Source: Candidatus Saccharimonadota bacterium (GTDB lineage Bacteria > Patescibacteriota > Saccharimonadia > Saccharimonadales > Saccharimonadaceae). From it: DNA of 64,000 bases. The translations under genes and the position numbers were made by a program. Shown one piece after another: positions 1 through 64,000 of this stretch. The stretch lies in assembly GCA_002726935.1 (NCBI GenBank), contig PBTC01000014.1, forward strand, positions 66,218 through 130,217, read 5' to 3'. The first letter of the stretch is position 1. Every line of letters begins with the position of its first letter. The notes beneath the pieces are model-generated. The model worked only from the letters and a program-made list of their open reading frames with translations. It was not told where the DNA came from and did not search any database.

Positions 1-211
1 GGCACAACTCGTTGGTCGGTGATTGCATTCAAACCGTTCCGGTTTCCGGTAGTGAACGCCTTACCTTTGTTGGTATGAGTTCTATTTCCGCCCCCGTGGC
101 TGCAGGGCATATTGTCACCCCGAGGGACCATTGCTGCGGTCAATACGTCGATACAGACCAAGTTAATTAACCGGGCGCTCTCAAGTGCGCTCCGGCTTTA
201 GCGCATGGTCC

Positions 212-754
212 TCATTGGCTATCAGATCCCTTCTTCATCGTCTCCATTAGCGCCTTGAGATACTCGTCTGGGCGGCCATAGTAGAGGCGCTGTACCCCTT
301 CAAAAAACCCCAATATATCCTCGTGAGTGGTGAAAATCTTCTTGGGCAAGTGGTATGTGTACTCCTGAGAGTAGTTGAACTCAACCCGCTTGCCTTTGAT
401 GAAGAACGCCAGCAGGTGCGAGAGAATGGCCCTGGATTTGTCAGCAGAGCAGGCCCTTCCTTCATACTTCTCGATCAAGTTCACAAAGTGAGACTCGACG
501 AACTCAGAGTGCTTCATCAGGAATTGTGCGTTCCTGCTCTCAGGAAGCGCCCTTTGGGCAATCGAGTCCATGACCTGTTCAAATGGGTACATGAGAGCAA
601 AATAGAACTCTTCATACTTCCCGGCTTTTGCCAAGTCGATTGCCTTTTGGACTGCGGCATGGTTCTCCACGGCCTCGAATGCCTCGCTATTTCCTTTTGA
701 GAGAGCGTCGAGAACGCCACCAAGTGCCTCGGTGAAGGCCTTTTTGTCAGTCAT
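212..754 (-). CDS. Hypothetical protein (180 aa)
   Basis: ATG ORF preceded by GGAGAA SD-like sequence; no recognised motif. Confidence 0.6.
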   Translation of the reverse strand: MTDKKAFTEALGGVLDALSKGNSEAFEAVENHAAVQKAIDLAKAGKYEEFYFALMYPFEQVMDSIAQRALPESRNAQFLMKHSEFVESHFVNLIEKYEGRACSADKSRAILSHLLAFFIKGKRVEFNYSQEYTYHLPKKIFTTHEDILGFFEGVQRLYYGRPDEYLKALMETMKKGSDSQ

Positions 755-785
755 TGCCGGGTTCTCCTTTCAGGGGTGTTTTGGC

Positions 786-1079
786 TCAGTCTATGGAGGA
801 ATTAACCCTTTCCAGGACCCGATAGATTGCCAGCTTCATTGCCGTGCTCTTTGCGTTTGGGCCCGACTCAATGGGTGCGGATGCCTCAAATGCATCGCCA
901 CCCAAGTCTTCTCCTGGAATAGCAAAAGCGTTGCGATCAACGAAGAAAACGTTGATATTTACGGCCCCCATCGCTTCCAAAAGATGGTCTGGGTTGTGAT
1001 CGGGGTCGAAGTTTGTAGGAAGTGGGACCCCAAGTTTTCCCATCACTTCCGTAGCCACAGCGTTAAGTTTAGTTTTCAT
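786..1079 (-). CDS. Hypothetical protein (97 aa)
   Basis: ORF co-oriented with neighbours; no motif. Confidence 0.55.
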   Translation of the reverse strand: MKTKLNAVATEVMGKLGVPLPTNFDPDHNPDHLLEAMGAVNINVFFVDRNAFAIPGEDLGGDAFEASAPIESGPNAKSTAMKLAIYRVLERVNSSID

Positions 1080-1129
1080 TTTTCATATCTTTGTTTGCGC
1101 AGTGAGTCTTATTTGCTGTGTATGGGCAC

Positions 1130-1384
1130 TCATCCTTTACCTTTAACGAGGTTTGCTACCTTAAATGCCGCGAACAGAATGATCACTGCCGGGGCGACGT
1201 AAAGAAACACAAAGTTCTCCTTGTTTCCAAAAGCTTCATTCGTTTCGCTCACGAGATAGTTAATGAGGAAAATTAAACCAATGGCCACGTTGACCATCAA
1301 AATTGATTTCACGATTCCTTTTTTCAATTCGCTCTTCTCTTGAACGTTTTGTCGAGTCTGCTCGTTGCTTTGTTCGTTGGTCAT
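1130..1384 (-). CDS. Small membrane protein with two TM helices
   Basis: Two hydrophobic segments (IVKSILMVNVAIGLIFLINYL; FVFLYVAPAVIILFAAF); GAGGAA SD. Confidence 0.65.
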   Translation of the reverse strand: MTNEQSNEQTRQNVQEKSELKKGIVKSILMVNVAIGLIFLINYLVSETNEAFGNKENFVFLYVAPAVIILFAAFKVANLVKGKG

Positions 1385-1493
1385 TATTCTTTCCTCATTC
1401 GTAGAGCCATTGTTTTGTACTCTCGCGGGTTCTTCAATTTAGGGCAGTTTACAAATAATAACCCAATTACCTAATTTCATCAATATCTATCTA

Positions 1494-1522
1494 TTGACCG
1501 AAAATAAAAAAGATGCTACTAT
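1494..1522 (+). promoter_or_regulatory. Sigma70-like promoter TTGACC-17-TACTAT
   Basis: Near-consensus hexamers, 17-nt spacer, extended -10 TG. Confidence 0.65.
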
Positions 1523-1707
1523 TTATTAACGGTTGATTCACCTCCGCCCCCACCGCCAAGCGGTATCGCAAACGAATCGGCAGTGCAAACTAGACGTCAC
1601 CTTTAAATGCCTTGAGCTTTGAAGTGTCACGGGGGCACCAGGACAATTCGCCATGTGGCCATGCGTCCAAATTCAATAAAGCTCAGGTTATTTTAAGGAA
1701 TGACACC

Positions 1708-2403
1708 ATGACATCATTGTCCAATGCAATCAAAGTGGCCATCCAGGCGACTAAAGAGTCCGCCTCCACTCCCGGTATCCACCATACAGTCCTCCTGAAC
1801 GACGTCGCCTCGCGTCTGGGGTACAAGAACTTCAGGGCATTGGTGGCTTCTGAGCAAAGTTCGGGGGTCTCCCAAGCTGAATCAGATTCGCCTCGTACAT
1901 TCGATTTTGAGCCCTTCACTCTGTACTGCTACAGCAGCGATGATTTGGTTTCTGTTGTTTCATACAAGATTGATGGTGAGTTGCTTTCGCGCTTGTTTGA
2001 GTTTTCAGTAGCTGCAAAGAGACTGCGCACGGATGTTTCGCATACCTACTGGCAAGAAGAAGCCATTGAGCCAAGAACCTCCATGGCTTCTCGCCCTGTC
2101 GTCTCTCCAGGCGGTGGCGTTGGACTCGAAGCCGAGGTCTACGACAAGCACTCTTGTGAAAACATTAGCACCTACGGCGAAGTGGAGGTAGAGGTGCTTT
2201 ACGCGCTTGTTTCCGGTGTGAATCCCCAAAACCTACCCGCAGTTGCGGTCGATTACATCTGGGACGATGTCACACGCTCCTTCTACATGCTGTCTGATGT
2301 GAATGAGCCTGAGGATTGGATTGAGGTTTCAACACCTTCTATCGAGTCACTGCTTGGTGAGTATGAAGATCTGTGCAGATCAGGCGAGAACGAAGAGGCC
2401 TAA
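1708..2403 (+). CDS. Hypothetical protein with shared N-terminal helical module
   Basis: ATG at 1708 after AAGGA SD (ORF track starts at 1612); N-term HHTVLLNDVASRLGYKNFRALVA. Confidence 0.7.
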   Translation: MTSLSNAIKVAIQATKESASTPGIHHTVLLNDVASRLGYKNFRALVASEQSSGVSQAESDSPRTFDFEPFTLYCYSSDDLVSVVSYKIDGELLSRLFEFSVAAKRLRTDVSHTYWQEEAIEPRTSMASRPVVSPGGGVGLEAEVYDKHSCENISTYGEVEVEVLYALVSGVNPQNLPAVAVDYIWDDVTRSFYMLSDVNEPEDWIEVSTPSIESLLGEYEDLCRSGENEEA

Positions 2404-2508
2404 CAGGCTTGGCCTGGATCCGACAATGGTTTCAGGCCCGTTTTCAAAACATCACAAAAGTCACGACTGACTTACATTTAATCCGAAAATATAGCTAAGC
2501 TACACAAA

Positions 2509-3195
2509 GTGTACTTTGGCTATATTTTCACTTCAATGCCTCTTAAAAAGCAGAAAGTTGATCTCCCAATGGTCGTTGGGCGGTGGCGGCATCGAATTAA
2601 GGATGGCCGCCTTCCCGAACCTGTCAAGCGGTTGGATTTTCCTCCCCATGGGATCATCGCCAATCGCATCCGAATCAAGCCCCAGCCCTATCCCTTGGAG
2701 ATACAGGACTGTTATTTCAAAGTCGGCAAATACTTCAGCTTGGTCTACAAGGGGAAAATTGGCTCCTACGAGCAATGGTCAAACGCAGCCGGCATCCCAA
2801 TACTCACGCTGCGCGAGCGCATCAATTCAGGTCGTCATAGCATGGATGAGGTGATGAGCAAGACGCCTTTGAATATCACGGATCATTCAAAAGACAGGCG
2901 TTTTGCTGAGAAGTATTGTCGCTGTAAGTTTTGCCTTAAGGCCAGAGTAAAAGAGTGGGAGGAGTCTCTCTCCCCTTATCCAACTGACAATCCACAGGAC
3001 AAGGGGGCGATTTTTGAGAGAAATGATCTTTCGAAATTCATTCTTTATAAAAACAAGATTTTGAGCCTTGAGGATCTTGCCAGGAAGCTGAAGATGGATT
3101 ACCAGACACTTCATGCCAGGATCTTTAGGTATGGCTGGACCCTAGAAAAGACATTCAATACCCCGGTGAGAAAAAAGCGGTCTACAAATGAGTAA
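2509..3195 (+). CDS. Putative DNA-binding protein with two repeated helix-turn-helix-like modules
   Basis: Two copies of a Y(K)GK..s..ew....gi...tL..RI..g module, of the kind seen beside HNH domains in phage proteins; no HNH motif recognised. Confidence 0.55.
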   Translation: MYFGYIFTSMPLKKQKVDLPMVVGRWRHRIKDGRLPEPVKRLDFPPHGIIANRIRIKPQPYPLEIQDCYFKVGKYFSLVYKGKIGSYEQWSNAAGIPILTLRERINSGRHSMDEVMSKTPLNITDHSKDRRFAEKYCRCKFCLKARVKEWEESLSPYPTDNPQDKGAIFERNDLSKFILYKNKILSLEDLARKLKMDYQTLHARIFRYGWTLEKTFNTPVRKKRSTNE

Positions 3196-3236
3196 TGTCT
3201 GTGTGCAAACCGGTTGGCGTTGCGGGAAGCAAACAT

Positions 3237-3635
3237 CTACATTCCCGGATCTCTCTTTCTTTGCAGGGGTACAACCAACGATCGAATTTTCTCAAGGGCT
3301 TTGTTCCCGTCAACTGGGCCGTTGGTGATCGAGGGCGCGGCAGGCGTCCAGCAATCTTCCGATTGTTTCCTGAAATACACGCCATGGCAATGCCAGTATT
3401 CCTCAACACCTTCGGCCCTGAGGACGCAAAAAGGCGTCTGGGATTTATGCCCACCTTTCACGCTGGATTCCGTCGAAAACGCGCTGGTGCCGTCTTCTCT
3501 TGAATTGACTGCGTGGGAAATTGTGTAGCTGTCCACGGACTTCACGGGTCGGTAGATGCGACCATCGTCCTTAACGAATAAACCGCGCTTGTCTTTAGAG
3601 ATCTTCATAGTTGATCCTGTTTTTATGGGGGGCAA
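3237..3635 (-). CDS. Hypothetical protein
   Basis: ORF downstream of rdgC, same strand; true start may be the second Met. Confidence 0.5.
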   Translation of the reverse strand: MPPIKTGSTMKISKDKRGLFVKDDGRIYRPVKSVDSYTISHAVNSREDGTSAFSTESSVKGGHKSQTPFCVLRAEGVEEYWHCHGVYFRKQSEDCWTPAAPSITNGPVDGNKALEKIRSLVVPLQRKRDPGM

Positions 3636-3674
3636 TGATGTGGGCTACCTGCCCACGACCCACTTTCAAGCTTG

Positions 3675-4583
3675 TTAAGCAGCCATTTTCTCGTGTTCAA
3701 ACATCCCGCCCAACACTTCAACCATCGCGTCGATCAGCTTTGTCAGTTCGCCGGTCATAAGAACGAAGTCTGTGTCAAAGGCGTCACCGTCGGCGTCCAT
3801 CGCGGCCTGCTCCTTGATGATATCCAAAGGGGCAATACGCTTTAGCTGCATGTTCTCATGAAGCATAAAGGAGACTTTGTCAGCCCAGGTCATGGCCAGG
3901 CGCGTGACATCCTTGCCGCCCTTGGTGTGTTTTGCGATTTCCTCAATTTCCAGAGAGTGCTTGACATAGCGCACGGTCGCGGCGTGTTCACCTCGGCTTT
4001 TCAGCTCGCAGTCCTGGTCAACTGAGAATTGCGGAGGGCTGTCATTCTCCGTAAGCCACGAGGTCATGGCGACCACAGGGGAGGTCTTGGTTTTCAATGG
4101 GATCATTGAAACGCCATTGAGTGACTTCATCAGCATTCCAATCAAGTCATCGGCTTTGTTTGAGCTTGAGGCGTCTACGATCAGCCATTTCCCCTTGGTG
4201 TCAATCCAGGCGTTGATTCGGCTGCGGATTGCAAAAGCACGGGGGAGCAATTCGTCTGTGACCGCCTCTTTGATCTCTTTCATCTGCTTGCGACCGGGCT
4301 TGTATCCCTCACGCTCCTCAATCTCGGCAGCTCGCGCCTTAGCGAACTGATTGATGACTGAAGAAGGCAAGAGCTTCTTCTCAAAGCCAAGAGAGATCAA
4401 CAAATGATCACCGGCCTTGTGCACCAAGGGCTCCCCCTCGCCTTTGGGAGAAACCCATCCTCTGGTTTGAAGGTCTCCACCGCCACACGGCAGCAAAGCC
4501 TGGCGAGAGAATTCTTCTTGCATTGATTCCAGCGTGTGTTCCCACTTCGTTAAGCGGTAGATGATCAGATTTTTAAACCACAT
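3675..4583 (-). CDS. rdgC: Recombination-associated protein RdgC
   Basis: MWFKNLIIYRL N-terminus, GWVSP, EKKLLPSSVI, DTDFVLMTGEL; 302 aa. Confidence 0.92.
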   Translation of the reverse strand: MWFKNLIIYRLTKWEHTLESMQEEFSRQALLPCGGGDLQTRGWVSPKGEGEPLVHKAGDHLLISLGFEKKLLPSSVINQFAKARAAEIEEREGYKPGRKQMKEIKEAVTDELLPRAFAIRSRINAWIDTKGKWLIVDASSSNKADDLIGMLMKSLNGVSMIPLKTKTSPVVAMTSWLTENDSPPQFSVDQDCELKSRGEHAATVRYVKHSLEIEEIAKHTKGGKDVTRLAMTWADKVSFMLHENMQLKRIAPLDIIKEQAAMDADGDAFDTDFVLMTGELTKLIDAMVEVLGGMFEHEKMAA

Positions 4584-4674
4584 GGGCAGTTTCCTTGTTT
4601 TGCAATGAGTATTGTTGATGCTTTGTTTTGAGCGTCCGCTAGATTTTCATGCGAACGCTGCGTAGTTGAATGCG

Positions 4675-5178
4675 CTATTTTTCTTGTTTGGCGGTGGAGT
4701 ACGCTTCCCTTGAGTGATACAGAGAAACCGTTCCCTTGACCGATCTTCCTTTGTTTGCAGCCAGATCCGCATAGTCGTTCCCGGCGTTGCGGTTATGCCC
4801 TCGGATCCACTGAAGGTGAATTCTGGGGTTTGACAGCAGCTCGATTCGGATTCTCATAACGGCGAATGCAGCTCTTTGGTCTGCAAGTTTCTCGATTCGT
4901 CGATTGAAGTGCTCGTCGTCTGACATGCACAGATCTACGCACCCTTGGCAATCTGAAAGTACCTGGAATTTCTGGCCTGGGTATTTCCTTGAGGTCACTT
5001 CGATCGCCAGCTTAATCGCAGCAGCTTCTGCCTGGAACGAGCTGTTCCCATATTCGGAACTAGCAACAAGTTCCACAAGTTCTTGTCCCGCATAGATTGC
5101 GAGCCCTAATCCAATTCTGCCGTCCTTATAAGACGCGTCGGCATACACTCGAAGGTTTCCTGAGGGCTTGCTGTCCAT
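4675..5178 (-). CDS. Ribonuclease HI-like protein
   Basis: VYADAS, AEAAAI, VLSDCQG, WIRGH..NAGNDYADLAA catalytic D/E/D/D pattern. Confidence 0.85.
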   Translation of the reverse strand: MDSKPSGNLRVYADASYKDGRIGLGLAIYAGQELVELVASSEYGNSSFQAEAAAIKLAIEVTSRKYPGQKFQVLSDCQGCVDLCMSDDEHFNRRIEKLADQRAAFAVMRIRIELLSNPRIHLQWIRGHNRNAGNDYADLAANKGRSVKGTVSLYHSREAYSTAKQEK

Positions 5179-5382
5179 GCGATCTCCTTGCTGTTGCTGA
5201 CCTTAAATCAATTGTATTTCTGAGCCCTTTCAAAGAAGTATTAATTTCGCTAGTGGAAAAGCAGCTATCTCTTTATTTAATAATACCATTTTATTAATAT
5301 GCAGGCAACAAGTCTTTAGCTTTCATATCATAAATTGAACTAAAAGGATTAAACGGTTATGATTGAAATGTTTTATTAACAA

Positions 5383-6255
5383 TTGAAAAAAGGTGTTCTT
5401 TTGAACGATACAACCGCAGGGGCTGCACATATCCGTGAGGCTGCAAGTCGCTCCAAACCCCTTTTGGTTAGGGGTGTCCGGCTGGACAAGATCAACTTTC
5501 CTGTTCGCGTAGAGCATGCTCAGCTAGATATGAACGAACGTTTGGACGCCAGGCATTCGCGCATTGACATACTTGAGCTTTCAATCGAGGCTCATTACGG
5601 TTATCAAAATTTGACGCATCAGTCATTTGATGGGCTCTGGAACTATCGCCCTCTATATGACTTGGTTTGCGAAAGTGATGTCCCTACACTAACTGGACCT
5701 CTTGAAGGGCAGCTCGATCTCGCATTGCAAGTTATCCAGGAGAGCATGAAATCACAGGGCGTTGACTTTGCACATGCCGAGGTTCGTGCGGTTCGAAAGG
5801 GTCTTTCTGTCGGCTCTCCTGTGCTGAAAAGAATTGCGGGCTCTCAGCCCTCCTTTGAGTTCCCCTGCTTTGATGTTCGCTCGGCAGGGATACAGGATTT
5901 CGCGTTGTCTCTGGCGGTGGATCATTCATGGTGCGCAGAGTTAGATCGCATCGAGCACAAAGATATTCGCAACGAAACAGGCTTAGTGACCTTTGATGTT
6001 TACACGCGAGGAGAGCCCTTGTGTGCCAGTTCGCTGAAAGGTCTAATCAATTACGTTTCTACTGTCGAACTCCTTGACAAGTATCAGGGCCGAGTAATCA
6101 ATGAGCCTGCAGAGTATGTCGTGGAATTGGTAAGGTCGGCCGTTGAACGAGAGGCAAGAAAACAAAACTTAGAGCTTCTAGGGGTTGATATCGAACTCAC
6201 GCGAACCGGTTATGCTCGAGCCACGCCCACTTTGACTCTGAAGGCTAGGTACTGA
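5383..6255 (+). CDS. Hypothetical protein (290 aa)
   Basis: Long ORF, TTG start, two weakly similar halves. Confidence 0.6.
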   Translation: MKKGVLLNDTTAGAAHIREAASRSKPLLVRGVRLDKINFPVRVEHAQLDMNERLDARHSRIDILELSIEAHYGYQNLTHQSFDGLWNYRPLYDLVCESDVPTLTGPLEGQLDLALQVIQESMKSQGVDFAHAEVRAVRKGLSVGSPVLKRIAGSQPSFEFPCFDVRSAGIQDFALSLAVDHSWCAELDRIEHKDIRNETGLVTFDVYTRGEPLCASSLKGLINYVSTVELLDKYQGRVINEPAEYVVELVRSAVEREARKQNLELLGVDIELTRTGYARATPTLTLKARY

Positions 6256-6257
6256 GC

Positions 6258-6797
6258 GTGGAGGTGTTTCAGCACCCTGATCTTTATGGCTATATAGGCA
6301 TGGCCCTGTCCATGTTCAGCTTCGTACTTAAAAACGATAGCAATTTATTGAAAGTAAACTTTTTTGCAGCGATTTTCTGGGCGCTCAACGGTCTTTTGGT
6401 TGGCTCGATGACCGCCTTTTTGACGCAAATTGTTGGTGCTGTGGTGACTCTATACCGGCTGTTTGATCAATCAGAGGCTAGGGTTCTTCGTGCAGGCATA
6501 GTCGCTTTGCTTGCTTGCATTTTTCTTTCTTGGTGGAGCTGGGCTGGGCCTCACTCATTACCGGTGGCCGTAGCTACACTTTTCCTTGTTTCAGCCTTGG
6601 CTTTGGCGAAAGGGTTGTCTATAAGGATTTTATTTGTGGCGGCCAATACTGCCTTTTTGCTCCACGCGTACTTGTATAGCTCGACCCCGCAAATCATTGC
6701 GACCCTAGTGGCCTATCCTTTCCTCTTCGCGGGACTTTACCGGTTGGTGTCGGCAAGGGGCGACTCCTTGGTGACCGTAGAGCCGATCAAGTCTTGA
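6258..6797 (+). CDS. YgjV-like inner membrane protein
   Basis: Multi-TM; GYIGMALSMFSFVLKND..LLKV pattern typical of YgjV. Confidence 0.65.
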   Translation: MEVFQHPDLYGYIGMALSMFSFVLKNDSNLLKVNFFAAIFWALNGLLVGSMTAFLTQIVGAVVTLYRLFDQSEARVLRAGIVALLACIFLSWWSWAGPHSLPVAVATLFLVSALALAKGLSIRILFVAANTAFLLHAYLYSSTPQIIATLVAYPFLFAGLYRLVSARGDSLVTVEPIKS

Positions 6798-6801
6798 AAT
6801 T

Positions 6802-7638
6802 TTAGAGCCCTACCTTCGGGCAGTTGTGCTTTGAATTCGAGAGATGTTTCGGTTCGGTAGCCGTGTGCAAGGGCGGTAGATCTAAGTCATTGCTGTAACC
6901 TTTCTCATACCAAAGCGGCCTGTCGCATGAGATCAACCTTGTCGGATCAGGGCAAACAATGCGATGGGCTCTCAATATGTCTTTCCCTTCTTCTGCGTGG
7001 TGCCAAGGGCTCGTTAGTGTGATTGTTTCAAATCCGGCTTTGAGGGCCTTGCGCAGAACGGCCTCTCCTTCCCGGTCCCACCGGTCTTGTGTGATTGGCA
7101 GGCATCGGCCGTGGTCAACGTACATCAGGTCTTTTCTGCTGGCGGTGGTCGGGATGGATTCCAATGCGCAGAGTATGCCGATGTCATCGAGGTTGGCCCC
7201 GCCTTGGTATGCCTGGTACGGACTAAACCGGCTGATCTTTGATTCGTCCAGAGCACAGACCTCTGACAGGCCGTAGCGGTCATATGTCACTACCAGATCA
7301 TATCCAGCTTGCCTGATCTCCCCGCTTAGGATTTTTCCCGTCGCGCCACCGAATTGACGGCTCAGCTCGTCTTTCCAATTGGTATGCTCGATGAAGAGCG
7401 CTTTCTCGTACCTTACCGCGCCATAGTGGGTCTGTGGAGAGGAAAACCAAGGTCGCTTAAAATCGCGCTCGAGCATGTAGACACCCCAGGGTTCAATCTC
7501 CGTGCGGAACGCTATACGGGTGGTGTCGGTCAACCCCCGCCGCACGCCCGACACGTCACGCCTAAACATGAAATACCGATCGCCTTCAAATTCCATGAAT
7601 GCGGGGTCGGTAGATATTTTTCGTGGGAGCTGCTTCAT
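6802..7638 (-). CDS. Hypothetical protein, possibly a divergent ART-PolyVal-like domain
   Basis: GATGKILSGEIRQAGYDLVVT...SEV segment resembles the GyDgi..E.v C-terminal part of ART-PolyVal. Confidence 0.5.
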   Translation of the reverse strand: MKQLPRKISTDPAFMEFEGDRYFMFRRDVSGVRRGLTDTTRIAFRTEIEPWGVYMLERDFKRPWFSSPQTHYGAVRYEKALFIEHTNWKDELSRQFGGATGKILSGEIRQAGYDLVVTYDRYGLSEVCALDESKISRFSPYQAYQGGANLDDIGILCALESIPTTASRKDLMYVDHGRCLPITQDRWDREGEAVLRKALKAGFETITLTSPWHHAEEGKDILRAHRIVCPDPTRLISCDRPLWYEKGYSNDLDLPPLHTATEPKHLSNSKHNCPKVGL

Positions 7639-7644
7639 CTTTCC

Positions 7645-7971
7645 TTAGAAGCTGAGGCCTGAGCTTGGGCGTGGCTTAGGTTGCGGAGTCGGCTCAAGGC
7701 CCTTTTGGATGCAGAATTCAATGGCCTCGCGTGATGCGGTATCGTATTGGCCAATGTCAGGCATCCAACGGCTTAACGCTCTGAACCTCTGGAATGCGGT
7801 TTGCATGGCGTTTTCACCATCGATCACCACGCCGTTTCCGCGCAACTCCTTGATGTAGCCGATCGACTCGCGCAGGTATTCTTTCAGTTTCTCGTTCAGA
7901 TCCTGGAACCCATCTTCGCTTTCGTAAAGTTCAAAAGGGTTCTTCTCGGCCATTAGTTTTTCAAAGCTCAT
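7645..7971 (-). CDS. Hypothetical protein with Pro/Ser/Lys C-tail (PKPRPSSGLSF)
   Basis: ORF with GGAGAA SD. Confidence 0.65.
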   Translation of the reverse strand: MSFEKLMAEKNPFELYESEDGFQDLNEKLKEYLRESIGYIKELRGNGVVIDGENAMQTAFQRFRALSRWMPDIGQYDTASREAIEFCIQKGLEPTPQPKPRPSSGLSF

Positions 7972-7995
7972 GACTTCTCCTTGTGGTGGCGGCGA

Positions 7996-8625
7996 TCACA
8001 TTGAGGGGCCTTTGGATGCAGGCTTCAGTGCTGGTGGAAAAGGAAAAGATCCTGCTCTTAGCAGCTTGTTGAGACCCTCTGCCTGATCCTCTCTGAGGGC
8101 GCCCAGTCCCACCAGTGTCTCTATGCTGTAAGACAGCTCTTCGAGTTGATCTTCGTTGAGTCCTGGGTAGCTCTTTGAATCAGGCTCTTTTCCAGAAAGG
8201 TGCGCGTCGTCAAACTTCTCTTTTCTAAAGCCTTCAAGCAGATTGTTTTTTAGCGTTGGGGAGATCTCTTCATCCAGTGCGTCGATGAAATGAAAAGCAT
8301 TGTCCTGTTGAAGCTCAGCTTCATCCTCCTCGCCCCAGACCGTGACCTGCACCGTTTCATTGGGGTCAAAAGGCTCTTCCGTTATGAAATAACCCACAGA
8401 ATTCACCACATGGAACCCGGAGACGATGTAGCTGAGGCCATCTACCTCCAGCTCAGTCCACACTTTGTTGGGGTCGGCCTTGACCACTTCCCCAAACTCA
8501 GGCTGCTTCTTCCCTATGCGCGTAAAGACAACCCCATTTTCTTCCAGGTTCTCGTGTAACCCAGATTCAGAGCCAAAAGAGAACTCTTGGGGTTTGTATT
8601 TCTCGGCCCATTCATCGCGTTGCAT
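7996..8625 (-). CDS. Acidic hypothetical protein with C-tail KPASKGPSM
   Basis: ORF with SD; VWTELEVDG..IVSGFHVVNSVGYFITEEP domain. Confidence 0.7.
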   Translation of the reverse strand: MQRDEWAEKYKPQEFSFGSESGLHENLEENGVVFTRIGKKQPEFGEVVKADPNKVWTELEVDGLSYIVSGFHVVNSVGYFITEEPFDPNETVQVTVWGEEDEAELQQDNAFHFIDALDEEISPTLKNNLLEGFRKEKFDDAHLSGKEPDSKSYPGLNEDQLEELSYSIETLVGLGALREDQAEGLNKLLRAGSFPFPPALKPASKGPSM

Positions 8626-8767
8626 AGTGTTGTCCCTTTGATTTCAATTTCTCTAATTCTCTTTTTCATTGATTTTTAAGTCCAGACAAGCCGTATCGAG
8701 AAAAGCAGAGGGTTGCAAAGCACTGAGCGTTGGATTCTTCCCTGCTTGAATTGCTCGCTCTCTTGTG

Positions 8768-8786
8768 TCAATATATTGATATATCA
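8768..8786. promoter_or_regulatory. Overlapping palindromes TCAATATATTGA and TGATATATCA upstream of the hipB-like gene (candidate operator)
   Basis: Two perfect palindromes 20-38 nt upstream of ATG 8806; HipB-type antitoxins autorepress via palindromes. Confidence 0.45.
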
Positions 8787-8805
8787 GTATAAAAGAATTT
8801 GCAAA

Positions 8806-9186
8806 ATGAAAAATTTAGGCGCTTTCAAAACCCAACGAGAAGCCTTGATCGCATCAAAGGTCCTGAGAAATGAGCCGCCCCTTGTAATCGCGGCGACGAA
8901 CCTGAGGTATCACCGGCACATGAAGAAGCTCACCGTGCGAGAGGCAGCGGAGCTTTGCTCAATGGCGGTTGGGACCTACACGTCCTTGGAAAAAGGAAAC
9001 CCAGGTAGCGGCGCGGACAATCTTCTAAAGGCCCTAACTGTCATGGGTGTTGACCTGAAGAAAGCTTTTGTTGCCTTGGACATGCCCCAAGGTGGGGTAG
9101 TCACGGAAATTGTTAATGGTAAAGCGCGAAGAAGTTTTCCTGAGACTAATTCTGTATGGCTTAGGTCACGGGGGATGATGCCTTGA
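8806..9186 (+). CDS. XRE-family HTH antitoxin (HipB-like)
   Basis: LTVREAAELCSMAVGTYTSLEKGNPG HTH; overlaps hipA start. Confidence 0.8.
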   Translation: MKNLGAFKTQREALIASKVLRNEPPLVIAATNLRYHRHMKKLTVREAAELCSMAVGTYTSLEKGNPGSGADNLLKALTVMGVDLKKAFVALDMPQGGVVTEIVNGKARRSFPETNSVWLRSRGMMP

Positions 9187-10664
9187 GCGAAAAGGACCCC
9201 GTGTTAGAAAAAAACGAGCGCACAGTGGAGTTGTGGCTGGACGGTAAACACGTCGCAACAGTCGAGTTCCTGTTGGGCAAGGTCAGTCAGTGGTCTTACA
9301 CTGACGAATGGATAAAGAATGGTTTTGAGCTTTCCCCTGCCTTGGACTTTAATGCCGAAGTAAAAGCAAGCTCTGCGGAGGCGTATCTTGAGAATCTCTT
9401 TCCCGAAGGCGAGGTTTTTGATTCCTTGGTCGAGATCCTTGGCGTTTCCAAGGGCAACCATTTCTCAATCCTGAAGTCGCTTGGCAAAGAGACGTCGGGG
9501 TGCTTGATGTTTTTGTCGCCGGGAGAAGAGCCCGATCTGATTGAGCCGTCCATCAGGATTATCGGGGCCGATGAATTCGAGAGGCGTGTAGCTAAATCAG
9601 ACGACCTTCCCGTGACGTCTTGGGACGGTCGCGTTCGTCTTTCCGTTGCTGGTCTTCAAAGAAAAATCAATGTTGTGTATGCGCAGCAAGGTGAGATCAT
9701 CGGGCTCCCAGAGGGATCTTACAGTTCAACTCACATCATTAAGTTTGAAAAGAACAATCAAGAAAACCTTGTTCTGAATGAAAAGTTAATGCTTGAGACT
9801 GCGCGACGACTTGCAATTCCCGTATGCAATACGGAAATACTCTCAATTGCAGATAGGCGTCTGCTTTTGGTTGAAAGGTTTGATCGCTCGGTTAGCGAGG
9901 AAAACAAGGTCACTGTTAAAACTAAGATGCCAATCGCTGGGGTAAAACCGGAGGAAGAGCTGCACGTACTGGAATCCAACTATTCGCATGGGGTGATGGA
10001 CTTGCCTTCGGTTAAGAGGGTTCACATTATCGACGGTTGCCAAGCTCTAGGCCTTAGGTCTGAATTGAAGTACGAACGTCACCTCGGCGATGGGGCTGAA
10101 GTGCGTCACAGTCGTCTTGGTGTCTCCTTTGAGGACCTTGGTGCCCTCTGCGCTTTGTGTGTTGACCCTAAAGCGGTACGAATCTCTATTCTAAGGTGGG
10201 GGATTTTTAACCTGGCGGTGGGAAACTTTGATGCTCACGGTAAGAACATATCCTTTACTTTGTCGGAAAAGGGACTCGATCTAGCACCTTTCTACGATTT
10301 GGTGAGCATTGAATCTTTGGGCGGAAAGTTCAAGGATACTTTTGCTATGGGTTACGGGGATAACTTTGGCGAAACACCATTCGAATGGGGTGATCTATGT
10401 AAGTTTGCGTTGGATCTCCGGGTCGAAGAAAGTGATCTGATAAGCAATGCACTAGATATCTTAACGTCCCTTCCTGGGGCTCTTAAGATGTCTTTGTCAT
10501 CGCTGCCCCCAACAACCGACAAAGAAAACACCTTCATCACGAAGCTGAGGCATGTGTGCGAAAGCAGATCAGCATACCTGGCCGGCGTCATACAGAAGGA
10601 AATCAACGGAAGCCTAAACATGCTTAGCGCTCAGCATACCGATCCAGGGAATTCATTTAATTGA
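9183..10664 (+). CDS. hipA: HipA-family Ser/Thr kinase toxin with N-terminal HipA-N module
   Basis: LSVAGLQRK P-loop, THIIKF, LLVERFDR, GNFDAHGKNISF, LAPFYDL. Confidence 0.9.
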   Translation: MSEKDPVLEKNERTVELWLDGKHVATVEFLLGKVSQWSYTDEWIKNGFELSPALDFNAEVKASSAEAYLENLFPEGEVFDSLVEILGVSKGNHFSILKSLGKETSGCLMFLSPGEEPDLIEPSIRIIGADEFERRVAKSDDLPVTSWDGRVRLSVAGLQRKINVVYAQQGEIIGLPEGSYSSTHIIKFEKNNQENLVLNEKLMLETARRLAIPVCNTEILSIADRRLLLVERFDRSVSEENKVTVKTKMPIAGVKPEEELHVLESNYSHGVMDLPSVKRVHIIDGCQALGLRSELKYERHLGDGAEVRHSRLGVSFEDLGALCALCVDPKAVRISILRWGIFNLAVGNFDAHGKNISFTLSEKGLDLAPFYDLVSIESLGGKFKDTFAMGYGDNFGETPFEWGDLCKFALDLRVEESDLISNALDILTSLPGALKMSLSSLPPTTDKENTFITKLRHVCESRSAYLAGVIQKEINGSLNMLSAQHTDPGNSFN

Positions 10665-10689
10665 CCTTTTGTCGTATATAGTGTATTAT
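10661..10689 (+). promoter_or_regulatory. Sigma70-like promoter TTGACC-17-TATTAT for thyA
   Basis: Consensus-like hexamers, followed by AGGAGG SD. Confidence 0.65.
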
Positions 10690-10712
10690 TTGATAATACT
10701 CTAGGAGGTCAT

Positions 10713-11564
10713 ATGCAACACCAATACGAAGCACTCTGCCAGCGAATCCTCGATAAAGGCGTGATGGTCGCCAACGAGCGAACGGGTGTGGGCTGCTTGA
10801 CCGTGGTTAATGCCGATTTTGAATACCACGTTGGCTTTGGGGAGTTCCCCTTGGTGACGACCCGCAAGGCTCCATATAAGGCGGCCATTGCGGAGCTCTT
10901 GGGCTACCTTCGTGGTTATAGTGACGCGCAACAATTCGCGGACATCGGCTCGCCAACTTGGTTTGCAAACGCCAACGAAAACAAAGCGTGGCTTGCCAAT
11001 CCTCACCGTAAGGGCGAGAACGACATGGGTCGGGTCTATGGCGTTCAGGGGCGATCCTGGGCAAAGCCGGATGGATCCACGATCGATCAGCTCGTGAAGG
11101 TCTATGCCAATTTGAAAGCAGGTAAAGACGATCGCGGTGAAATCATCACGTTCTGGAACCCGGGCGAGTTCGATCAAGGCTGCTTGCGCCCCTGTCTTCA
11201 TTCCTACCAATTCTCAGTGCTGGATGGCACTTTGTACTTGAACGCAACTCAGCGATCCATTGATGTGCCGCTTGGTTTGGTTTTCAACATGGTCCAGGTG
11301 TACACCTTCCTTGCGCTGATGGCCCAGATCACCGGTTTGAAGCCCGGGGTTGCCTATCACAAGCTGGTTAATTGCCACATCTACGAGAATCAGATTGAGC
11401 TGATGAAAGAGCAGCTAACGCGCGAGCCGTTTGAGAGCCCGCGTCTGCTCGTCAATCCCGAGATCAAGTCCCTTGATGACGTGCTGACCTGGGTGTCCAA
11501 AGATGACTTCACGGTTGCGGGCTATGAACATCATCCGGCCATTTCCTACCCGTTTTCTGTGTGA
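10713..11564 (+). CDS. thyA: Thymidylate synthase
   Basis: [31 protein letters not shown] catalytic Cys, [19 protein letters not shown]. Confidence 0.96.
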
Positions 11565-11571
11565 GGTTTTT

Positions 11572-12168
11572 ATGCAGCCTAGTAAGCGAGATTTAGCTGC
11601 CATCGGGATCATTTTTGCAGCAATTGTTTTTGCGGGGATTGGGGTCTATTCTATTGAGCAGGTAGAGAAAGGCCGAGGTATTGCCAAAGCTGTCCTCGAA
11701 AGCATTCCTGAAGACCAGAGTTCTCTTAAGGTGCTTGCAGAGAAGCTCGTTGAGTATGACCGCGATGCCCTGGAGAAGATCAATCTTGAGAGCGGCGAGG
11801 ATCCTTGGTTGTCCCACGCAAAAGGGTACCACCCGGAACGCTTTGTCGTGCCTGCGGAGTGGTTCGCTTTAGTGGCCCAATCTAAGGAGATTCCAGATGG
11901 TCAGGTAAAAAGACTGCTGGAAAAGGTGGGTGAAGAGCCCCTATCGACTACAGGTGCGGCCTATTGGGTACTAGAAGTTTCTCAAGCGTTAAGGGTGGCC
12001 GGTGCTTATGAAGAGCAAAAACGCGGCATAAACGCTTTGTGTGGTGCTGATCAGTCTGCGGGATTGAGAAGTGGGAGTGCGACCAAAGAGCAAGAACGCG
12101 GCGTTGACGTTTTGTGTGTTGATTCCGAGATTGCGCATGAGAAAGATGCTGCGGGGCAACCGCTTTAA
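11572..12168 (+). CDS. Membrane-anchored 'PELF' family protein, copy 1 (C-terminal domain split off by a frameshift)
   Basis: N-terminal TM; HPERFVVPAEWFALVAQSKEIP...LSTTGAAYWVLEV. Confidence 0.7.
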   Translation: MQPSKRDLAAIGIIFAAIVFAGIGVYSIEQVEKGRGIAKAVLESIPEDQSSLKVLAEKLVEYDRDALEKINLESGEDPWLSHAKGYHPERFVVPAEWFALVAQSKEIPDGQVKRLLEKVGEEPLSTTGAAYWVLEVSQALRVAGAYEEQKRGINALCGADQSAGLRSGSATKEQERGVDVLCVDSEIAHEKDAAGQPL

Positions 12169-12335
12169 TGTCTCTTGCATCGATGTTCGGCGCACTTAAG
12201 TCAACCGCCATCTCGCCTGTTTCGTCTGCCTTTGAAGCTCGCGTTGCCGGAGTGCGTTGTGATAATGAGCTTGCAAACAGTGTTCTGCCGGATTCCTGGC
12301 GGTGGGTCGTCACTAAATTGGATTGCAAGGAGTAA
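12168..12335 (+). CDS. 55-aa ORF equal to the detached C-terminal two-Cys domain of the PELF family (missed by the ORF track)
   Basis: MSLASMFGALK...FEARVAGVRCDNELANSVLPDSWRWVVTKLDCKE aligns with the C-term of 13171-13854; TAATG stop/start overlap. Confidence 0.7.
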   Translation: MSLASMFGALKSTAISPVSSAFEARVAGVRCDNELANSVLPDSWRWVVTKLDCKE

Positions 12336-12342
12336 TGCCGTA

Positions 12343-12567
12343 ATGCCATCTCGATACGAGTCCGGACCAAAGTCTTTTGTGCTGCAGATGATGGCCAAGT
12401 GCGCTATACGCGATCGACAGGCCTTGATCGATGCGTATCGCGCGGAGTTTGGCACTCCGGACGAAAAGGCGTCTCAGGTTATTTGCGAGGCAGAACGCTT
12501 GATCAAAGACTTCAAGCGAATCGCCCGGGGCGGACTCGCCCAGCCAAACAAAAGCTTAGAGATTTAA
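12343..12567 (+). CDS. Small hypothetical protein
   Basis: In-frame ATG after GGAG SD within ORF 12175-12567. Confidence 0.5.
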   Translation: MPSRYESGPKSFVLQMMAKCAIRDRQALIDAYRAEFGTPDEKASQVICEAERLIKDFKRIARGGLAQPNKSLEI

Positions 12568-12600
12568 ATCGATGACCTTGTCTACCATGAGAGATCGTAT

Positions 12601-13107
12601 ATGAGCAAAACAGATTCCCAAGAGTTTCCCCTAGAGTTCCTCGTGGCTTTCGCGTTGATCTTTATTGTTCTTATTGCTGCGGTGGCGTCTATTCTTGCTG
12701 ATGATGTTGAGAATGTTAAAGGGGGCTATGCACAAACCGTGGCTGAGCAACTACCAGAGAGTGAGCCGTCCCTCAAGGCTTTAGCGCTTAGCCTTGCTCA
12801 GCACAACAGGGATACACATCAAGAGTTAACAAACTCCTCTGGAAAGAACGAGCCTCTTTCGTGGTACCTGGCAAGCCAACCGGAACTATTCGCTGTGCCC
12901 AATGAATGGTTTTCTTTGCTTGCAAAAAGCGAAGGAATTCCTCCTGAAAAGTTAGCCGAACTCATTGGCGATGCTGGGAGGGGGCCAATTTTTACAACAG
13001 AGGCCGCCCAGTGGGTGCTGGAGGTCTATGAATACAAAAGGTCGCGTGCTGCTCTAGAGGCTCAGAAGCCTGCGTTGCAGGCGCTGCGGGACTCAATCAA
13101 ACAATAG
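12601..13107 (+). CDS. PELF family membrane protein, copy 2
   Basis: TM helix + QPELFAVPNEWFSLLAKSEGIP...TTEAAQWVLEV. Confidence 0.75.
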   Translation: MSKTDSQEFPLEFLVAFALIFIVLIAAVASILADDVENVKGGYAQTVAEQLPESEPSLKALALSLAQHNRDTHQELTNSSGKNEPLSWYLASQPELFAVPNEWFSLLAKSEGIPPEKLAELIGDAGRGPIFTTEAAQWVLEVYEYKRSRAALEAQKPALQALRDSIKQ

Positions 13108-13170
13108 TTCGTTGCCGTACCCTATTGTGGGCGGATACCGAGTAAAGTTTTTTAAGCGGAGAAACTTGAT

Positions 13171-13854
13171 ATGCCATTTCAATCTCTAGCAGCCCGTATG
13201 GGTATCTTCACCGTATTTGCTGTAGGCGCCATTCTTTATTTGGCTTTTGCTAACCCATTTATTAAGGGGGGTCATGCACAAACAGTTGAAGGAATGATTC
13301 CTCATGAGCATGCATCACTACGAGGCCTGGCAAAGGACCTCGCTGTTCATAATGAAAAGGTGCACAAGGCATTGAAATCAGATGCTGGCTCAATCAGAAG
13401 CCTGGGTTGGTTCATGTCGCGTTACCCGGAAAAATTCAACGCGCCTGCCGACTGGTTTGAGAAGGTGGCGCAAACCAAAGAAATTCCCACATCAAAAATC
13501 GAAGCACTCTTGGAGATAGCAGGGACGGGGCCTGTATCTACAAATGAGGCGGCTGACTGGTTGCTAGAAGTCTATATGCACCTAGAAAGAGAGAGTTCTG
13601 CAGAAAACCAGCAGATCGGTGTCAATGCCTTGCGTGGACCTGATAAGTCCCCGATTAAAGAAGATGCGGCACGGCAAGTAGCGGAAAAGGCCGTTGCGTT
13701 AATGTTCATCGACCTCAAACTTACCTCCATGACGCCAGAAACCGCTTCCTTCGAGGCGGTGGTCGCTGGGAAAAAGTGTGATATCGATCTCGCTAACAAT
13801 GTTTCCCCAGAACCTAATCGATGGTTGGTTACAAAATTGAATTGCGAGAGCTGA
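13171..13854 (+). CDS. PELF family membrane protein, copy 3 (full length, with two-Cys C-domain)
   Basis: TM helix + YPEKFNAPADWFEKVAQTKEIP...STNEAADWLLEV. Confidence 0.75.
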   Translation: MPFQSLAARMGIFTVFAVGAILYLAFANPFIKGGHAQTVEGMIPHEHASLRGLAKDLAVHNEKVHKALKSDAGSIRSLGWFMSRYPEKFNAPADWFEKVAQTKEIPTSKIEALLEIAGTGPVSTNEAADWLLEVYMHLERESSAENQQIGVNALRGPDKSPIKEDAARQVAEKAVALMFIDLKLTSMTPETASFEAVVAGKKCDIDLANNVSPEPNRWLVTKLNCES

Positions 13855-13894
13855 TGCTAAATCTTTAGCAAACGAAACTAAAAAGGATTAACAA

Positions 13895-14245
13895 ATGGAT
13901 GTTTTTGGCGCATTCGCATGTCTACTTGTCCTGACTATGTTCGCTTCTACTTGTTGGGCGCTCGTGTTGGTTGACGGTCTAAATATGAAGTCTTCAAAGA
14001 TCGTCTTTATGGGTTTTTTGATTATTGGGTGCATGTTGATTGGGCATTACTTGGGCCTTCTAATCGCTTTATCAAATGGCTTAAGCTTTAAGCCACACCC
14101 GATCCTTTGGGTGGATGAACCGATTAGAGCCTTGAGTGTGATGTTCTCAACATTATTGGCTGGCGGCGGTTTCAGTTTTGGCATCTACAGCCTATTGGCC
14201 TCGATGAACGTGTTTACCGCCCGAGCGATTGATCCCACATCATGA
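13895..14245 (+). CDS. Membrane protein
   Basis: Three hydrophobic segments; AAGGA SD. Confidence 0.6.
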   Translation: MDVFGAFACLLVLTMFASTCWALVLVDGLNMKSSKIVFMGFLIIGCMLIGHYLGLLIALSNGLSFKPHPILWVDEPIRALSVMFSTLLAGGGFSFGIYSLLASMNVFTARAIDPTS

Positions 14246-14310
14246 ACCCGGGCTGTCCTAACCTTGCGTGCGACACTGAGGTCGACGAAACGACTTATTT
14301 GCAATTTTAG

Positions 14311-14823
14311 ATGGAGTCCAACAAAATGAAAATTGAAGCCATTCATGCAAAATCCGGCACCATTTCTTTTCTTGAAAAAAGCCTTCGCAGGCATAGATTG
14401 GTACTGATTTTCTTTGCTTTTTTATTAATTGCTGATTCAGTTTTTCTGTTTCAACGTTTTGATGAGTCGGAGTATCTGAGTCTTGGTTTTTTGGGTGTCA
14501 TGCTTCTTTTGTGCTTAGCCGACTCTATTTATAGGCAGACTCCGCCTAGAAAGTTAAATGCGCTAGGCATCAGCGAGCAAGAAGTTAGATTGACGCACCT
14601 CTATGGAGCGACCCATGGGCTTCTTTTGATTTTTTGGTTTTCAGGCATGGTGCTTGGGGCCTTCTTCATTTTGTTCATGACCATTGATAGTGCATTTGAA
14701 CCGAATCTAATTTACCATGCGCTCCCAACTGGGATTACAAGTGTCGTATTTTTCGCTTACCCTCTCGTTGCTTCACAAACGCTCAAGAAAATCATGAACC
14801 ACGACTCCACGCCCACTTGTTAG
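14311..14823 (+). CDS. Membrane protein (about four TM)
   Basis: Hydrophobic segments. Confidence 0.6.
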   Translation: MESNKMKIEAIHAKSGTISFLEKSLRRHRLVLIFFAFLLIADSVFLFQRFDESEYLSLGFLGVMLLLCLADSIYRQTPPRKLNALGISEQEVRLTHLYGATHGLLLIFWFSGMVLGAFFILFMTIDSAFEPNLIYHALPTGITSVVFFAYPLVASQTLKKIMNHDSTPTC

Positions 14824-14910
14824 CGCGATAGTCTCCTTTAGCAGTAGTCCTCTCTTTTGTTTCACAGCCGAAGATGAGTTTTGAGTGTGTCTCCATTGCT
14901 ATCCCTTATA

Positions 14911-14939
14911 TTGCATTATTGTATTAATAATGCTATCAT
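14911..14939 (+). promoter_or_regulatory. Sigma70-like promoter TTGCAT-17-TATCAT
   Basis: Consensus-like hexamers with extended -10. Confidence 0.6.
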
Positions 14940-15051
14940 TACTTATGTCTGTGGTACCAATGCATTTGGGTTTGCCCAAGACGACTGAATAGAGGCGTCG
15001 GCTCCGTTTGGTCTTTACAGTCGTTCTCAAATTTTGTGGCGAGGTGGTTAA

Positions 15052-15414
15052 GTGGCAGGGATTAAGGCTTTAACGAAAACCCAACGGCTTTTGAAGTCCT
15101 TCGCGGCAGTCGATCTGTGCGACGAACATCGCAATTACGGGGATGAGACCCCCGCCCTTAGAGATTTCGGCGTGGCGCCCTCAGTGGCGGCTGCCTTGAT
15201 TCGATGGGGTGAGAAGCACGATCTCGTCAGTACGTTCGAAAGTGACCTGGGTTGCTCAAACAATACATATTCTTGGCAGTCCTCCTTCTTGGCGGCGGCT
15301 GTAGAAAAGCACCTCGAAATGTTCGGTGAGGCGGGCAAAGCTGATCTGCCGGAGTCCCTTATTCGTTACGCCCAGGAGCACTCCCTCAAGTCTCAAAAAG
15401 GCGTCGCACTGTGA
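15052..15414 (+). CDS. Hypothetical protein
   Basis: GTG start after GAGG SD; overlaps next gene start (GTGA). Confidence 0.6.
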   Translation: MAGIKALTKTQRLLKSFAAVDLCDEHRNYGDETPALRDFGVAPSVAAALIRWGEKHDLVSTFESDLGCSNNTYSWQSSFLAAAVEKHLEMFGEAGKADLPESLIRYAQEHSLKSQKGVAL

Positions 15415-17543
15415 GCCAAGACCTAGATCTCTCTGGGGCGTTGAATCTGTGGGTGGAGCTGTCTGGGGTCGATCCCTCTAAGACAAGCTTCACCTGGGGT
15501 GATTTGGGCATTCTCGATATGCACAGGGCTCTGAAAGAGGCGCTCGACCTCGATCATACTGAAATCACGGGCAGCCTTATTTTCCAATACGTTACCTCGG
15601 AGTACTTCAAAAACCGCAGTTTCTCAGTTCAGGAGCTTCTTGATAAGCCAGATCAGGTTTCAGAATATCTGGCCAAGAGTGCGGCCCTACTCCGCTTTCT
15701 ATCCCGTGATGAGATTACAAAAATCTCTAGGGAGTTTAGCGCCAACATGGCCAAAGCTTTGGAGGTATACGGAGCCACTGGCGAGGACGTCATGAGTATC
15801 GTCAGGGCTCCACACCGCCTTGCTTTGCTTCGGCGTGATGCTTTTCGAACCTTGCAGAATCTGAGCGTCCACCAATTTCTTTCTGGCGCTCCTGAAAAGC
15901 CCGAGGTCAAGCCGGTCTATGGAAAACAGGTCTACCGGTGGGACAACATCAATTCGATGCTCAAGGCGTTAATTTCGATGCCCAGCGGTGTGACTGTTAA
16001 TCTAATTGTTCACCCGACTGATCCCTATCGGTCTTATTTTGCTTTTGCGATTAGGAATGGCGGGAACCTGTTTGTGTTCACCGACAAGGACAAGACGCCA
16101 CACCCCCTGTCGGAGGACCTCACCCGCCGTCCTGATAAAGTCTTGGCGGCGCGCGAGGCTCGCAACTGGTTCCCCTATGAGTTGATGGGCATGGCCTTTA
16201 CTGACGACGGCAAGGTCTTTGTTCAGCCCATCGAGTCCAGGGATCTGGTGTCCTATCAGTCTTCAATCCGACCGCTTAAGCATCTTTCCAGTCTGAAGGC
16301 GCCCACCGTTGTGTGGCTTACAATGATGCTGGACCTGATCATGGAGAAATTCTGGAATGAGGGCTTTCAGGCGCCAGCGCTCTCCTATACCGGTGAGATG
16401 GTGAAGGTGAATACCCCCCTGATTGAAGAGGCCGCATCGCGAGGCCTGGTTGTGGCCGGCTATGCCCCATTGAACCTGCCCGAGATTGAATTGCATGAAA
16501 TCAGGTCCGGACAGGGTCCCGCAAACCCAGCCTTTGGGATTGCTGCGCAACCGAACGGCCTCTCCGAAGATGTGTCTTCGGTATTGAATTCTGAGGGCAC
16601 TACCGGCAATTGGATGGAAGATCGCTACGGGCACTTAGTGACAAAAGATGTCCTAAACCTGGTAGCCAGTCCGGCCGATTGCCTCGCACTTAATTTTGAC
16701 GGAAGTGGGCCTGCACAAGCAAGTAACCCCGCCGGAGAGATGGTTCGTCTGGACGCGCGAAACGTAACAAAGCCCTCCGGTTGGTTCGGTGGTCCTGATT
16801 ATGTTTCTCAAGTCCAACTAAACAGCCTGGATTCGACATCCTTTGGTACCGCCGAGGATATCCGGAAAGACCGACTCTTTCTGGCCAGGTCTAATTATGC
16901 GAAGCTGATTCAAAAACACGCCGATGATGAGTTCTCAGCGCGAAAGAAAGAGATTCTGGAATGGTTCTCTTCACATGTGAGGGCAAATCATGTGAATCTT
17001 CTTCCCTTGATGGTGGAGAAAGAATTGCTGGTTCAATGCCCCAAGCCTGGGTCTTTTGATGAACGTGGAGACGGCTGGGCCGCGGAGGTCAACGGTGTAT
17101 TTAAGCGTCGCTTTATGGAGCGTTTTAGCCTGGTTGGTGAAGACGCGTGGCGCAAGGATCACCTCAACTTCTATCCGAGCCAAGGCGCCGTGGTGTTTAA
17201 AGGCCCTGGCTACAAAAATAATGCACCTACGTGCTTTCAAACGGGTGCGCCCTCCTCTGTGGTTGTTAAGTTTATGCCGGAGACAGCCGAGGACCTGGCT
17301 TTCCTTGCTGGTGTGACAAAAAGCGATTTGCCCGATGTTCTTCAGCACTGGGGGTTGCGAAAGCCCTATGTAGGCAATCATCTATTGCGCCGCGTCGATC
17401 CCATGGAATGGCAATGCGAAAACCCCTGGAGAGGGCTGGCATTCACGTGTGCGTTCTTTTTCTCGACCCGCGCGATCAACAGGCTCGAAAAATCATTTTC
17501 CGGGCGAGCTGCCCCAACACTTCCGGGTGAATCCCAACAATAA
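15411..17543 (+). CDS. Large hypothetical protein (710 aa)
   Basis: Long ORF with aromatic-rich motifs (RNWFPYELM, NWMEDRYG, PMEWQCENPW); function unknown. Confidence 0.8.
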   Translation: MSQDLDLSGALNLWVELSGVDPSKTSFTWGDLGILDMHRALKEALDLDHTEITGSLIFQYVTSEYFKNRSFSVQELLDKPDQVSEYLAKSAALLRFLSRDEITKISREFSANMAKALEVYGATGEDVMSIVRAPHRLALLRRDAFRTLQNLSVHQFLSGAPEKPEVKPVYGKQVYRWDNINSMLKALISMPSGVTVNLIVHPTDPYRSYFAFAIRNGGNLFVFTDKDKTPHPLSEDLTRRPDKVLAAREARNWFPYELMGMAFTDDGKVFVQPIESRDLVSYQSSIRPLKHLSSLKAPTVVWLTMMLDLIMEKFWNEGFQAPALSYTGEMVKVNTPLIEEAASRGLVVAGYAPLNLPEIELHEIRSGQGPANPAFGIAAQPNGLSEDVSSVLNSEGTTGNWMEDRYGHLVTKDVLNLVASPADCLALNFDGSGPAQASNPAGEMVRLDARNVTKPSGWFGGPDYVSQVQLNSLDSTSFGTAEDIRKDRLFLARSNYAKLIQKHADDEFSARKKEILEWFSSHVRANHVNLLPLMVEKELLVQCPKPGSFDERGDGWAAEVNGVFKRRFMERFSLVGEDAWRKDHLNFYPSQGAVVFKGPGYKNNAPTCFQTGAPSSVVVKFMPETAEDLAFLAGVTKSDLPDVLQHWGLRKPYVGNHLLRRVDPMEWQCENPWRGLAFTCAFFFSTRAINRLEKSFSGRAAPTLPGESQQ

Positions 17544-17549
17544 AAAGGA

Positions 17550-18311
17550 ATGACAATGGAAAAGGATCTGCACGCAATTCAATCTCAAGAAAAAGGCCCT
17601 TTGCTTAACGCCTGGCGCGTTGCCTTAAAGAGGCACTTGATAATCACCGCGATCTATGTTGCGACTGTGCTCGCATGGATCTACATGTCATTTGACATGC
17701 CCCTTGCGCTGAAAGTCTCTGGCCTAGTTTGTCTCATCTTGCTGTTTACTACTTTTATGATCGTCGATTTAAGAAAACTAATTGATCCATTTTTCCCCGA
17801 AGGGGGGGCCGCGAAGTCGGAGGTCGAGACCAGCGCTAGTTTAGCCGGGATGGATGATCGAGAAAAATTCATTTCTGACTGGGAAGAGTTCATTGCAAAA
17901 AGAGAGGCCAAGGAGCAACAACTCGAAAGCGAATTTAAGCCAGATCAAATAGATTGCTACCCAGTTAATATTTGGGATGATTTTGCTGATGGTGAGGAAA
18001 CCTATGCCTATGTTGAGGATCGTAGAGTCCCCATGGAAGTAAAGTTCAAGATTCTCAATCACCTCATGCAGTTCGCCGAGACCCTTGATATGGTCAAGGA
18101 GGGGCGCGTCAGTTTGCTAATATTCTTTAATGATTCTGCGCTGAAGTATCCTTTATTGGTTGGAAACTCCGAGGCTGAGTATTGTTTATATAGGCGCTGG
18201 GAGCTGAAAATCAGTTGCCCGAATCATGAAGTATTGGACGAATTTGTCGAGCAATTGGCAAAAGTGCCTGATTTTCAAGGCAAGAAGATTGATGTCTATT
18301 CGGAGTCGTAA
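17550..18311 (+). CDS. Membrane protein with acidic soluble C-domain
   Basis: Two N-terminal TM segments; AAGGA SD. Confidence 0.65.
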   Translation: MTMEKDLHAIQSQEKGPLLNAWRVALKRHLIITAIYVATVLAWIYMSFDMPLALKVSGLVCLILLFTTFMIVDLRKLIDPFFPEGGAAKSEVETSASLAGMDDREKFISDWEEFIAKREAKEQQLESEFKPDQIDCYPVNIWDDFADGEETYAYVEDRRVPMEVKFKILNHLMQFAETLDMVKEGRVSLLIFFNDSALKYPLLVGNSEAEYCLYRRWELKISCPNHEVLDEFVEQLAKVPDFQGKKIDVYSES

Positions 18312-18391
18312 TCCAATGCTGGGAACGCTTCTTTGCACGATAATAAAGCAATCTGTGGCCACGCTAAGTGACTGCGTAAAAGGAACAAAAT

Positions 18392-18829
18392 ATGAGTGAC
18401 AGTAAATTCACAAATCATGAAAAGCAAACCGCAGACACGGACAAACAAGATTGCTCCCCCTTGGATCAGTTTCTTGGCTCTTTGATGATTAGTTTGTTTG
18501 CGGCGCTTGCTGGAGCCCTTCTTTTTGTTGTGGACTATCCCAACCCGGAGACGATCTCGATTCAAGAGGGTATGAAGAAAACCGGATACGCTTTTGTTCA
18601 GTATTTCGTTGGGGTTATGCTTTTCTGTTTTCTCTATTTTTACGCTCTGAATAAAATGAAGGGCATTACGTCCGAGTCGGTCCGACTGTATGCACAGCGC
18701 CTATGGAAAGATCTCCTTGTGCGAGCAGAAGCGCGGAGGCTCGGAATGTCTTATCAGGAATTGTTAGCCCTTCTGGAGCCTTCTAAAGAAACCAATGGCA
18801 ATCCGAAGTCCGACAAAAAGGAAAGATAA
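18392..18829 (+). CDS. Membrane protein
   Basis: Two TM segments; AAGGA SD. Confidence 0.6.
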   Translation: MSDSKFTNHEKQTADTDKQDCSPLDQFLGSLMISLFAALAGALLFVVDYPNPETISIQEGMKKTGYAFVQYFVGVMLFCFLYFYALNKMKGITSESVRLYAQRLWKDLLVRAEARRLGMSYQELLALLEPSKETNGNPKSDKKER

Positions 18830-18831
18830 TC

Positions 18832-19194
18832 ATGACGACACCTAAAGTCGCGAGCTACAGGTTAATGCCCCGCCGTATTTTGGAATTGGAAGGAAATATT
18901 GATCAGTTAAAGATAATGTTGCTTGTTACGCTTACTTTGTTGTTTTGCATTGGAGCCTTGCTAACTGGGGTTGGCTTTTATGTCTCCGTAGAAAACTGGG
19001 ACTTTAACATTGCGTTTGGGTTGCAGCCGGCGATCCTGTTCGCGTGTCTGATCTCTCCTTTAGTGATGATTTGCGCCTATTGTCATTGGGTATTTCGTTT
19101 GATTTCCGCGATGGAAAAGAATGCCGGTAACCGTGGATTTATGGCGTACGGAGGCGATGAAAGTGACTTAATTTCATCTCCTGGTTCAAAATAA
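18832..19194 (+). CDS. Membrane protein
   Basis: Two TM segments. Confidence 0.6.
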   Translation: MTTPKVASYRLMPRRILELEGNIDQLKIMLLVTLTLLFCIGALLTGVGFYVSVENWDFNIAFGLQPAILFACLISPLVMICAYCHWVFRLISAMEKNAGNRGFMAYGGDESDLISSPGSK

Positions 19195-19227
19195 ACTGTC
19201 AAAAAAATAATATCCATTGAGGCTTAG

Positions 19228-19503
19228 TTGCATATGGTGATCATTGAATTCCTAACTGTTTGTGTCGCGTTATTCATCGTGGTGCGGGCCGTTAGAAATA
19301 CGTTTAATTCGCAAGTTGTGGTGCAGGGGCATCCTTTTTTTGGCGTGGTCTTGGGTGTGTGGGCGATACTTCTTTGGCCGGTGACGTTGTGGTTAATTGA
19401 CATTCGGGCAGTTTGGTTTTTTGCTCTGTTGATGGTTTCAAGCGTTGGTCATTTGTGTGTTACGGTGGATGTGTACAGAGGTACACGTACCTTGCGACCA
19501 TAG
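19228..19503 (+). CDS. Small membrane protein
   Basis: Three hydrophobic segments. Confidence 0.55.
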   Translation: MHMVIIEFLTVCVALFIVVRAVRNTFNSQVVVQGHPFFGVVLGVWAILLWPVTLWLIDIRAVWFFALLMVSSVGHLCVTVDVYRGTRTLRP

Positions 19504-19535
19504 ATAACGATGTCGAATCATCATGGAGAGCGAGT

Positions 19536-20171
19536 ATGACGTGCACAACGGCAGTTGAAGGTGCCTCAGCGAGGCGTCTTTTCCATGGTACCGGGGTTTA
19601 CGGGTTGGCAGCCATTGCGCAAAGCAATACGCTGGAAGAGGGTGTTTACTGGAACAAGCCAGGTGAGCCGCACGGGCCAAGAACAAGCGAGTCTTTTGAG
19701 GCTGCTGCCACCTTCATCGAGTACAACATGTATTGGGGTGAGGGCGGGGTCATTGTTTTGGATCGGGACCTTCTTGAACAGGACTACCGGACGGTCAAGT
19801 ATGTGGACACCGTGTGTGACGATGTCTTGGTCGCCGAGCAAGAGGTTGCAATTCTGACGCCCAAGGTAATGAATCTTGACCGCTACCTGGTGAGTATTGT
19901 CTGCGATCCCGCGGTGATTCAAACAGCAAAAGACGAAGATAACCTGCAGTCCGCGCTGGATGAGTGCGGCTGGCAGTTCGATCACAAGGATTTTGACCTG
20001 GCCAGGCAGTCTTTGGATGCGCTACTAAAACATCCCAAGCTAAACGCCTGGGTCCCAGTAAGTGGTTTTCCCTACAACCCAGACGGCTGGCTTGCTTATG
20101 AGAAAAAGAACGTCGAGTCGGCAGATTTTCCTCACGAACACAAAACCAAAAGCTCTAGCCCAGGATTCTGA
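19536..20171 (+). CDS. Hypothetical protein, possible ADP-ribosyltransferase-like fold; C-tail KTKSSSPGF
   Basis: LFHGT near N-term, RTSESFEAAATF; ATG 19536 after GGAGAG SD. Confidence 0.6.
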   Translation: MTCTTAVEGASARRLFHGTGVYGLAAIAQSNTLEEGVYWNKPGEPHGPRTSESFEAAATFIEYNMYWGEGGVIVLDRDLLEQDYRTVKYVDTVCDDVLVAEQEVAILTPKVMNLDRYLVSIVCDPAVIQTAKDEDNLQSALDECGWQFDHKDFDLARQSLDALLKHPKLNAWVPVSGFPYNPDGWLAYEKKNVESADFPHEHKTKSSSPGF

Positions 20172-20270
20172 ATCATTGGAACGCGGTGCTTTTGGGCGTG
20201 TTGTTTTTTTTGACCCAGCCAGCTCCCTGTCCGTACCATGGGTTAATTTCTTAGCCAGACATGGAATTGA

Positions 20271-20819
20271 GTGATGAAGAATCTAAGCGGCAATCAAAAT
20301 TATATCGAAGTGTTGGAGCAGCTAGCCAAACTTAAGGTGGCCAAAGGTGCGAGCGCCATGTTATACGTCGTTCAGCCCTCCACCGCCTCCGCCATCGATG
20401 TTATCTATGATGACGCAGGTGTGGCCAGGCTTGGATATTCAAAAGCGCGGTTGCAGGATTACTTGCAAGCAAACCCGGGACATCGCGTAATGGATGCAAC
20501 TGAGCTACATGCGCTTTTGCTGGAGATGCATAGGCGGCCTGTACAGGAAATCTCGGAAGACGACTTCAATTATGCCCTGGAGGTTTTGCCTCCCTTGGAT
20601 TACCAGGCAAGCGGTGGATATCTGTCATTCAAGATGAGTGAGTTCTACACGGCGGATATCACCTCGATCTATGTGCGAGACCCAGAGGGAAGGTGCTTTA
20701 AGTTTCAAGACCAAGCTTCTACCTCTGCAGCAGATTGTGTGCAGCGAGTCGTCTCGTTTAAGACCGCCGAGGGCGAAGGCGCCATTAAAAAGCCTACCTC
20801 GTCTTCTCCCGGATTGTAG
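20271..20819 (+). CDS. DUF1419-like protein; C-tail KKPTSSSPGL
   Basis: EISEDDFNYALEVLPPL...FKMSEFYTADITSIY resembles the DUF1419 core. Confidence 0.6.
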   Translation: MMKNLSGNQNYIEVLEQLAKLKVAKGASAMLYVVQPSTASAIDVIYDDAGVARLGYSKARLQDYLQANPGHRVMDATELHALLLEMHRRPVQEISEDDFNYALEVLPPLDYQASGGYLSFKMSEFYTADITSIYVRDPEGRCFKFQDQASTSAADCVQRVVSFKTAEGEGAIKKPTSSSPGL

Positions 20820-20827
20820 TGCTTTAA

Positions 20828-21091
20828 ATGAGTGATTCGATTTACGAGCTTAGGTTCAGGTACCAGCAGGAAAACACATTTAAGCTAACTTACACAACTC
20901 GCAATTCCCTGGTTGGCAGCCTAAAGAACACCGTGCTGTTTGCCGGGGTGCCTCTGGACCAAAATGAATTGTTGGCTGAGTTTCCGCAGTCCAGGCAGAT
21001 TGCACTGTCGTACCAGGACTTCCACAAGGAACTAAAAGAGCCATTCAAGTATTTCTGTTCAGGCGATCATGAACTGCGACGTCTGACTTAA
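20828..21091 (-). CDS. Small hypothetical protein
   Basis: Overlaps the stop of the PcfJ gene (ATGA). Confidence 0.55.
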
Positions 21092-23217
21092 GGTTTCGTT
21101 GCTCGATTAAAGGCCTTTTGGAATTCCTTACACAGCAAAGTTGCTGCGCGCTTTTCTTGCATGCTTGGAGAACGGTTCTCAAATCCTCGCACTTGATCAA
21201 TAGACCATCTGTTGCCGATCTGGCGACTTAACGACACCGTCAAGCGGTCTTTCTTGTGATTTTCAGGAAGAATTTGTGCAGAAAAGACTCTGTTTTCACC
21301 CGAAATACACCTGTTTGCATAAGTGCCTACGCAATGCCCCATAGCTTGCCCTTCCTCAATGAGTTCAAGCGCATGAGAGAGTTCTTTGAATGTGTAGGCG
21401 CCGACTTGGTGGGTCGCAAGGGTGCATGGCCACGTAAGCTGTTCGCAAGTATCCACTTGGAATCGAGCTAGCAACATCTCATCGTGCGTGATTTGAAGGA
21501 TTCTGATCGCGCGTGAGGGGGTTATTTTTCTTGGTCCGATTAGCTCGTTCATTCGATGGCTTGGCAATTGACGCAGGGCGTCTACCGCGTCACTGCAAAG
21601 GTCTTTGAGGTTCTCAACAGAGTGCCTGCTTGTCAGCACGTGCATGGACAGGGCTCGGAAAAAATGTCCATGTGGGTCTGAGAGTTGACCTGTGCGTCGA
21701 TCGTTAATGATATGAACAGCGTGTTTGTAAACTTGATACAAAAACGATAGGATCCGCGCTCGTGGCTTGTGTGGACAAAAGCTGCCCACTTCGTTGAGAA
21801 AGCTCACTACAATCTCTGCGGTGTCAGTTGGGGGCTCGCCCCATTCTTCGCAAGGAGTATCCGTGACGTCGCTGTCGCTGTGCGTGACTGGTTGCCCCGT
21901 ATTTGTGGACTGATCCCATGGTTGTGTCAGTGCCGCGCCAACAGGGATCAACAACTTGCGGGCGTCGATTGCACTCATTCTTTTGAGCAGCCGCCAGCCG
22001 GCCGGCCGCATGCCTCTTTTTTTGTATTTCGAGCGTAGCTCGTTGATTCCTTCAAAGCGGTCTTCGTGAGAAAGTTTGTGAAAGTCCGGCATGAGAGGAA
22101 TCAAAACAGGATATTCATTGTGGAATTCGCTCAACAGGATTGACCTATCCTTGCACGTGGCCATGCGGTTGTAATCGCTTAATCGAGCGTAGATTCCGTA
22201 GACTTTGGCGGTGGATGAAAGCGTCTCTTTGTCAAAGAAATTCTTCAGATATCCGGTGCCAGGACCAGCAAGGTAACGCGATCCTAGGGCCTGTTTGTTA
22301 ATCGGGTTGGCGCGATTATAGGCCCAGCGATGGACAGATGGATAAGGCGTGTAATTGGTTTGGTGAGATCGCCGAGGCAAAAAGCCGTACAGCTCGCCCG
22401 AGGGTAGTGTTATTTTGTGTTTAGCCTGAATTTCCTCAAGCAGGTTTCGTGCAGAGTAATTTAAAAGATTGGTGCAGTACTGCAGAAGATATCGCCAGGT
22501 CTGAGGCCCTATCACTTCGAGATGGTCGAGATGGACCGCCTTCAGCGGTTTAATTGCTTTGATATAGGTGTTCTTTTTGGCAGCGGGGAGCTTTAAGAAA
22601 TAGAGAATTTCCTGATAAGAGCCTAAACAGTAGCCGCGGATTTTTTCTTTCCCGTCCTTCCAAAACACGTAAGGGCCAAATCTAATCCAGTTTCCCGAGC
22701 CTTCTTGTCTGCATGGCAGGTAACCATGTTGAAACTGGGCGGAGATCAAGTCTTGCAGACATCGAGAGACGACAGTGGGGTTTTGTTTGAAGTGTTCTAC
22801 AAAGCGATTTTCATGCGCGAGGACACGAGGAAAGTCCTTTGGCTCAAGACCGTTTTTGTACCCGTGTCGAGCACAATGATCCAGGTCGCAAAACCGTTTG
22901 CCACGATGATTCTCAATAAGCCCATAAGCAAACAGACAAGCCTCTAAGAGATCGCGTCTTTTGCTATCAATCTCGTCGGAGAATGATCGGTTCCAGGTCT
23001 CAATGGCGCTATCACTTTGGAATGGCCCACACTCCTTGTGCAGATCAAACAAAATTCCATAGGATTTGTTAAGCGTGAAATCCTTGGGCTTTCCGGCCCA
23101 GTACTTCTTAGAGATTGAAGAAGGTGTTTGCAAGGATTTAACTTCCTCGTCTGGTAGGTAGCGATCTACCTCCGCAAGGATCTCGTTCTGGGGCGTTAAC
23201 CGGGTTGCCATGTCCAT
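21088..23217 (-). CDS. PcfJ-domain protein
   Basis: C-terminal LIEEGQAMGHCVGTYANRC...RLTVSL...QVRGFENR. Confidence 0.85.
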   Translation of the reverse strand: MDMATRLTPQNEILAEVDRYLPDEEVKSLQTPSSISKKYWAGKPKDFTLNKSYGILFDLHKECGPFQSDSAIETWNRSFSDEIDSKRRDLLEACLFAYGLIENHRGKRFCDLDHCARHGYKNGLEPKDFPRVLAHENRFVEHFKQNPTVVSRCLQDLISAQFQHGYLPCRQEGSGNWIRFGPYVFWKDGKEKIRGYCLGSYQEILYFLKLPAAKKNTYIKAIKPLKAVHLDHLEVIGPQTWRYLLQYCTNLLNYSARNLLEEIQAKHKITLPSGELYGFLPRRSHQTNYTPYPSVHRWAYNRANPINKQALGSRYLAGPGTGYLKNFFDKETLSSTAKVYGIYARLSDYNRMATCKDRSILLSEFHNEYPVLIPLMPDFHKLSHEDRFEGINELRSKYKKRGMRPAGWRLLKRMSAIDARKLLIPVGAALTQPWDQSTNTGQPVTHSDSDVTDTPCEEWGEPPTDTAEIVVSFLNEVGSFCPHKPRARILSFLYQVYKHAVHIINDRRTGQLSDPHGHFFRALSMHVLTSRHSVENLKDLCSDAVDALRQLPSHRMNELIGPRKITPSRAIRILQITHDEMLLARFQVDTCEQLTWPCTLATHQVGAYTFKELSHALELIEEGQAMGHCVGTYANRCISGENRVFSAQILPENHKKDRLTVSLSRQIGNRWSIDQVRGFENRSPSMQEKRAATLLCKEFQKAFNRATKP

Positions 23218-23525
23218 TGAAAGCTTCCTTCATTCTTGTTAAATAGCAGCGACATTGTTTTTCCTATAATCGCCACAAGAGTGTGAGATTGCCTAACGCG
23301 AAATTGGTTGATAATCCTGCAGCCGCCGACCACGACCGTCTGGCGGCGCCGCGCCCCAATGCTGACTTAGAAGCTCTATCATCGCGGCGGGTACCGTATA
23401 GAAACCCCAAAGAGCAGCAGCGTATGTAAGCCTTCACCCAAAACTCGTCGGCCCATTGGGCAATTGCTAGTGGCAGTACGTTATTGTCGTTCATATTTGT
23501 GCCCACAGGAGAAGGTCATTTGCCA

Positions 23526-24515
23526 TCAAGCTGGTGGGTTCTCAACGCGGCTTGGCAAGAACACCGATACCGGGACCCAGTGTTCGCAGGTGTTTTGCTC
23601 TTTCCCCTTGTTCAGGATGCCTACCGCTTTTTTACAGGAGTTGACTTCTCCTGTGTCGATCGCACAAGAGTCCGGCCCTCCGCCCAGAACGGGATCGCAT
23701 TTGCAAGCATAGAGTCCGGCCCGCGCCGCCTCCTTCACTTGGACTTTGGACGGCTTCCAATGCGGGCACTGATTCTTCCAGTTGATCTTTTCCCTGTTGG
23801 CCAAAGCCAAAGAACAATCGGAGATTCTTCCAAGGTCAATCACACATGCGTCGGGATTTTCTCCGGTATTAAGGTCGCAATGGCAAGCGTATAGCATGAC
23901 CTCGTTTTCAGGATCGCAGGTACTCGCGCTTTCCTTTTCTTTGCTCAGTGAGCTTTTTCTGGTCTGCAAAGAAGATGACTTGAAGTTTTCTGTATCTAGT
24001 AGCCCTGGTCGCATGGGGAGGTCATCGCTGATCTCCGCGTCCTCGTCGAACCGCACCTCAATAAAACCCTTGGACATCAGCACACGGAACACCTGAAGAT
24101 CGTGCTTATTCAACAGGTCTTTGCAGTCGCTCTCAAAGAGTTCTGCGTCATCGCCCAGATAGTATGTGGCTGAGGTGGTCTCATTGGAGTACAGGCGCCA
24201 CTCAGAAACGGTTCCTTTGAATACGGATCCGTCGGCAACCTCTTCTGACACATGATCGCTGTTAAGCATGCCCAAAAGCCGGGTTTCGATGCCATTTACT
24301 CTGCCTCGAAAAATAGACTCTGCAAGCATTACTTTAGAGTCGTTTGCGGACGCTGCATGCAAGTGATTCCAGGAAGCGCTGTCGTGAGCCATCGCCAGGA
24401 GTTCTCGTGCGGCTGACAAAGGCAGTTTTCTGCCGGTTTTGGCCTTCACGAACTCAGCCATCTCGGCTGCTTTCTTGCCCAATGCAACGTAGTCTTTCTT
24501 GGGGGTACTAGTCAT
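23526..24515 (-). CDS. Protein with shared N-terminal helical module and two Cys-rich C-terminal repeats
   Basis: LPLSAARELLAMAHDSASWNHL; two YACxCD..PDxCxIDxG..C..CxHWxP repeats. Confidence 0.75.
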   Translation of the reverse strand: MTSTPKKDYVALGKKAAEMAEFVKAKTGRKLPLSAARELLAMAHDSASWNHLHAASANDSKVMLAESIFRGRVNGIETRLLGMLNSDHVSEEVADGSVFKGTVSEWRLYSNETTSATYYLGDDAELFESDCKDLLNKHDLQVFRVLMSKGFIEVRFDEDAEISDDLPMRPGLLDTENFKSSSLQTRKSSLSKEKESASTCDPENEVMLYACHCDLNTGENPDACVIDLGRISDCSLALANREKINWKNQCPHWKPSKVQVKEAARAGLYACKCDPVLGGGPDSCAIDTGEVNSCKKAVGILNKGKEQNTCEHWVPVSVFLPSRVENPPA

Positions 24516-24710
24516 ATCAAATCACCTCGTGTTTTGTTTGATGTTGGGTGCCCAGAGTTTCCCAACAGCAAAACAAAGGGTTCTTTGATTTGGATGTTGG
24601 ATGTCTTTCGTCAATCATTTGCCGCTCCCGTTTCCGGGCTGGGCATGCGAGCCGATTCAGCTCAGTCGCAGGGTTTCTTTCGAAACCTAAAGAGTGCGAC
24701 CGTCCCTGTT
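24516..24710 (-). promoter_or_regulatory. Candidate structured 5' leader RNA (~190 nt)
   Basis: Stems GTCGCA/TGCGAC, GGTTTC-GAAA-GAAACC, CCCG-GAAA-CGGG, TGTTGGG/CCCAACA on the minus strand. Confidence 0.45.
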
Positions 24711-24714
24711 GCAT

Positions 24715-24743
24715 TTTATACCATAATAAAGTATTATTTGCAA
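24715..24743 (-). promoter_or_regulatory. Sigma70-like promoter TTGCAA-17-TATAAA
   Basis: Minus-strand hexamers; spacer contains the ATAATA-N3-TATTAT inverted repeat. Confidence 0.6.
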
Positions 24744-24795
24744 CACATTATTGCCCAAGGGTAATTAACTGGCAGCTTTAAAGAGAGGTTACAAG

Positions 24796-25530
24796 GTGGG
24801 CATTCTTACCGCCATAATGGCCTGCATTAGGTCGGCTTATCTAGCGTTCAGGCGCTTTCTCGTCTTCGAAACGAAGGGTTTTGTTGCGCGCGATCTTTGG
24901 CCCAAGGAGCACGTTTTCCCTGCGTTTATGGGCCTCTTCGGTTGGCCTTTCCTTTTGGTCGTCTTTTTGCAACTCTTATCTCTTTTCTTCACTGGCGGTG
25001 AGGTTCTCTCAAAAACCCTCAAGGATTTTGAAGACGGATATGCATGGAACGCGATCGGCTCCTTCGGGTTCGTTGTGTTTGGTTTCTTGCTTCTTTTTCC
25101 AGGCTCAACAAGGCTTCTTCGACTCGCAAGAAGCGTTCTTTTAGCCGCATCGAGTATTGGATTTACTACGTTTTATGTTTCTATCTCGACTGCTTTGTCG
25201 GGCGTTCCTTTTGGGGACATGTTACCTAGTTTTTTTGGCCAAGCTATCTTTGCTTTTTCATGGATAACTCTGTTGGCTTTTTGTTTTGTTTTTATGACGT
25301 GGTATCCCCTGCTTCTTCTGGGGGCGGATTCAGACTCCACTTCCTCGTTTCTCCTTAAGATGCAGGCAACTTCTTTGTTGTTTAGGTTGTTTGCGGGCGG
25401 CGGTCTTAGCCTCGTAACCTCGCTTGCTATTTATTGGTCAATTGTTTTTGCTCCCACCGCTGCGCATAGCGCCCCGCCAAGAATCGTGGACTCCTCTTGC
25501 GTTATTGATAGTCAAATTAGGAAAAAATAA
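24796..25530 (+). CDS. Polytopic membrane protein
   Basis: About six hydrophobic segments; GTG start after GAGG. Confidence 0.65.
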   Translation: MGILTAIMACIRSAYLAFRRFLVFETKGFVARDLWPKEHVFPAFMGLFGWPFLLVVFLQLLSLFFTGGEVLSKTLKDFEDGYAWNAIGSFGFVVFGFLLLFPGSTRLLRLARSVLLAASSIGFTTFYVSISTALSGVPFGDMLPSFFGQAIFAFSWITLLAFCFVFMTWYPLLLLGADSDSTSSFLLKMQATSLLFRLFAGGGLSLVTSLAIYWSIVFAPTAAHSAPPRIVDSSCVIDSQIRKK

Positions 25531-27935
25531 TGACAACTCATGCTTTAGCTTCAGTAGCGTCAAATTTTCATCAGTTCGAAGTCGATGAGAACATCGTCAA
25601 CGACTTGATCTACCGTCAGAACGGCACGGTTGCCACCGCCTTGGGCGAGTTGGTGATGAATGCTATTGACGCCGGCTCTGAGAAAATCGAAATCTTGGTT
25701 AGCGCCGAGGGTTTTGAGATTCGAGACAATGGCACGGGATTCGCAGATGAGGAATCTGTGATGCGCTTTTTCAAGCGTTTCGGCACGCCCCACACTGAGG
25801 GCGATGCAACCTTCGGTCGGTTCAGAATCGGTCGGGGGCAGATCATGGCTTTTGCCAGAACCACCTGGCATTCACGGACATTCAAGATGACGACAGATCT
25901 CGAATCTGGTCAGAAGGGGTTTGAGTTCGAAAAGGATGTTCCGGCCTATAGCGGCTGCAAAGTATCGGGCAAGTTTTACAAGCCGTTGAACCCCTACGAC
26001 TTGGGTAAGGTGCACGAAGGCCTGTCGGATCGCGTCCGTTATGTCTCAACGCCGGTTTTCATTAATCAGATTCAGGTAAACCCCCAGGAAAAACTGCGTT
26101 GGGATTACGAAGATGATCAGATCAAAATTGCCTTCAATCCGCAAGGCCGGTACTCGTTAAAGCTCTACTCCCTTGGGGTCTTTGTCAAGGAGCTGCATAT
26201 CCACCAATATGGCTTTCAGGCCGATGTGGTAACCAAGCAGGCGCTTAAGCTGAATATGGCGCGCAATGAGGTCAACCAGGATGACCCGCTTTGGCTCCAT
26301 GTGCATGCAGTTCTGCGTGAAGAGATGCGCAAACGAAAGCGTGGTGCCAAAACTCTCAGCGAGAATGAGCGCTCGGCGTTGATTGACCAACTGATGTTTG
26401 ATGAGGTCGCCCTTCGGGATGTTATCTCCCTGCCCTTGCTAAAAGATGTTCGCGGAAAATCTACCTCTATCTTGGTTGAGCTTCGAAAAAAGCGGCCTTG
26501 GTCGGCAATGGTGGGCTCGACCAGTGAACTACGCGACAAGCGTCTTGGGGATCGAGTAAGCGCCGGAGGTTCGGCTCTGGTTTTGTCCAAGGAGGAGTTG
26601 GATCTATGGCAATGCGATTCCATTGAATCGCTTTTGAGCAGGCTTAAGCAAAGTATTAAAACCTCCGAACTTCGGCGAAAAGAAAGCGAAAGAGACTCCC
26701 GGAATCTAGACATCTATTACATGGGTCTCCTGCAAGAGGTCCGTGTGGTGGAGTTCTCTACGTTGGCCAAGGGTTTGAGCAGTAAGTATGAGCTGATCAA
26801 GCAATCAGACCTCACTGCTTTGGAGCGAGCGCAACGCAATGCCTTGCAGTACGCGTTGGATATCGCCGCAGGCCGCTTGGCGAGAACACGAGAGATCGAG
26901 GTCACCAAAAGAAAGTTGTTCATTGGCGATGGTCTGGCCACCGCCTGGACCGACTCGAGTACCTATGTCGCTGTCAATCGAAGTACGCTGACATACTTTG
27001 AGAACGGAATCCCCGGCTTGCTTCAATTGTGCGCGATCCTGCTGCACGAGTTGACTCATGAGAGTGGTAGTGTTCTGGATAACGGACACGACCACGCGTT
27101 TTATGAGCATTTTCACGATGCGGTGCTGTGCGGCCCGATTGGAAACGACGTTCTAGGAAGCTCGGTACAGTCACTTCAGTCCAGATATTCAGTTGAGCTT
27201 CAGCGTGCCAAGTTGCCCATGCCCAAGTGGATGGATAATGATGACTTGATCACAGTGACTCTTGGGTTGAACACCTCCAAGCCCACCAAGCTGCTGTCAT
27301 GGTTCCTTAAAGAGGCCGGATTGGCACACCTATTAGGCCGTGGTGAAGTCAGAGTCCAGGCCTACATGGACCAGTTGTGGAATATGGATGTTGCCGTTCG
27401 GAAAATCAAAGCGACACTTTTTCGGCGCCATAAGCTCAAACATCTTACGCCTGAGAATCTTTCTCACATCGAGGATTTTAGAGAGCGAGCTGCGTTGATT
27501 TCCGCAGATGACAAAAGGCTGCTATGTCAGGCTCTAGAGCTAGAGGGACTTGATAATTCCGATCCCACCGTCGAGTTGCTCAATGATTTTAACCTTCCGC
27601 GCGAGGAGGTGGGGGACTGGCGGATAAGGATGAGTCATTTGAGGATGGGAAACCTCGCTGTCCTTACAAGTGCACCTGCCTTTGGAGTTGAGTATGTAGA
27701 GTCTATTCGGAGGCAGGAAGTCAAATCGATGGTGGGCAAGGATTTTTTCGTTGCTAGGGCCACATCGCGGAGGGAAACCATCGATGCCGGCAAACTGGTC
27801 AGCGAGGGCGTGGAAGGCCGCTTGGCAGCGCATAAGGAAGCTTTGGAGTCCTTGCTCTTGGGAATCAGAAATCCCCAAGAGAGAATGGAGTTCGCCAAGA
27901 GGTTTCTTAGCGAGGAGTTCAGGAGAACTCTGTAG
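25530..27935 (+). CDS. GHKL (Hsp90/MORC-like) ATPase fused to a HExxH-containing domain
   Basis: ELVMNAIDAG, IRDNGTGF, FGRFRIGRGQ GHKL motifs; LLHELTHE...GHDHAFY. Confidence 0.85.
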   Translation: MTTHALASVASNFHQFEVDENIVNDLIYRQNGTVATALGELVMNAIDAGSEKIEILVSAEGFEIRDNGTGFADEESVMRFFKRFGTPHTEGDATFGRFRIGRGQIMAFARTTWHSRTFKMTTDLESGQKGFEFEKDVPAYSGCKVSGKFYKPLNPYDLGKVHEGLSDRVRYVSTPVFINQIQVNPQEKLRWDYEDDQIKIAFNPQGRYSLKLYSLGVFVKELHIHQYGFQADVVTKQALKLNMARNEVNQDDPLWLHVHAVLREEMRKRKRGAKTLSENERSALIDQLMFDEVALRDVISLPLLKDVRGKSTSILVELRKKRPWSAMVGSTSELRDKRLGDRVSAGGSALVLSKEELDLWQCDSIESLLSRLKQSIKTSELRRKESERDSRNLDIYYMGLLQEVRVVEFSTLAKGLSSKYELIKQSDLTALERAQRNALQYALDIAAGRLARTREIEVTKRKLFIGDGLATAWTDSSTYVAVNRSTLTYFENGIPGLLQLCAILLHELTHESGSVLDNGHDHAFYEHFHDAVLCGPIGNDVLGSSVQSLQSRYSVELQRAKLPMPKWMDNDDLITVTLGLNTSKPTKLLSWFLKEAGLAHLLGRGEVRVQAYMDQLWNMDVAVRKIKATLFRRHKLKHLTPENLSHIEDFRERAALISADDKRLLCQALELEGLDNSDPTVELLNDFNLPREEVGDWRIRMSHLRMGNLAVLTSAPAFGVEYVESIRRQEVKSMVGKDFFVARATSRRETIDAGKLVSEGVEGRLAAHKEALESLLLGIRNPQERMEFAKRFLSEEFRRTL

Positions 27936-27955
27936 CGCAAGCAAAGGCCTTTTAC

Positions 27956-28003
27956 CCCGGAAGCGCCGTAAAGCCTCGTGATTTAGGACGGGGAGGATGT
28001 CAA
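27956..28003 (+). mobile_element. IS200/IS605-like single-hairpin mini-element/scar, copy 1
   Basis: TTAC|CCCGGAAGCGCCGTAAAGCCTCGTGATTTAGGACGGGGAGGATGTCAA; ends in TCAA. Confidence 0.6.
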
Positions 28004-28015
28004 TAGGGTCATCTA

Positions 28016-28402
28016 TCAGAAGCTAGGTGAACTAGACTTGCTCCGGGGAGTGGCAAAGTTTTTTAATGCTTCAATCGCCCTTTCCTCTTGCTCAGCGAGC
28101 AGCGGTCTGTTTTCGGGTACCCCCCAAGCGCCCTGGATGTCCGTTCTGTGCAGGTCGACCTCCTCGGCCCAGTCGTTCACCGCCTGGTACGGTCTAGTCT
28201 GGCTTTCAATGTAGCTTGCAACCACAGTGTCGTCGCTCAGCATGGTGTCTTCAATCCCGATGGCATAGTGTGTGCTCAACAGCTTGTTGGCCACCGCCTT
28301 AAATTCTTTGATCTCCAAGACATCTCTCCTCGTTTTCTCGAAATCTTTTCTGCAGCCCTCATTTTCCTTTCTGGGGCGTTGCATTAACAAGAAATTTGCC
28401 AT
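28016..28402 (-). CDS. CbtA/YeeV-like toxin domain protein; C-tail SKSSSPSF
   Basis: LLSTHYAIGIEDTMLSDDTVVASYIESQTRPYQAVNDWAEEVDLHRTD matches the CbtA pattern HYGLtLnDT..DetvI..hi.aG....dAvN.lveky.L.RiD. Confidence 0.7.
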   Translation of the reverse strand: MANFLLMQRPRKENEGCRKDFEKTRRDVLEIKEFKAVANKLLSTHYAIGIEDTMLSDDTVVASYIESQTRPYQAVNDWAEEVDLHRTDIQGAWGVPENRPLLAEQEERAIEALKNFATPRSKSSSPSF

Positions 28403-28433
28403 GTTTAAAAGCGGCTGGTCACCGTCGCGAGTA

Positions 28434-28462
28434 TTGACAAATATTTAGTGTGATGCTATTAT
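28434..28462 (+). promoter_or_regulatory. Sigma70-like promoter TTGACA-17-TATTAT
   Basis: Consensus -35, extended -10. Confidence 0.7.
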
Positions 28463-28603
28463 TATCTCAAGGTCGCACACCGGGATCCCTCACATCTTGT
28501 GCCAAACGTGCCTTGTTTTTGTGTACCAGCCAATCCTTTTCGGCGTACATGAAGGTCAGTTGGGAAAAGCCTCGAAAGAAACGCCAATATCAGGAGAATG
28601 CTC

Positions 28604-29005
28604 ATGTCCACAGAACACCCTTTTTCTATCAGTGAAGCCCAATTCAAAGAAGTCTCTGCCCGCCTCAAGGCAGCTTTGGCTGATACGGTTGGCGCAAATC
28701 CAAGTAATTCTCAAGCCCTCCAGATTCTGTCGGCTGCCCTATTTTCAAAACCCTACGAGGAAGTCAAGGCGACCGTGCTTAGTCGCTCTGCCGAGCCTAA
28801 AGAGGAGTCCGAGAACCCATCGTATGGCGAGTATGTCCGCCTCGGGATGAGTCGGTGCGTCTATTGCAATGGCAGTGACATCGAAGGCGGGGATGCTGAG
28901 GTGGACGGCGGCGATGCTTACGTGCCAGTGCATTGTAATAACTGCAACTCTCAGTGGAATGATGTCTACAAGTTCCAAGGCATCGAAGATTTCGTAGAAG
29001 GCTAA
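28604..29005 (+). CDS. Protein with shared N-terminal helical module and C-terminal zinc ribbon
   Basis: PSNSQALQILSAALFSKPYEEV; CVYC...CNNC. Confidence 0.75.
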   Translation: MSTEHPFSISEAQFKEVSARLKAALADTVGANPSNSQALQILSAALFSKPYEEVKATVLSRSAEPKEESENPSYGEYVRLGMSRCVYCNGSDIEGGDAEVDGGDAYVPVHCNNCNSQWNDVYKFQGIEDFVEG

Positions 29006-29056
29006 GGGCAAACATGGGCCGCCAGGTGCGGCCCACAAGTCAACCAAGGATCAATC

Positions 29057-29425
29057 ATGAGCACTATGCAAGCATCAGAAAACTTCAGCGACACCGTTGA
29101 GATCCCAGACTACCGAAGCGAGGAATTCCAGCAGCGTGTCTCGGACTATCATTTGGCAATCAAAACGGTCGAAGCAGAGATGAGGGCTACGCCCGAGTAC
29201 TCTGCCCTTGATATTGCCCGCGACAACCATAGGACAGCCTCCTACAGGCAGTCCCTTGATCCTCACGAAATCCGGGTCACCAAGCTGGCCTACGCAGAAG
29301 CCGATGCCGCCTATTTTTCCCTGAAGTGGAAGAAGCTTGATGTGGTATATGCCAGGTTCCCTGATGTCAAAGCCTACTTTGAGGTTCCTTCGAGAGAAGT
29401 AACCCCACAAATCTCGTTGTTCTGA
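29057..29425 (+). CDS. Hypothetical protein
   Basis: ORF with AAGGA SD. Confidence 0.6.
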   Translation: MSTMQASENFSDTVEIPDYRSEEFQQRVSDYHLAIKTVEAEMRATPEYSALDIARDNHRTASYRQSLDPHEIRVTKLAYAEADAAYFSLKWKKLDVVYARFPDVKAYFEVPSREVTPQISLF

Positions 29426-29448
29426 AATTTAATTTAAAGGCGACCAAT

Positions 29449-29883
29449 ATGGCCAAGCTGACCCCTGAACAAAAAGCGCAAAACAAAATTCACACGAAGG
29501 CACGAGATGCCGCTTTCCGAGAGCGCAAGCGCGCTTATGATGCTGCTGTCAAGAAGGCCGAAGCAGACCTTCTGGAAACATCAGAGCATAAGTTGATGGC
29601 CGATGCTGCCGCGCGATTTGAATCCGCTCTTTCAGAGCGAGAGCGTCGTCGCAGTGAGATTCAGAATCAAATTTGGGCGCTTCAGGAAAAAATCAAGTCC
29701 TTGGAGGCTACGCTTGGCGTTGCCGATCTCAATGCTGCGCGCATTGAGACTAACAAGACGTTTTTCCATCTCAAGGCGGCCAAGATGACGGAGGTGGCCG
29801 CCCAGTTCCCCGATGTGGCCAACCTCTATTCAGCGGCCCATTGGGAGGCTTTGGGGCACTACAACCCCAGCGCGCCTAAATGA
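29449..29883 (+). CDS. Coiled-coil hypothetical protein
   Basis: Helical, charged sequence. Confidence 0.6.
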   Translation: MAKLTPEQKAQNKIHTKARDAAFRERKRAYDAAVKKAEADLLETSEHKLMADAAARFESALSERERRRSEIQNQIWALQEKIKSLEATLGVADLNAARIETNKTFFHLKAAKMTEVAAQFPDVANLYSAAHWEALGHYNPSAPK

Positions 29884-29934
29884 CCATTAAATGCAAAGTG
29901 TCCGTAATTCTTTTTCATTTTTAAAGGAAAGTGT

Positions 29935-30252
29935 ATGAAATCCGAGCGAAACGTCATTAAAAATGTCAATAACAAGTATGCCGTCATCAACCTCAGAAAA
30001 GTTGATGGTAATCCACAAACTCCTCAAGAGTTGCTCGAAGCCATCTCAAAAAATCCAGAGAGCGTTGAATTTGGCCTCGAAAGTTCCCAAGATGAATTTT
30101 GGCTGATCAAACTGAGAGACAAGTACGCCGCAGTGGCTTTGCAGGCTTACGCCGATGCTGCGCGTGCTGACGACCCTGAGTACGCCGACATGGTTGATCA
30201 AAAGGTGAAGCGTGCTGGGCCAAATAGTGCTTTTTGTAAAGCTCCAGACTAA
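29935..30252 (+). CDS. Hypothetical protein
   Basis: ORF with AAGGA SD; FWLIKLRDKYAAVALQAYADAA. Confidence 0.65.
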   Translation: MKSERNVIKNVNNKYAVINLRKVDGNPQTPQELLEAISKNPESVEFGLESSQDEFWLIKLRDKYAAVALQAYADAARADDPEYADMVDQKVKRAGPNSAFCKAPD

Positions 30253-30272
30253 GCGGTCTTTCTAAGGTTCGT

Positions 30273-30309
30273 AAAAAGCCCGCTAGATTGTCGTCTAAGT
30301 GGGCTTTTT
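30273..30309. terminator. Bidirectional Rho-independent terminator
   Basis: AAAAAGCCCGCTAGA-ttgtcg-TCTAAGTGGGCTTTTT between convergent genes. Confidence 0.75.
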
Positions 30310-30337
30310 CTTTTCAACTTAGATCAGCCTGGAACGC

Positions 30338-31153
30338 TCACTGCTCAACGTTCAACTTGATTTTGAAGCTGGTGTTTTGAAGAACCGATGAAACCTCATC
30401 AACAAAAACTTCTTGCATCAAAGTTTGCACCGCAGAAACGGTCTGTAGCTTATATCCGATTACTACATTTGGCCCCAAATTGAAATGCATGCTGAATTTA
30501 GCGAGAGCTACTTTCACTCGACCCAAGAATGGTGTGCTCTCCTCAAGCGTCTTAAGGCCGACTTCAACCTCGCTGATGTAGTCCGTTTGAACAAAGAAGT
30601 CTATGTACAGTGCCTGAATGTAGGCCTCAATTTCTTTGACGTCCTCAGCTTTCCTCGCAGATGGACCTCCTGGGAGCTGTTTCATTTCATTCAGAACCTT
30701 TTCGATCTCGCTAATCAGTGTTTCTCCGTCCTCGAACATCCAAGGCAGCCACTGGGTTTCACACCAGTGCGAATCATCTTGATTTAGGCCTTCCAAGACC
30801 CGATCGTTGTTCACATCTTCCTTGTCAACAAACATGGGTTTGCGCAAGAACGGTGTCCGGTTGTGCAACACAGCCTGCGCGGCCTGAGAAGCGGTCTTCT
30901 TGCTCACCCTAGCGCCAAGACCTACCAAGGAGTCATAAACCAGGGCGGTGGCAGCCTTGCGCTTTCTGGGGTTAAACCCAGGAAATGCGAGTTTTTGCAC
31001 CATGAGCTTTTCGTGCAATGCCAATAGATGGGAATGTTTAACTTTCTGAACACCCTGCTCTATGAGCTTTTCGCTTAAACTGTGAGCAAAAGAACGGGCG
31101 TAGATTGGATTGGTGACTTTCATGGTCTGTACCTTTTCAAAATAGATGGCCAT
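30338..31153 (-). CDS. Hypothetical protein with a weak copy of the N-terminal helical module
   Basis: ARSFAHSLSEKLIEQGVQKVKHSHLLAL. Confidence 0.65.
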   Translation of the reverse strand: MAIYFEKVQTMKVTNPIYARSFAHSLSEKLIEQGVQKVKHSHLLALHEKLMVQKLAFPGFNPRKRKAATALVYDSLVGLGARVSKKTASQAAQAVLHNRTPFLRKPMFVDKEDVNNDRVLEGLNQDDSHWCETQWLPWMFEDGETLISEIEKVLNEMKQLPGGPSARKAEDVKEIEAYIQALYIDFFVQTDYISEVEVGLKTLEESTPFLGRVKVALAKFSMHFNLGPNVVIGYKLQTVSAVQTLMQEVFVDEVSSVLQNTSFKIKLNVEQ

Positions 31154-31357
31154 TCGAAATCAATTCGATCGTTGAGCCGCTCGCAGATCTCAAACAGGCC
31201 TGTCTAAAAGAAAAAGCACACAGGTGAAGTCAGAGTTTTACCCAGCCACTATTGGCCGGCGAACGATGGAAGGCGACAAGCTTTGAACAGGTGCCTACGG
31301 GCAGGAGAGACGATTTCCGTTTTCGTGCGTGATCCGTACAAAAAGATTAACACACTA

Positions 31358-31378
31358 AAAATTGCATGGTGCAATTTT
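31358..31378. promoter_or_regulatory. Perfect inverted repeat AAAATTGCA-N3-TGCAATTTT (candidate operator)
   Basis: 9-bp arms in the intergenic region upstream of 30338-31153. Confidence 0.45.
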
Positions 31379-31442
31379 CTGATTCACGTCTGATATTTTT
31401 TAGGGGCTGCGACCAGACTTCAATGCACCCCCTATTTCTCCG

Positions 31443-31925
31443 TCACATAGCCAGATTTTTTCCAGGTAGCTTGGATGGCGCCGAGATCCCCATGTCTTTT
31501 AGATAGTCGACCAGAGGAATATACGGATCACGCGAGTCGTCAGGCTGGATGAACGCCTTGCTGTGCGGCACCTGGGCCTGAAGCGCCGTAACAACCTCAG
31601 TCATGATTTCCACCGAGTGTCCAAAGTGCCCAAGGAAAAGCGTCACGGCGTGATCCCCTTTGTCTCGATGGTCGTAGTCGACATCGAAGAACGCCTTAAG
31701 CACTCTATTTCTCCCGTCTTCCTCGGTGAAGCCAAAAGAAATGCTTTTTGAGTGGGGGCGAAGCTCAGCCTCCACTGTTGCGCTTGTCGGCAGGTTTGGC
31801 CCTGGCGACTTTTGAAGGCAATGTGGCGACTTTTGCAGCACATCCTTGATGACTGCGCCTAAGACAAAGGGATCCTTGTCCTCTTTGCTTTCCAATACCA
31901 GTACGCCTTTTGTGTCGACACCCAT
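31443..31925 (-). CDS. Hypothetical protein; C-tail SKLPGKNLAM
   Basis: ORF with GAGGA SD. Confidence 0.65.
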   Translation of the reverse strand: MGVDTKGVLVLESKEDKDPFVLGAVIKDVLQKSPHCLQKSPGPNLPTSATVEAELRPHSKSISFGFTEEDGRNRVLKAFFDVDYDHRDKGDHAVTLFLGHFGHSVEIMTEVVTALQAQVPHSKAFIQPDDSRDPYIPLVDYLKDMGISAPSKLPGKNLAM

Positions 31926-31967
31926 GATCTTTTCCTCGTTATCGTTTGTTCGCGGCCTGTTGCCAGG

Positions 31968-32390
31968 TTAAAGACTGACGCCTAGTAGCTCTTTTGCGTA
32001 GCTTACACTTCCTGAAATCTCTGCTTTGATGTGCTTGTCACCCGCCAAAGCCCGACCATACAGGCGGTGGTTTCCGTCGTCGAGAATCCAGGTCACATGG
32101 CAGATGCCAGGGATGCCCACGTCAATATGAACGGGGTCGTAGTCGGATTGTGTCGCGAAATACGCGCACCGGCGAGCATGATCGTTAATCAAATCGGCTC
32201 GGCTTGGTTTTTTACTATCAACCGGTTCGCTTAGTACGTCGCCAGTCTTAATGAAGCCGTTCACCTTGTTAAGAAAGGTCTCTGGGTGACAGCCCAACCC
32301 CCAGGGCGGCGACTTGAGCACATCTGCCAGGGCAAGAAGCCGGTTAGTCGCCACAAGATGGTGTTTTACGCAGATCGCACCTTCGGTCAT
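31968..32390 (-). CDS. ParB/Srx-like domain protein
   Basis: ILDDGNHRLYG motif. Confidence 0.55.
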   Translation of the reverse strand: MTEGAICVKHHLVATNRLLALADVLKSPPWGLGCHPETFLNKVNGFIKTGDVLSEPVDSKKPSRADLINDHARRCAYFATQSDYDPVHIDVGIPGICHVTWILDDGNHRLYGRALAGDKHIKAEISGSVSYAKELLGVSL

Positions 32391-32448
32391 TCGATTTTCC
32401 TTTTTGCTGTTGGTGGTAAGGCGAGCGCATGGCTCGCCCCAATGATCC

Positions 32449-33363
32449 TTAGTCGTTTTGGTCGAGATTTTCCTCGTCCGTTTCGCCCTGGTTCATTTCA
32501 TATTGGTTTTTCACCCACTCTTTGTAAGACAGCCTTGTGTCGCCATTCGAGATTTCATAGTTCCAATCTTCGACGGGGTACTTTGTGTCTGATTCCCAGT
32601 GATCCATCGCATCGATACGAGCGAATTCTTTTTCAAGGGCGCTCTGTTCTACTGGAGCGCTGAATGCTTTTTGAAATTGCTCGATTAGTGCCGAATCGCC
32701 CTTGCCATCCATGTATAACAAGCTGCTTTCAGTAACCGGTACAGCGTTGGCTGATGCTAACAAGGCTCCCATTTTCTCTGGCATATCGGGATCATCTTTT
32801 GGATTTACATGGAACATTCCCACAAAGACCCTTCCGTTTTGAACGACCGGCTCCAAGTTGTCATCTTGCGGCAGATCCGAGTGTGACAAGGAAAACGGTG
32901 TGAACCCGTCCAAATGTTCAACTAGGTCCTGAACAAAAGCACCGTCAAGCGAATCCTCATCGGATGGTTGGGCAATCTCGCCGGTAAATGCGTTCAATGC
33001 GCGGTGAAGGATCAGGTCTGGCATGTCGTCGAGCACGCCATTTGATTCTTGAAGAAGCTTGTAAGTCACCTCTAGCAAGGCTGAAAATCCATCCGTGGCT
33101 CGGACGAGCGTGGTGAAAGGCTGCCCATTGTCGTGGTAGTGGCCCACAACGTGCCAGGTGAATCCGCCGTGAAGCATAGCATCGGCGCTTGCCGTATGGG
33201 CTGATTTGTTTGCCGCTGCGTGCATGTTGCGCTCACCCATGATTTTGGCGGCCAGTGCTTTAGCAGACTGCAGGCTCATGTTTTTGTTGGTGGATTCTTT
33301 TACGGCTTGACGAATAACATTGGTGATCTGATCGAGTTGGTTCATTGCTTTCTCCATTTGCAC
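32449..33363 (-). CDS. Protein with shared N-terminal helical module
   Basis: MSLQSAKALAAKIMGERNMHAA; acidic C-terminal domains. Confidence 0.7.
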   Translation of the reverse strand: MQMEKAMNQLDQITNVIRQAVKESTNKNMSLQSAKALAAKIMGERNMHAAANKSAHTASADAMLHGGFTWHVVGHYHDNGQPFTTLVRATDGFSALLEVTYKLLQESNGVLDDMPDLILHRALNAFTGEIAQPSDEDSLDGAFVQDLVEHLDGFTPFSLSHSDLPQDDNLEPVVQNGRVFVGMFHVNPKDDPDMPEKMGALLASANAVPVTESSLLYMDGKGDSALIEQFQKAFSAPVEQSALEKEFARIDAMDHWESDTKYPVEDWNYEISNGDTRLSYKEWVKNQYEMNQGETDEENLDQND

Positions 33364-33527
33364 CGATTGGTAGGGGTTCGCGTTGCCAACCTGAGCGCAT
33401 TGTGGATAAATGAATCAACGTTGCTTTCAAGTGTAGCGGCTGATGCCTAAGTCTTTGCGAACTGCGGGGAGCCATCCCGGTTAATCAAGGTTTATCCTTT
33501 AACGACCTTAACCACGACCGTTTAATA

Positions 33528-33556
33528 ATGATACACCTTTAACTAGATAAAGTCAA
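33528..33556 (-). promoter_or_regulatory. Sigma70-like promoter TTGACT-17-TATCAT
   Basis: Minus-strand hexamers, followed by TATTAAACGGTCG. Confidence 0.65.
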
Positions 33557-33646
33557 TCATTATGGAAGCGTATGTGCAAAGAAAAAGCGGCCCAAAGGCC
33601 GCTTTCGATTTTTCCATAAAGCTTTTAGCTCACTGTGCGGACTGTC

Positions 33647-33841
33647 TCATTGCCACTGGTGGCGAGGCGGAAGGAAAGCGCCGAGCTTCCTTTCAACAAA
33701 TAGGCGAGCACTTGGTTCGTCAGACGGGCAGCCATGATTCACCTCCCCATAATGCGAACGAAAAATGCTTGGGTCTCTGGGGTTGTTCGCCCTAGCCACC
33801 CAATACACCAGGTCCTGACCACTGAGATCAGAGGTCTTCAT
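33647..33841 (-). CDS. Small NinX/DUF2591-like protein
   Basis: MKTSDLSGQDLVYWVARA N-terminus. Confidence 0.5.
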   Translation of the reverse strand: MKTSDLSGQDLVYWVARANNPRDPSIFRSHYGEVNHGCPSDEPSARLFVERKLGAFLPPRHQWQ

Positions 33842-34509
33842 GATTTAGCCACCTCACCCGCAAGATATTTTTCGGTGTCGTAGGTCTTTAGGGCTTTTGC
33901 TTTTATTCTCTGGTCTTCTTTGGCAATCGCTGATCGATGCTCTGGACGAAATAGACTTCCATCTACCACGATTACTCCAGCATGATAAGCCTTCGAATCA
34001 TCAAAGAAGGTCCCACCAAAAAGGCAGTTCCCCGCTTTCATACTGTTAAATAGAGCTTTCAGTTTCCTGATATTCTTCGGGCCGCTGACAGCGATTGCGA
34101 AGGACGATTCATCCCACCCCCCGAGGCACTCTTGTTCCCCAATGAGGCCGCTAAAGGGTCCTAGTTCTCGAATAGCCCAGTTCGGTGCAGCGCCGTAAAT
34201 GATGGCAGCGCATTCCGAATCACCCTCTTTGTATTCGTGGAACTCGATTTCTTCGACATTGCGAATTGACTTTCTCTCTGCGATCGATTTGAATTCGAAG
34301 TCTTCGGGCTTTGCAATTAGGCCGGACTCTATGGCGCTTCGAAATTCTGTCACGAGCTGATTTTGGGTTTTGAATTCAGGACACAGCGCGATCTGCATGG
34401 CGTTGGTTCCGCCCTCGTGCTCTGCACAGGCATCAGCACCGGTCGAAAACCCCAACATATTGCCCTTTCGGTCAAAAATCAGTTTCGGATCACAACCCTT
34501 TCTAAGCAT
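33838..34509 (-). CDS. Hypothetical protein
   Basis: LGFSTGADACAEHEGG; GGWDESSFAI. Confidence 0.7.
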   Translation of the reverse strand: MLRKGCDPKLIFDRKGNMLGFSTGADACAEHEGGTNAMQIALCPEFKTQNQLVTEFRSAIESGLIAKPEDFEFKSIAERKSIRNVEEIEFHEYKEGDSECAAIIYGAAPNWAIRELGPFSGLIGEQECLGGWDESSFAIAVSGPKNIRKLKALFNSMKAGNCLFGGTFFDDSKAYHAGVIVVDGSLFRPEHRSAIAKEDQRIKAKALKTYDTEKYLAGEVAKS

Positions 34510-34726
34510 AATCTATCCTCTTGGGTCTGAGTTTTGGCATTCCGACCATAAGTTCCCTTGTTGTGACGTGAGTCATTAAAGTCTTAGATCATCAATTTCT
34601 GCCTCTGCAGAACAGATGCTCTCGCAAACGGCTCCGCTTTACGCAGTTTTAATTATGTTATTTTAATAATAAACGTTGTATTTATTAAAGTCAACTAAGC
34701 ATCTTTGCTGCATCCTCTAAAATTTT

Positions 34727-34930
34727 TCATTTTGATTTTAGTTGCTCGATTTCTGTGCGCATACCCAATCCTCCTTGGGCGCAAACCAAATCAAGGGCTT
34801 CCATGTGGGTGATGTCTTCTCGACCAGCGAGATCTTTCGCCTGTCTTTTGATCTTCTGGATTCGTGTTGCAGTGATTCTTTCGCTAGATGCAGCGAAGTC
34901 TGGTGTGTGTTTGTTGATGCTATTCGTCAA
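34727..34930 (-). CDS. Stand-alone copy of the N-terminal helical module (67 aa)
   Basis: KIKRQAKDLAGREDITHMEALDLVCAQGG. Confidence 0.6.
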   Translation of the reverse strand: MTNSINKHTPDFAASSERITATRIQKIKRQAKDLAGREDITHMEALDLVCAQGGLGMRTEIEQLKSK

Positions 34931-35059
34931 GTGAATTCCTTAAGCCCAAATACCCCCGCCAGATACATGAGCAGAATCACATTGAACAGGTAGTGAGTGT
35001 CTCTAAGCGACTGCGAACAATCCAAAATTCACTCACATACCCGAATTTCACGGAAGTTT

Positions 35060-35674
35060 TTAGCCTTTTTCTTGATCCCGGATTCCTTGTTTGTTTTCTT
35101 CTTGTGGTTGGTCGATCTCCTTAAGCGCTACACCCGGACCTTTGACCCTGAACTCATGCATGTCGAGCATTCCGCCAATCTTAAGGAACATCCCTTCATT
35201 AGCTTGAGGCCCGTTTTTAATCAAGAGAATGACAGATTCATCGTGCGCGTCATAGACCCTCTGCAATCCCTCGTAGTACCACTTCTCCTCAATAAGAGTG
35301 GCGCGCGCCTTCTCAATGGCGTTAAGAGTAGCGACTCTTACTTCCTCGTCTTCTACATTCTCGGAAAGCCACACGGAGGCCATTGACGACCCTTTCAAGG
35401 CCGCTGTTGCTGTCTGAATGGTGTTGAGTGCGTCAACCAAGCATGAACGTAGTTCCGCGCTTGATTTCTCTTCCTTCGTCACGCCTGAGGATGCCCTTAA
35501 CTCGTCGCATGCTTCGAGTCGATCCATGTCTTCGACTTGTTTTTTGACTATGGCATCTACTCTGTCTTGGGGTAGAGCGTCGATGGCTTCTCGGTAAGGG
35601 GCAAGATCTACAATGGCTCCGACACATAGTGCTGTAGTAAATCCGAGAGTTAATAGTGTTTTTTTGCCAATCAT
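35060..35674 (-). CDS. Exported/membrane-anchored helical protein, tandem paralog A
   Basis: N-term MIGKKTLLTLGFTTALCVG; homologous to 35732-36349. Confidence 0.7.
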   Translation of the reverse strand: MIGKKTLLTLGFTTALCVGAIVDLAPYREAIDALPQDRVDAIVKKQVEDMDRLEACDELRASSGVTKEEKSSAELRSCLVDALNTIQTATAALKGSSMASVWLSENVEDEEVRVATLNAIEKARATLIEEKWYYEGLQRVYDAHDESVILLIKNGPQANEGMFLKIGGMLDMHEFRVKGPGVALKEIDQPQEENKQGIRDQEKG

Positions 35675-35706
35675 TTTTTTCCTTCGTTTGCCTTAAAAAA
35701 ATTTAT

Positions 35707-35752
35707 CCGAGCCGCCGTAAAAACCCGTCCTTTAGGGTAGGGAGGGTGTCAA
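35707..35752 (+). mobile_element. IS200/IS605-like single-hairpin mini-element/scar, copy 2
   Basis: TTAT|CCGAGCCGCCGTAAAAACCCGTCCTTTAGGGTAGGGAGGGTGTCAA; supplies the stop codon of 35732-36349. Confidence 0.6.
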
Positions 35753-36349
35753 GGTGGACTCATTGATTAGTGCCTCTCTCAGCCAATCAATCTGCTTGTA
35801 GGTCACTTCTGGGGACCTAACGCTGAATTCAGCCTTATCGAGTCTATCGGCGATCTTAAAAAACATGCTCTCTTCGGATTGCGGGCCGTTTTTTGCCAGT
35901 AGTATCAAGGAGTCATTGTGTGCTCGCGCCAGTTGTGTCAAGCCGTCGTAGTAAAACTTTTCCTCAATCAGGTTGGTCCTTCCTTTTTCAATAGCCTTCA
36001 GTGCGACGTCTCTCGCCCCCTCGTCTTCTGGGTGTTCTGAAAGCCAAGTGGATGCCATCGCGGCGCCAAAAACCGCCCCAAATGAAGTCTGGGTTTCCTT
36101 CAGGGCGTCAACCAGACAAGTACGCAGCTTTTCGCTAGATTCTTCGCTCCGCGTTTCAGCGATTACGCCCTTGATTTGGCTGCATAGTCCTAAACGTCCA
36201 ATATCTGAACTTTGTTTGTCCTGAGTCGCTTCCAGTCGCACTGTTTGAAACGTGTTGATGGCTGCTTGGTAGGATGCAAGGTCTACGATCACTCCAATAC
36301 ACAATGCCGCAGTGAACCCAAGAATGAATAGCATTTTTTTTCCAGTCAT
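35732..36349 (-). CDS. Exported/membrane-anchored helical protein, tandem paralog B
   Basis: MTGKKMLFILGFTAALCIG; homologous to 35060-35674. Confidence 0.7.
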   Translation of the reverse strand: MTGKKMLFILGFTAALCIGVIVDLASYQAAINTFQTVRLEATQDKQSSDIGRLGLCSQIKGVIAETRSEESSEKLRTCLVDALKETQTSFGAVFGAAMASTWLSEHPEDEGARDVALKAIEKGRTNLIEEKFYYDGLTQLARAHNDSLILLAKNGPQSEESMFFKIADRLDKAEFSVRSPEVTYKQIDWLREALINESTLTPSLP

Positions 36350-36370
36350 GTTTTGTCTCCTTAGTTGATC

Positions 36371-36775
36371 TTACTCATTTTCATGATTCTTTTCTTCGTC
36401 TGGTTTTGGCTGCTGGTCAGACAGGTCGGCCAGTTCAGACAGAGTTCGCACAATTGCATGTCTAAGGCCTTCTTCCTTTCCGAGCTTGGCCACCTCGGGC
36501 TTTCCAAGGTGTTTGATCAGTAGGTTGTGGTGCATCTGCACCAGCTCGTACTCGGCTGCCAGTGACAAAGCCAGCGCCGAATTTTCCAAGGGGTTCCACG
36601 GGCGAAGATTGTGAGGGCCAAAAATCCTTTCGACACCGGCTTGGAACCTCGGGCCATCGCCCACATACCACTTTCGACCTTTGGCGTTTTTCCACTTCTG
36701 TATCTCGAACCATCGGGCCTGCACACCATGAAAAGCAGCAACCCTCTCCAAGAGTTTTTCGTCTTTTTTTCTCAT
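36371..36775 (-). CDS. Hypothetical protein
   Basis: WNPLENSALALSLA segment (NinX-like, weak). Confidence 0.55.
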   Translation of the reverse strand: MRKKDEKLLERVAAFHGVQARWFEIQKWKNAKGRKWYVGDGPRFQAGVERIFGPHNLRPWNPLENSALALSLAAEYELVQMHHNLLIKHLGKPEVAKLGKEEGLRHAIVRTLSELADLSDQQPKPDEEKNHENE

Positions 36776-36787
36776 TTCACCCAGCCC

Positions 36788-38047
36788 TCATTCCTTACGG
36801 ACCGCTCCGCATTCAACCAAGATCCCCAACAAATAATCTCCTCCCAGTGCGATCCTCATCAGGTGCGCTCTTTCCAAGGGGGTGATTGTGTGGTTTGAGA
36901 TCCGATCGATTAAATCTGGTGGCCTGGGAACAAAGGCATGGCCCATGAGGGTCTCCATGAGTACCTCGGGGGTCTTGTAGTATTGCAGGTCATTCTTGAC
37001 CGAATCGAAAATGAAGTCTGGATGCTTAGGCGGTTCTGCGCCCCCAGACCGGAGTTTTTCTCCTTTTTTGATGATCTCAATTACCCTGGCGGTGGCCTTG
37101 TCGGCATCCATGCTCCAAATTTCTTGGGTTCGGAGTTGCAGTTGATCTAGAGACACGTTGTACGCGGATGAGCTTTTCTCAGTATTAAATACGAATGCCA
37201 TTGGCCCATCGGGTTTGGCGTTGGCATTTTTGTTAAAGATGGGATAAAACGCTGGATGCAGCGGGGTCTCTCCGTCTGAAAACTTCTTGTAGTCTTTTTT
37301 TGGATCCATCAAGAGAGAACTTTTGGTTGGGTCACCCAAGGCGTCTTCGCCCTCAATGCTGTTGCCCATAAGACTTACCGTTAAGTCGGTCGTTAACCCT
37401 GTTCTCGAAATACACAGCAGGCGTGAGCCAATAGGCGTTGTCAGGAGTAGATTCCAAACGGTTTCTGCCTCCTCTCTTTTTACTGCTTCGTTTTTTTTCA
37501 CTGTGTAGGATCGACTTTCCACTAGGGAGGCGAGCATGAAAAAAGGCTCAGCATTAGAGGGTACGAACATCTTTCTGTACTTGGAGTTTGGCAAAAACAG
37601 GCTATGCAAAAAGTTCGTCAGCGCGCCAGCCATCCTTGCTCGGTGAAAGATGCCTTCAAAAAATGGGTTTTCCAGCTCATATCCGCATGAGATTGCTACA
37701 CGATCAGTGTGCGCCGGCTCTAGCCCGCTCTGTTCTCGCAGCAGCTTTGCCTGAGCCAGGATGCCTGCAATCGCTTTCCCATCTAAAGACGTCTTTTGCT
37801 CATTTCGGGCTTCTTGCCAGCTCTGGCCAAGAGCCTCCAGTTCAGTGAGTGTGTACTGTTCGGTGAATGCCACTGAATGGATTTCTTCGACATATCCCTT
37901 GTTCGGATCAAGCTCGATCCCCTGTAGTGGTTCAAGCACGTTCTTGATGATCGCAAGCGACCTGGACACCAATGTGTCCTGGAACGTATCGATCATGTCG
38001 CTCTCGATCAGTGATGGATTGATTCGAACTCTTTTTTCTTGGTTCAT
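36788..38047 (-). CDS. Hypothetical protein (419 aa)
   Basis: Long ORF. Confidence 0.7.
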   Translation of the reverse strand: MNQEKRVRINPSLIESDMIDTFQDTLVSRSLAIIKNVLEPLQGIELDPNKGYVEEIHSVAFTEQYTLTELEALGQSWQEARNEQKTSLDGKAIAGILAQAKLLREQSGLEPAHTDRVAISCGYELENPFFEGIFHRARMAGALTNFLHSLFLPNSKYRKMFVPSNAEPFFMLASLVESRSYTVKKNEAVKREEAETVWNLLLTTPIGSRLLCISRTGLTTDLTVSLMGNSIEGEDALGDPTKSSLLMDPKKDYKKFSDGETPLHPAFYPIFNKNANAKPDGPMAFVFNTEKSSSAYNVSLDQLQLRTQEIWSMDADKATARVIEIIKKGEKLRSGGAEPPKHPDFIFDSVKNDLQYYKTPEVLMETLMGHAFVPRPPDLIDRISNHTITPLERAHLMRIALGGDYLLGILVECGAVRKE

Positions 38048-38119
38048 TTTCTTCTTCCGTATTCGCTTTGCTCTAAGGCACTACGGGGCACGGTCTACAG
38101 CAGACTGGCCTCCTTTAAT

Positions 38120-38359
38120 CTACTTAACCGGGTGGCTAGCGATTTTTACTGCCTTCTGAATAGACCTCTGAAGGTCTTCCTTGTTGACCCCTGCGCTTCC
38201 CATCCAGATGGCACCAATCTTTGCGCCCTCTTCAAGGTATACGTTAAAAGGCTCCCCCTTCTTGATATTCGGCGAGACCGTAGCTCTTTTGACGCCGCCA
38301 TATTGGGTGATGTCGAAATCGTGAAAGCCGTTACTTGTAGAGACAAGGGTGGTGTTCAT
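38120..38359 (-). CDS. Small hypothetical protein
   Basis: ORF with GGAG SD. Confidence 0.55.
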   Translation of the reverse strand: MNTTLVSTSNGFHDFDITQYGGVKRATVSPNIKKGEPFNVYLEEGAKIGAIWMGSAGVNKEDLQRSIQKAVKIASHPVK

Positions 38360-38425
38360 CTTTAGCTCCGCGCTGTGCGCTTAATTGTTCGTTTCGCGGG
38401 CAGCTTGTTGGGCGGCCCGCTTGTT

Positions 38426-39004
38426 TTAGATTTCTTCAGGTGTTGGAATAAACCATGCCGGCATGTTCGAATCGGTAAGCCGATTCATGAGCTTCTCGAC
38501 TTCTTTTGGTGCTGAATCCTTGTCAAGTAAGATTGCGCTCTGGCTCATGTACTGAACCACCGTGCCCTGCGATGCAGCGTGCATGCTAAACAGAGGCTCG
38601 TCGATGTCGTCAGCACGGTAAATGATCACGCGCGGAAGCCCCCCGTCCATTTCCACGGTGACTTGAATCGATGTCTCGGGGGAGTCTTCGCTGGCAAGAC
38701 GTACTGACACATAATCATTGCCCTGGAGAACTTCATACGTTCCGCAGCCGCCACTCATCGCCGCTTCCCATGCGGAAAGCTCGCCGTTAATCGCACCGGA
38801 TGAGGATTTCGAGTTGGTGGGGGGGAGCATGCCGTCTTGGCTTGTGCTAGCGGTCTGATAGTCTTTGTATCCGGCCAGGATGGCTGCTTGCTCGAGTGCC
38901 CTGGCTCTGGTGAGCTTTCTTTTGGATTGAGCTGCGAATTCTTGAAGCAAGTCTGCTTGTTTGTGCAGGGCGCTTTTTGCGTTTGTTTCTTGAGTCATAT
39001 TCAA
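38426..39004 (-). CDS. Protein with shared N-terminal helical module
   Basis: LHKQADLL...LTRARALEQAAILAGYKDYQTA. Confidence 0.7.
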   Translation of the reverse strand: MNMTQETNAKSALHKQADLLQEFAAQSKRKLTRARALEQAAILAGYKDYQTASTSQDGMLPPTNSKSSSGAINGELSAWEAAMSGGCGTYEVLQGNDYVSVRLASEDSPETSIQVTVEMDGGLPRVIIYRADDIDEPLFSMHAASQGTVVQYMSQSAILLDKDSAPKEVEKLMNRLTDSNMPAWFIPTPEEI

Positions 39005-39224
39005 TTTCCTTTAGGTTTTTGGCCTCGAAGTCCTTGCGTTGCTTCAGGCCTCATTAAAAGAAATGAATGGCACAGAAGGTTGATTGCATTTGATTTCGTT
39101 CACCATACGGATGATCCGTGCAAGGGGTGGGAGTACAAGCCTAGGCTTGTGTTGAAACCTTTCCCAAGAGATCGGTGCTACGGGACACCTGTTTTACATG
39201 AACTCTCTCGGATCCATGTAAATA

Positions 39225-39253
39225 ATGATATCATGCTAATTATAAATATGCAA
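39225..39253 (-). promoter_or_regulatory. Sigma70-like promoter TTGCAT-17-TATCAT
   Basis: Minus-strand hexamers about 220 nt upstream of 39004. Confidence 0.6.
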
Positions 39254-39299
39254 TATAAATTCGTTTTCCATGCGCTCTATTTAGTTTGAGGGGTTTGCC

Positions 39300-39719
39300 G
39301 TGAAGAAGATTGAACAGGATTTCAGTATTTCAGAGAGCCTTGACCTTTCCCCAGGCGTTCATCATTTCGTGCTCGGCGCGTCCACGATCGCCTATTCGGT
39401 CTGGGAGTCAGACAACTCGATTCTGTTGCAATCGCTTCGAACCACGACATCTGAGAGGAAAAAGGGCAGTGCCAGGGCTGCAATGGTCGAGTTCCTGCGA
39501 CTTGCTGATCAGGTTGGCATGGACATCGACTTGGGTGCCTCGCCTCTAACCAAGGACGTGAGGTTGGGGCGCCTCGTTGCCTTTTATCAGTCGCTTGGGT
39601 TTGAACTGACAGGGCGCTCGATTAATCCCGCAGGTGATCCACAGATGATTCGAAAGGCGGCGGTGGCTTGCAAATCGGCTCCTGGAATCGCAATGAAAGC
39701 CAAGCCCCCTTCCTTCTGA
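39300..39719 (+). CDS. GNAT-like acetyltransferase; C-tail KAKPPSF
   Basis: SERKKGSARAAM acetyl-CoA loop; LVAFYQSLGF. Confidence 0.7.
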   Translation: MKKIEQDFSISESLDLSPGVHHFVLGASTIAYSVWESDNSILLQSLRTTTSERKKGSARAAMVEFLRLADQVGMDIDLGASPLTKDVRLGRLVAFYQSLGFELTGRSINPAGDPQMIRKAAVACKSAPGIAMKAKPPSF

Positions 39720-39726
39720 TCTATTG

Positions 39727-39755
39727 TTGACAATAAATCAATATGCGTGTATTAT
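39727..39755 (+). promoter_or_regulatory. Sigma70-like promoter TTGACA-17-TATTAT
   Basis: Consensus -35, followed by TTCTCAAAGGTCG. Confidence 0.7.
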
Positions 39756-39921
39756 TTCTCAAAGGTCGCCTGAACCTACCTTGACCGCAAGGGTCTTGGA
39801 CCCGAGGTAAACGCAGGCAGTTCTATTGGATCGACGCCCTCCTTTTGTTAAGAAGGCTCTTTCTCAGATCAAGCGGGCAAACTGGTTAATAAAGCGCCTT
39901 CGTGGCTTAAGGAAATGCACC

Positions 39922-40632
39922 ATGCGTGTTGAACACACCTACGAATTGTCCTCTCTGGCTAAGTCGCTGAAAAAGCAGCTTGGCTTGACTAATTTCACCA
40001 ATTCCCAAATTCTCGAGGTTTTGGCCAAGGCCGCCAATTCGCCCTCGTATGGGCATATGAAGTCCGCCCAGCCAAGCAATGTGGAGTCGCCCGAGTCGGC
40101 AGCCGCCGCAGTTACCCGCTCTGCTTTGTTCCCTGCAGGCTCGGAGTACGTTAGGGCATCCGCTTGGTCCGATGATGAGGTAGTTGTGCTGGAGTTCGAT
40201 GCCAGGCCGTTCTTGTACAAAGAAGATGCGAGGCAGGTTTTTGATGCGGTGATGTCTCAACTATTTCATGAGGGTCGCACCGAATACACAGACCAAATTC
40301 ATCTCTCTGTGTTTTCTGAAACCGAGTCCTTGTCTCAATACTTGAAACTCATTCAGGGGGCAAAGAGCCGATCTGCGCCTATTGGGTTCGAGGCCGAGAT
40401 CGATGCTGTTGCAGCACTTCGGTTCCTGCGAGATTACAGGCCTTCGATCCTCGTCTGGCGCGAGCAGGATATCGCCGATTACGCACTGAATGTGCTTGAG
40501 ATCAAGGGTGAACTCTTTACTTCGTGGTCTCAAGTTTTTGGCGACGACTGTGACCAGGTTTTCAATCAAAGAAATCTGGATGCGGCAAAACTTTTGTTCG
40601 ATGCGCTTATTGAGTACGGTCAAGGCGCCTAA
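39922..40632 (+). CDS. Protein with shared N-terminal helical module
   Basis: ATG 39922 after TAAGGA; LAKSLKKQLGLTNFTNSQILEVLAKAANSPSYGHM. Confidence 0.7.
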   Translation: MRVEHTYELSSLAKSLKKQLGLTNFTNSQILEVLAKAANSPSYGHMKSAQPSNVESPESAAAAVTRSALFPAGSEYVRASAWSDDEVVVLEFDARPFLYKEDARQVFDAVMSQLFHEGRTEYTDQIHLSVFSETESLSQYLKLIQGAKSRSAPIGFEAEIDAVAALRFLRDYRPSILVWREQDIADYALNVLEIKGELFTSWSQVFGDDCDQVFNQRNLDAAKLLFDALIEYGQGA

Positions 40633-40704
40633 GTGCACGGTGAAGCCAGGGGAGCTTTCCCTGGTTAATTTAAATGCGGGATCGACCGCAAGTTGAGGTT
40701 TGCA

Positions 40705-41298
40705 ATGAGACGGTTAAATTTGAGAATTAAAAACAAAGTTTCAAACCGCCGCGAGCTGGGCGTCTTTGGCCTGGGTATCCCTTATCTCCTCGGGGCTTTT
40801 GTGATCATTGTGGTGGCGACCCTTTTTGCCACCAGACTTTATGATGCGGGGATCCCCGATCGCTGGAAAACGACGGAACAAAAGCTGGCGCCGGTCATTG
40901 ATACAGGTACCCCTTGGTTTGATAACCTTGCCTCAGGCCTGGTAGAGATGGAAGAGCAGGTGCTTAAAGAAGAGTCTAGTTTGGCTTGGCTAACGGGCAA
41001 TCATAGTTTAAGAAGCCTCTATGAGGAACGGCCTGAATTGTTTATTGTGCCGGATTCATGGCTTGAAAAGGTCGCAAAGGAATCCGCAATCCCAACGGTA
41101 GATATTTTTGCATTAAGGGCGATTGCGGCCTCAACGACTTACCTTTCGACTCGAGATGCCGCAAATTGGCTTCTGAGCGTTCACAAAAGGCTCACGTATC
41201 AAAAAGCCGGTGACGCCAAAGCGTATCAGGACGGACTAAAAGCCTTGGATCGGCGGCTTGCTAGCGATCCGCCCAATCAGAACAATGCTTCAAACTAA
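40705..41298 (+). CDS. PELF family membrane protein, copy 4
   Basis: TM + RPELFIVPDSWLEKVAKESAIP...LSTRDAANWLLSV. Confidence 0.75.
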   Translation: MRRLNLRIKNKVSNRRELGVFGLGIPYLLGAFVIIVVATLFATRLYDAGIPDRWKTTEQKLAPVIDTGTPWFDNLASGLVEMEEQVLKEESSLAWLTGNHSLRSLYEERPELFIVPDSWLEKVAKESAIPTVDIFALRAIAASTTYLSTRDAANWLLSVHKRLTYQKAGDAKAYQDGLKALDRRLASDPPNQNNASN

Positions 41299-41319
41299 AT
41301 TTCAGAATCGGAGATCATC

Positions 41320-41919
41320 ATGACGTCAGAACAATCTAGATTAACTTTTCTCATCGAGCGCTTTGGTTTTAATCGGTTTGTACTGGGGCTGCTACTGTTT
41401 TTTGGTGCGGCAACGCTGACTGTAAATGTTGTCCCGTTGGTCTACAAGGAGCTGACCTATGAGACGAATGCGAATCGATTGGGTGTCGTAATACAACGAG
41501 GTGGTCCTGAGTTGCGTGCTCGCGCGCAGCAATTAATCGATCAAGAGAAGTTCGTTTTTTTGCGAAGTGACTACTCCTGGCTACAGGAAAGCCGCGGGCT
41601 GTACAACCTTCACAAAGACAATCCGGAATTGTTTGCTGTCAACAATGACTGGTTGGTGGCGGTGGCCAATAGCAGTTATTTCTCCCATGGGGACCTGTTA
41701 AATCTGCAAGCGATGGCCCAGTCCTCCTCTTTTTTGAGTACCACGCAAGCAACTGACTGGTTGCTTTCGGTGCTAGACAAGCGAAGCGTGCCTGAGAGTC
41801 AGGCATTGGGTCTCTCAGTTTTGAACGAACGGATAACAACTGGGCTGACGAAACCGGTACCCCCTGAGGGTCAAGCACCCCTTCCTTCCTCGTCAGGCGT
41901 ACAATCAAGCGATGACTGA
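41320..41919 (+). CDS. PELF family membrane protein, copy 5
   Basis: TM + NPELFAVNNDWLVAVA...LSTTQATDWLLSV. Confidence 0.75.
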   Translation: MTSEQSRLTFLIERFGFNRFVLGLLLFFGAATLTVNVVPLVYKELTYETNANRLGVVIQRGGPELRARAQQLIDQEKFVFLRSDYSWLQESRGLYNLHKDNPELFAVNNDWLVAVANSSYFSHGDLLNLQAMAQSSSFLSTTQATDWLLSVLDKRSVPESQALGLSVLNERITTGLTKPVPPEGQAPLPSSSGVQSSDD

Positions 41920-42208
41920 CGGACTCAAAACGCTGACCAACGGTAGTAAAGGCAAGGCCTTTTCTCTAGGCCTTTCTTTCCCTTATGATTGGTCAAACCC
42001 AGATATCCCCGACGATGCGTTGATCGCAGGCGTTCTATCTCGCGAGATATTTGAGGATATTTGCATCGTTTGTTTGCATTTTGGTTTTGATCGCGTTTCC
42101 TCCGTCTTCCAGGCGATGGTTGATTGCGGGAATGTTTCTTTTGCAGTCAGCCAAATACCTCGCATGCTTCGCAATATTCAGGAGGGGTTCAATCGTGAAA
42201 ATGGATGA
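41912..42208 (+). CDS. Putative antitoxin partner of the downstream nucleotidyltransferase
   Basis: FPYDWSNPDIPDDALIAGVL; overlaps the toxin gene start. Confidence 0.6.
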   Translation: MTDGLKTLTNGSKGKAFSLGLSFPYDWSNPDIPDDALIAGVLSREIFEDICIVCLHFGFDRVSSVFQAMVDCGNVSFAVSQIPRMLRNIQEGFNRENG

Positions 42209-43001
42209 AGTGCTATCCTCGGAGGCCAAGGAGGTATTTCTTTACCTGGCCAAGCAGCCGGAGATGTCGGGCTTTTGTCTGATAGGAGGAACCGCGTTAG
42301 CTCTTCAGGTTGGGCACAGGCGAAGCCAAGATTTGGACTTCTGCCTCTTTGACAAAAAACTTAATACGCGTGCGCTCTCGTCAATGCTCAAACGAATGGA
42401 GTCCGATAGATTTAACATTCGGTTGGCGACGTCGCCGAGTTTAATTTCTTCCTCTTTGATCAATGGTGTTGATATCCTCGATTTAGCCCAGGACTACCAG
42501 ATCAACAACACGAAAGTCACCTTTTTTGCGAGATATGACGAGCCCTATCAGTTCTTCTCTGGCTTTAAAAGGAGAATTGAACCCGGGTCTTCGTTCGATG
42601 TTATGGGCCTAGAGGGCTTGTTCTCGATGAAGTCTCATGTAATCCATAAGCGTCTGGCTTCAAGAGATCTTTTTGATCTTAAGTGGTTTATTTCAAACGG
42701 ACGGCAAATTCAGGAAATTCTAGATGTTGCGCAAAAGGCCGACCTATTGTGCTCTCCTGGGCATGCGGTTAACGTGTTAACTGGCAAGGTGCCAGTCGGC
42801 CCACTGGATGAGGGCTTGGATGCTGTAGGCGTCACTGAATCACTGGAAGATATCTACGTCTTTTTCGAGGAGAAAGTTAGGGAAATGGAAACGAGCATTG
42901 CCAGGGCTATTAAGCAAGAGCGCACCTGCCAGATCTGCAAGAAATTCCCTTGTGGCTGCGGCTCTGGATTCCGTGAGTCAGGCAGTTCAGGTCCAAACTG
43001 A
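42195..43001 (+). CDS. AbiEii/AbiGii-family nucleotidyltransferase toxin
   Basis: LIGGTALALQVGHRRSQDLDF; RDLFDL. Confidence 0.8.
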   Translation: MKMDEVLSSEAKEVFLYLAKQPEMSGFCLIGGTALALQVGHRRSQDLDFCLFDKKLNTRALSSMLKRMESDRFNIRLATSPSLISSSLINGVDILDLAQDYQINNTKVTFFARYDEPYQFFSGFKRRIEPGSSFDVMGLEGLFSMKSHVIHKRLASRDLFDLKWFISNGRQIQEILDVAQKADLLCSPGHAVNVLTGKVPVGPLDEGLDAVGVTESLEDIYVFFEEKVREMETSIARAIKQERTCQICKKFPCGCGSGFRESGSSGPN

Positions 43002-43099
43002 GATCCCCCGGCCCCCAAGGGCCTTGCTTTAACGCTCTCCAGCTAGGAATCCGAGCCGTCGAGGGTAAAATTCAACTGGAAATATACTGGGGCAAGTCC

Positions 43100-43426
43100 G
43101 TGGATCTGAATAAGCAACTTCAGAAAAGATTGAAAGCGCTCATGAAACAAGAAAGGATGCTCGATTCCCAGCGGAGGGTTGCGGCAGCCAGTCAAGTGGC
43201 GCAAAGCTCGGTTAATCGAATCCTGAATAATACCCAGTCGGCAACTTTGGATATGGTGAGCAGTCTCGCCAAGGCTTTCAAAATCAAGCCGGACCGCTAT
43301 CTGTTGCTTGATGAAGAGGAAGCCAAGGTGTTAAGCCTTTTTCACGATCTTGATCCTGCACTCCAAAAACAGTGTATCGAGTGGATGGCGGCAGTTGCGA
43401 AAAAAGGATCAGACAATGGTTCTTAA
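43100..43426 (+). CDS. XRE-family HTH regulator
   Basis: SQRRVAAASQVAQSSVNRIL...ATLDMVSSLAKAF. Confidence 0.8.
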   Translation: MDLNKQLQKRLKALMKQERMLDSQRRVAAASQVAQSSVNRILNNTQSATLDMVSSLAKAFKIKPDRYLLLDEEEAKVLSLFHDLDPALQKQCIEWMAAVAKKGSDNGS

Positions 43427-43458
43427 ATATTAGTGAATTGAAGGCATCAAGAGGTTAT

Positions 43459-43503
43459 CCGTGCCACCGTAAAACCCCGCCCTTCAGGTCGGGGGGGTAT
43501 CAA
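43459..43503 (+). mobile_element. IS200/IS605-like single-hairpin mini-element/scar, copy 3
   Basis: TTAT|CCGTGCCACCGTAAAACCCCGCCCTTCAGGTCGGGGGGGTATCAA; abuts the dinG stop codon. Confidence 0.6.
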
Positions 43504-46221
43504 TTAAATTTTCTGGATATTCTTTTTTTTACCTCCGAACGGTCTTTTTACGGTTTCCACCTGATTTTTAACCAGATTTGCTGGCGGTGGTGACTTCGAC
43601 CCGGTGACAGAATCATTTTTTGTAATTGGGACCGAACGCATCTCATACTTTTGACCGGCCCTTTTGATCGTCGGGCCGACCATTTCTTTGATCAGGCCTC
43701 TGGGTAGCTGCCCGGCTTTTTGATACCCACTAAACAGTGCGCTAGACATGTTCAGAAGCGGCTTTTTGCCTTTTTCATAGATCCTGGTATCAAGATAGAA
43801 GAGTCTGCGGTTGTCCGGAAGCCCAGGTCTTCGCACCAAACGCCCTATGCCCTGCTTGAGCATCATGCCGGCTTCTTCGAGTGCCTGGATGTGTCGTGCT
43901 GCTGTCAGCCCTTTCGCTGCTGCGCTGATGCTTTGATTCAAAGCGTAAGGCGTGCGTGTAATGATCAAGTCGGTCACGAGATTGTCTTCCCCTGGCTCGA
44001 TGCTTTCGTCAGTCAGGTTAAGACCGGTCCAACAATTGCCTACGGCAATCCATACAGGTTTCTCGCCAGAGTGATAGATGTCAATGAACTGGGCTTTTAA
44101 CTCGGAAGGTCTGCGACCAACCCTCGGTTCTGAGACTAACAATCGAGCGGCTATTTCTGGCATCGCCTTACTTAGCGCTGAGGCGAGCTTTCCTGCACTC
44201 TCGTAGGAGGTCATAAGCACAAGGGTTCCACCGGCAGCGGTACTTGTTGACCATTTGCAAAATGTAACGAGATCCTTAATCCAGGCATCGGATTCTTTCG
44301 CGTCGTTTGATGGTTTTAGAATGACGTGTCCGGCGCCGAACTCACGACTGATGTCACTTGGTTTTGGAGGCATGTAGAGTGTGACCGGATCGGTGAGCCA
44401 CGTCTGTGGTGGCGCGCGCATCCCAGTGGTCTCTTCTGGGCGCAAGCCCAGTCCCGAGATAAATCTCCTTGATGACCAGGCGCCGCCTATGCTTGGCAGA
44501 AAAATTGTGGCCGAAAGTAACAGTGTGGACTCAATTCCCAGGGCAGAGAACAGCATCCGAAAATCAGACGTGTGGTTCGCGCTGCCAAAGAGGATTTGCG
44601 GATACTGGCGGATGGGAGAGTTAGAGAACAAGGCGATGTTATATCGGGCTGCGGAAAGCATCTTTTTAAACGCGTACTGGCTTCGACGCAACGACTGTGC
44701 CTCCTCATGGTTCCCATTGATTGAGAATGAAGTCATCACTGTGGCCAGATCTTCCGCACAGCTCACGACCAGGCGATCTTTCGCTGGAGGATTGGCCCAA
44801 TTCAAAAACACTTTTGCTCCCGCCTCAGGCATATTTGAGGAGGCCAGCCTGGAACAAAGAGATGACAGTTGATCAAAGAGTTTCGATGGCGTGGGCGCTC
44901 CCTCCGCGGGCTTGATGCCCTTGGCTTTCATGACTCGAGAAAACAAGGTAGGCAGACGCCTTACGGAGATCCTGATTGTATTGGCCGAGGAGAAGTTTTC
45001 CTCCAGCAAATGCGCCTCATCAATAATAAGGCGGTTAGGTAGCACCATTCGACCGACCTCGTTCACGTCAAAGAGAGAGGCGAAGATTTGATTTTTCTGA
45101 TCAATGAGCGATAGCAATTCTGAGTGTGTCAATTTCTGGCCGGCGGCGCCGATCGAGCGCGATTCTGCGTACAGGGTGCTGACCAGTGCCTTGGAGCTTT
45201 CATCCTTGGATAGGCCTATCACGCCGGCACGGACCCTTGCCATTGTCTCCAAGGCAAGGTAGTGATGGGTCATCACCACGATATCAGCGCGGTCTGCAAG
45301 GTTGAATTGGTCTTCATAAGCCAGTACTCCTGAATCGTCAGCGGGGCATTCCGTTGTGATGCAAACATCATTGTCCGCAAAGGGGAAAGAAGGCACATGC
45401 TCTAAAAAGGAACCCATTAACCAGCGTCTGCGATCTGCCCCCAAGGGCTTGTCGGCCAGGCGGTCTACCCACTGAATCGCTTGCTTTGTCCAGTCTTCGC
45501 CGCCCTTGGGCTTGCCCTCGTCCTCGATTAGGGTGAGCAATCTTGATTCTGAAACGAACTCTCTTCGACCAGATACCAGCGACATGACAAGGCCTGATTG
45601 CCTTCCGAACCTCTTGGAGTACTCTCCCATGAATTGTTTTTGTACCCCCAGAGAGGGAACGGCGATCCAGGTTCGTCGTCCCTCTTTGGCTGCAATCTTT
45701 GCAGCAGAAAGGGCCAGCAATGTTTTTCCGGATCCAGTCCCCATCTCTGCATAGAAGATCTTGTTGGAAGCCTCTTCTGGTTTGTTCCAAGCATTGGAGA
45801 CAAGCCAAGACAGGGTTTCCTTCTGTGCGGCGTTAAGGGTTAGGGAAATTTCTTTGTTCAAAGCCGGCAGTTTGCGAGAGACTTTGGAAACTTCTTCGAT
45901 GTTTTGCTTGATTGACCAATCGATTAACACACTACAGATTTGATTGGGGCTCACCGACAACGTGGCAGCGGCGAGGTTAATCGCTTCTCTTTCACATTTG
46001 CTACTGGAGACCACAATTCGACCGCTATCCAAAGGCTCAGACCAATCCAGGTCGAAGTTTGAGATCTCCTGAGCGCAAGCTTGCGGCTCGACGCACTCTA
46101 ACGTGTCTTTCAGCGCGGCAGTGCAGTACCGGCTCACCTGGATTTCGCTCTCCAGTCCTAGCTGTGTAACCAAGTAGTCAAGTGATGGCTTGCTGATGTG
46201 TGCGGAAAATATTTTTTTCAA
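43504..46221 (-). CDS. dinG: Type IV-A CasDinG helicase (Csf4)
   Basis: EMGTGSGKT Walker A, IIDEAH, LLLSATI, GGTLVLMTSY, LKQGIGRLVRR; adjacent to the csf operon. Confidence 0.93.
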   Translation of the reverse strand: MKKIFSAHISKPSLDYLVTQLGLESEIQVSRYCTAALKDTLECVEPQACAQEISNFDLDWSEPLDSGRIVVSSSKCEREAINLAAATLSVSPNQICSVLIDWSIKQNIEEVSKVSRKLPALNKEISLTLNAAQKETLSWLVSNAWNKPEEASNKIFYAEMGTGSGKTLLALSAAKIAAKEGRRTWIAVPSLGVQKQFMGEYSKRFGRQSGLVMSLVSGRREFVSESRLLTLIEDEGKPKGGEDWTKQAIQWVDRLADKPLGADRRRWLMGSFLEHVPSFPFADNDVCITTECPADDSGVLAYEDQFNLADRADIVVMTHHYLALETMARVRAGVIGLSKDESSKALVSTLYAESRSIGAAGQKLTHSELLSLIDQKNQIFASLFDVNEVGRMVLPNRLIIDEAHLLEENFSSANTIRISVRRLPTLFSRVMKAKGIKPAEGAPTPSKLFDQLSSLCSRLASSNMPEAGAKVFLNWANPPAKDRLVVSCAEDLATVMTSFSINGNHEEAQSLRRSQYAFKKMLSAARYNIALFSNSPIRQYPQILFGSANHTSDFRMLFSALGIESTLLLSATIFLPSIGGAWSSRRFISGLGLRPEETTGMRAPPQTWLTDPVTLYMPPKPSDISREFGAGHVILKPSNDAKESDAWIKDLVTFCKWSTSTAAGGTLVLMTSYESAGKLASALSKAMPEIAARLLVSEPRVGRRPSELKAQFIDIYHSGEKPVWIAVGNCWTGLNLTDESIEPGEDNLVTDLIITRTPYALNQSISAAAKGLTAARHIQALEEAGMMLKQGIGRLVRRPGLPDNRRLFYLDTRIYEKGKKPLLNMSSALFSGYQKAGQLPRGLIKEMVGPTIKRAGQKYEMRSVPITKNDSVTGSKSPPPANLVKNQVETVKRPFGGKKKNIQKI

Positions 46222-46307
46222 TTAAATCCCTTTGTAGACAAAATATTTTTATTGTTATAGGATACACGAAATAAATTTACTGTAAACATTTTATTAAGAG
46301 ACACACA

Positions 46308-47129
46308 ATGCGTCAGATAACAATAAAATGGCGGCTCTCAGAGCATATGAACGCCGGAGATTTTCGTAAACGATTGCGCTCTGTTAATGGAGTTGAGCTT
46401 CCAAAATTACTTTTCTGGCATGACGAAAGCGGCCAAACTGTGCGCTGCGGTCACACCAGAACCCAGCCGGGTGATGCGTCCGCTGTAGAAAAAAAGCGAG
46501 ATCGTATTGATAATTCCGCTCGCAAGCGTGGGCCTCGCACCGAGGCCGCCCTCCTGGACGATTCGCGCGCTAGCGATGACGCCATGCCTACCATCCGTTT
46601 TTTCCACTCCAAGTCTTTTGTCGGAATCCATTTCTTGGGTTCAGAGATGATCGATTTTGCGAGCCAGAATATTGCTCTGCTGATCGACTCGGCGCGCCAG
46701 GTACTGGGGCCGGTGGAGTTCGAGGTTCAAGAACCGGATTTGGATATGAAATCCAGATTGACCCCTCGTACGTACTTTATCCCAAGCTTGGCTCTTAGAA
46801 ATCCTTCGTTTGAGTTCATCTCTGTGGAGCAGTATTGCGAGCGCATTATTCAGCAGGATCTGCGCCGCCAGGCTGCCATTCTTGGCATCGATGCCCCGGA
46901 TAACCTGTATGTACGCATCACCAGCATCGGGGACCCCGGCACACACTGGGTGCGTACCAATTCAGGTCAAAAGACGGGCGGAGCTTTGCGCCTGAAGGAC
47001 GTTAAGTTCATCACCAATGCCGACTTGAAAGGATCCTGGTCCGCGGGCTCACTAATTAGCAAGGGTTTTGGCTCAATCTTGAATCCAGCGGCCGCGTCGG
47101 CGATGTCATTGCGGGGTTCAAATGAGTGA
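46308..47129 (+). CDS. csf5: Type IV Cas6-like endoribonuclease Csf5
   Basis: C-terminal G-rich loop GSWSAGSLISKGFGSI; first gene of the operon. Confidence 0.8.
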   Translation: MRQITIKWRLSEHMNAGDFRKRLRSVNGVELPKLLFWHDESGQTVRCGHTRTQPGDASAVEKKRDRIDNSARKRGPRTEAALLDDSRASDDAMPTIRFFHSKSFVGIHFLGSEMIDFASQNIALLIDSARQVLGPVEFEVQEPDLDMKSRLTPRTYFIPSLALRNPSFEFISVEQYCERIIQQDLRRQAAILGIDAPDNLYVRITSIGDPGTHWVRTNSGQKTGGALRLKDVKFITNADLKGSWSAGSLISKGFGSILNPAAASAMSLRGSNE

Positions 47130-48057
47130 CTTGACCATTGAGACAGCCCCCTACCTTTTGGGCAAGTTTTACAGCCAGTTTCCGCAGCTCGATTTGGAGC
47201 CGATATACAAAGAGGGTCGCCCCTCCCCACGGGACACACGGTGTGTTAGCTGTGCAAAACCAATCGCCGCGGGCGCGATAATGCACACCACCGATTTTCT
47301 GGGGGATAGTTTCGGGGATGCAGCATTTTTGAAGCCTTTCTCGGCTCAGCGCGGGTGCTTGTGCACCGATTGCAAGATTGCGATTGCGTTTTTCCCTTCA
47401 ACTATGCAGTTTTCTTACGCAGCGCTTGGGTCAGACCCTGAGGGCACAGGAAAGCTTGTTTCCTACAAAGTTTTCGGCATTGATGACTACATGGCTGCTG
47501 TGTATAACCCCCTGCCCGCCCCTTTTGTGCTGGCTCGCAAGGAGCGTAAAAAACAGCACATGATCTGGAAGGCCCGAGTTAACCACCATGATGTTCGGGA
47601 AGAGGACCTGTTGTTTTTTACCTCTGGAGACACTTCTTTGTGCGCACATCCTCAGAGGGTTCTGGAGGTGGCTTGCAAAGAGCAGGAGCTTTTGACCCAG
47701 GCCGCAGAGATCCATTCTGTGGGCGCAAAAAAGAAAGTACGCTTGCTCAAAGAGATCGTCCGACTGTCCGCAATGAAAGCAAACCTTTGCGCGCCCACTC
47801 TAGTTTTCAATGACTACCGCGCCTTAGCCTATGGAATCCAGGATGAGGCACTGCTCTCGCGTCTTGACGAGTTTTGCGAGGTGGTCCGCTCCTTTAGCAG
47901 CGGAGACAAGCACCTCTTTGCACACTTGAGGTTTCTGGGGACCCTAAAGAAGACGACTGACTTCAAAGCATTAATTGGTTCTCTCAAACCACGCGAAGTG
48001 GACATGCAAGCAATTATTTACGGCAAGCCCCCAGTAGAACCCGGTGTAGGTGATTAA
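47122..48057 (+). CDS. csf1: Type IV large subunit Csf1 (Cas8-like)
   Basis: CVSC...CTDC zinc finger; PAPFVL...KQHMIWKARVN. Confidence 0.85.
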   Translation: MSDLTIETAPYLLGKFYSQFPQLDLEPIYKEGRPSPRDTRCVSCAKPIAAGAIMHTTDFLGDSFGDAAFLKPFSAQRGCLCTDCKIAIAFFPSTMQFSYAALGSDPEGTGKLVSYKVFGIDDYMAAVYNPLPAPFVLARKERKKQHMIWKARVNHHDVREEDLLFFTSGDTSLCAHPQRVLEVACKEQELLTQAAEIHSVGAKKKVRLLKEIVRLSAMKANLCAPTLVFNDYRALAYGIQDEALLSRLDEFCEVVRSFSSGDKHLFAHLRFLGTLKKTTDFKALIGSLKPREVDMQAIIYGKPPVEPGVGD

Positions 48058-48134
48058 CCCCAAATCCAAGCGCAGGGCACCGGTAGCTCCGGTGTCACAC
48101 GAAACCATACAGACAGAAACACAAGGAGAACACC

Positions 48135-49313
48135 ATGATTGTAGAAGGCATTATTCGCACCAAAACCAAAATCCACGTCACCAGTGCGATTGACTCAAGT
48201 ACAAAAATTAACGCAGACGGCCAGATTGGCACCGAGGACGCTCGCATTCCATTGGCCCGTACCTATCGCACGGTGGCCTTCACCCCAGGCGGAGGACGAG
48301 TTGAGGTGCCTTTTGTTCCTGGTAACTCGATTGTCGGCCGGATGCGTCGAGCGGCGGCAACAATGATTGCGAAATCCTTGCGGGCTCGAGAACAGCAGAT
48401 CACCCGCACGACGTACCGCGGCATCAGTTGTGGCGCTGCCGATCCCAAGCCGGAGATGAATGGCCTGCAGGTTGACGAGTTCGAGCGCTATCTGAAAGAT
48501 CCGCATATTGGGTTGTTTGGCGGTGGCAAGCGTCTGTATGAAGGTGGTTTCAAGATGTTTGACTTGCTACCGGTGACCATGGCCACCATCGAAGCCGGCA
48601 TGGTGCCAGCGGAGTACGCCGAGCACATGGCGATGCTGTCCGCTGGCGAAGATGGCCGTCCAGCGATTCGGGTGACCGGCATTGATGTCCTCCACCGCCG
48701 CGACGATCTTCTGGACGGCGCCAGCGAGGAAGTGGTCTCCACAATTTCCGATTACGAGGGTCTCTTTGGCGACATGAAGCAAGAAGCAGCTCGCAAGGTG
48801 CAGGCCGCGGCAAAGCGCGCAGGCGTAAAGCTGGGCGAGGAAGAAAAGGCAGCAGACCGAGTTTCCATGAGCCAGCAATCGGCTCGGGAGTACATCGTCC
48901 CAGGGGTTGCCATGCACTTTAAGGCGGCGCTGAAAAAGCGTGTGACCAAAGAACAACTGGGTATCTGGGTCTTGAGCCTTCAGGAGGTATTCAACACAAA
49001 CGAGTTTGGCGGCGTGTCCCACCTTGGTTACGGCGAACTGAATCTGGCGGATGCGGCCGTAAACTTGGTGCTTCATGGTGCCGAAAAGTCTGCTCCCCTA
49101 TTCTCTTTGGTTCGCGAAGGCGGTCGCGATCAGTTGATCATTTCCCACCCAGAGGCCAAAGAGGCCGCGAAAGCTGCTTCCGAATGGATCTCTGGCGTTA
49201 CAAATGAGAGCTTTGAGTCCTTTTATGTCGCATCCGCTCCACCTGCTGCCGAAGGTGCCAAGGCGGCCAGGGGCAAGAAGTCTGCCGAAGGCGAGGAAGA
49301 GGTAGCAGCATGA
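48135..49313 (+). CDS. csf2: Type IV backbone Csf2 (Cas7)
   Basis: VPFVPGNSIVGRMRR, IGLFGGG, FGGVSHLGYG. Confidence 0.9.
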   Translation: MIVEGIIRTKTKIHVTSAIDSSTKINADGQIGTEDARIPLARTYRTVAFTPGGGRVEVPFVPGNSIVGRMRRAAATMIAKSLRAREQQITRTTYRGISCGAADPKPEMNGLQVDEFERYLKDPHIGLFGGGKRLYEGGFKMFDLLPVTMATIEAGMVPAEYAEHMAMLSAGEDGRPAIRVTGIDVLHRRDDLLDGASEEVVSTISDYEGLFGDMKQEAARKVQAAAKRAGVKLGEEEKAADRVSMSQQSAREYIVPGVAMHFKAALKKRVTKEQLGIWVLSLQEVFNTNEFGGVSHLGYGELNLADAAVNLVLHGAEKSAPLFSLVREGGRDQLIISHPEAKEAAKAASEWISGVTNESFESFYVASAPPAAEGAKAARGKKSAEGEEEVAA

Positions 49314-50020
49314 GTCACGCGCCGAGGCATGAACCATTCCGCGTCGATTTCATGATGTGCGCGCCGGTGCAAATGGACTACCTGCCCACGCATCTGGATG
49401 GGCTCTTGTCCTGGGCGTTCCTTCAGGAGCGTCTTGCGCTTTTTGCCTCGGGTGCCGTTGATCATGCGCCCGACCCAACGGACCTGGAGTCCGACATCTA
49501 CACCGCTCTTCCCCTGGACAAAGAAGATGACACCTTTTGCGCTAGCGTTATCTTGCCTCAAGAGGTGTTGGGTTCCTCCACGCGCTTTTACACTCGTTCA
49601 TCCGACGCCAATGCGCTGGCAAGTATCTCGATCGATGACGCGCACACAGGCAAAGGGGTTATTCTTAACCAGTCACGCATGCGTCAGATTCAAACTGCTC
49701 GAGGCCAGTTGAAAACTTGCTTGAACACTGAGCAGGTCATGCACTCCCCTGTCTTTACGGCCTACGGGATTGGCGAGATCGACAGAGTTCGAGAGCTTCT
49801 GTGTACCCATGTCTTTGGTTTGGGCAAAAACAGAGCCAAAGGATTTGGCTCACTTAGATCCATCGAGGTGAGCCCTGACGAGGATGCGAAAGAATATTGG
49901 AAGCTACGCGCAATGAGGGACAAGGAGGACGGCTATATCCCCATGGTAACTCCTCTTCGTCCTCCATATTGGAATAAGGCGGCCGCACGCATCGCGTACA
50001 TGCCCAAAGACGTTCTCTAA
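49310..50020 (+). CDS. csf3: Type IV Csf3 (Cas5)
   Basis: PTHLDGLLSWA, GLGKNRAKGFG, RPPYW. Confidence 0.88.
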   Translation: MSHAPRHEPFRVDFMMCAPVQMDYLPTHLDGLLSWAFLQERLALFASGAVDHAPDPTDLESDIYTALPLDKEDDTFCASVILPQEVLGSSTRFYTRSSDANALASISIDDAHTGKGVILNQSRMRQIQTARGQLKTCLNTEQVMHSPVFTAYGIGEIDRVRELLCTHVFGLGKNRAKGFGSLRSIEVSPDEDAKEYWKLRAMRDKEDGYIPMVTPLRPPYWNKAAARIAYMPKDVL

Positions 50021-50061
50021 GAACCATCAGCTCTTTAAAAACATAATCTTATTTTTGATCA
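50021..50061 (+). promoter_or_regulatory. Short AT-rich CRISPR leader (41 nt)
   Basis: AT-rich gap between the csf3 stop and repeat 1. Confidence 0.5.
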
Positions 50062-52110
50062 GTTGCATAGCTCTGCTTATTTTCAGGGCATGAAAGATTG
50101 TGAAAAAAATCAGGCGCGTCAGGCATGTTTCATTGCCCTCCTCATTGTCAGGGCATGAAAGTTCACGAAGCAGAGCAAGTCCTTCTTCAGGTTGAATAGC
50201 CCTGCTCATTGTAAGGGCATATAAGTCAGCATCTTGCTGATGATCACCTCCCGCTGTTGCAAGGCCCTGCTTATTGTCAGGGAATGAAAGTGTCCTACAT
50301 CAGCAAACTTACTAATCTCAGTTGCAAGGCCCTGCTCATTGTCAGGGCATGAAAGTTTCCACATTACAGCCGACAGTGTTGGTGGGTTGCATGGCCCTGC
50401 TCATTGTCAGGGCATGAAAGACACACCGTAGCTCAACCACAAATTCTTGTGTTGCATGGCCCTGCTTATTGTCAGGGCATGTAAGTTAGCCGCGTCCTTA
50501 TCTTCGTTGTACGAAGTTGCATAGCCCTGCTTATTGTCAGGGCGTGAAAGGCCTTTTCGCTGGCTAGTGTAGTGTTCTTTGTTACAACGCCCTGCTATTT
50601 TTCAGGGCATGAAAGAATCATTGCGCTATTTGAAAAAGGTGCCTAGTTGCATGGCCCCGTCCTTTGTCGGGGCATGAAAGTTGGCGATCTGCGGATAGTT
50701 GAATTCGCTCGTTGCATGGCCCAGCTTATTGTCAGGGCATGAAAGGGACTTGCCCACGGTTGAGATTTCAGTATTGTTGTATGGCCCTGCTCATTGCCAG
50801 GGCATGAAAGTAGTCAGGTGATTGCATTCATCAGTGCTATGTCGCATGGCCCTGCTCATTGTCAGGGCATGAAAATAGTGACATCCAGTCCATGAGGGAA
50901 TCGTTGTTGCACAGCCCTGCTCATTTGTAGGGCATAAAAGGATCAGCACCCATGTAGGTCGCTCCTGTGCGTTAGATTGCCCTGCTCATTGTCAGGGCAT
51001 GAAAGTATTTCCTGCAATTCATACATAGGTGTGCCGTTGAATAGCCCTGTTCAGTGTCAGGGCATGAAAGAAGGTGTCGAATTAAAAGCTGAAAAAAATG
51101 CGTTGCATGGCCCTGCTCGTTTTTAGGGCATGAAAGTAGAAATCCCATCGAATTGATTTCTCGATCGGCTGTATAGCCCTGCTGGTTACCAGGGCATGAA
51201 AGTAACATGAAGGCTAGAGTGCATGTCCAATGGCTGTATAGCCCTGCTGGTTACCAGGGCATGAAAGTATTTCCTGCAAGTCATACATAGGTGTGCCGTT
51301 GAAGATTCCTGCCTATTGTCAGGGCATGAAAGAAGGTCTTTGTCTTTGAGAAACAAAAGCTGATTGCACTGCCCTGCTCATTGTCAGGGCGTGAAAGTAA
51401 GACGATGACTGTTTTCTTCATTTTGATGGTTGCATGGCCCTGCCGATTGTCAGGGCATTGAAGCAAGTGACCCATGGCTTGTGCTCGTGGTGCGTTGTGT
51501 TGCCCTGCGCATTGCAGGGCATGTAAGACTTTGCTCGCAACTTGTCGCTGAGATAAAGCTGGATTGCCCTGTCTATCGTCAGGGCATGAAAGTCACTGAA
51601 GACTCGCTGCAAGACGAAATAAGTTGCATTTCCCTGCTCTTCGTCAGGGAATGTAAGTGTAGACCATCTGGCTAATTGCGTTTTCTGGTTGCATTGCTCT
51701 GCTCATTGTCAGGGTATGAAAACTGAGTGCCAGATCTTTTTTTTACGTTGCTGTCTTATCGCCCCTTTTTGTAGGGGCATGAAAGTGTTGTGACCCTTGG
51801 AGTCGATCTTTGGGGTTAAATGGCCCTGCTCATTGTCAGGGCATGAAAGAAGCTCCGCAGAATTCACATAGAGTTGAGAGTTGCCTGGCCCTGCTCGTCG
51901 TCTGGGCATGTAAGAATTTGCTCGCAACTTGTCGCTGAGATCAATTTGGATTGCCCTGTTTATCGTCAGGGCATGAACGAGCGGTGCGTGAATCCTTGGG
52001 AAGTGCGCGGTTGTATAGCCCTGTTCGTTGACAGGGTATGGAAGCTAAAACACCCCTATTCTCGGCAACCCCGAGTTTGCATTGCCCTGTTTATTGTCAG
52101 GGCGTGAAAT
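50062..52110 (+). CRISPR. CRISPR array: 32 degenerate repeats (consensus GTTGCATGGCCCTGCTCATTGTCAGGGCATGAAAG, 35 nt) and 31 spacers of 29-31 nt
   Basis: Regular ~65-nt period; GCCCTG/CAGGGC stem plus ATGAAAG 3' handle. Confidence 0.97.
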
Positions 52111-52182
52111 TCACTTCACGACCTGGTGGATCTTCAGGCCAATAGGGTCGATGGGTATTTTTGGGCTTTGAAATTAACTGAA

Positions 52183-52893
52183 TCACCACAAGGGAGGGGC
52201 ACCGAGTGACACCTGCGCGCGCTTTCCAAGCGAAGCCTCAGAAATATTTAAAGAAGGCTCAAGGCGCAACAAGGCCTCTTTGATGGTCGTGTGGTCAGCC
52301 ATAAGGTGGTCAACCGAGGCGCCAGGCTTGATCTCACATAAAGATTTCCAGTTGGCGGTGGTAAGGTCGTGTTGTGAAATCCCGGACGCCAGCGGAAGGC
52401 CGCCGGCTTCATTGACAACCAGAAGCGTTCTTTGCCTGTTCTCATCCACCGTGAATTCAGTGCGTCGACCAAGCCGGTTGATGAACCAGTACGATTTACC
52501 ATCCTCTAGCTTCCACGGGTTGATCCGGTCATGGGGCCTTTGTGCAATCCAGACGCCTACGCCTGGATGAATAACTGGTACCGGAGGAACTCGTATCCCT
52601 GTGCGCTGCTCGAACTCCCCTATCGCATTCTCCAGCAACGTCCACTGGCTTGTATCCACTACGTCGCCCGTCCGGTGTACACGACACCGCCAATCTTCCC
52701 CAGGCTCCTTGTTCTCAACGGTGAAGCGCTCATAGTCCCCAGATCCGTCTTTCTTGCTTTGAATCACCCCGATTAACACCGCGCAATCCGGCGTGCCGTC
52801 CTCAATGTCCACATGGTCGGCCATCAGCACCTGCCCCCGGTTCTCATGCAGATCTTTGTAGGTCACCTTGGTCTGAACTTTGATAGGCATCAC
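52183..52893 (-). CDS. Hypothetical protein, tandem paralog A
   Basis: KVTYKDLH...INPWKLEDG..Y..INR.GRR.EF shared with 52914-53630. Confidence 0.7.
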   Translation of the reverse strand: MMPIKVQTKVTYKDLHENRGQVLMADHVDIEDGTPDCAVLIGVIQSKKDGSGDYERFTVENKEPGEDWRCRVHRTGDVVDTSQWTLLENAIGEFEQRTGIRVPPVPVIHPGVGVWIAQRPHDRINPWKLEDGKSYWFINRLGRRTEFTVDENRQRTLLVVNEAGGLPLASGISQHDLTTANWKSLCEIKPGASVDHLMADHTTIKEALLRLEPSLNISEASLGKRAQVSLGAPPLW

Positions 52894-52913
52894 GATATTG
52901 TTCTCCCTGGCGC

Positions 52914-53630
52914 CTAAAATGAGGGCGACGAAGACTTTGCTGCAGTCGTAGGAAGGCTCAAGCTATCAAGCGTCGTTGAAAACTCAGGATTAAGCGACAT
53001 TAACGCATTTTTGATCTCTTGTGGTCCCACAAGAAGCCTCTCCTCAGCAGGGCTCGCTCCAAGAACTCGGATGGTTCTCCAATCCTCGGCGCCCAGGTAG
53101 GCCGCTGGTACCCTCGGTCCTTCCTCCGTGTCTAACCAAATGCCACCGCCCTCCCCTAGTCTCGCTAAGAATTCCTTGCGCTTTCCGTAGCGGTTGATAC
53201 TTGCGTATCTCTGGCCATCTTCTAGCTTCCATGGATTAATAGTCTTGGTAGAGTTTCTAGCCTCCCAAATCCCTACGCCTGGGCTTATTACTGGGATTTG
53301 TGGAAGCACAACCCCGGTGGCTTTCTCAAAGGCCGTGATTGCATTAGGAAGCGTCATGGGCTGGTGCCTTTGGGGCGCGATCTTGGCCCATTCGTCCACG
53401 AAAACCCAATATTGGCCGCCTTCATGGAAGTCAATCAAAAAGTAGTCATGGCCATCTTCGCGAATCCTGTTTTCAATCTTCAAGCCGGCCACGATGCTGC
53501 CCGTGGGCCGCCCGCTTTCTATCCAAACGCCATTGGCTACTAAGGCCTCTCCCGGATGTGCGTGAAGGTCAGAGAAAGTGATCTTCGGCTTCCTGGTGAT
53601 TGGAATGATGTGCTCTTTTGTTGCTGTCAT
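52914..53630 (-). CDS. Hypothetical protein, tandem paralog B; C-tail AAKSSSPSF
   Basis: KITFSDLH...INPWKLEDG..Y..INR.GKRKEF. Confidence 0.7.
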   Translation of the reverse strand: MTATKEHIIPITRKPKITFSDLHAHPGEALVANGVWIESGRPTGSIVAGLKIENRIREDGHDYFLIDFHEGGQYWVFVDEWAKIAPQRHQPMTLPNAITAFEKATGVVLPQIPVISPGVGIWEARNSTKTINPWKLEDGQRYASINRYGKRKEFLARLGEGGGIWLDTEEGPRVPAAYLGAEDWRTIRVLGASPAEERLLVGPQEIKNALMSLNPEFSTTLDSLSLPTTAAKSSSPSF

Positions 53631-53673
53631 AAGGCGCCTTTTTGCAATGGTTATGCTTGCCTGGGTAAAAATG

Positions 53674-54051
53674 CTAGGCCGCTTTGGGAATCAGGTGTGC
53701 GAATTCCTGTTGGCGGTCGATCAAGTGATCGTGGTAGTGGGTATGGCCCTTCCTGAGCGTTACCCCAAGAACGCTAACGCCATTAAAGGAGTGCCCGTCG
53801 TAATAGAGGTCCTCAATACTCGGCTTTCTAAACAGCTTGAGCGGATTGAATTCCAACGCAACAAAGGTGTGGTCTTCGGATTCATTTACTCGGCCCATTG
53901 CGGAATTGTAGTAGCGAATGCGCGATCGAAGAAGTGAAAGTTCAATCCTTAATTCTAGGCCGCTTCTGGACATTGACAACGCTGGCTCTTTGGCTCGGAT
54001 GACTTCAGTTCGGGAATAGAACTTGGCGGTGGAGCGCGTTTTCTTGGGCAT
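53674..54051 (-). CDS. Hypothetical protein
   Basis: ORF with GAGG SD. Confidence 0.55.
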   Translation of the reverse strand: MPKKTRSTAKFYSRTEVIRAKEPALSMSRSGLELRIELSLLRSRIRYYNSAMGRVNESEDHTFVALEFNPLKLFRKPSIEDLYYDGHSFNGVSVLGVTLRKGHTHYHDHLIDRQQEFAHLIPKAA

Positions 54052-54208
54052 CGTCTGTACCTCTTGAAGGGGCCTTTGTTCAAACGAGACCCTAGTGAGT
54101 TATGCCTTAACTTTAGCACAAAAGTTGACTGCATAAAATAAATAATCTATCAATAAAATCAGTTTCTCCCATTAACCCGTAGAGTCTCCTTGTAGCAGAG
54201 ATGGCTCA

Positions 54209-55102
54209 TCACATCGAAAATTTGCTCCCTGGGGGACTTCCTGGTTTCATGGCTGCATTTGCTTTTTCAATCACCGTAGACAACGACGAACCCAGATACC
54301 CCCAGAAATCCGGATTCTGGATTGTCTCAACCGAAACCCTTGTAGGCAGAAATCTTGCCATCTCGGACTCGAAATCAGCTCTAGTTTCGTCGGCATTTAG
54401 GACCTGATCTTTGTGTTTCTCTATCAATCCAAGGAATTCGTTTTGGTCTTTCCCCCTCATTTCCAGCTTCTGGGTGATGTGCGCTCGGGAGGCTTCAGCA
54501 CGCTGACGTGTTAACCAAACGATATCCCACAAATCACGAGGTTTGATTCTTCGCTCACGATAGGCAAAGGCAATCAGTTTGTCTGCCATGATTTCATTAA
54601 GACTTTGCACGGGCACAAGAACGCCAGAGACCTGAGAGCCAATGCCGTAATGGTCTTCGAGCGGCCTGTTTAGGACGCTAAGTGAGTCATATGCACAGAC
54701 ATCGATGTGCAAACGTTGCGAAGGAAGATCTTTTCTGTAAGAATCCCGCGTAATGGTCACTCTCCAGCTCGCAGTATCCCCTCTCATTTCAGTTGGTGAT
54801 CCTACTGAAACCGGCAACCCATATTTCGTCTCAAGGCATTCTTTAAGGTGAGCATCGAGACCATCAAAAGATTTTGGATTGAAGTTCACTCCAGCAGTGA
54901 AATCTAGGTCTTCGGACAATCGATTGGAGCCGTAACACATCCTGAGCGATGTGCCTCCAATGAATGTGATCTGGCTTAATACTCCCGCATTCTTTAGAGC
55001 CTGCATCAAATCGTGATGCAAGACCTCCTTTTCTACGGCAGCCTCCAAACCCACGTACTCGGGGTGCCGGCTAATTACATCCTTGACTATCTCATTAAGC
55101 AT
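54209..55102 (-). CDS. AbiEii-family nucleotidyltransferase toxin; C-tail KPGSPPGSKFSM
   Basis: EKEVLHHDL, FIGGTSLRMCYGSNRLSEDLDF, KPRDLWD. Confidence 0.88.
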   Translation of the reverse strand: MLNEIVKDVISRHPEYVGLEAAVEKEVLHHDLMQALKNAGVLSQITFIGGTSLRMCYGSNRLSEDLDFTAGVNFNPKSFDGLDAHLKECLETKYGLPVSVGSPTEMRGDTASWRVTITRDSYRKDLPSQRLHIDVCAYDSLSVLNRPLEDHYGIGSQVSGVLVPVQSLNEIMADKLIAFAYRERRIKPRDLWDIVWLTRQRAEASRAHITQKLEMRGKDQNEFLGLIEKHKDQVLNADETRADFESEMARFLPTRVSVETIQNPDFWGYLGSSLSTVIEKANAAMKPGSPPGSKFSM

Positions 55103-55640
55103 TTAGAACCTCCTCTTCAATCATGTGGATGTTCCTTCCCACCCGCCTAAGGTCTCTTAGTGCTAGCTCTGGGCGAGCCCTAAAATATCCAATCTCGGAG
55201 TCAAAATACAGGCAGTCCATTATTTCGAAAGGATCTTTTTTTGTATGCGTAAATTCAATCGTGCCGAAGTCGGTTCGATGGGCCCCAGAGCGTCCACTGG
55301 TCATCACCGTGAGATATCCAAATTGAACTTGGGAAATCCATCCGGCGCGGCTTAGCTCGGTCTCAAGCGAAACGTACATGAAGTCATACGGCCTGATTAG
55401 TCGAGCGACGCGCTCAAGCGTACCGATTTTATTCGGTGGGCTTAATGGGTTGATATAAAGGCCTCGCCCGACTTTTCTTAAGTATCCGGCCTTTGTCACT
55501 TTCGAGAGAGTCTGAGCAAAAGCAAGGTCTGGCTTTCTGCAAGACAGTAGCGCCAGGTCGCTAGTCGTGAACACGCCTAGATGCCCTGCATTCACGCACG
55601 CTACAGTCTTTTCAGATAGGCATCTGCCAAGTGTTGCCAT
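55095..55640 (-). CDS. AbiEi-family antitoxin
   Basis: Winged-helix N-term (LRKVGRGLYINP), YVSLETELSRAGWISQ; ATG 55640 after AAGGAGG. Confidence 0.85.
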   Translation of the reverse strand: MATLGRCLSEKTVACVNAGHLGVFTTSDLALLSCRKPDLAFAQTLSKVTKAGYLRKVGRGLYINPLSPPNKIGTLERVARLIRPYDFMYVSLETELSRAGWISQVQFGYLTVMTSGRSGAHRTDFGTIEFTHTKKDPFEIMDCLYFDSEIGYFRARPELALRDLRRVGRNIHMIEEEVLNA

Positions 55641-55663
55641 GTTTGACCTCCTTGCGCTAAGTT

Positions 55664-55696
55664 TACAATACTTGCCTGTATATTCCAAGTATTGTA
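55664..55696. promoter_or_regulatory. Inverted repeat TACAATACTTG-N11-CAAGTATTGTA, candidate AbiEi operator
   Basis: Perfect 11-bp arms just upstream of the abiEi SD. Confidence 0.7.
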
Positions 55697-55706
55697 CACA
55701 TCTAGC

Positions 55707-56201
55707 TTATTCCGCCAGGCAAGGGTTGTTTGGATCGAATGCTCCGTTGTTGGCGGTGGCTGACTTGATTTGGGTTGGGAAGAAGGCGACGACTTCCGTG
55801 ATGTTTCCGGTCTCATCTTTCGCAATGAGCCCATCGAATCCCTTTAGCTCTAGGTCGGCTTTGTCAGCAAAGGAGAGGTACTCAATTTCATCTTGACCAA
55901 CGTATTTTGGGTTTTTTACGGCAAGATAGCAGTCGAGCACATTGGCCCCATACTGCTTGGCCAGGGCCGCATTCGGCGTGAAGTAAAAGCCGGCGTCATC
56001 GCCTCCCGATCTCCAGGCTTTGTCTTGGTCGAAGGCCGAAAACTGGGCGTCAGTGCCGTGGTACACAATGAGGGGCTGACCGGATTGGCAAAGAACTTTG
56101 CTGCCTTCAAACCATTTTTTAAATGGCTTAGTTTCTAACTTGCCAGCAGTAGGCATCATAGATGCTGGCAAGGGTGTGCGTTTGTTGACATTGAAATCCA
56201 T
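55707..56201 (-). CDS. Stand-alone ART-PolyVal-type ADP-ribosyltransferase
   Basis: GQPLIVYHGT..FSAFD, GFYFT..A..A.QYG, YLAVKNP, GFDGLI, EVVAFFPTQIKSATANNGAFDPNNP. Confidence 0.85.
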   Translation of the reverse strand: MDFNVNKRTPLPASMMPTAGKLETKPFKKWFEGSKVLCQSGQPLIVYHGTDAQFSAFDQDKAWRSGGDDAGFYFTPNAALAKQYGANVLDCYLAVKNPKYVGQDEIEYLSFADKADLELKGFDGLIAKDETGNITEVVAFFPTQIKSATANNGAFDPNNPCLAE

Positions 56202-56258
56202 TTTTGATGCCTGTCTCTGAATTGAAGGAGGCTATAAACTGCGCTATTTGACCACGGT

Positions 56259-56927
56259 TCAACCTTGTAGAGTTACGGCAGTTTCAATAGTTTTCCTGGC
56301 TTTTTTGAGACTTTCTTTTATGTGTTCCTCAGCGGAGTCCATTGAGGCTTGGGGGTCGTACATACCAAAGGTTGCAATCTTTATAATTTTGTTTGTAACC
56401 TTTATTTCTAACGATTGTTCCAGGGCAGCGCCGATCCGACTGTCCATCTCTCGAAGATTCGTTTTCCATTCCTCGTTGTTGGCCCTTGTGATTTTCGAGG
56501 CCTCTTCTATCAGGTTCTCAAAGGCTTCGGATTTCTCGTCGGCTCTTTGATAGGCCAATTTTGCATCGAGAAAGGTCTCTAAGTACGTCAATTTCACAAT
56601 CAGCGATGGCTCTTTGGTCAGCCCGTTTAGTAGCAAACTCGAAAACCTGTTCACTTTTTTTTCATCTGCGATCCCGCTAGACAGATTTTCAGCTATCTGG
56701 TCAGACAGCTTTTGGGTTTCCAAGATTGCGTCTTGAATACTTTTGTAGGCGCCAGTCTCAAGCTGAATAAATTGAAGTTTCTCCTGCGCCTCTTGAATTG
56801 AAGCAATTAGCAAATAACCGCCTACACCGGAGAGGACAAGAGCGATTATCACCAGTGCCTTTTTGAGCCGAATAAAATGCTTATGTTGTTCCATGGCTGT
56901 CTTGTTGCTTTCTGTGGTTGGAAACAT
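56259..56927 (-). CDS. Membrane-anchored helical protein, paralog of 58008-58667
   Basis: N-term TM; ETGAYKSIQD, VKLTYLETFL, VTN, KARKTIETA. Confidence 0.7.
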   Translation of the reverse strand: MFPTTESNKTAMEQHKHFIRLKKALVIIALVLSGVGGYLLIASIQEAQEKLQFIQLETGAYKSIQDAILETQKLSDQIAENLSSGIADEKKVNRFSSLLLNGLTKEPSLIVKLTYLETFLDAKLAYQRADEKSEAFENLIEEASKITRANNEEWKTNLREMDSRIGAALEQSLEIKVTNKIIKIATFGMYDPQASMDSAEEHIKESLKKARKTIETAVTLQG

Positions 56928-56969
56928 GTGTTCTCCCTGGCTCTTTCGGCCGGCTTCCGTGGCAGAGGT

Positions 56970-57263
56970 TTAGTAGGAATCGATGTACGAGTCGAAGGGC
57001 TTTGGCCAATTAGACTTCAGGACGTCATGTATTTTGGAGACCCAGTGATCATCTAGGGCTGCATCCTTCCCCGTGTATCCGTTACCTGCATCAAGAGTTT
57101 CAAAGCGAAACAAAATGCCATCGAGGTCTCTTGATCCCACAGAATCCGAGAGGAATGCAACACCCTCTTTTGTTACGCGGATTTGCCGCGGCTTGGCGTC
57201 GTCTTTCGATGCAATTAGCCGGCGCACATCGTCGACGGTGAAGGGCTTTGTAAGATCGAGCAT
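56970..57263 (-). CDS. Small hypothetical protein
   Basis: ATG 57263 after AAAGGA; MLDLTKPFTVDDVRRLIASKDD. Confidence 0.65.
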   Translation of the reverse strand: MLDLTKPFTVDDVRRLIASKDDAKPRQIRVTKEGVAFLSDSVGSRDLDGILFRFETLDAGNGYTGKDAALDDHWVSKIHDVLKSNWPKPFDSYIDSY

Positions 57264-57358
57264 AAGGTTTCCTTTAGGGTCCCGGTGATTTGATTTAATA
57301 ATAGCACAGATATATTGCAAATACAATTTAATTCGTGTATTATTGAAATCAAAAACGC

Positions 57359-57988
57359 CTAAAAAAACGAGTTCCCCGGCTGTTGTCTCTTCGGCGCTCT
57401 ATCAGCTTCTTTGCTGGTGTCTGGTGCATGGATGCCGGGTACCCCGATGCCATGTTTCTTGGCCGTGGCCAATAGGGCTTTTGCGTTCAGGATGGCATCC
57501 TCTAGAGGATCATGCGGCAGATCTGCGCCTCTTAGCTTCTTCCACTCACTGGTCACCAAGAAATCGCGCTCGAGACCTGCGCAGAAATCCCCTATCCTTC
57601 GGGCTGTGAACCCAAAAGGATTCTCGCCGGCGAACTTCCATGTGTAGTAGTTAATCCATTGCCAGTCATAGGCAGGATTGTCGGACATCAATACCGCTCG
57701 ACCGCTGGTGTTTTGTTTGACCCACTGCACGAAGCTTCTCATCACCGTGCGGGGGTCCTCGTAACCCTCGTGCATTTGTCTTGTAGTGTGAGACTTCTGC
57801 AGGCTTTCAGGAATGAAATTTGGAGAGATTGGCCTGGTGAATCCCTTGAATGTTTTGTCAAGGTCATCACTTAGGACAACGGCTCCAAAGCTCACCATTG
57901 AGAAATCTGGAGCGTATGGGCCGTCGCCTTCCGTGTCGACTATGAAAAAAGTCTTTTCCTCCTGAGAACTTTTCTCGATGCGATTCAT
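57359..57988 (-). CDS. DEDDh 3'-5' exonuclease; C-tail KRQQPGNSFF
   Basis: VDTEGDGP (ExoI), SDNPAYDW (ExoII), LPHDPLEDA (ExoIII). Confidence 0.85.
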   Translation of the reverse strand: MNRIEKSSQEEKTFFIVDTEGDGPYAPDFSMVSFGAVVLSDDLDKTFKGFTRPISPNFIPESLQKSHTTRQMHEGYEDPRTVMRSFVQWVKQNTSGRAVLMSDNPAYDWQWINYYTWKFAGENPFGFTARRIGDFCAGLERDFLVTSEWKKLRGADLPHDPLEDAILNAKALLATAKKHGIGVPGIHAPDTSKEADRAPKRQQPGNSFF

Positions 57989-58007
57989 CTTTTTTTGCGG
58001 CGTTGAA

Positions 58008-58667
58008 TCACGCTTCGCGCGATTGAGTTTCTGGCTCATCCAGTATCTCAGCCGCCGACTCGATTGCGATACGCGCTTTCTGCGTAAGCTCTGCCATGGA
58101 CTCTTCAAACCCCTCGAGCTCAGGCATGTTGTCGTGTCGTCCCAAGGTTAAATAGGGGGTCAAGGCGTTGGTCACTTCAAAAGTCAGAGATCGCTGAAAC
58201 ACAATCTTTGTCTGAGCGTCGAGATTATCCAGCTCTTCAAACCAAGTCGCTTGGTTCTCTTTTGCGATCGTCGCGACCTCTGCTCTGAGGTCTTCCCAGG
58301 TTTGCGAATTCAACCCGGACTGGAGGTAGGCGGCGTCGGCTTCTAAGAAGATGGCCAGGTATCTCGATTTCACGTATACCAGTCTCTCCTCTGTGAGCCC
58401 TTCATAGATCTTGTCAGCGAGGTGGCTTGTTTTGCTTTCATCGGCGAACATGGATTTTTGCTTGTCCATTTGCAACGCAAGCTGCTGTGCATTGTAGATT
58501 TTGTCCTGTACGGGTGAGTAAGCACCCAACTCGGTGCGGAAAAACTCAACGCGCGCTTTCACCTCTTTCAACGAGGTGTTGGTCAGATACCAAAAGGTGC
58601 CCAGCAAAACAAGGGCGGTGAGTGCCAACATATGGCTGATTTTGAAAACTAGTGTGCTTTTTTTCAT
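58008..58667 (-). CDS. Membrane-anchored helical protein, paralog of 56259-56927
   Basis: N-term TM; ELGAYSPVQD, VKSRYLAIFL, VTN, KARIAIESA. Confidence 0.7.
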   Translation of the reverse strand: MKKSTLVFKISHMLALTALVLLGTFWYLTNTSLKEVKARVEFFRTELGAYSPVQDKIYNAQQLALQMDKQKSMFADESKTSHLADKIYEGLTEERLVYVKSRYLAIFLEADAAYLQSGLNSQTWEDLRAEVATIAKENQATWFEELDNLDAQTKIVFQRSLTFEVTNALTPYLTLGRHDNMPELEGFEESMAELTQKARIAIESAAEILDEPETQSREA

Positions 58668-58691
58668 TTCAGAGGTCCTTTTGGAGGGTGA

Positions 58692-59018
58692 CTACATTGT
58701 TGGGCCGGAGGGCTTTTTTACAGCAGCGGATACGGGTTTCCATGGCTCCATCTCAGCCGCTTCCAAAGCGCTTTGTACACCTTGAAGTTGCTCGATTGAC
58801 TTGGCTACTCGCCTTATGGTCTCTTCCATGGTGTCGCAGTCTTCACTGGTTGCCAGTTCATTTACCAAGAACTCAAATAGGCCGTCTCCAACCTCTTTGT
58901 GTTCGCCATAGGCGATGCCTTTGAAGTCACCGCCTCCATATGTTTCAAGAAGAACGCGTTGTGCCTGGTTAAATTCTTCGGGCGCTGCAGATTTATTTCC
59001 CATTTTTTTACCTGACAA
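58692..59018 (-). CDS. Hypothetical protein; C-tail KKPSGPTM
   Basis: LLETYGGGDF...VGDGLFEFLVNEL. Confidence 0.65.
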   Translation of the reverse strand: MSGKKMGNKSAAPEEFNQAQRVLLETYGGGDFKGIAYGEHKEVGDGLFEFLVNELATSEDCDTMEETIRRVAKSIEQLQGVQSALEAAEMEPWKPVSAAVKKPSGPTM

Positions 59019-59122
59019 TTAATTAATATTCCTCAATGCTAAACGCAAAACTCCCGTGCCCAAAGGAAATTGACGGTTCTTTCAGCAGTTTACGCAGAAA
59101 ACTGTTCTTCCTATCTCTTGCA

Positions 59123-59151
59123 TTGACTAATTGATATTAAGCTTGTATCAT
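59123..59151 (+). promoter_or_regulatory. Sigma70-like promoter TTGACT-17-TATCAT
   Basis: Consensus-like hexamers about 155 nt upstream of 59308. Confidence 0.6.
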
Positions 59152-59307
59152 TTTTTTGTCTATTAGACGGGGTGGCCCCCTTGGTTCTGCGCCTTCTTTA
59201 GGTTTCCTCTCAGCCTCAGCACTCAAAACCGACTATCAATTTTCGATTTTGCTGGATTACGACAATGCAGAAACTCGACTTGCTGGCATTTAATTGGAAA
59301 TCTGATC

Positions 59308-60147
59308 ATGACAATCCCATTTCGCTCCGTCGCTGAAGCTCAAGCCTTCGCATCTGCCTTTTCAAAAGCAACTGCTAGCGCTGAAGGCTCCCCGCGACTC
59401 TCCTTGAATTCCACTCTGCATTGTCTGGCGGTGGCCTCCAAATTCAAAAACTGGCCCGCTATGAAATCTCATCTTGAGAAACAACCCGAGGCATTCGCTT
59501 CTCCTGCTAAGAATTTTGTAGAGCTTCCCCCGATTGGCGTCATGGAGGTTGCCACCTTATTCCGGAAGGGCAATGAGCCTAGGCATTACATCTATTCCTC
59601 AGATTCTCAAAGGAACCGCATTCAAGCTCTAGCGGCCGCTGCTCAATCTGCTAAAAGTGCCGGCATGGATCTAATCACGATCGCTCATGATGCGGCGACT
59701 CTAGAAGCAGTTGATTTAGATCACGGTCCGTTGCTGCTAAAGACGTCGCCGAGCACACACTGGAAAGACGACACGCCAGTTTCACTGGGCTACTGCTATG
59801 AACTCAGTAGACCAGACAATGGTAAAAGAGATCCTTTGGGCCCCTTTCTGTCCAATCTCCAAGAGCTTCAGAAATCAAGGCTTGACGCCAGCCAGAGGGC
59901 GGACAAAAAAGACGTCCGCAGCATTCTCTTGTTGGTAGAACCACAGTCCTCGATGGAGGCTTTGTCGTCCGAACTTAAATTTTCGGAGGAAGCTGTCGAC
60001 GAAATCCTCCGTATCGCTTACTGGGGGCGTCGCCTGAAGATCAGCATTGGTTATCTTTATGACAGCAGCCTAGATCGATTAAAGCCGGAAAACAGTCGAC
60101 TTACCGATGGCCTTCTAAACAACAGTAGCAGCGTCCACAAAGATTAA
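59308..60147 (+). CDS. Protein with shared N-terminal helical module
   Basis: LSLNSTLHCLAVASKFKNWPAMKS. Confidence 0.7.
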   Translation: MTIPFRSVAEAQAFASAFSKATASAEGSPRLSLNSTLHCLAVASKFKNWPAMKSHLEKQPEAFASPAKNFVELPPIGVMEVATLFRKGNEPRHYIYSSDSQRNRIQALAAAAQSAKSAGMDLITIAHDAATLEAVDLDHGPLLLKTSPSTHWKDDTPVSLGYCYELSRPDNGKRDPLGPFLSNLQELQKSRLDASQRADKKDVRSILLLVEPQSSMEALSSELKFSEEAVDEILRIAYWGRRLKISIGYLYDSSLDRLKPENSRLTDGLLNNSSSVHKD

Positions 60148-60443
60148 TTAGCGTCCCGGGCAATTCGCTCGGGTATCTTACTTCAGCCCCCGGACAGATA
60201 TTTTGATTCTCGAATCGATGTTTTGTGGTTTCAAGAATTTTTCTATGCTATATTTTTGACAAGCGCTTTGGTTTAAGCGTGCCGTCTGCATGGCGAAGAC
60301 TCCTGTCAAAATCAACAATGAAGCAATGAGATTTTTTGTCCTTCACACTTTAAAAACTGTGGAGCAGCAAAGGAAAAGCAGACTAATCCAGGTCAACAGG
60401 TTTCTGTTTACTTGCAGCTCCCTATCGTTTAAAGGTGATTGCA

Positions 60444-62210
60444 ATGTCATTGGAACAAATCAAAAAGCAGGCTAAGCGTCTGCACAAGATTCTCCCCGAG
60501 GTACTCCCTGAAGTCGTCTCTCAAAGAAAAGACTTCAATCTGGCGATTTGCCAGGAAATCGTGGCCAAGCAGTACCGTTACCCCAGTTTTCATGCGGCCA
60601 CGCAGTCTGTTTCGGAAAATGTGTCCTTCTCCCCATCTGGCGCGCCGGTTCGCCTGGGATCGACATTGTTGGCATCCCCTGGCCCGCTGGTTGATGAGAC
60701 CGCGCTCTCAAACGTTTGCAAAAAGGTCGTCAAGATTCTCGATGCATACCCAATGATTGGAGAGACCGACCGACGTGAATACCATGGTGGAATCGGCTTT
60801 TTCGAGGTGGCCGCCAAGAAAAGCTTTGATGTTTATGCCGCCTGGGTTGGCACCAAAAGAGGGGTCGATGAGTACTCTCTGCTTGTTATCCCTTCATCTA
60901 GCGATGCTTCGCTATTTGAGGCGGGCGCCTTTCTGAACAACGACGCTTTTCGGAGCTTTTTCCTTAGACGGATTGAGGCGGAGATCGATCTGCATAGCGA
61001 TTTCTCCAGCATGAAATTCGTGAGCGTCTGCGGTCTATTTGGCCGATCTGATCGTACCGAGGAGCACAGCCTTCATCTGTTTCCATTCAATGAGGTTGAC
61101 GATTTCGATCTTTCGGTTGAGTGGCACTGCCCGCGCAATCCAGACCCAGTGCTCCGAGACGCGCCTATACATGTCCTTCACGCCGCACGATCGCAAACAG
61201 TCCCGTGCTTTAGCGCTCAGCACATCCTCATCTACCTCCATTGGGTTCTTGAGCGTGTCAGCGTCGAGAGCGAGAAAAGTTGGGTAGTGCAGAATCTTTA
61301 TAACCATAAGCTACTGAACGTCGGCCGGCTTGTCGATGCGCTCAGTACTTGCGCTTATGCCGCGTCAAGGCGAGGCGATCACCATGACATGGGGGTGGAG
61401 TTCACACTGCCTCCCGAGGAGAAATCCCCGCTGGTCAGATTTCTAGAGTCGTATAGCACGGCTGTCGCAGGCGGAACCTCCTTGATCAAGGCGGACCGGT
61501 CGAGGGGTACGTCTCACTTGTCGGGCGAATACCAATACTTTGTTGGTGCCACGCCTCTGTCTGGCGTGAAGAGCCTTCTTAAGGGCTTTAGACGAAAGCC
61601 ACTTAATTTTGGCGCAGCACCTTTGTTGGTGTTCTGCACACGTTCATTTACTCCCGCGGCGGGTTTAATTGCATCCTTCGTGAGCGCAAGCCGAGATCAG
61701 GGTAGACGAATACTCTACCTGGCTCGATCGGCCGAGGTGTTTCTTCCAGAACATCTTCGAGATGCGGTGGACTTTGTTGATCTTGGCATCCTGGAGCAAA
61801 GCCCGGAGGAGGTGAATACCCGCCTGAAGTTTGCGTTCTTTAAGTCGCTTCAATACCGGCGGTTGAGCCTCGTCATTGAGGATTGCGACCACCTTAGCAC
61901 CCACCCAGCTTTGAACAGTTTTTTGAACCAGATCAAAGACCAGAACATACCAGCTCTTCTCCTTTCCCAGGGGGAGAGTTACTCGGACCAATCACGGCTC
62001 TTTTCGTTACTTGGAAAACGGGAAACCGCAGTGATGTTTTCGATGGCCGATGGGTCTAGGTCTGCGGCCTGGTTTAATCAATCGCTTGGCTTGGGAGACG
62101 GATTGGAGGCCTCGAAGTTTCGAGAGGATTATTCCCAGGGCGATCTGCTGATTTACAAGCGGTTGCAGGGCAACCCCACGAAGGGCGATTGGTTCGAGCT
62201 GAACCAATAA
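60444..62210 (+). CDS. Large protein with shared N-terminal helical module; C-terminal part possibly a degenerate P-loop NTPase
   Basis: MSLEQIKKQAKRLHK...LAICQEIVAKQYRYPSFHA; RILYL and LVIEDCDHL but no Walker A. Confidence 0.75.
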   Translation: MSLEQIKKQAKRLHKILPEVLPEVVSQRKDFNLAICQEIVAKQYRYPSFHAATQSVSENVSFSPSGAPVRLGSTLLASPGPLVDETALSNVCKKVVKILDAYPMIGETDRREYHGGIGFFEVAAKKSFDVYAAWVGTKRGVDEYSLLVIPSSSDASLFEAGAFLNNDAFRSFFLRRIEAEIDLHSDFSSMKFVSVCGLFGRSDRTEEHSLHLFPFNEVDDFDLSVEWHCPRNPDPVLRDAPIHVLHAARSQTVPCFSAQHILIYLHWVLERVSVESEKSWVVQNLYNHKLLNVGRLVDALSTCAYAASRRGDHHDMGVEFTLPPEEKSPLVRFLESYSTAVAGGTSLIKADRSRGTSHLSGEYQYFVGATPLSGVKSLLKGFRRKPLNFGAAPLLVFCTRSFTPAAGLIASFVSASRDQGRRILYLARSAEVFLPEHLRDAVDFVDLGILEQSPEEVNTRLKFAFFKSLQYRRLSLVIEDCDHLSTHPALNSFLNQIKDQNIPALLLSQGESYSDQSRLFSLLGKRETAVMFSMADGSRSAAWFNQSLGLGDGLEASKFREDYSQGDLLIYKRLQGNPTKGDWFELNQ

Positions 62211-62275
62211 CCCAGTTGTACTATTTTCCCTTAAGACGCACCTTCATTGGGGCGCTTAAATTTGGATCGACTAGC

Positions 62276-62683
62276 ATGAGCACAAAAACACACTTCGATG
62301 CCGCTTTTTCCTTGAAAAGGCCCTGTGGGAACTGCCCTTTCCTCAAAGAGGGTGCTATTGAGCTTGAGCCAGGTCGACTCCAGTCAATTGTCCAATCCTT
62401 GCTCGATGACGACGGAGCTAACTTTCACTGCCACAAGACCGTGTACAACGAGAAGACCGGAGGGACTTGGGTGGAAGATGAGGATGGAGCATCGTCCTAC
62501 CAGTGTAGCCACAAGGAAGCCTTTTGTGCCGGCGCCATGATCTTCATGCAAAAGGTGGGGCACTCGTCTGTATTGATGCGCATGGCCCAGGCCTTGGGTT
62601 ATTGCGACCGGAACGTCTTAATGGAAAGCGCGGACCTTGTCATTGATCCTGAGATGCTCGAACGCTCTATCAGCCGCAACTAG
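62276..62683 (+). CDS. Cys-rich hypothetical protein
   Basis: RPCGNCPF, FHCHKT, FCAGAMIF. Confidence 0.7.
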   Translation: MSTKTHFDAAFSLKRPCGNCPFLKEGAIELEPGRLQSIVQSLLDDDGANFHCHKTVYNEKTGGTWVEDEDGASSYQCSHKEAFCAGAMIFMQKVGHSSVLMRMAQALGYCDRNVLMESADLVIDPEMLERSISRN

Positions 62684-62732
62684 AATGCCTTGCTAACCTG
62701 GGTTCGCAGAATCAACAAGGATTGATTGCTCT

Positions 62733-63353
62733 TTAGATGTTGTACATTTTCCGTTGGGTGGCAGCCGCTGCAAGCCAAATGGCTTTCCTGGTGGCCGCAA
62801 GTCTGTCGCTGCCGTGACTTACCACTGCCAAGATTGTTCTCGATCTGCCTCGTACTGTGGTGGAGGGACGCAATGACTCCCCACTCGAGTCGATCTCGAC
62901 TTTAAAGCCCATCTTGACCGCCAGGCAAAATGCGTCAACCTCACATCCCTTTGGGTTCCAGGCCACATCCTGTCCATTCTCGCCGACAATCCAGATGCCT
63001 CCGCTTGGAATGTGTGCGTGCTCGCCTTGGACCACTTCTAGGCCGGCTGCTTTGGCCGCATCCAGGGTGATCTGTCGAACTTTTTCACTGTCAAGGTCGC
63101 CGGTCTCTTGCGAATCAGATTCTACGTTCTGTCCGGTATTTCCCAGGGCGGCTCGCAGACCCTCTTCGTTGTCAAACCAGAGCACTTTACCCAGATGAAC
63201 CGTGCACAGGCGGCCATGCGCGTCACTGAGAACTACGCCTGTGGCCTGATAGCCCTTTGTCTGGCACACAAACTCCGCCTTTTCGCCGGTCTGGCGGTGG
63301 CCCGTGAGAATCTCGATTTGCTTGGCCAAAGAGCCATTTGTGGACTGAGTCAC
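62733..63353 (-). CDS. Hypothetical protein
   Basis: ORF with AAGGA SD. Confidence 0.6.
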   Translation of the reverse strand: MTQSTNGSLAKQIEILTGHRQTGEKAEFVCQTKGYQATGVVLSDAHGRLCTVHLGKVLWFDNEEGLRAALGNTGQNVESDSQETGDLDSEKVRQITLDAAKAAGLEVVQGEHAHIPSGGIWIVGENGQDVAWNPKGCEVDAFCLAVKMGFKVEIDSSGESLRPSTTVRGRSRTILAVVSHGSDRLAATRKAIWLAAAATQRKMYNI

Positions 63354-63376
63354 GTTCAGTGTCCTTTTTTATCTGG

Positions 63377-63913
63377 TTAGGCGTTTTTCAGCCTTTCACC
63401 CGTGGCCGAGTCGTAAACATAAGGCTTAACGTTATATTTACGCCCTTCTCTAAACAGGTCGCCAATCGTACTGACCGGAGACCCTTTCTGTGCAGTGCTC
63501 TGTGCGTCTTCCTTCAGGAACAGGCATGCTTTGGCCAGGTTGCTACACAATCGGCTAAGTTCGCGATCGTAGGCAGTGCATCGCGATGCCTTTTCAATGG
63601 CGATCGGCATTTTCTCACCCTTAATCAGGAAATACGCAACACGTTCGCCGTGCGCGGCAATAGAGTATTTCACCTCAGCACTCGCAGTTGCCTTCCCAAT
63701 CAGGTAAAACAGGAACTCCTGTTCCCTTTCGTAGACACCTGTTGATCGAATGCCAAGTTCGACGCTATGGTAGTCACTGAAACTTTGCAGCGCTGCGTAG
63801 GCGTGAACCTCTTTCAGCTCAGGATAGAAGCGTCTGAGCGCCGCGATCTCCTCGAGTTCGTCTGCGGTGAGATGAGTGGCTTCGCTATACGCTGCATTTA
63901 CGGTGTCGACCAC
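63377..63913 (-). CDS. Hypothetical protein
   Basis: ORF co-oriented with its neighbour. Confidence 0.6.
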   Translation of the reverse strand: MVDTVNAAYSEATHLTADELEEIAALRRFYPELKEVHAYAALQSFSDYHSVELGIRSTGVYEREQEFLFYLIGKATASAEVKYSIAAHGERVAYFLIKGEKMPIAIEKASRCTAYDRELSRLCSNLAKACLFLKEDAQSTAQKGSPVSTIGDLFREGRKYNVKPYVYDSATGERLKNA

Positions 63914-64000
63914 CTTGTTCTGTAGGATAGGCCAGACCTTCGATGAGGGCGATTATTCTGGAGGTGGTCACGTCTTTACAACCTTAGCAGCCCTTCGTTC

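Follow-up and report, generated by a model that had tools for sequence, protein, structure and literature searches.

The window, by which we mean the whole 64,000-nucleotide stretch analyzed here, lies on contig C14 of a chimeric bin, and the element concerned is a giant, uncultured, conjugative one of aquatic bacteria. Genes were called with a crude ORF/codon-usage caller, and the C-termini discussed here hinge solely on ORF choice. Seven strict C-terminal tails had been proposed in a sequence-only reading of this DNA, and all seven were confirmed at their stop codons. They belong to a 209-aa orphan (7996..8625, minus strand; ending LKPASKGPSM), a protein of at most 252 aa with an uncertain start and no Pfam match (19413..20171, plus strand; HKTKSSSPGF), a 182-aa protein at 20271..20819 on the plus strand that ends AIKKPTSSSPGL (KKPTSSSPGL), a 128-aa CbtA-like protein (28016..28402, minus strand; PRSKSSSPSF; Pfam CbtA_toxin, E 1.8e-6), a 139-aa orphan without Pfam match (39300..39719, plus strand; AMKAKPPSF), a 238-aa orphan (52914..53630, minus strand; TAAKSSSPSF) and a 108-aa orphan without Pfam match (58692..59018, minus strand; AVKKPSGPTM). 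An eighth tail was found on another 108-aa orphan, also without Pfam match (7645..7971, minus strand), which ends KPRPSSGLSF, a variant with Leu at position −3 that passes the broad rule given below and scores 15.9 with a PSSM trained on the same tails that it later scored.

This eighth gene was one of seven looser variants in the earlier reading, and the only one that fits the tail; the other six were not confirmed. The ends of an AbiEii nucleotidyltransferase (54209..55102, minus strand; PGSKFSM; Pfam AbiEii, E 1.3e-31), of a weakly exonuclease-like protein (57359..58108, minus strand; QQPGNSFF) and of the minus-strand ORF at 31443 (NLAM) are at best weak Φ-x-Φ variants, the AbiEii protein failing both scoring rules, and those of the ORFs at 9183 (plus strand), 6802 (minus strand) and 42051 (plus strand) do not fit. 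With regard to the domains that had been assigned to the carriers, the CbtA-like one goes with a firm tail, the AbiEii and exonuclease-like ones go with weak tails and the HipA protein at 9183 has none; GNAT and ART domains found no match among the carriers of the window. A doubtful ORF with a low coding score (3237..3635, minus strand) ends QRKRDPGM (PSSM 10.4) and fails the broad rule because of an Asp at −4. The 5′ part of a 327-aa gene (63876..64000, plus strand) leaves the window; its product ends KTAPPSFM, i.e. a tail plus one residue, and that of its paralogue C42_17324 ends VIKGPGI.

Consensus and enrichment of the tail

The tails follow the consensus [KR]-x(0-5)-[SG]-[P/M/L]-[SG(K)]-[M/L/F/I]-COOH. 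A broad rule was defined as [PML][SGTKRN][FMLIV]$ with a small residue at −4 and K/R upstream. The tail-rich class of the bin consists of eight contigs of ~48% GC with 538 genes, 53 of which (about one protein in ten) conform to this rule where 1.9 were expected (P 1.5e-57). On the remaining contigs (786 genes) the count was at expectation, with 3 genes against 2.3 expected (Fisher OR for the two classes 28.5, P 2.6e-18). The enrichment that had been proposed as a check was evident between the ~48% GC contigs and the rest of the bin. C14 is the contig richest in tails (n = 22), and P[SGT][FMLI]-COOH ends 17 of its 167 genes, compared to 0.38 expected from the internal motif frequency (P 7e-23). 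The motif is concentrated at offset 0 from the C-terminus, where it occurs 17 times as opposed to 0–3 times at each of the other offsets up to 30 residues.

Position −3 of the 53 tails is occupied by Pro in 32 cases, Met in 11 and Leu in 10, and position −2 by Ser or Gly in 43; P-x-x-Φ variants (PSVF, PSRF, PHSL) also occur. Positions −12 to −4 are richer in S/G/P/T/A than in non-tail neighbours (51% versus 33%, P 1e-10), and the C-terminal ~20 residues have a higher net charge (+1.6 versus +0.4, P 2e-5). A Glu-rich E-block at about −10 to −17 is absent, the tails being less acidic than the controls (1.45 versus 2.05 acidic residues). The tail is predicted to be coil. The chance that this pattern reflects coincidence, compositional bias or an annotation artefact is practically negligible. 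Such an origin would be favoured by the crude gene caller and the training of the PSSM on the tails that it scores; however, the P-value for the ~48% GC contigs was obtained with a plain regular expression and an internal-frequency control, the control contigs match expectation, and the tail is kept in independent assemblies of other samples.

Carriers of the tail and their relatives

BLAST sorts the proteins with the 46 best tails into 45 families, in agreement with the earlier claim that the carriers are unrelated to each other. Every codon for Pro (four) and Ser (six) occurs, as does each of the three stop codons, and the 45 nt 3′ of the tail genes share 25% pairwise identity, as random sequences do. 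The similarity thus lies, as had been claimed, at the protein level rather than in a DNA repeat, and both paralogy and a DNA repeat are ruled out as the source of the tail. Free synonymous codon use across 45 unrelated families indicates that selection acts on the peptide.

Orthologues in diverged relatives (36–85% identity) hold the tail class and exchange its residues, for example RKPSSMSL/RKPSAPGL (SMSL/APGL), KKTSTMSM/AAKGPSI/KTGMGM (TMSM/GPSI/GMGM) and TSSMSI/GSSLKF (SMSI/SLKF). Among orthologues of the 209-aa orphan (51–85% identity) K[GS]PSM is kept and the linker has diverged, two of seven ending NGPQP; in the AlphaFold model of this orphan the final helix reaches residue 191 and is followed by low-confidence coil (residues 192–209). 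The CbtA-like orthologues swap GPSF/GPSL/SPGL/GPGV/GPKF, with five other 50%-identity clusters of the family ending GPSF, GPSL, GPGV, GPKF or RPRF; among the 43 best matches inspected, most of those outside the tailed clusters are tail-less. Eight full-length variants (at least 90% identity) of the 238-aa orphan keep [SAF]SSPSF, and the adjoining paralogue (52183..52893, minus strand) and a 56% orthologue, P0002, lack the tail. On the Burkholderiales MAG contig L020, the orthologue of the 182-aa protein ends ATKKPVK and is tail-less. Tail-less orthologues in T4BSS-bearing elements comprise the KKPVK and NGPQP proteins (L020), a Fic protein (L029) and P0002.

Across the element, the carriers are mostly orphans, together with Fic, ART-PolyVal, CbtA-like, dUTPase-like and recombinase-like proteins. 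The earlier designation as a toxin arsenal is overstated, because about three quarters of the ~40 carriers tested have no Pfam match. A TM-like segment was present in 1 of 42 carriers compared to 19% of their neighbours, which indicates that the carriers are soluble. None of the T4SS, flagellar, CRISPR or Wadjet machinery proteins has a tail, and the fifteen ART-PolyVal paralogues, obvious candidates for delivery, are mostly without it. The suggestion that the primase might share the tail held in part, the DnaG-like primase ending in the near-variant SPSRF; primase is the textbook example of a protein that IncI plasmids transfer. The element is rich in inter-bacterial conflict genes (type IV-A CRISPR, Wadjet, toxin-antitoxin, ART-PolyVal).

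The secretion machine and readings of the tail

The bin encodes an I-type/Dot-Icm-like T4BSS (TrbC/DotL, TrbA/DotM, TraU/DotO, TraJ/DotB, TraY/DotA, DotH, DotI), which includes a PilN/Q/R thin pilus of the IncI type. TrbC/DotL matches NF041447 with E 1e-127 and 427 bits, the model cut-off being 800 bits. This coupling protein (T4CP) is 36–40% identical to DotL of Micavibrio-like genomes and 37–41% identical to its plasmid counterparts. A reference MPF_I plasmid of Stutzerimonas, whose TrbC is 39% identical, has no tails (0/82), and the tail is thus no general property of I-type systems; compared to this tail-less plasmid, TrbC has ~170 extra acidic C-terminal residues. The T4BSS genes lie on C19, C26 and C36, which are of the same GC class and also bear tails, and no T4SS genes were found on C14. 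A T4SS, the absence of which from the replicon would have refuted the earlier reading, was found on these sister contigs and not on the window's own contig. On a 20-kb relative (L007), orthologues of C14, C19, C37, C42 and C43 genes occur together, which indicates that the contigs are parts of a single kind of element. TrbC, TraU and a window protein were found in the same samples, and a Burkholderiales MAG relative has three tail genes beside TrbC on one 38-kb contig. We infer that C14 and the T4BSS contigs form one replicon, unclosed as it is and drawn from a chimeric bin. A search for a relaxase found none, PF12608 (IcmS/IcmW-type adaptor) had no match in the bin at E ≤ 0.1, and a type IVA machine (VirB4/VirD4) was not found on the element; weak VirB4-like and VirD4-like matches occur on C5 and C3, contigs that resemble a different organism.

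On balance, our comparisons tip slightly towards a role of the tail as a lineage-specific candidate signal for translocation (docking) by the I-type/Dot-Icm-like T4BSS of the element. The signal would be a short unstructured extension that begins after the final folded element of numerous soluble proteins with no other relationship. It would combine one to three Lys/Arg with a spacer rich in Ser, Gly and Pro and finish in small-[Pro/Met/Leu]-[Ser/Gly/Lys]-[Met/Leu/Phe/Ile]-COOH. Since the motif is bound to the very C-terminus, the predicted reader probably has a pocket for the terminal hydrophobic side chain together with the free carboxylate, and an acidic surface would draw the basic spacer; the most likely reader would be the coupling complex TrbC(DotL)/TrbA(DotM). 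In this scheme the element would send its tagged proteins into recipient or rival bacteria, either together with the DNA or before it, and the predicted cargo (Fic, ART-PolyVal, CbtA-like, dUTPase-like and recombinase-like proteins and many orphans) may serve establishment, anti-defence or killing in the target cell. The earlier proposal of delivery into recipient or competitor cells is partly supported. Co-occurrence of T4BSS and tail differs from recognition; reading of the tail by the T4BSS, the subunit involved and the role of the cargo are all inferred. The F, pKM101 and RP4 systems translocate dozens of proteins, and there is a precedent for a T4BSS that kills bacteria (PMC9519443).

A bolder version is a tentative possibility. 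In it, the tail would be a strict portable 'zip code' (basic spacer plus small-[P/M/L]-x-Φ-COOH) shared by a family of giant aquatic conjugative elements and read at the free C-terminus by the extended acidic C-terminal domain of TrbC/DotL, and with it each element would inject at least 50 separate proteins into recipient or rival bacteria; the predicted cargo includes toxins, anti-defence enzymes, a recombinase and a primase. If true, it would give I-type/T4BSS conjugation machines their first defined linear consensus signal and a predicted protein cargo far larger than any other in conjugation, and similar basic tails near Micavibrio-like T4BSS genes would be the same code in another lineage.

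The tail could also dock its carriers to a shared non-T4SS partner inside the donor cell, such as an element or host chaperone, a scaffold, a PDZ/TPR-like binder of C-terminal peptides or an AAA+ unfoldase, which would hold, localise or regulate accessory proteins. PDZ-like pockets read hydrophobic-x-hydrophobic-COOH motifs as in the tail, the motif is strictly C-terminal, C14 is devoid of T4SS genes, some orthologues in T4BSS-bearing elements are tail-less, and a reader could hide in the element because most of its genes are uncharacterised. We nevertheless consider such a partner unlikely, since no candidate reader was identified, the tails are concentrated on the T4BSS-bearing element class and adjoin T4BSS genes in a relative, and their basic, small-residue-rich composition fits known T4SS signals. 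Improbable in our view is a C-terminal degron (for ClpXP, ClpAP, Lon or a tail-specific protease) that would keep accessory or toxic proteins short-lived in order to limit self-harm or time their activity. Known bacterial degrons are indeed short unstructured stretches at the C-terminus whose final residues are hydrophobic, and several carriers (Fic, CbtA-like, ART) are potentially toxic. However, the K..S-P-S-F consensus is unlike ssrA (LAA, with non-polar last three residues) or MuA (RRKKAI, basic), the interchange of Pro and Met at −3 follows no known degron rule, instability in toxin-antitoxin pairs is usually that of the antitoxin and here the toxin-like partners have the tail, and rapid turnover of ~10% of the element's proteins would be hard to explain. 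An ssrA/ClpX-type degron in particular was rejected, the rule for its last three residues being broken by Ser or Gly at −2 in 43 of 53 tails.

That the T4BSS effectors are aimed at eukaryotic cells (protist hosts, as in Legionella/Coxiella) and not at bacterial recipients seems highly improbable. Fic, HipA-like kinase and ART domains do occur among Dot/Icm effectors, and the T4CP is about as close to Micavibrio-like DotL as to plasmids; against this, an IncI-type thin pilus is present and IcmS absent, inter-bacterial conflict genes abound in the element, and no ankyrin or other eukaryote-like domains were found in the ~40 carriers tested.

Comparison with known systems

We compared the proposed T4BSS docking signal with the Dot/Icm signal of Legionella/Coxiella effectors, including the RalF-type −3 residue (Nagai 2005, Kubori 2008, Burstein 2009). 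The secretion-system family is the same, with DotL/M/O/B/A/H/I homologues present here, and both signals are unstructured, lie at the extreme C-terminus of many unrelated proteins, have a hydrophobic residue or Pro at −3 (or −4) and are rich in Ser, Gly and Thr. Indeed, the core of the Dot/Icm signal is a hydrophobic residue or Pro at −3/−4 (PMC2701608, citing Nagai 2005; PMC3052360) with tiny polar residues enriched over the last ~12 positions (PMC2701608, PMC3052360). However, the tail is a near-consensus peptide and the Dot/Icm signal a statistical tendency, the tail is net basic without the E-block typical of a subset of Legionella effectors, the machine here resembles a conjugative I-type one with a thin pilus and has cargo apparently aimed at bacteria, and the Dot/Icm signal is experimentally proven whereas the tail is known from sequence alone. 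The lack of both an E-block and an IcmS-type adaptor indicates that the Legionella recognition mode is not copied.

The substrates of VirB/VirD4 and conjugative T4SSs (Agrobacterium VirE2/VirF/VirD5; the 'conjutome' of F/pED208, pKM101 and RP4) likewise have a net positive, unstructured C-terminal tail and accompany conjugative DNA or move alongside it, typical cargo being establishment proteins that the plasmid encodes; conjugative T4SS substrate signals are often net positive (PMC11288057). In contrast to the tail, these signals of type IVA or F systems are Arg-rich or loose charge/hydrophobicity patterns without fixed last three residues, and none of these systems is known to have a tail set as large or as stereotyped.

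Class II PDZ ligands (Φ-x-Φ-COOH) and the SSB tip (DDDIPF-COOH) resemble the tail in their strict C-terminus dependence, the hydrophobic last residue, the Pro or hydrophobic residue two to three positions upstream, and the use of one short peptide to bring many unrelated proteins to one partner. The motif Φ/P-x-Φ-COOH resembles that of class II PDZ ligands; the SSB tip is acidic and lets one protein recruit many, whereas here many proteins have a basic tail. Finally, the polyvalent proteins of conjugative elements and phages (Iyer et al. 2017, PMC5512222) share ART-PolyVal, Fic-type, nuclease and DNA-processing domains with this element, as well as the proposed delivery with invading DNA, but there the activities are fused in one giant polypeptide and here they reside in separate small tailed proteins.

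Distribution of the tail and nature of the bin

Re-reading the ORFs placed all seven strict tails of the sequence-only reading at the very ends of their proteins, directly before the stop codons. With gene calls from a simple, crude ORF/codon-usage caller, P[SGT][FMLI]-COOH ends 17 of the 167 genes of C14, the contig that holds the window at 66218-130217, compared to 0.38 expected from the internal frequency of the motif (P 7e-23), and its occurrences cluster at offset 0 from the C-terminus. From this strict end position we infer that the free C-terminus is recognised.

The source bin (1.34 Mb in 45 contigs) is heterogeneous. Its ~52% GC contigs carry scattered tRNAs and a T4SS of Gram-positive/CPR-looking type, with VirB6-like, VirB4-like and M23 peptidase genes on C5 and a VirD4-like gene on C3. 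A second class with 47-49% GC consists of eight contigs totalling ~570 kb (C14, 143 kb; C19, 146 kb; C26, C36, C37, C41, C42 and C43), in which tRNA genes occur only in arrays (21 genes on C42 and 3 on C41, both contigs also bearing tail proteins) and are never scattered. This set encodes ParC/ParE-like topoisomerases (C36), a DnaG-like primase, flagellar genes, Wadjet JetABCD and several HipA kinases, with a family-A-like polymerase on C19; the tRNA arrays, topoisomerases, primase and polymerase give it a gene complement more autonomous than is usual for a plasmid. No match to a 16S gene was found in the bin. The bin looks chimeric, combining an unrelated small genome with a giant mobile element. 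The eight ~48% GC contigs are treated here as parts of a single type of such element, Gram-negative in character and not closed as a replicon. A 20-kb metagenome locus (L007) combines orthologues of C14, C19, C37, C42 and C43 genes, which argues that these five contigs represent one element type. Identical copies of window proteins turn up in TARA Oceans, JGI and ENA metagenomes, where their contigs reach 304 kb, and TrbC and TraU share samples with a window protein. Because the remaining contigs look as if they came from a different organism, one whose genome is small and whose T4SS is Gram-positive/CPR-like, they serve as a background control only and not as a true host chromosome.

With an iterated PSSM we obtained 46 tails, of which four lie outside the ~48% GC contigs. 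Since such a procedure is circular, we repeated the analysis with a fixed rule ([PML][SGTKRN][FMLIV]$ with a small residue at -4 and K/R upstream). The proposed C-terminal enrichment held up: the rule is matched by 53 of 538 genes (9.9%) on the element contigs compared to 1.9 expected (P 1.5e-57), and by 3 of 786 on the remaining contigs compared to 2.3 expected (Fisher OR 28.5, P 2.6e-18). That the pattern is an artefact is close to inconceivable. Among the 53 tails, position -1 is M (18), L (12), F (12), I (7) or V (4), position -2 mostly S (30), G (13) or K (6), position -3 P (32), M (11) or L (10), and position -4 mostly S (21) or G (20), while positions -5 to -10 are mainly K, S, A, P and R. 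There are also near-variants with one extra residue (APPSFM, SAPSFF, SMGMG) or with Pro at -4 (PSVF, PSRF, PHSL). As the sequence-only reading had maintained, the likeness lies at the protein level: every Pro codon, Ser codons of both boxes and all three stops are used, and pairwise identity over the 45 nt past the stop is 25%. With codons this diverse and downstream DNA unrelated, we reject a DNA repeat or mini-element as the source of the last codons. Paralogy is rejected too, as the 46 tails of the best carriers fall into 45 BLAST families.

Carrier proteins and conservation of the tail

Compared to controls, the tails have a higher net charge (+1.6 vs +0.4), fewer acidic residues and a higher S/G/P/T/A content (51% vs 33%), and the carrier bodies are more acidic than those of their neighbours. 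A TM-like segment was found in 1 of 42 carriers vs 19% of the remaining genes of their contigs. AlphaFold, whose model of 7996-8625(-) is poor in its N-terminal half, places the end of the final helix at residue 191, followed by coil of declining confidence over residues 192-209. When ~40 carriers were scanned against Pfam, roughly three quarters had no match; the others matched Fic, ART-PolyVal, CbtA-like, dUTPase_2-like and AAA ATPase families, with weak matches to integrase and DprA-like families. The carrier domains originally named were borne out in part: the CbtA-like protein has the tail, the AbiEii and exonuclease-like proteins end in weak variants only, and the HipA protein at 9183(+) lacks it. 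The tail is absent from the T4SS, flagellar, CRISPR, Wadjet, topoisomerase and polymerase proteins of the element. The primase, suggested as a possible further carrier, has only a near-variant with Pro at -4 (...VANSPSRF).

The tail is often retained while the sequence before it changes. Eight full-length variants of 52914-53630(-) with at least 90% identity keep [SAF]SSPSF, and the 7996-8625(-) family (51-85% identity) keeps K[GS]PSM with a fully changed linker, 2 of its 7 members ending in NGPQP. Orthologues in diverged relatives of the element retain the tail class with residues exchanged: the end RKPSSMSL of C14_20292 corresponds to RKPSAPGL in its orthologue in the metagenome locus L029, KKTSTMSM of C37_15873 to AAKGPSI (L007) and KTGMGM (L029), and TSSMSI of C36_12600 to GSSLKF in a Burkholderiales MAG (G001). 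In the CbtA-like family, GPSF, GPSL, SPGL, GPGV, GPKF and RPRF occur on separate 50%-identity clusters, and most others among the best 43 of 97 homologues are without a tail. On L026, an unrelated 8-kb contig with 55% GC, about half of the genes end in GPKL, APRM, KMGL (twice) or GPKF. These differences among relatives and on L026 indicate that position -3 accepts Pro, Met or Leu alike and that hydrophobicity of the last residue is preserved. The tail is lost in a 56% orthologue of 52914-53630(-), in two orthologues on a Burkholderiales MAG contig (KKPVK, NGPQP) and in the Fic protein of L029. A paralogue of 52914-53630(-) at 52183-52893 has no tail either.

Several other gene families accompany the carriers. 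At least five HipA-like kinase genes are located on the element (window 9183-10664(+); C14 23997-25325, 30534-31859 and 140923-142446; C26 54803-56131), and the one at C14 23997 adjoins a Fic gene, a pair kept in L029. A 15-member paralogous family (among others window 55707-56201(-), C14 2002-3818 and 35777-36649, C19 231-3139 and 20599-24395, and C37) has the conserved C-terminal signature ...IKSAxxNxGxFDPxNPxIxK; its relatives on the loci L018, L022 and L029 match Pfam ART-PolyVal, and among the members seen with this match only C41_2498 also bears the basic tail. A type IV-A CRISPR locus at window 43504-52110 encodes Csf2 (48135-49313, 392 aa, ~26% identical to annotated Csf2 of large plasmids) and a DinG-type helicase (905 aa, Helicase_C_2/ResIII domains). 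Wadjet is an anti-plasmid defence system, and a Wadjet-like JetA/B/C/D set sits on the mobile element itself (C14 6224-13341, beyond the window) and is kept in the diverged relative L018. In another diverged relative, L022 (Logan SRR23865819, 2490-7189), the place of the L018 Wadjet genes is taken by a Cas9-Cas1-Cas2 set, which indicates that defence cargo is swapped at one position.

The type IVB secretion machinery

NCBIfam and BLAST comparison with an annotated MPF_I plasmid placed an I-type/Dot-Icm-like T4BSS on the element contigs: TrbC/DotL (NF041447, E 1e-127), TraQ, PilN, PilQ and PilR on C26, TraJ/DotB, TrbA/DotM, TraU/DotO, a DUF87 ATPase and TraY/DotA on C19, and DotH and DotI on C36. 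All three contigs also bear tails. Neither IcmS (in the bin) nor a PF03432 relaxase was found. Genes resembling flagellar ones, assigned by reading the sequence and not by family search, share contigs with the T4BSS genes: FlhA-like (C19 75884-77986), FliF-like (C19 134727-136577), flagellin-like (C19 109019-111583) and FlgE-like (C26 58618-59991).

In a relative within a 4-Mb Burkholderiales pond MAG, a TrbC 65-66% identical to that of the element lies on a 38-kb contig together with tails on an exonuclease (PSGPGGF), a 458-aa protein (PDMSGF) and the GSSLKF orthologue; the two genes that come after this TrbC end in LFNMKF and GFDNNF. The Stutzerimonas MPF_I plasmid NZ_CP071900.1 (TrbC 39% identical) has tails on 0 of 82 proteins, so that the tail is not a general trait of MPF_I plasmids, and its TrbC is without the ~170 acidic residues that close the element TrbC. 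One may speculate that this C-terminal extension reads the tail. The element TrbC itself (C26 3430-5910) ends in ...VQGSSGFAS and that of G001 (C153) in ...NSKKSGFIA; in both, two residues come after a tail-like S-G-F. The DotL of Micavibrio-like genomes, 36-40% identical to the element TrbC, has two conserved heptapeptide stretches in common with it, and the one such DotL locus read (L031) has no cargo-like neighbour genes.

Possible functions and comparison with known signals

The tail may be a lineage-specific T4BSS translocation signal, a candidate function towards which the sequences incline us, if only somewhat. It could instead dock its carriers to some other partner, which we think unlikely, and which would still amount to a new multi-client C-terminal tag system. 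A role as a degron is improbable, and delivery of the carriers into eukaryotes by the same machine is more improbable still. Other candidates were rejected. A capsid-packaging signal found no HK97 capsid match, a weak result as one HMM only was used; the flagellar and T4BSS genes point to a plasmid or ICE instead. The tail fits neither the clamp-binding motif QL[SD]LF nor a mimic of the SSB tip, in motif or in charge. Sortase, PEP-CTERM and PGF-CTERM sorting need a TM helix past the motif, but nothing follows the motif of the present tail.

C-terminal signals of type IV secretion are known but notoriously ill-defined, so that cargo is difficult to predict, and we know of no consensus signal defined for I-type (IncI/T4BSS) conjugation systems. 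The present tail is sharp enough for a cargo list to be drawn up on sight. Should it prove to be a T4BSS signal, the cargo would comprise at least 53 proteins from 45 or more families, mostly of unknown function, and clear mutational predictions would follow for the last residue, for Pro or Met at -3 and for the free carboxylate. Transferred proteins could then be predicted by rule across a whole clade of mobile elements from the environment, candidate effectors of anti-defence and inter-bacterial kind could be catalogued, and engineered bacterium-to-bacterium protein delivery would gain a compact tag.

Bacteria can be killed by a T4BSS (PMC9519443), and ART-type and other effectors are thought to be delivered by conjugative elements with DNA (PMC5512222). 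The Dot/Icm signal has a hydrophobic or proline residue at -3/-4 in a tiny/polar C-terminus, with an E-block in some effectors (PMC2701608, PMC3052360), and many proteins are translocated by conjugative F, N and P systems via positively charged and/or hydrophobic C-termini (PMC11288057). We favour a T4BSS signal because the tail, on soluble conflict-type or orphan proteins of an element that encodes the machine, fits the Dot/Icm description minus the E-block as well as the charge and hydrophobicity described for the conjugative systems.

Follow-up and report, generated by a model that had tools for sequence, protein, structure and literature searches.

The type IV-A variants differ in their crRNA-processing enzyme, which is Cas6f-like in IV-A1 and IV-A2 and Cas6e-like in IV-A3, and carry I-F-like or I-E-like repeats of 28-29 nt (Pinilla-Redondo 2020, PMC7038947). 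The IV-A3 systems of Klebsiella acquire their spacers in trans via the Cas1-Cas2 proteins of type I-E (PMC7038947; bioRxiv 10.1101/2023.06.23.546257). In Flavobacterium columnare, a type VI-B locus uses type II-C adaptation in trans; the VI-B array is transcribed from its leader and the II-C array towards the leader, and this opposite transcription shifts the acquisition motif to the other flank of the protospacer (Hoikkala 2021, PMC8092290). In Neisseria, II-C spacers are inserted next to the leader, and the PAM is determined by Cas9 (PMC12477760). The IV-A1 systems of Pseudomonas oleovorans and P. aeruginosa act in a CasDinG-dependent, nuclease-free and CRISPRi-like manner, and a TTC-type PAM was reported for them (PMC8175902). 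Aromatoleum aromaticum EbN1 possesses a type IV-A locus in which csf4 is divergent from csf5-csf1-csf2-csf3, followed by the array, with Csf5 as processing enzyme and a repeat hairpin that precedes a short ...GAAG tail.

These features of the EbN1 system are shared by the locus analysed here, a complete type IV-A CRISPR locus with five intact csf genes and an array at positions 43504 to 52110 of a 64,000-nt stretch of DNA (referred to as the window; Table 1). As described in the initial annotation, csf4 (dinG; 43504 to 46221, minus strand) is divergent from csf5-csf1-csf2-csf3 (46308 to 50020), the array follows 41 nt past csf3, and cas1, cas2 and cas4 are absent from the window. A profile search extended the latter observation, since Cas1, Cas2 and Cas4 family matches were found neither on the 143-kb contig nor anywhere else in the 1.34-Mb assembly holding the window. 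Since this assembly is a bin of chimeric composition, in which the contig of the window is Limnobacter-like, the absence of cas1, which covers the window, the contig and the bin, tells little about the true host genome, most of which lies outside the bin. Most likely, the contig stems from a Limnobacter-like betaproteobacterium and was wrongly assigned to a MAG with a small genome. The contig represents an accessory, defence-rich element, on which no replication or conjugation genes were found beyond PcfJ-like proteins.

Table 1. Positions of the genes, the array and selected array elements of the type IV-A locus in the window
Feature	Position	Strand	Remarks
csf4/CasDinG helicase	43504..46221	-	905 aa from TTG start; TIGR03117 573 bits (NCBIfam), cut-off 400
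dinG-csf5 divergent intergenic region, presumed promoters	46222..46307		86 nt; from ORF coordinates
csf5, Cas6-like crRNA endoribonuclease	46308..47129	+	NF045575 160 bits, cut-off 150
csf1, Cas8-like large subunit	47122..48057	+	TIGR03114 59.7 bits, below cut-off 140
csf2, Cas7 backbone subunit	48135..49313	+	TIGR03115 210 bits, cut-off 130
csf3, Cas5 subunit	49310..50020	+	TIGR03116 183 bits, cut-off 140
Leader with conserved GCTCTTTAAAAACA motif	50021..50061	+	41 nt; conserved in L012, L014, L020
CRISPR array	50062..52110	+	32 repeats of 35 nt, 31 spacers of ~30 nt
Spacer 6; target: giant tyrosine-recombinase gene within an element integrated in G807, a Limnobacter genome	50421..50450	+	28/30 at L114 7810-7839; 5' flank TTT
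Internal block duplication	51006..51362	+	S15 ~ S19, 29/30 identical
R18-S18-R19, two identical atypical repeats around a unique spacer	51168..51267	+	repeat comparison
Spacer 24, matching the same G807 recombinase gene as spacer 6	51593..51622	+	28/30 at L114 7157-7186; 5' flank TTC

The gene content of the locus corresponds to that of type IV-A. The profiles of the core proteins Csf2 (Cas7) and Csf3 (Cas5) both scored above their cut-offs, the signature DinG-family helicase Csf4/CasDinG is present, and the Cas6-like enzyme Csf5 is accompanied by an adjoining array of 32 repeats, whereas the bin-wide search for Cas1, Cas2 and Cas4 and the domains of DinG revealed neither an adaptation module nor an effector nuclease. 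The Pfam domains detected in CasDinG are Helicase_C_2, ResIII and DEAD; a domain search of this protein for HNH or other nuclease domains gave no hit, and it matched the solved CasDinG structures 7XEX, 8E2W and 8RFJ with E-values of ~1e-39. The top solved-structure match of Csf5 was the A. aromaticum protein (6H9H; E 3.7e-13). For csf1, the profile of which stayed below its cut-off, the position is kept in all references, and in a 95% relative (locus L012) the corresponding ORF, which like that of the window specifies 311 aa, bears the Pfam domain PF27781 Csf1; Csf1 is the probable PAM reader. The divergent dinG/csf5 layout, with its presumed promoter region, recurs in EbN1, in Burkholderia MBR-1 and in all members of the clade described below.

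The initial annotation had proposed a divergent IV-A lineage, and this view was substantiated by the comparison of Csf2 sequences. The Csf2 clade of the window consists of eight clusters, with identities of 55-97%, and shares at most 27% with any other Csf2. In the Csf2 tree the clade is monophyletic (100/100) with a stem of ~2.1 substitutions per site, and it is loosely grouped with the Csf5-bearing references, apart from the IV-A1 system of P. aeruginosa. Neither Csf2 nor the repeat is nested in a characterised IV-A1 clade with identical features. Csf5, the 35-nt repeat and the position of Csf2 excluded an assignment to IV-A1 or IV-A2, with their Cas6f-like enzyme, and to IV-A3, with its Cas6e-like and Cas8-like proteins; the repeat resembles neither I-E nor I-F repeats, and Csf2 falls outside the P. 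aeruginosa IV-A1 branch. The Pseudomonas IV-A1 systems, moreover, differ by a Cas6f-like Cas6 and an array period of 61 nt. In the classification of 2025, IV-A2 is reportedly defined by an HNH domain fused to CasDinG, and the CasDinG of the window, with helicase domains only, was excluded from this group as well. Even the EbN1 proteins are distant, with 26% identity for Csf2 and 28% for Csf5.

The consensus of the 35-nt repeats is GTTGCATGGCCCTGCTCATTGTCAGGGCATGAAAG; the spacers range from 28 to 31 nt, with 23 of the 31 being exactly 30 nt long, and the period is 65 nt. A search of the 41-nt leader for sigma-70-like promoters gave no hit, and no other CRISPR array was found in the 1.34-Mb assembly. 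The initial annotation regarded the repeat as longer than usual for type IV-A, which is true with respect to five of six reference arrays (repeats of 28-29 nt, periods of 60-62 nt, spacers of 32-33 nt); the IV-A array of Thioalkalivibrio K90mix has a 36+36 geometry, and repeat length alone is therefore not unique to this lineage. EbN1 contains nine identical 29-nt repeats with a CCCCGCG/CGCGGGG stem, which by eye, and not scored as significant, resembles the E. coli I-E repeat, and spacers of 32-33 nt, whereas the repeats of the window are II-C-like, 31 of the 32 are distinct and the spacers measure ~30 nt. The Csf2 clade is represented in Limnobacter, with a cultured isolate among the carriers, and a 35+30 array is common to its members (the L021 repeat being 36 nt long). 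Since such arrays were seen in the isolate L. alexandrii LZ-4 (23 repeats), in a pond MAG (19 repeats, all distinct) and in metagenome contigs, the 35+30 geometry is a trait of the lineage and not an assembly artefact.

A potential source of this geometry was provided by the Limnobacter genome G002, which harbours, in addition to this IV-A lineage, a complete type II-C system with Cas9 (240 bits), Cas1_NMENI (196 bits), Cas2 and a 35+30 array, along with a tracrRNA anti-repeat upstream of cas9 and a repeat-embedded extended -10 reading toward the leader. Aligned in register and in the same operon-relative orientation, the G002 II-C repeat matches the repeats of the window, L014 and L017 at 19, 21 and 20 of 35 positions (shuffle p 0.0016, <0.0002 and 0.0002, respectively), whereas other II-C repeats score 10-15. 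The likeness resides in the repeat ends and the 3' half; the repeat centre, with the hairpin's 5' arm, has no such likeness to the II-C repeat, and the latter shows no fold on the same strand (-5 kcal/mol, z +0.3). Over 32 nt in register, the G002 II-C leader agrees with the leaders of L012, the window (last 32 nt, 50030-50061) and L014 at 23, 19 and 18 positions, respectively (window: null 8.9 +/- 2.4, p < 5e-5; general leader null 8.5 +/- 2.5), and no other II-C leader exceeds 16/32 with these three. Leader and repeat combined (67 nt) yielded 36-41 identities to G002 II-C, compared with panel medians of 20-22 and next-best values of 25-29. The leaders of the L017/L023 sub-clade match weakly (14-15/32, p 0.01-0.03). 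A second case of II-C likeness is seen in L021, the most divergent clade member, whose 36-nt repeat is similar to that of another II-C family, with 20/36 identities overall and 13/16 over the 3' half. A II-C-style array is characterised by a repeat of ~36 nt, 30-nt spacers and a II-C-like leader-repeat junction, and the 35+30 array of the window conforms to this style. The 35+30 geometry and the in-register leader and repeat shared with the G002 II-C array thus suggest type II-C as the partner, which lends support to the earlier proposal that adaptation is borrowed from another CRISPR type. Accordingly, the IV-A lineage probably obtains its spacers in trans via type II-C Cas1-Cas2, as judged from sequence comparison. 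This reading is weakened by the dissimilar repeat centre, by the weak L017/L023 leader matches and by a co-occurrence seen in a single genome: among the genomes with this IV-A lineage, G002 alone has the II-C system, and the L. alexandrii isolate encodes no Cas1 at all.

The resemblance might also have arisen by sequence exchange without functional crosstalk, that is by co-resident arrays having recombined or undergone gene conversion, or by the II-C array having copied that of IV-A, with the spacers coming from elsewhere. Co-residence of both systems in G002 fits this explanation, as does the G002 II-C repeat, the 35-nt length of which is atypical in a panel of 25 Burkholderiales II-C arrays with 36-37-nt repeats (one other of 35 nt) and 30-nt spacers. 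It nevertheless appears unlikely, as the leaders closest to that of G002 II-C belong to other genomes (L012 and the window), G002's own IV-A leader reaching 18/32; the II-C repeat is constrained by the tracrRNA anti-repeat and keeps its extended -10; and the common 30-nt spacer length is set by an integrase ruler and not by sequence exchange.

The initial annotation had suggested a spacer search against plasmids and phages for targets and a PAM, and both were obtained. Fifteen spacers, including two from the window, gave matches, which correspond to 13 distinct protospacers in the tyrosine-recombinase/integration modules of integrated elements in Limnobacter genomes. The protospacers are preceded by a 5'-YYT PAM on the spacer-sense strand, with T occupying position -1 in 10 of the 13 (p 2.5e-4) and a pyrimidine (Y) occupying positions -2 and -3 in 11 of the 13 each; the TTT and TTC flanks of the window's two protospacers can be compared with the TTC-type PAM of Pseudomonas IV-A1. 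The target of spacer 24 lies 650 bp from that of spacer 6 on the same strand, and the L012 version of spacer 6 matches the G807 target perfectly (30/30). No protospacers were found for the G002 II-C spacers and hence no Cas9 PAM to set against YYT. A PAM beginning at the first flanking base would be unusual for II-C Cas9s, and YYT may therefore reflect selection by Csf1 rather than acquisition.

The heterogeneity of the array raises the question of whether it is a relic in which spacer acquisition has ceased, with mutationally decayed repeats and a II-C likeness due to old ancestry or chance. The repeats differ from the consensus at 4.8 positions on average, the distance grows toward the distal end, and block duplications take the place of clean polar growth, a second spacer pair (S23, 51529-51557; S29, 51915-51944) having 25 identical nt in common. 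Both the bin and the L. alexandrii isolate are devoid of Cas1, and spacer 6 has been retained, apart from point mutations, in loci of 91% identity. Decay, however, would hardly have left all five cas genes intact over eight lineages with 55-97% Csf2 identity, nor spacers with PAM-flanked extant targets (28-31 of 30-31 nt identical). The hairpin formed by repeat positions 9-14/23-28 (-13 kcal/mol) is paired at 96% across the repeats, a value attained in 0 of 500 shuffles, and four of its six pairs show compensatory changes; it is thus under selection and preserved by these changes. The loci L017 and L023, 96.4% identical over the cas genes, have only 3 of ~22 spacers in common, and in a different order. 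R18 and R19, the sole identical pair of repeats in the array, each carry seven differences from the consensus, and their arrangement around a unique spacer would be the signature of an integrase-made mid-array insertion. This pair and the L017/L023 turnover suggest that spacer acquisition is ongoing but slow, and we consider the decay of a relic array quite improbable. A different helper, either another adaptation module with a spacer length of 30 nt or an integrase of the element itself that escaped recognition, is very unlikely. In its favour, II-C is absent from two of three host assemblies and many contig ORFs are without any family match, but no Cas1, Cas2 or Cas4 was found in contig or bin or beside the locus in any relative, and repeat length, spacer length and leader point specifically to II-C.

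If adaptation by type II-C is adopted as the preferred reading, the following mode of action can be proposed. The array would be transcribed from the csf side, and Csf5, by analogy to the A. aromaticum enzyme, would bind the conserved repeat hairpin and cleave the RNA at the 3' base of this hairpin, so that the crRNA retains a short ...GAAAG sequence as 5' handle. Csf1, Csf2, Csf3 and Csf5 would assemble on the crRNA with its 30-nt guide, which according to the in silico matches would pair with tyrosine-recombinase/integration modules beside 5'-YYT. As in IV-A1 and IV-A3, CasDinG would then be recruited and the target silenced rather than cut, to the disadvantage of rival elements. New spacers would most likely be inserted in trans by II-C Cas1-Cas2 whenever the host of the element has such a system, since the locus lacks an integrase and its leader, repeat ends and 3' half, 35-nt repeat and 30-nt spacers match II-C; Cas9 possibly chooses the PAM in this process. 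Transcription of II-C arrays runs toward the leader, while that of the IV-A array would run in the other direction; the spacer end that faces the PAM would thereby become the 5' end, where class 1 effectors need their PAM. Owing to transcription from the leader and processing by Csf5, the IV-A array is expected to have lost the repeat-embedded promoter and the tracrRNA anti-repeat of II-C. Acquisition would be rare and partly non-polar, so that repeats would not be homogenised but drift, with selection retaining only the Csf5 hairpin and the handle.

Like this lineage, Klebsiella IV-A3 is devoid of an integrase, has a leader and repeat that mimic those of a co-occurring adaptation-competent system, and targets competing mobile elements. 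Its partner, however, is the class 1 system I-E, which has Cas6e and 29-nt repeats and uses 5'-AAG as acquisition motif, whereas the apparent partner of the window lineage is the class 2 system II-C, the donor array being read in the opposite direction; of these two lineages, it is IV-A3 for which in-trans acquisition is experimentally proven. The F. columnare case shares the II-C donor and the opposite reading directions, but there the recipient is the RNA-targeting class 2 effector Cas13b and the leader and repeat similarity is weaker, while here the spacers would serve a DNA-binding IV-A complex of several subunits, encoded on a mobile element. We did not find a pairing of IV-A with II-C adaptation described in the literature. 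On balance, the locus can with fair probability be regarded as a working type IV-A (Csf5-type) interference module on a Limnobacter-like element that is fed by II-C. We lean, by somewhat more than even chances, towards a class 1 IV-A effector on a mobile element that is supplied by a class 2 II-C (Cas9) adaptation module; the element would have copied leader and repeat ends from II-C, gained a Csf5 hairpin within the repeat and placed the PAM at the 5' side by reading the array on the opposite strand, with rare and partly ectopic insertions giving rise to diverse repeats. According to the best reading of the spacer matches, this IV-A lineage would target rival mobile elements.

The csf genes of the window are intact, and the arrangement reported by the initial annotation, with dinG (csf4) divergent from csf5-csf1-csf2-csf3, a CRISPR array beginning 41 nt past csf3 and no cas1, cas2 or cas4, was confirmed by profile matches and an array scan. 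Four of the five csf products exceed the cut-offs of NCBIfam equivalog models, the exception being Csf1 with 59.7 bits under a cut-off of 140; the open reading frame at the same position in a 95% relative, also 311 aa long, is recorded as Pfam Csf1. The gene order is the same as in Aromatoleum aromaticum EbN1, a reference with a Csf5-type IV-A system, and in Burkholderia MBR-1. The only recognizable domains of CasDinG are those of a helicase. Counted from a TTG start, the protein comprises 905 aa, and the solved CasDinG chains of 626-748 aa align only from residue 396 on, leaving a long N-terminal region without a match. A gene encoding an ADP-ribosyltransferase-like ART-PolyVal protein directly adjoins dinG in two relatives and was not seen in the window. 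The array copies were parsed by a Hamming-distance scan, yielding the 35-nt repeat consensus GTTGCATGGCCCTGCTCATTGTCAGGGCATGAAAG and spacers of 28-31 nt, 23 of which (out of 31) are exactly 30 nt long. Neither a match to Cas1, Cas2 or Cas4 nor a second CRISPR array was found in the whole assembly GCA_002726935.1, and no sigma-70-type promoter was detected in the leader.

Coordinates of the type IV-A locus and of related features in the window and in other genomes
Feature	Location	Strand	Remarks
csf4 (CasDinG)	window 43504-46221	minus	NCBIfam above cut-off
csf5	window 46308-47129	plus	NCBIfam above cut-off
csf1	window 47122-48057	plus	NCBIfam below cut-off
csf2	window 48135-49313	plus	NCBIfam above cut-off
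csf3	window 49310-50020	plus	NCBIfam above cut-off
CRISPR array	window 50062-52110		32 repeats of 35 nt, 31 spacers
Defence/TA genes (AbiEii x2, HipA, PcfJ-like, GHKL ATPase, RdgC)	window 42051-43001, 54209-55102, 9183-10664, 21088-23217, 25530-27935
ART-PolyVal-bearing regions of relatives	L014:4556-5155 and 14062-14481; L020:4510-5160
Anti-repeat of the pond MAG II-C locus	L019:6120-6155 (G002:C97)	opposite cas9	imperfect; just upstream of cas9
1707-aa ORF	L114:2928-8051 (G807:C38)		tyrosine-recombinase domain, residues 1266-1402; island/housekeeping border
1811-aa ORF	L126:6227-11662 (G001:C1)		no family match; island border; spacers target its upstream neighbour
Integration module	L120:6030-14202 (G821:C3)		homologues in G811, G804, G807 and G002; adjoins housekeeping genes
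IV-A array of Thioalkalivibrio sp. K90mix plasmid pTK9001	L102, ~6888 onward		36-nt repeats, ~36-nt spacers, 72-nt period

The assembly comprises 1.34 Mb in 45 contigs and was assigned to an order whose members have ultra-small genomes of 0.6-1.2 Mb, with same-genus relatives complete at 0.7-0.9 Mb. A principal component analysis of tetranucleotide composition split the bin: nine contigs of about 537 kb (C13, C14, which holds the window, C19, C26, C36, C37, C41, C42 and C43) cluster apart and coincide with loci L014, L015, L017, L019 and L020 from Limnobacter genomes, the bulk of the bin is placed elsewhere, and contigs C7, C17, C22, C24 and C29 make up a third group with a high GC content of 57-60%. 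Judged by its composition, the MAG is a chimeric bin, the bulk of which represents an ultra-small-genome organism, a condition that the CheckM-type contamination figure of 2.2% fails to reveal. Since the composition of the contig holding the window, the occurrence of its IV-A relatives in Limnobacter and the matches of its spacers to elements in Limnobacter genomes point in the same direction, the window is assigned to a Limnobacter-like betaproteobacterium. The chromosome of this true host is mostly missing from the bin, and the absence of cas1 from the bin is therefore uninformative about the real host. A survey for type II-C systems around the bin's own order found nothing, and no Cas9, Cas1 or Cas2 of the type described below was detected in the bin. 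Contig C42 (44 kb) of the Limnobacter-like cluster holds 21 of the 57 tRNA genes of the bin. Contig C14 is devoid of tRNA genes, no housekeeping genes were present among its scanned open reading frames, and its content includes several HipA kinases, two AbiEii and two PcfJ-like proteins, a JetC-like SMC ATPase, a C5 methylase, PBECR5, RdgC and a GHKL ATPase. By this gene content it is classed as an accessory, defence-rich element. The IV-A locus lies between two AbiEii toxin genes, and HipA, a PcfJ-like protein, a GHKL ATPase and RdgC are also encoded in the window, which looks like a defence/TA island.

The divergent IV-A lineage inferred in the initial annotation was borne out by Csf2. A search of a collection of 5.8 billion proteins yielded seven related clusters with 55-95% identity, followed by matches of at most 27%, and the best match among PLSDB plasmids, EbN1 included, had about 26% identity over most of the length, with 31-34% over shorter stretches. 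Csf5 matched only EbN1 and one Burkholderia plasmid in PLSDB, with 28-30% identity. In a maximum-likelihood tree, the Csf2 clade received a support of 100/100 on a stem of ~2.1 substitutions per site and was placed loosely beside the Csf5-bearing references (83/85), apart from the IV-A1 system of Pseudomonas aeruginosa. Carriers of the lineage are the cultured isolate Limnobacter alexandrii LZ-4, a pond MAG (G002) of the same GTDB genus and several metagenome contigs. The lineage was found in only two of 26 Limnobacter species representatives, and this sporadic presence fits mobility.

All arrays of the clade, including that of the LZ-4 isolate, combine repeats of 35-36 nt with spacers of 30 nt, whereas five reference IV-A arrays have repeats of 28-29 nt, spacers of 32-33 nt and periods of 60-62 nt. 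The suggestion that a 35-nt repeat exceeds the usual IV-A length thus holds against these five references but not against a Thioalkalivibrio plasmid with 36-nt repeats; the K90mix array, which departs from the 29+32 format, may be matched to a further adaptation type. The repeats within an array are highly heterogeneous: 31 of 32 are distinct in the window (deviating from the consensus at 4.8 positions on average), 19 of 19 in the pond MAG and 17 of 23 in the LZ-4 isolate. Nevertheless, a hairpin formed by positions 9-14 and 23-28 is maintained, with 96% of the cells pairing compared with 85% after shuffling and 25-56% with a slid partner. Compensatory changes occur in four of the six pairs (pair 9:28 is seen as G-C, A-U and C-G), and the observed covariation was reached by none of 500 shuffles. 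The stem may plausibly extend outward by another two or three pairs (positions 5-7 with 29-31), for which the signal is weaker, and the folding energies of the repeats range from -12.5 to -16.7 kcal/mol.

Block duplications are evident in the array, in which S15 matches S19 and S23 matches S29, and similar cases were found in relatives. The sole identical repeat pair, R18 and R19, is atypical in sequence and lies on either side of a unique spacer; we infer that it is the footprint of a mid-array insertion made by an integrase. Adjacent repeats differ at 7.6 positions and random pairs at 8.0 (p 0.05), a marginal difference that was not relied upon. A comparison of the LZ-4 locus with a metagenomic relative revealed cas genes that are 96.4% identical and only three common spacers out of about 22, in a different order, and the window and its 95% relative, L012, are 91% identical and have spacer 6 in common, with two point differences. 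These comparisons indicate that the spacers turn over, at a slow pace and not exclusively from the leader end. This pattern fits rare, partly ectopic insertion, and since each ectopic insertion duplicates the local repeat variant, an array of this kind would never be homogenised.

The idea that adaptation is borrowed from a different CRISPR type gained support from the pond MAG, which carries, on a contig separate from its IV-A locus (L014), a complete type II-C locus with Cas9 (TIGR01865, 240 bits), Cas1_NMENI (196 bits) and Cas2. An anti-repeat upstream of cas9 likely represents the tracrRNA gene. The II-C array consists of 35-nt repeats and 30-nt spacers and thus has exactly the IV-A geometry. 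Read as its reverse complement, the II-C repeat terminates in TGATACAAT, which is an extended -10 box of the kind known from Neisseria II-C repeats. The position of this box implies crRNA transcription toward cas2, so that the cas2-proximal flank is the leader. Transcription of II-C arrays from repeat-embedded promoters toward the leader has been described (PMC8092290, PMC12477760).

For the comparison of repeats, the sequences were set in register and oriented alike with respect to the cas operon and leader, with 25 further Burkholderiales II-C arrays as a panel; type II Cas1 was present in 47 of 401 sampled Burkholderiales genomes (about 12%). The II-C repeat of the pond MAG is identical to the repeat of the window at 19 of 35 positions (shuffle p 0.0016), to that of L014 at 21 (p < 0.0002) and to that of L017, a locus of the L. 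alexandrii-type sub-clade, at 20 (p 0.0002), with values of 10-15 for the other panel repeats. Over the 32 nt preceding the first repeat, the II-C leader matches the leaders of L012, the window and L014 at 23, 19 and 18 positions, respectively (null 8.5 +/- 2.5), and every other II-C leader reaches at most 16 with these three; the match is weak for the LZ-4 sub-clade. Leader and repeat together (67 nt) score 36-41, compared with a panel median of 20-22 and next-best values of 25-29. Sequence is shared in the leader, over the first 7-9 nt of the repeat, in a TTGT(C/T)AGG block and in an ATG(A/G)AA tail, and differs in the hairpin's 5' arm; on the strand that corresponds to the IV-A repeat, the II-C repeat has no fold. 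In L021, which diverges most within the clade, the repeat has 36 nt, terminates in GGGGGCTATAAC and is similar to another family of II-C repeats, with the ending GGGAGCTACAAC (20 of 36 positions overall, 13 of 16 in the 3' half). We read these likenesses of leader, repeat and 35+30 geometry as signs that the IV-A lineage adopted a leader-repeat unit of the II-C type and furnished its centre with a Csf5 hairpin. The lineage and a matching II-C system co-occur in one genome only, that of the pond MAG, and no Cas1 is encoded by the L. alexandrii isolate.

The whole array gave no spacer match in PLSDB plasmids, INPHARED phages or the bin outside the array, and three spacers with every sixth base masked had no match in IMG/VR. 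The spacer search proposed at the outset was productive in 26 Limnobacter genomes, against which the arrays of the lineage were compared by BLAST: 15 spacers matched 13 distinct protospacers. Spacers 6 and 24 of the window each match 28 of 30 positions in the 5' part of one gene encoding a 1707-aa tyrosine-recombinase-domain protein in genome G807, and the L012 version of spacer 6 matches it at 30 of 30. At least six different spacers of L. alexandrii-type arrays match one integration module present in at least five genomes, which encodes proteins of 678, 903 (recombinase domain) and 286 aa, then one of 304 aa and a canonical 424-aa phage-type integrase, and presumably resembles multi-recombinase genomic islands. 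The first spacer of L021 matches at 30 of 30 positions within a DUF3800 gene in five species. Because the spacers match recombinase and integration modules in Limnobacter genomes, the system would appear to be directed against competing integrative elements that share its hosts, and this target choice agrees with the role in inter-element conflict described for type IV-A (PMC7038947; bioRxiv 10.1101/2023.06.23.546257).

On the spacer-sense strand, the 5' flank has a T at -1 in 10 of the 13 protospacers (p 2.5e-4) and pyrimidines at -2 and at -3 in 11 each, giving the motif YYT. The flanks of the ten best-matched protospacers are TTT, CTT, CTT, CCT, AGT, CCA, TTC, GCT, TTC and TTT. No comparable motif was present in the 3' flanks, inspection of the 5' flanks by eye gave no convincing distal Neisseria-like N4 PAM, and the strand preference (coding-sense in seven of nine, p 0.18) was not significant. 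The YYT motif may reflect selection by Csf1 rather than acquisition. The first spacer base is G opposite a C or T in the targets of L017_S9, L017_S21/L023_S14 and L023_S16, so that some units may have their repeat-spacer boundary shifted by one base in the 3' direction, or position 1 may be unselected.

By analogy with the EbN1 protein, whose structure (6H9H) is the best structural match, Csf5 would cleave at the hairpin base, and the Csf complex would assemble and mediate DinG-dependent silencing as in IV-A1 and IV-A3 systems. New spacers would be inserted in trans by the II-C Cas1-Cas2 proteins, entering with the PAM end toward the leader, and as the array would be read away from the leader, the PAM would come to lie 5' of the guide. 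This geometry agrees with the Flavobacterium VI-B/II-C precedent, in which transcription of the II-C array runs toward the leader and spacers enter with the PAM end facing it (PMC8092290). Cross-type use of II-C adaptation being known for type VI, the IV-A/II-C pairing is therefore not a new principle; in a survey of type IV systems, the study of IV-A3 adaptation in trans, a type IV review and the 2025 classification update, no report of the pairing itself was found.

The type IV-A systems known so far are tied to adaptation modules of type I-E or I-F, and with a lineage modelled on a Cas9-type (II-C) array the borrowing of adaptation would span both CRISPR classes. The cultured carrier L. alexandrii LZ-4 makes this idea directly testable, and the in-silico targets with their YYT PAM provide a starting point for interference assays. 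The array would moreover be a natural example of one that is functional though nearly every repeat differs, a heterogeneity of interest for the question of which repeat features are read by Csf5 and which by the integrase, as well as for the construction of recombination-proof multiplex arrays. If true, the pairing would point to mobile elements adjusting their arrays to the CRISPR type that is common among their hosts.

Follow-up and report, generated by a model that had tools for sequence, protein, structure and literature searches.

The analysed stretch of 64,000 nt (hereafter referred to as the window) carries an intact five-gene type IV-A operon (dinG/csf4, csf5, csf1, csf2, csf3) and, 41 nt past csf3, its last gene, a CRISPR array (Table 1), so the type IV-A assignment proposed for this array in an earlier sequence-only reading stands. 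Family models placed csf4 (TIGR03117, E = 1e-171, 573 bits, cut-off 400; best PADLOC model Csf4_1_IVA1, E = 2e-102), csf5 (NCBIfam NF045575, E = 7e-47, 160 bits, cut-off 150), the signature gene csf2 (TIGR03115, E = 5e-62, 210 bits, cut-off 130; PADLOC typeIV_Cas7, E = 2e-45) and csf3 (TIGR03116, E = 6e-54, 183 bits, cut-off 140). The csf1 gene scored 59.7 bits with TIGR03114 (E = 3e-16), under the curated cut-off of 140, and is backed by PADLOC (Csf1_0_IV, E = 8e-13) and by its fitting position in the operon; Pfam Csf1 is recorded on its orthologues in three related loci (L010, L012 and L013). PADLOC assigned both DinG and Cas6 of the window to IV-A1 models, and the window's Csf2 shares only 24-34% identity with the Csf2 proteins of sequenced plasmids. 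Relative to the 95%-identical locus L010, the five cas genes differ at 0.5-4.5% of second and 16-21% of third codon positions (csf4, 2.6% and 20.9%), and csf5 differs from its relative at 0.7% and 17.9%, respectively. By this codon pattern, all five genes are under strong constraint. The leader motif is retained in L010, L012, L013 and L018, and a sigma-70-like promoter was sought at the leader but not found; therefore, transcription probably continues from csf3 into the array.

Table 1. Features of the type IV-A locus (positions in the window)
Feature	Position	Strand	Basis or remark
csf4 / CasDinG helicase (905 aa)	43504..46221	-	TIGR03117 cas_csf4, PADLOC
csf5, Cas6-like crRNA endonuclease (273 aa)	46308..47129	+	NF045575 cas6_csf5
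csf1, Cas8-like large subunit (311 aa)	47122..48057	+	TIGR03114, PADLOC, operon position
csf2, type IV Cas7 (392 aa), signature gene	48135..49313	+	TIGR03115
csf3, type IV Cas5 (236 aa)	49310..50020	+	TIGR03116
41-nt leader with conserved motif CTCTTTAAAAACA	50021..50061	+	motif kept in relatives
CRISPR array	50062..52110	+	32 repeats (33-36 nt), 31 spacers (29-31 nt)
spacer S15	51006..51035	+	near-duplicate of S19 (51268-51297), 1/30 differs
R18-S18-R19	51168..51267	+	identical pair of strongly variant repeats flanking a unique spacer
spacer S23	51528..51557	+	near-duplicate of S29 (51915-51944), 2/30 differ

No Cas1 (PF01867) was found across the whole assembly, an absence that holds for the contig and not necessarily for its true host, because the assembly is a metagenome bin in which the contig is apparently mis-binned. 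Likewise, the ORFs surrounding the locus showed neither cas1/cas2 nor an effector nuclease. The window further encodes HipA, two AbiEii genes, a PcfJ-like gene and many ORFs without a family; no replication or conjugation genes were identified in it, and the locus DNA had no match in PLSDB.

The array repeats share the consensus GTTGCATGGCCCTGCTCATTGTCAGGGCATGAAAG, from which they depart throughout. On recount, R6 (50386-50420) alone equals the consensus, 31 of the 32 repeats are distinct (R18 and R19 form the sole identical pair), and the mean pairwise difference is 7.3 of 35 positions. Non-consensus letters fall mostly in positions 1-8 (53, chiefly at 5, 7 and 8) and in the loop at 15-22 (55), compared with 21 over the 12 stem positions and 17 in the 7-nt 3' end. 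These counts agree with the sequence-only reading, which had described a single consensus repeat, variation concentrated in the first eight positions and the loop, a largely kept stem and 3' end, and spacers of 29-31 nt. Indels are private to single repeats (R23, R27 and R32), and the same few alternative letters (T17, A/T8, T32 and G29) recur in many combinations. The array resembles canonical ones in its constant unit length (repeat 3' ends lie 63-66 nt apart over 32 units), its spacers (29 unique, plus two near-duplicate pairs) and its polarised growth, but its repeats are not near-identical outside the trailer end. As a result of running TRF on the array, 2.5 copies were detected versus the 32 present, and an Rfam search with E up to 1 returned no family and no CRISPR-DR match.

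All 32 repeats fold into a hairpin (MFE -7.8 to -16.4 kcal/mol), and 186 of the 192 possible pairs of its 6-bp stem (9-14/23-28) form. When the same number of substitutions was placed at random, 160 +/- 4.6 pairs were expected (0/5000), together with 48.9 stem substitutions versus the 21 observed (0/5000); with the stem hits per repeat held fixed, random placement gave 177.8 pairs versus 186 (10/20000). Shuffling the automated alignment (A1) yielded 92.9% paired cells versus 95.2% observed (3/500) and 0.4 compensatory cells versus 3 (2/500), counts that are conservative because MAFFT puts the R27 gaps in the wrong place; our own counts come from a hand alignment. In a family set of 97 repeats from five arrays, 95.2% of cells were paired versus 85.4% in shuffles (0/500), with 62 compensatory cells versus 21 (0/500). 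Stem substitutions are thus non-random and preserve pairing beyond shuffles, both in the window and in the family. Across the family, pair 9-28 occurs as G-C, C-G, A-U and U-A and pair 14-23 as G-C or A-U, and the orthologous repeat upstream of shared spacer S6 traces a stepwise path, with G-C, G-U and A-U in the window, L018 and L010, respectively.

Compensatory changes affect four stem pairs in the window array. Those that the sequence-only reading had listed (R10, GCCCCG/CGGGGC; R25, TCCCTG/CAGGGA; R27, GCCCCT/AGGGGC) proved exact, R27 having two pairs compensated and a loop 2 nt shorter; the same was true of its 7-bp stems in R23 and R31 and of its G-U wobbles in R1, R14, R17 and R26, which R20 and R31 also carry. 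It had left unlisted one broken pair in each of six repeats, located at the stem ends in R2, R3, R4 and R20 and inside the stem in R11 and R29, and some units may be dead. The ratio of G-U to A-C stem mismatches is 7:0 in the window, 7:2 in L018, 5:0 in L016 and 7:6 in L013; the presence of G-U and absence of A-C in the window stems points to selection acting on the plus-strand RNA. Folding also predicted a lower helix (5-31, 6-30 and 7-29, with position 8 bulged) that is 88% paired. We rejected it as a covariation-backed structure, since its variation is one-sided or wobble only, and regard this helix as possible.

We further compared the window with L018, a JGI metagenome contig whose array has eight spacers in common with it and the same odd repeats alongside. 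Orthologous repeats differ at 17.9% of 5' positions and 22.3% of loop positions versus 5.4% in the stem and 7.1% in the tag, rates that are approximate because recombination among repeats blurs orthology; the yardstick at third codon positions is 18-19%. Shared spacers differ at 5.8% (14/240; Fisher test versus third codon positions, p = 3e-8), a value biased downward because these spacers were partly recognised by similarity, and a synteny-defined trailer block gives 6/90. Given that the free positions change at about the third-codon rate and the stem, tag and spacers at 5-7%, the repeats appear to escape homogenisation while hairpin, tag and guides seem to be held by purifying selection. These rates, like the letter counts, support the earlier view that constraint falls on the hairpin and on the 7-nt end. 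Faster-than-neutral repeat evolution was ruled out, as the free positions match the third-codon rate.

Odd features are kept across lineages in orthologous repeats (R31/L20, R9/L10 and R13/L7, window/L018) at ~18% synonymous-type divergence, and the claim that the array is old therefore holds for its degenerate state. The same degeneracy was found in the related arrays L013 and L025 and in pAZI09, a finished plasmid of Azospira sp. I09, which makes it a recurrent trait of Csf5-type IV-A arrays and no one-off; our literature search returned no description of repeat degeneracy as a trait of such arrays. Clade members were found in one of 401 sampled Burkholderiales genomes and in none of 60 nominal relatives.

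Repeat divergence climbs from the leader end toward the trailer end, with a pairwise difference of 4.5 among the first seven repeats and 9.6 among the last seven, and three relatives display the same gradient. Leader-proximal spacers are private to each relative. Thus, of the earlier suggestion that leader-end acquisition has been scarce, the slow turnover stands and an absence of acquisition does not; acquisition is polarised. Cas1-Cas2 integration duplicates the target repeat. The identical repeats R18 and R19 (adjacent difference 0) around the unique spacer S18 therefore indicate a recent mid-array insertion, and integration at a repeat in the array interior would be expected to yield such a trio. 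Shuffling is also apparent: shared spacers run in another order in L018 (S13, S14, S8, S6, S20, S28, S30 and S31), the S23/S29 duplication (family D6) is 93% identical over 74 nt and takes in the upstream repeat end ATGTAAG and most of the downstream repeat, and R16 and R20, which flank S15 and S19, are alike over their first 6 nt and then diverge. In L013, a block duplicate (S9-R10-S10 versus S17-R18-S18) has nearly identical spacers around a diverged repeat, and the window's S15/S19 combine nearly identical spacers and diverged repeats in the same way. Repeat 9 of L018 resembles window R15 in its 5' part and R8 at its 3' end. By these comparisons, units have evidently been reordered, duplicated and recombined into chimeric repeats.

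Considering the anatomy of the array, the rate differences, the covariation and strand asymmetry of the stem, the constrained cas genes and the pattern in relatives, we think it likely that the locus is a working, adaptation-less type IV-A (IV-A1-like, Csf5-type) CRISPR-Cas system with very slow array turnover. Under this model, plus-strand transcripts would cover the array, probably running on from csf3, and Csf5 would bind the 6-bp hairpin (9-14/23-28) and cut at its 3' base, giving crRNAs that would each comprise a 7-nt tag (A/G)TGAAAG, a 30-nt guide and the hairpin. A 7-nt handle left by Csf5 was reportedly described by Ozcan et al. 2019. The crRNA tag is 8 nt in IV-A1 and 7 nt in IV-A3 (PMC11519345). 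In an element without Cas1-Cas2, new units would be rare, would depend on a host-supplied integrase and would enter chiefly next to the leader, with at least one entry mid-array. With nothing to re-homogenise the repeats between gains, each would evolve as a separate small RNA gene, such that positions 5, 7 and 8 and the loop, presumably unneeded for processing or complex loading, would drift at the neutral rate, and stem pairing, tag and guides would be kept by purifying selection. Inter-repeat recombination would meanwhile reorder, duplicate and delete units and create chimeric repeats.

The variety could instead come mostly from mixing, with units exchanged between diverged arrays of related elements to produce a mosaic of repeat lineages. 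This fits the chimeric repeat of L018, the different order of shared spacers, the few alternative letters that recur in many combinations, and the window's R1-R3, which are more diverged than R4-R8. However, many variants are private to one repeat, including the indels in R23, R27 and R32, and orthologous repeats retain their odd features across lineages as under vertical descent. We therefore consider mixing a rather unlikely main source; it adds to slow turnover without replacing it.

We also weighed whether the array is a relic in decay, its hairpin persisting through incomplete decay or through DNA-level palindrome maintenance (quasi-palindrome template switching). The 31 distinct repeats, the six with a broken pair, and the lack of Cas1 and of a spacer target agree with decay, and a relative offers a likely example: in L013, several repeats pair poorly and some are clearly damaged (e.g., R6, R12 and R18), which, with its 7:6 mismatch ratio, suggests that the array of this lineage is decaying. 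In the window, however, the cas genes, all five intact, are under strong constraint, the rate of change in stem, tag and spacers is 3-4 times lower than at neighbouring repeat positions in the same DNA, and unit length is constant at 63-66 nt over 32 units. Moreover, G-U without A-C mismatches is an asymmetry not expected from a DNA-level process. Decay is thus an improbable account of the window array.

Alternatively, repeat diversity itself might be selected, either because fewer inter-repeat recombinations mean less spacer loss for an element unable to regain spacers or because it sets unit-specific crRNA levels. The trait does recur in several adaptation-less IV-A lineages, and the block duplicates in L013 and the window (S15/S19) keep their spacers and diverge in the enclosed repeat. 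Yet no extra force is needed, because divergence at the free positions (18-22%) equals the third-codon rate (18-19%); furthermore, inter-repeat recombination still occurs, as the reordered spacers, chimeric repeats and duplications attest, and repeats are homogeneous or nearly so in the arrays of Aromatoleum EbN1 and Limnobacter. Selection for diversity accordingly seems quite unlikely. Finally, a chimeric array collapsed from several strains by assembly or binning is very improbable: although the source is a metagenome bin with an apparently mis-binned contig, repeats are hard to assemble and several relatives' contigs break at the first repeats, a separately deposited contig from an ENA metagenome (L017) shows no difference over 3334 bp covering csf2, csf3 and the array (possibly from the same sample), the diverged L018 has the same odd repeats beside the same spacers, strong repeat divergence eases assembly, and the finished plasmid of the cultured Azospira displays the same pattern.

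We searched for what the guides address. No protospacer was found outside arrays in the window's assembly and the fetched loci, and there was no self-target there; all 31 spacers joined gave no target in PLSDB or INPHARED, three exact scans of IMG/VR gave none, and the fully conserved spacer S30 had no target in 401 Burkholderiales genomes. Spacer conservation (5.8% versus 18-19% at third codon positions) fits long-kept guides, and the array looks like a very slowly renewed guide set. The rate comparison is rare direct evidence for long-term purifying selection on CRISPR spacers, and it bears on whether the natural role of type IV-A is rolling defence or the stable silencing of particular rivals or genes.

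For the source of new units, no I-E or I-F partner is evident, and searches of the window's assembly and of Limnobacter alexandrii, whose isolate LZ-4 carries a relative, revealed neither Cas1 nor Cas9. The sole candidate is a divergent type II-C locus (35-36 nt repeat, 30-nt spacer) in the bin that also holds L013. Its repeat matches the IV-A repeats at 19-21 of 35 positions (about 1e-5 by shuffling, for this one locus), and its leader motif finds a 17/20 match at an equal offset in L018 and in L010, whereas L013 has no such match. A general kinship to type II-C repeats was rejected, as typical Burkholderiales II-C repeats did no better than a reverse-complement control, and this one divergent locus stands out. 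Pairing with II-C Cas1-Cas2 is not known to have been described for type IV, and such a link would extend the "borrowed adaptation" of type IV beyond I-E and I-F. We tentatively venture, as an idea still open to considerable doubt, that the clade's arrays are no rolling records of recent invaders but heritable libraries of selected guides, maintained for ~10^5 years or more (a rough estimate from ~18% third-codon divergence), in which each unit is its own small structured RNA gene, units are added only in hosts with a fitting integrase, possibly the divergent type II-C Cas1-Cas2, and guides serve stable tasks. If so, the conserved guides might, for example, silence conserved genes in rival plasmids or in the host.

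Together with ~90 more from relatives, the 32 naturally occurring variants of the repeat also provide a ready-made mutational scan of the repeat needs of Csf5 and the Csf complex, in which the pairing 9-14/23-28 and tag positions T30, A33 and A34 appear needed and the loop, position 8 and the bulk of the 5' part free. Such arrays are largely missed by CRISPR finders based on repeat identity (2.5/32 copies with TRF, none with Rfam), so surveys may count too few type IV-A arrays and too few of their spacers; the finished Azospira plasmid with the same trait suggests that the effect is general.

Among known systems, plasmid 1 of Aromatoleum aromaticum EbN1 (NC_006823.1; Ozcan et al. 2019) shares the gene order of the window (csf4 on the opposite strand, then csf5, csf1, csf2, csf3 and the array), a homologous Csf5 (30% identity, E = 1e-17) and a G+C-rich repeat hairpin, after which come 7 nt with GAAG or AAAG at their end. 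In contrast, its Csf2 is only 26% identical, and its 29-nt repeats are all identical with spacers of ~33 nt, whereas the window has 35-nt repeats, 31 of 32 distinct, and 30-nt spacers. Closest in array behaviour is pAZI09 (NZ_AP021845.1), which has 19 distinct repeats in 20 units, one adjacent pair being identical; every repeat folds as a hairpin, with a conserved 3' arm and tag (GGGGTGGTTACAG) and a variable 5' part and loop. It differs in its repeat family and its distant cas proteins (Csf2 31% over 63%), and our literature search returned no paper on the repeat degeneracy of the pAZI09 array. In Klebsiella plasmids, type IV-A3 gains its spacers in trans with the type I-E Cas1-Cas2 of the host (bioRxiv 10.1101/2023.06.23.546257); like the window, it is without its own adaptation genes, and it depends on a host integrase, as proposed here for the window. 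It is carried on mobile elements, its leader and repeat are similar to their counterparts in the donor system, and unlike the window it has a Cas6e-like enzyme and I-E-like 29-nt repeats. A precedent for a guide kept for regulation and not for invader clearance comes from the type IV-A1 system of Pseudomonas oleovorans, in which a natural self-targeting crRNA represses a host gene (PMC11551745), although no self-target was found in the window's assembly and the two systems differ in their processing enzymes. At least three such enzymes, Cas6, Csf5 and Cas6e, are encoded by type IV-A (PMC8175902), and in most IV-A1/2 loci cas6 lies nearer to Cas6f than to Csf5 (PMC7038947); the enzyme of the window is Csf5. 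Lastly, hairpin-forming CRISPR repeats are known to keep their structure through compensatory base changes (Kunin et al. 2007, PMC1896005), a result obtained by comparing consensus repeats of different organisms, whereas the covariation described here can be followed from repeat to repeat inside one array and across the orthologous repeats of sister arrays.

The window array is regular: repeat 3' ends are spaced 63–66 nt apart, and the spacers measure 29–31 nt on recount, as the sequence-only reading had stated. Repeats (R1–R32; spacers S1–S31, both numbered from the leader end) are 35 nt long except R23 (34), R27 (33) and R32 (36). That reading had also described array-wide degeneracy with R6 the sole exact match to the consensus, GTTGCATGGCCCTGCTCATTGTCAGGGCATGAAAG, and this was borne out, since 31 of the 32 repeats are distinct (R18 = R19). 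Non-consensus letters fall mostly, as proposed, in positions 1–8 (53, mainly at 5, 7 and 8) and the loop at 15–22 (55), versus 21 at the 12 stem positions (9–14/23–28) and 17 in the 7-nt 3' end, the tag.

All 32 repeats fold into the hairpin, and 186 of 192 possible stem pairs are formed. This is more pairing than random substitution gives: when the substitution number of each repeat was kept and positions were drawn at random (5000 runs), the mean was 160 pairs and no run reached 186, with 48.9 stem substitutions expected against the 21 seen. Even with the stem-substitution count per repeat fixed, the observed pairing was exceeded in only 10 of 20,000 trials, and a shuffle control on a MAFFT alignment agreed with the simulation (95.2% paired vs. 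92.9% in shuffles; 3/500). Four pairs are compensated, in the repeats where such changes had been noted (R10, R25 and two in R27), and six are broken (four at the stem end, two internal). Seven G-U wobbles occur in R1, R14, R17, R20, R26 (two) and R31, which adds R20 and R31 to those previously noted. Starting from Watson-Crick pairing, one transition yields either G-U or A-C; of these two, only G-U can pair in RNA, and on the plus strand only. The 7:0 ratio of G-U to A-C among the stem mismatches therefore points to selection acting on the plus-strand transcript and disfavours a DNA-level effect.

We further compared the window with L018, a JGI metagenome contig (Csf3 97% identical) whose complete 21-repeat array is likewise bordered by csf3 and, downstream, by the genes that follow the array in the window. 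Eight spacers are common to both (0–4 mismatches each), and adjoining repeats retain the same oddities: R31/L20, R9/L10 (GTTACAAC), R13/L7 (tag ATGAAAA) and R32/L21 (an extra T and the end GAAAT). The degenerate state is thus older than the split, in keeping with the old array first proposed. Orthologous repeats diverge by 17.9% in the 5' part (1–8) and 22.3% in the loop, 5.4% in the stem and 7.1% in the tag. Third codon positions of neighbouring genes differ by 18–19%, and second codon positions of cas genes by 0.5–4.5% (against the related contig L010). Shared spacers diverge by 5.8% (14/240), a value biased downward by how they were found; in the trailer block, defined by synteny, it is still 6/90. 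The simplest reading is that free repeat positions drift neutrally, without homogenisation, that stem, tag and putative guides are under purifying selection, and that the cas genes are probably functional.

Array growth is slow yet polarised. Mean pairwise repeat differences rise from 4.5 among the first seven repeats to 9.6 among the last seven in the window, from 2.7 to 7.0 in L018, from 6.1 to 9.6 in L013 (a contig of a pond Burkholderiales bin) and from 1.9 to 3.1 in Limnobacter. The window, L018 and L010 each carry their own, unshared leader-proximal spacers. The identical R18 and R19 flank a unique spacer, as expected had a new unit integrated at a repeat inside the array. Repeats have also recombined with each other, as shown by the altered order of the shared spacers (S13, S14, S8, S6, S20, S28, S30, S31 in L018), by the chimeric repeat 9 of L018, which combines R15 and R8, by near-duplicate spacers in the window (S15/S19, S23/S29), and by a block duplication in L013, S9-R10-S10 (12583–12676) and S17-R18-S18 (13102–13197). 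The duplicated spacers differ by 0–1 nt, except for the first 4 nt of S9/S17; in the enclosed repeat A9-U28 has replaced C9-G28, 2 nt have been added and the tag is altered. The sequence-only interpretation is largely right, but the array has been slowly renewed and reshuffled rather than frozen.

Seven close Csf2 homologues were found in public assemblies, on contigs where an array again follows the operon. An ENA metagenome contig and the window are identical along a 3334-bp stretch. L013 (Csf2 78%) has 20 repeats, all distinct, with the stem CCCCTA/TAGGGG; a more distant contig (L025; Csf2 55%) is degenerate too, with compensated variants CCCTCA/TGAGGG and CCCTTGC/GCAAGGG; repeats of Limnobacter alexandrii LZ-4 and a similar contig are more uniform (stem ACCCTA/TAGGGT). 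Across 97 family repeats the stem is 95.2% paired vs. 85.4% when shuffled (0/500), with 62 compensated cells vs. 21 in shuffles. Pair 9–28 occurs as G-C, C-G, A-U and U-A, and the repeat upstream of shared spacer S6 follows a stepwise path, with G-C (window), G-U (L018) and A-U (L010). Degeneracy is a family trait, not unique to the window. The two Limnobacter-type arrays (L016, L024) have spacers in common; their tags alternate between GTGAAAG and GTGGAAG, and some of their spacers, CGCCGAAATGGAACTCGGAAT... among them, are near-duplicates.

Features of the window and of related loci
Feature	Sequence	Position	Strand
RdgC	window	3675-4583	-
HipA-like kinase	window	9183-10664	+
Thymidylate synthase	window	10713-11564	+
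Large ORF	window	15411-17543	
709-aa protein, PcfJ-like domain	window	21088-23217	-
Large ORF	window	36788-38047	
AbiEii-type nucleotidyltransferase toxin	window	42051-43001	+
csf4/dinG	window	43504-46221	-
csf5	window	46308-47129	
csf1	window	47122-48057	
csf2	window	48135-49313	
csf3	window	49310-50020	
CRISPR array, 32 repeats + 31 spacers	window	50062-52110	
Tandem paralogous gene 1	window	52183-52893	-
Tandem paralogous gene 2	window	52914-53630	-
AbiEii-type nucleotidyltransferase toxin	window	54209-55102	-
Large ORF	window	60435-62210	
Limnobacter-type array	L016	10717-12180	
Limnobacter-type array	L024	2949-4453	
Divergent type II-C locus	L022 (G062 contig C97)	8245-13140	
pAZI09 array	L031	7700-9050	

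The type IV-A operon is complete and ends with csf3, whose stop codon lies 41 nt from the array; DinG and Cas6 fall with subtype IV-A1 (PADLOC models). Because the short leader yielded no sigma-70-like promoter, the array is likely transcribed by read-through from csf3. AbiEii-type genes on either side of the CRISPR-Cas locus place it in a defence or addiction neighbourhood. In L012 and L013, ART-PolyVal genes adjoin dinG in place of AbiEii. The tandem genes directly downstream of the array (32% mutual identity, E 1e-36) occupy the same place in L018 and matched no Pfam, NCBIfam or PADLOC family; the three large ORFs matched no Pfam family. The assembly is a 1.34-Mb bin, and genomes of its nominal relatives span 0.6–1.0 Mb. 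Csf2 is absent from all of these relatives and the window RdgC from 40 of them; a gene in the pond Burkholderiales bin shares 85% identity with this RdgC, and 27 of 61 Burkholderiales genomes carry RdgC. The contig (C14) is most likely a mis-binned Burkholderiales mobile element or island.

No Cas1 was found in the whole assembly, nor in the cultured Limnobacter strain. The bin with L013 also holds a divergent type II-C locus (cas9, 1128 aa; cas1; cas2; then an array) that might supply new spacers. Its 65-nt unit (35–36 nt repeat, 30-nt spacer) equals the IV-A unit size. Its repeat agrees with IV-A repeats at 19–21 positions out of 35 (shuffling gives about 1e-5), and 17/20 positions of its leader motif recur, with an equal offset, in the leader of L018 and L010. 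However, the L013 leader of the same bin lacks this match, II-C repeats typical of Burkholderiales resemble IV-A repeats no more than background does, and Limnobacter has no Cas1, so the link is a lead, and a rather doubtful one.

Practical value lies in the repeats as a natural mutational scan, in the array as evidence for selected, long-lived putative guides, and in the blind spot that it exposes in CRISPR finders. It has long been known that repeat families of different organisms differ by compensatory changes (PMC1896005); no description of degenerate repeats in Csf5-type IV-A arrays was found in the literature searched. We surveyed arrays adjoining Csf5-type IV-A operons on sequenced plasmids. 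That of the finished plasmid pAZI09 (Azospira sp. I09, NZ_AP021845.1) matches the window's in degeneracy: it has 20 repeats, 19 of them distinct, with two identical neighbours; all form hairpins, and conservation is confined to the 3' arm and tag GGGGTGGTTACAG. Decay is moderate or at the trailer end in Geoalkalibacter, Alteromonas and Thioalkalivibrio, and the Burkholderia MBR-1 array is ~97% uniform. Plasmid 1 of Aromatoleum aromaticum EbN1 has a gene order identical to the window operon and a Csf5 30% identical to the window's; unlike the window's, its array is fully uniform. Degeneracy is thus recurrent among Csf5-type IV-A arrays, with the window an extreme case; a known system here follows a variant evolutionary regime.
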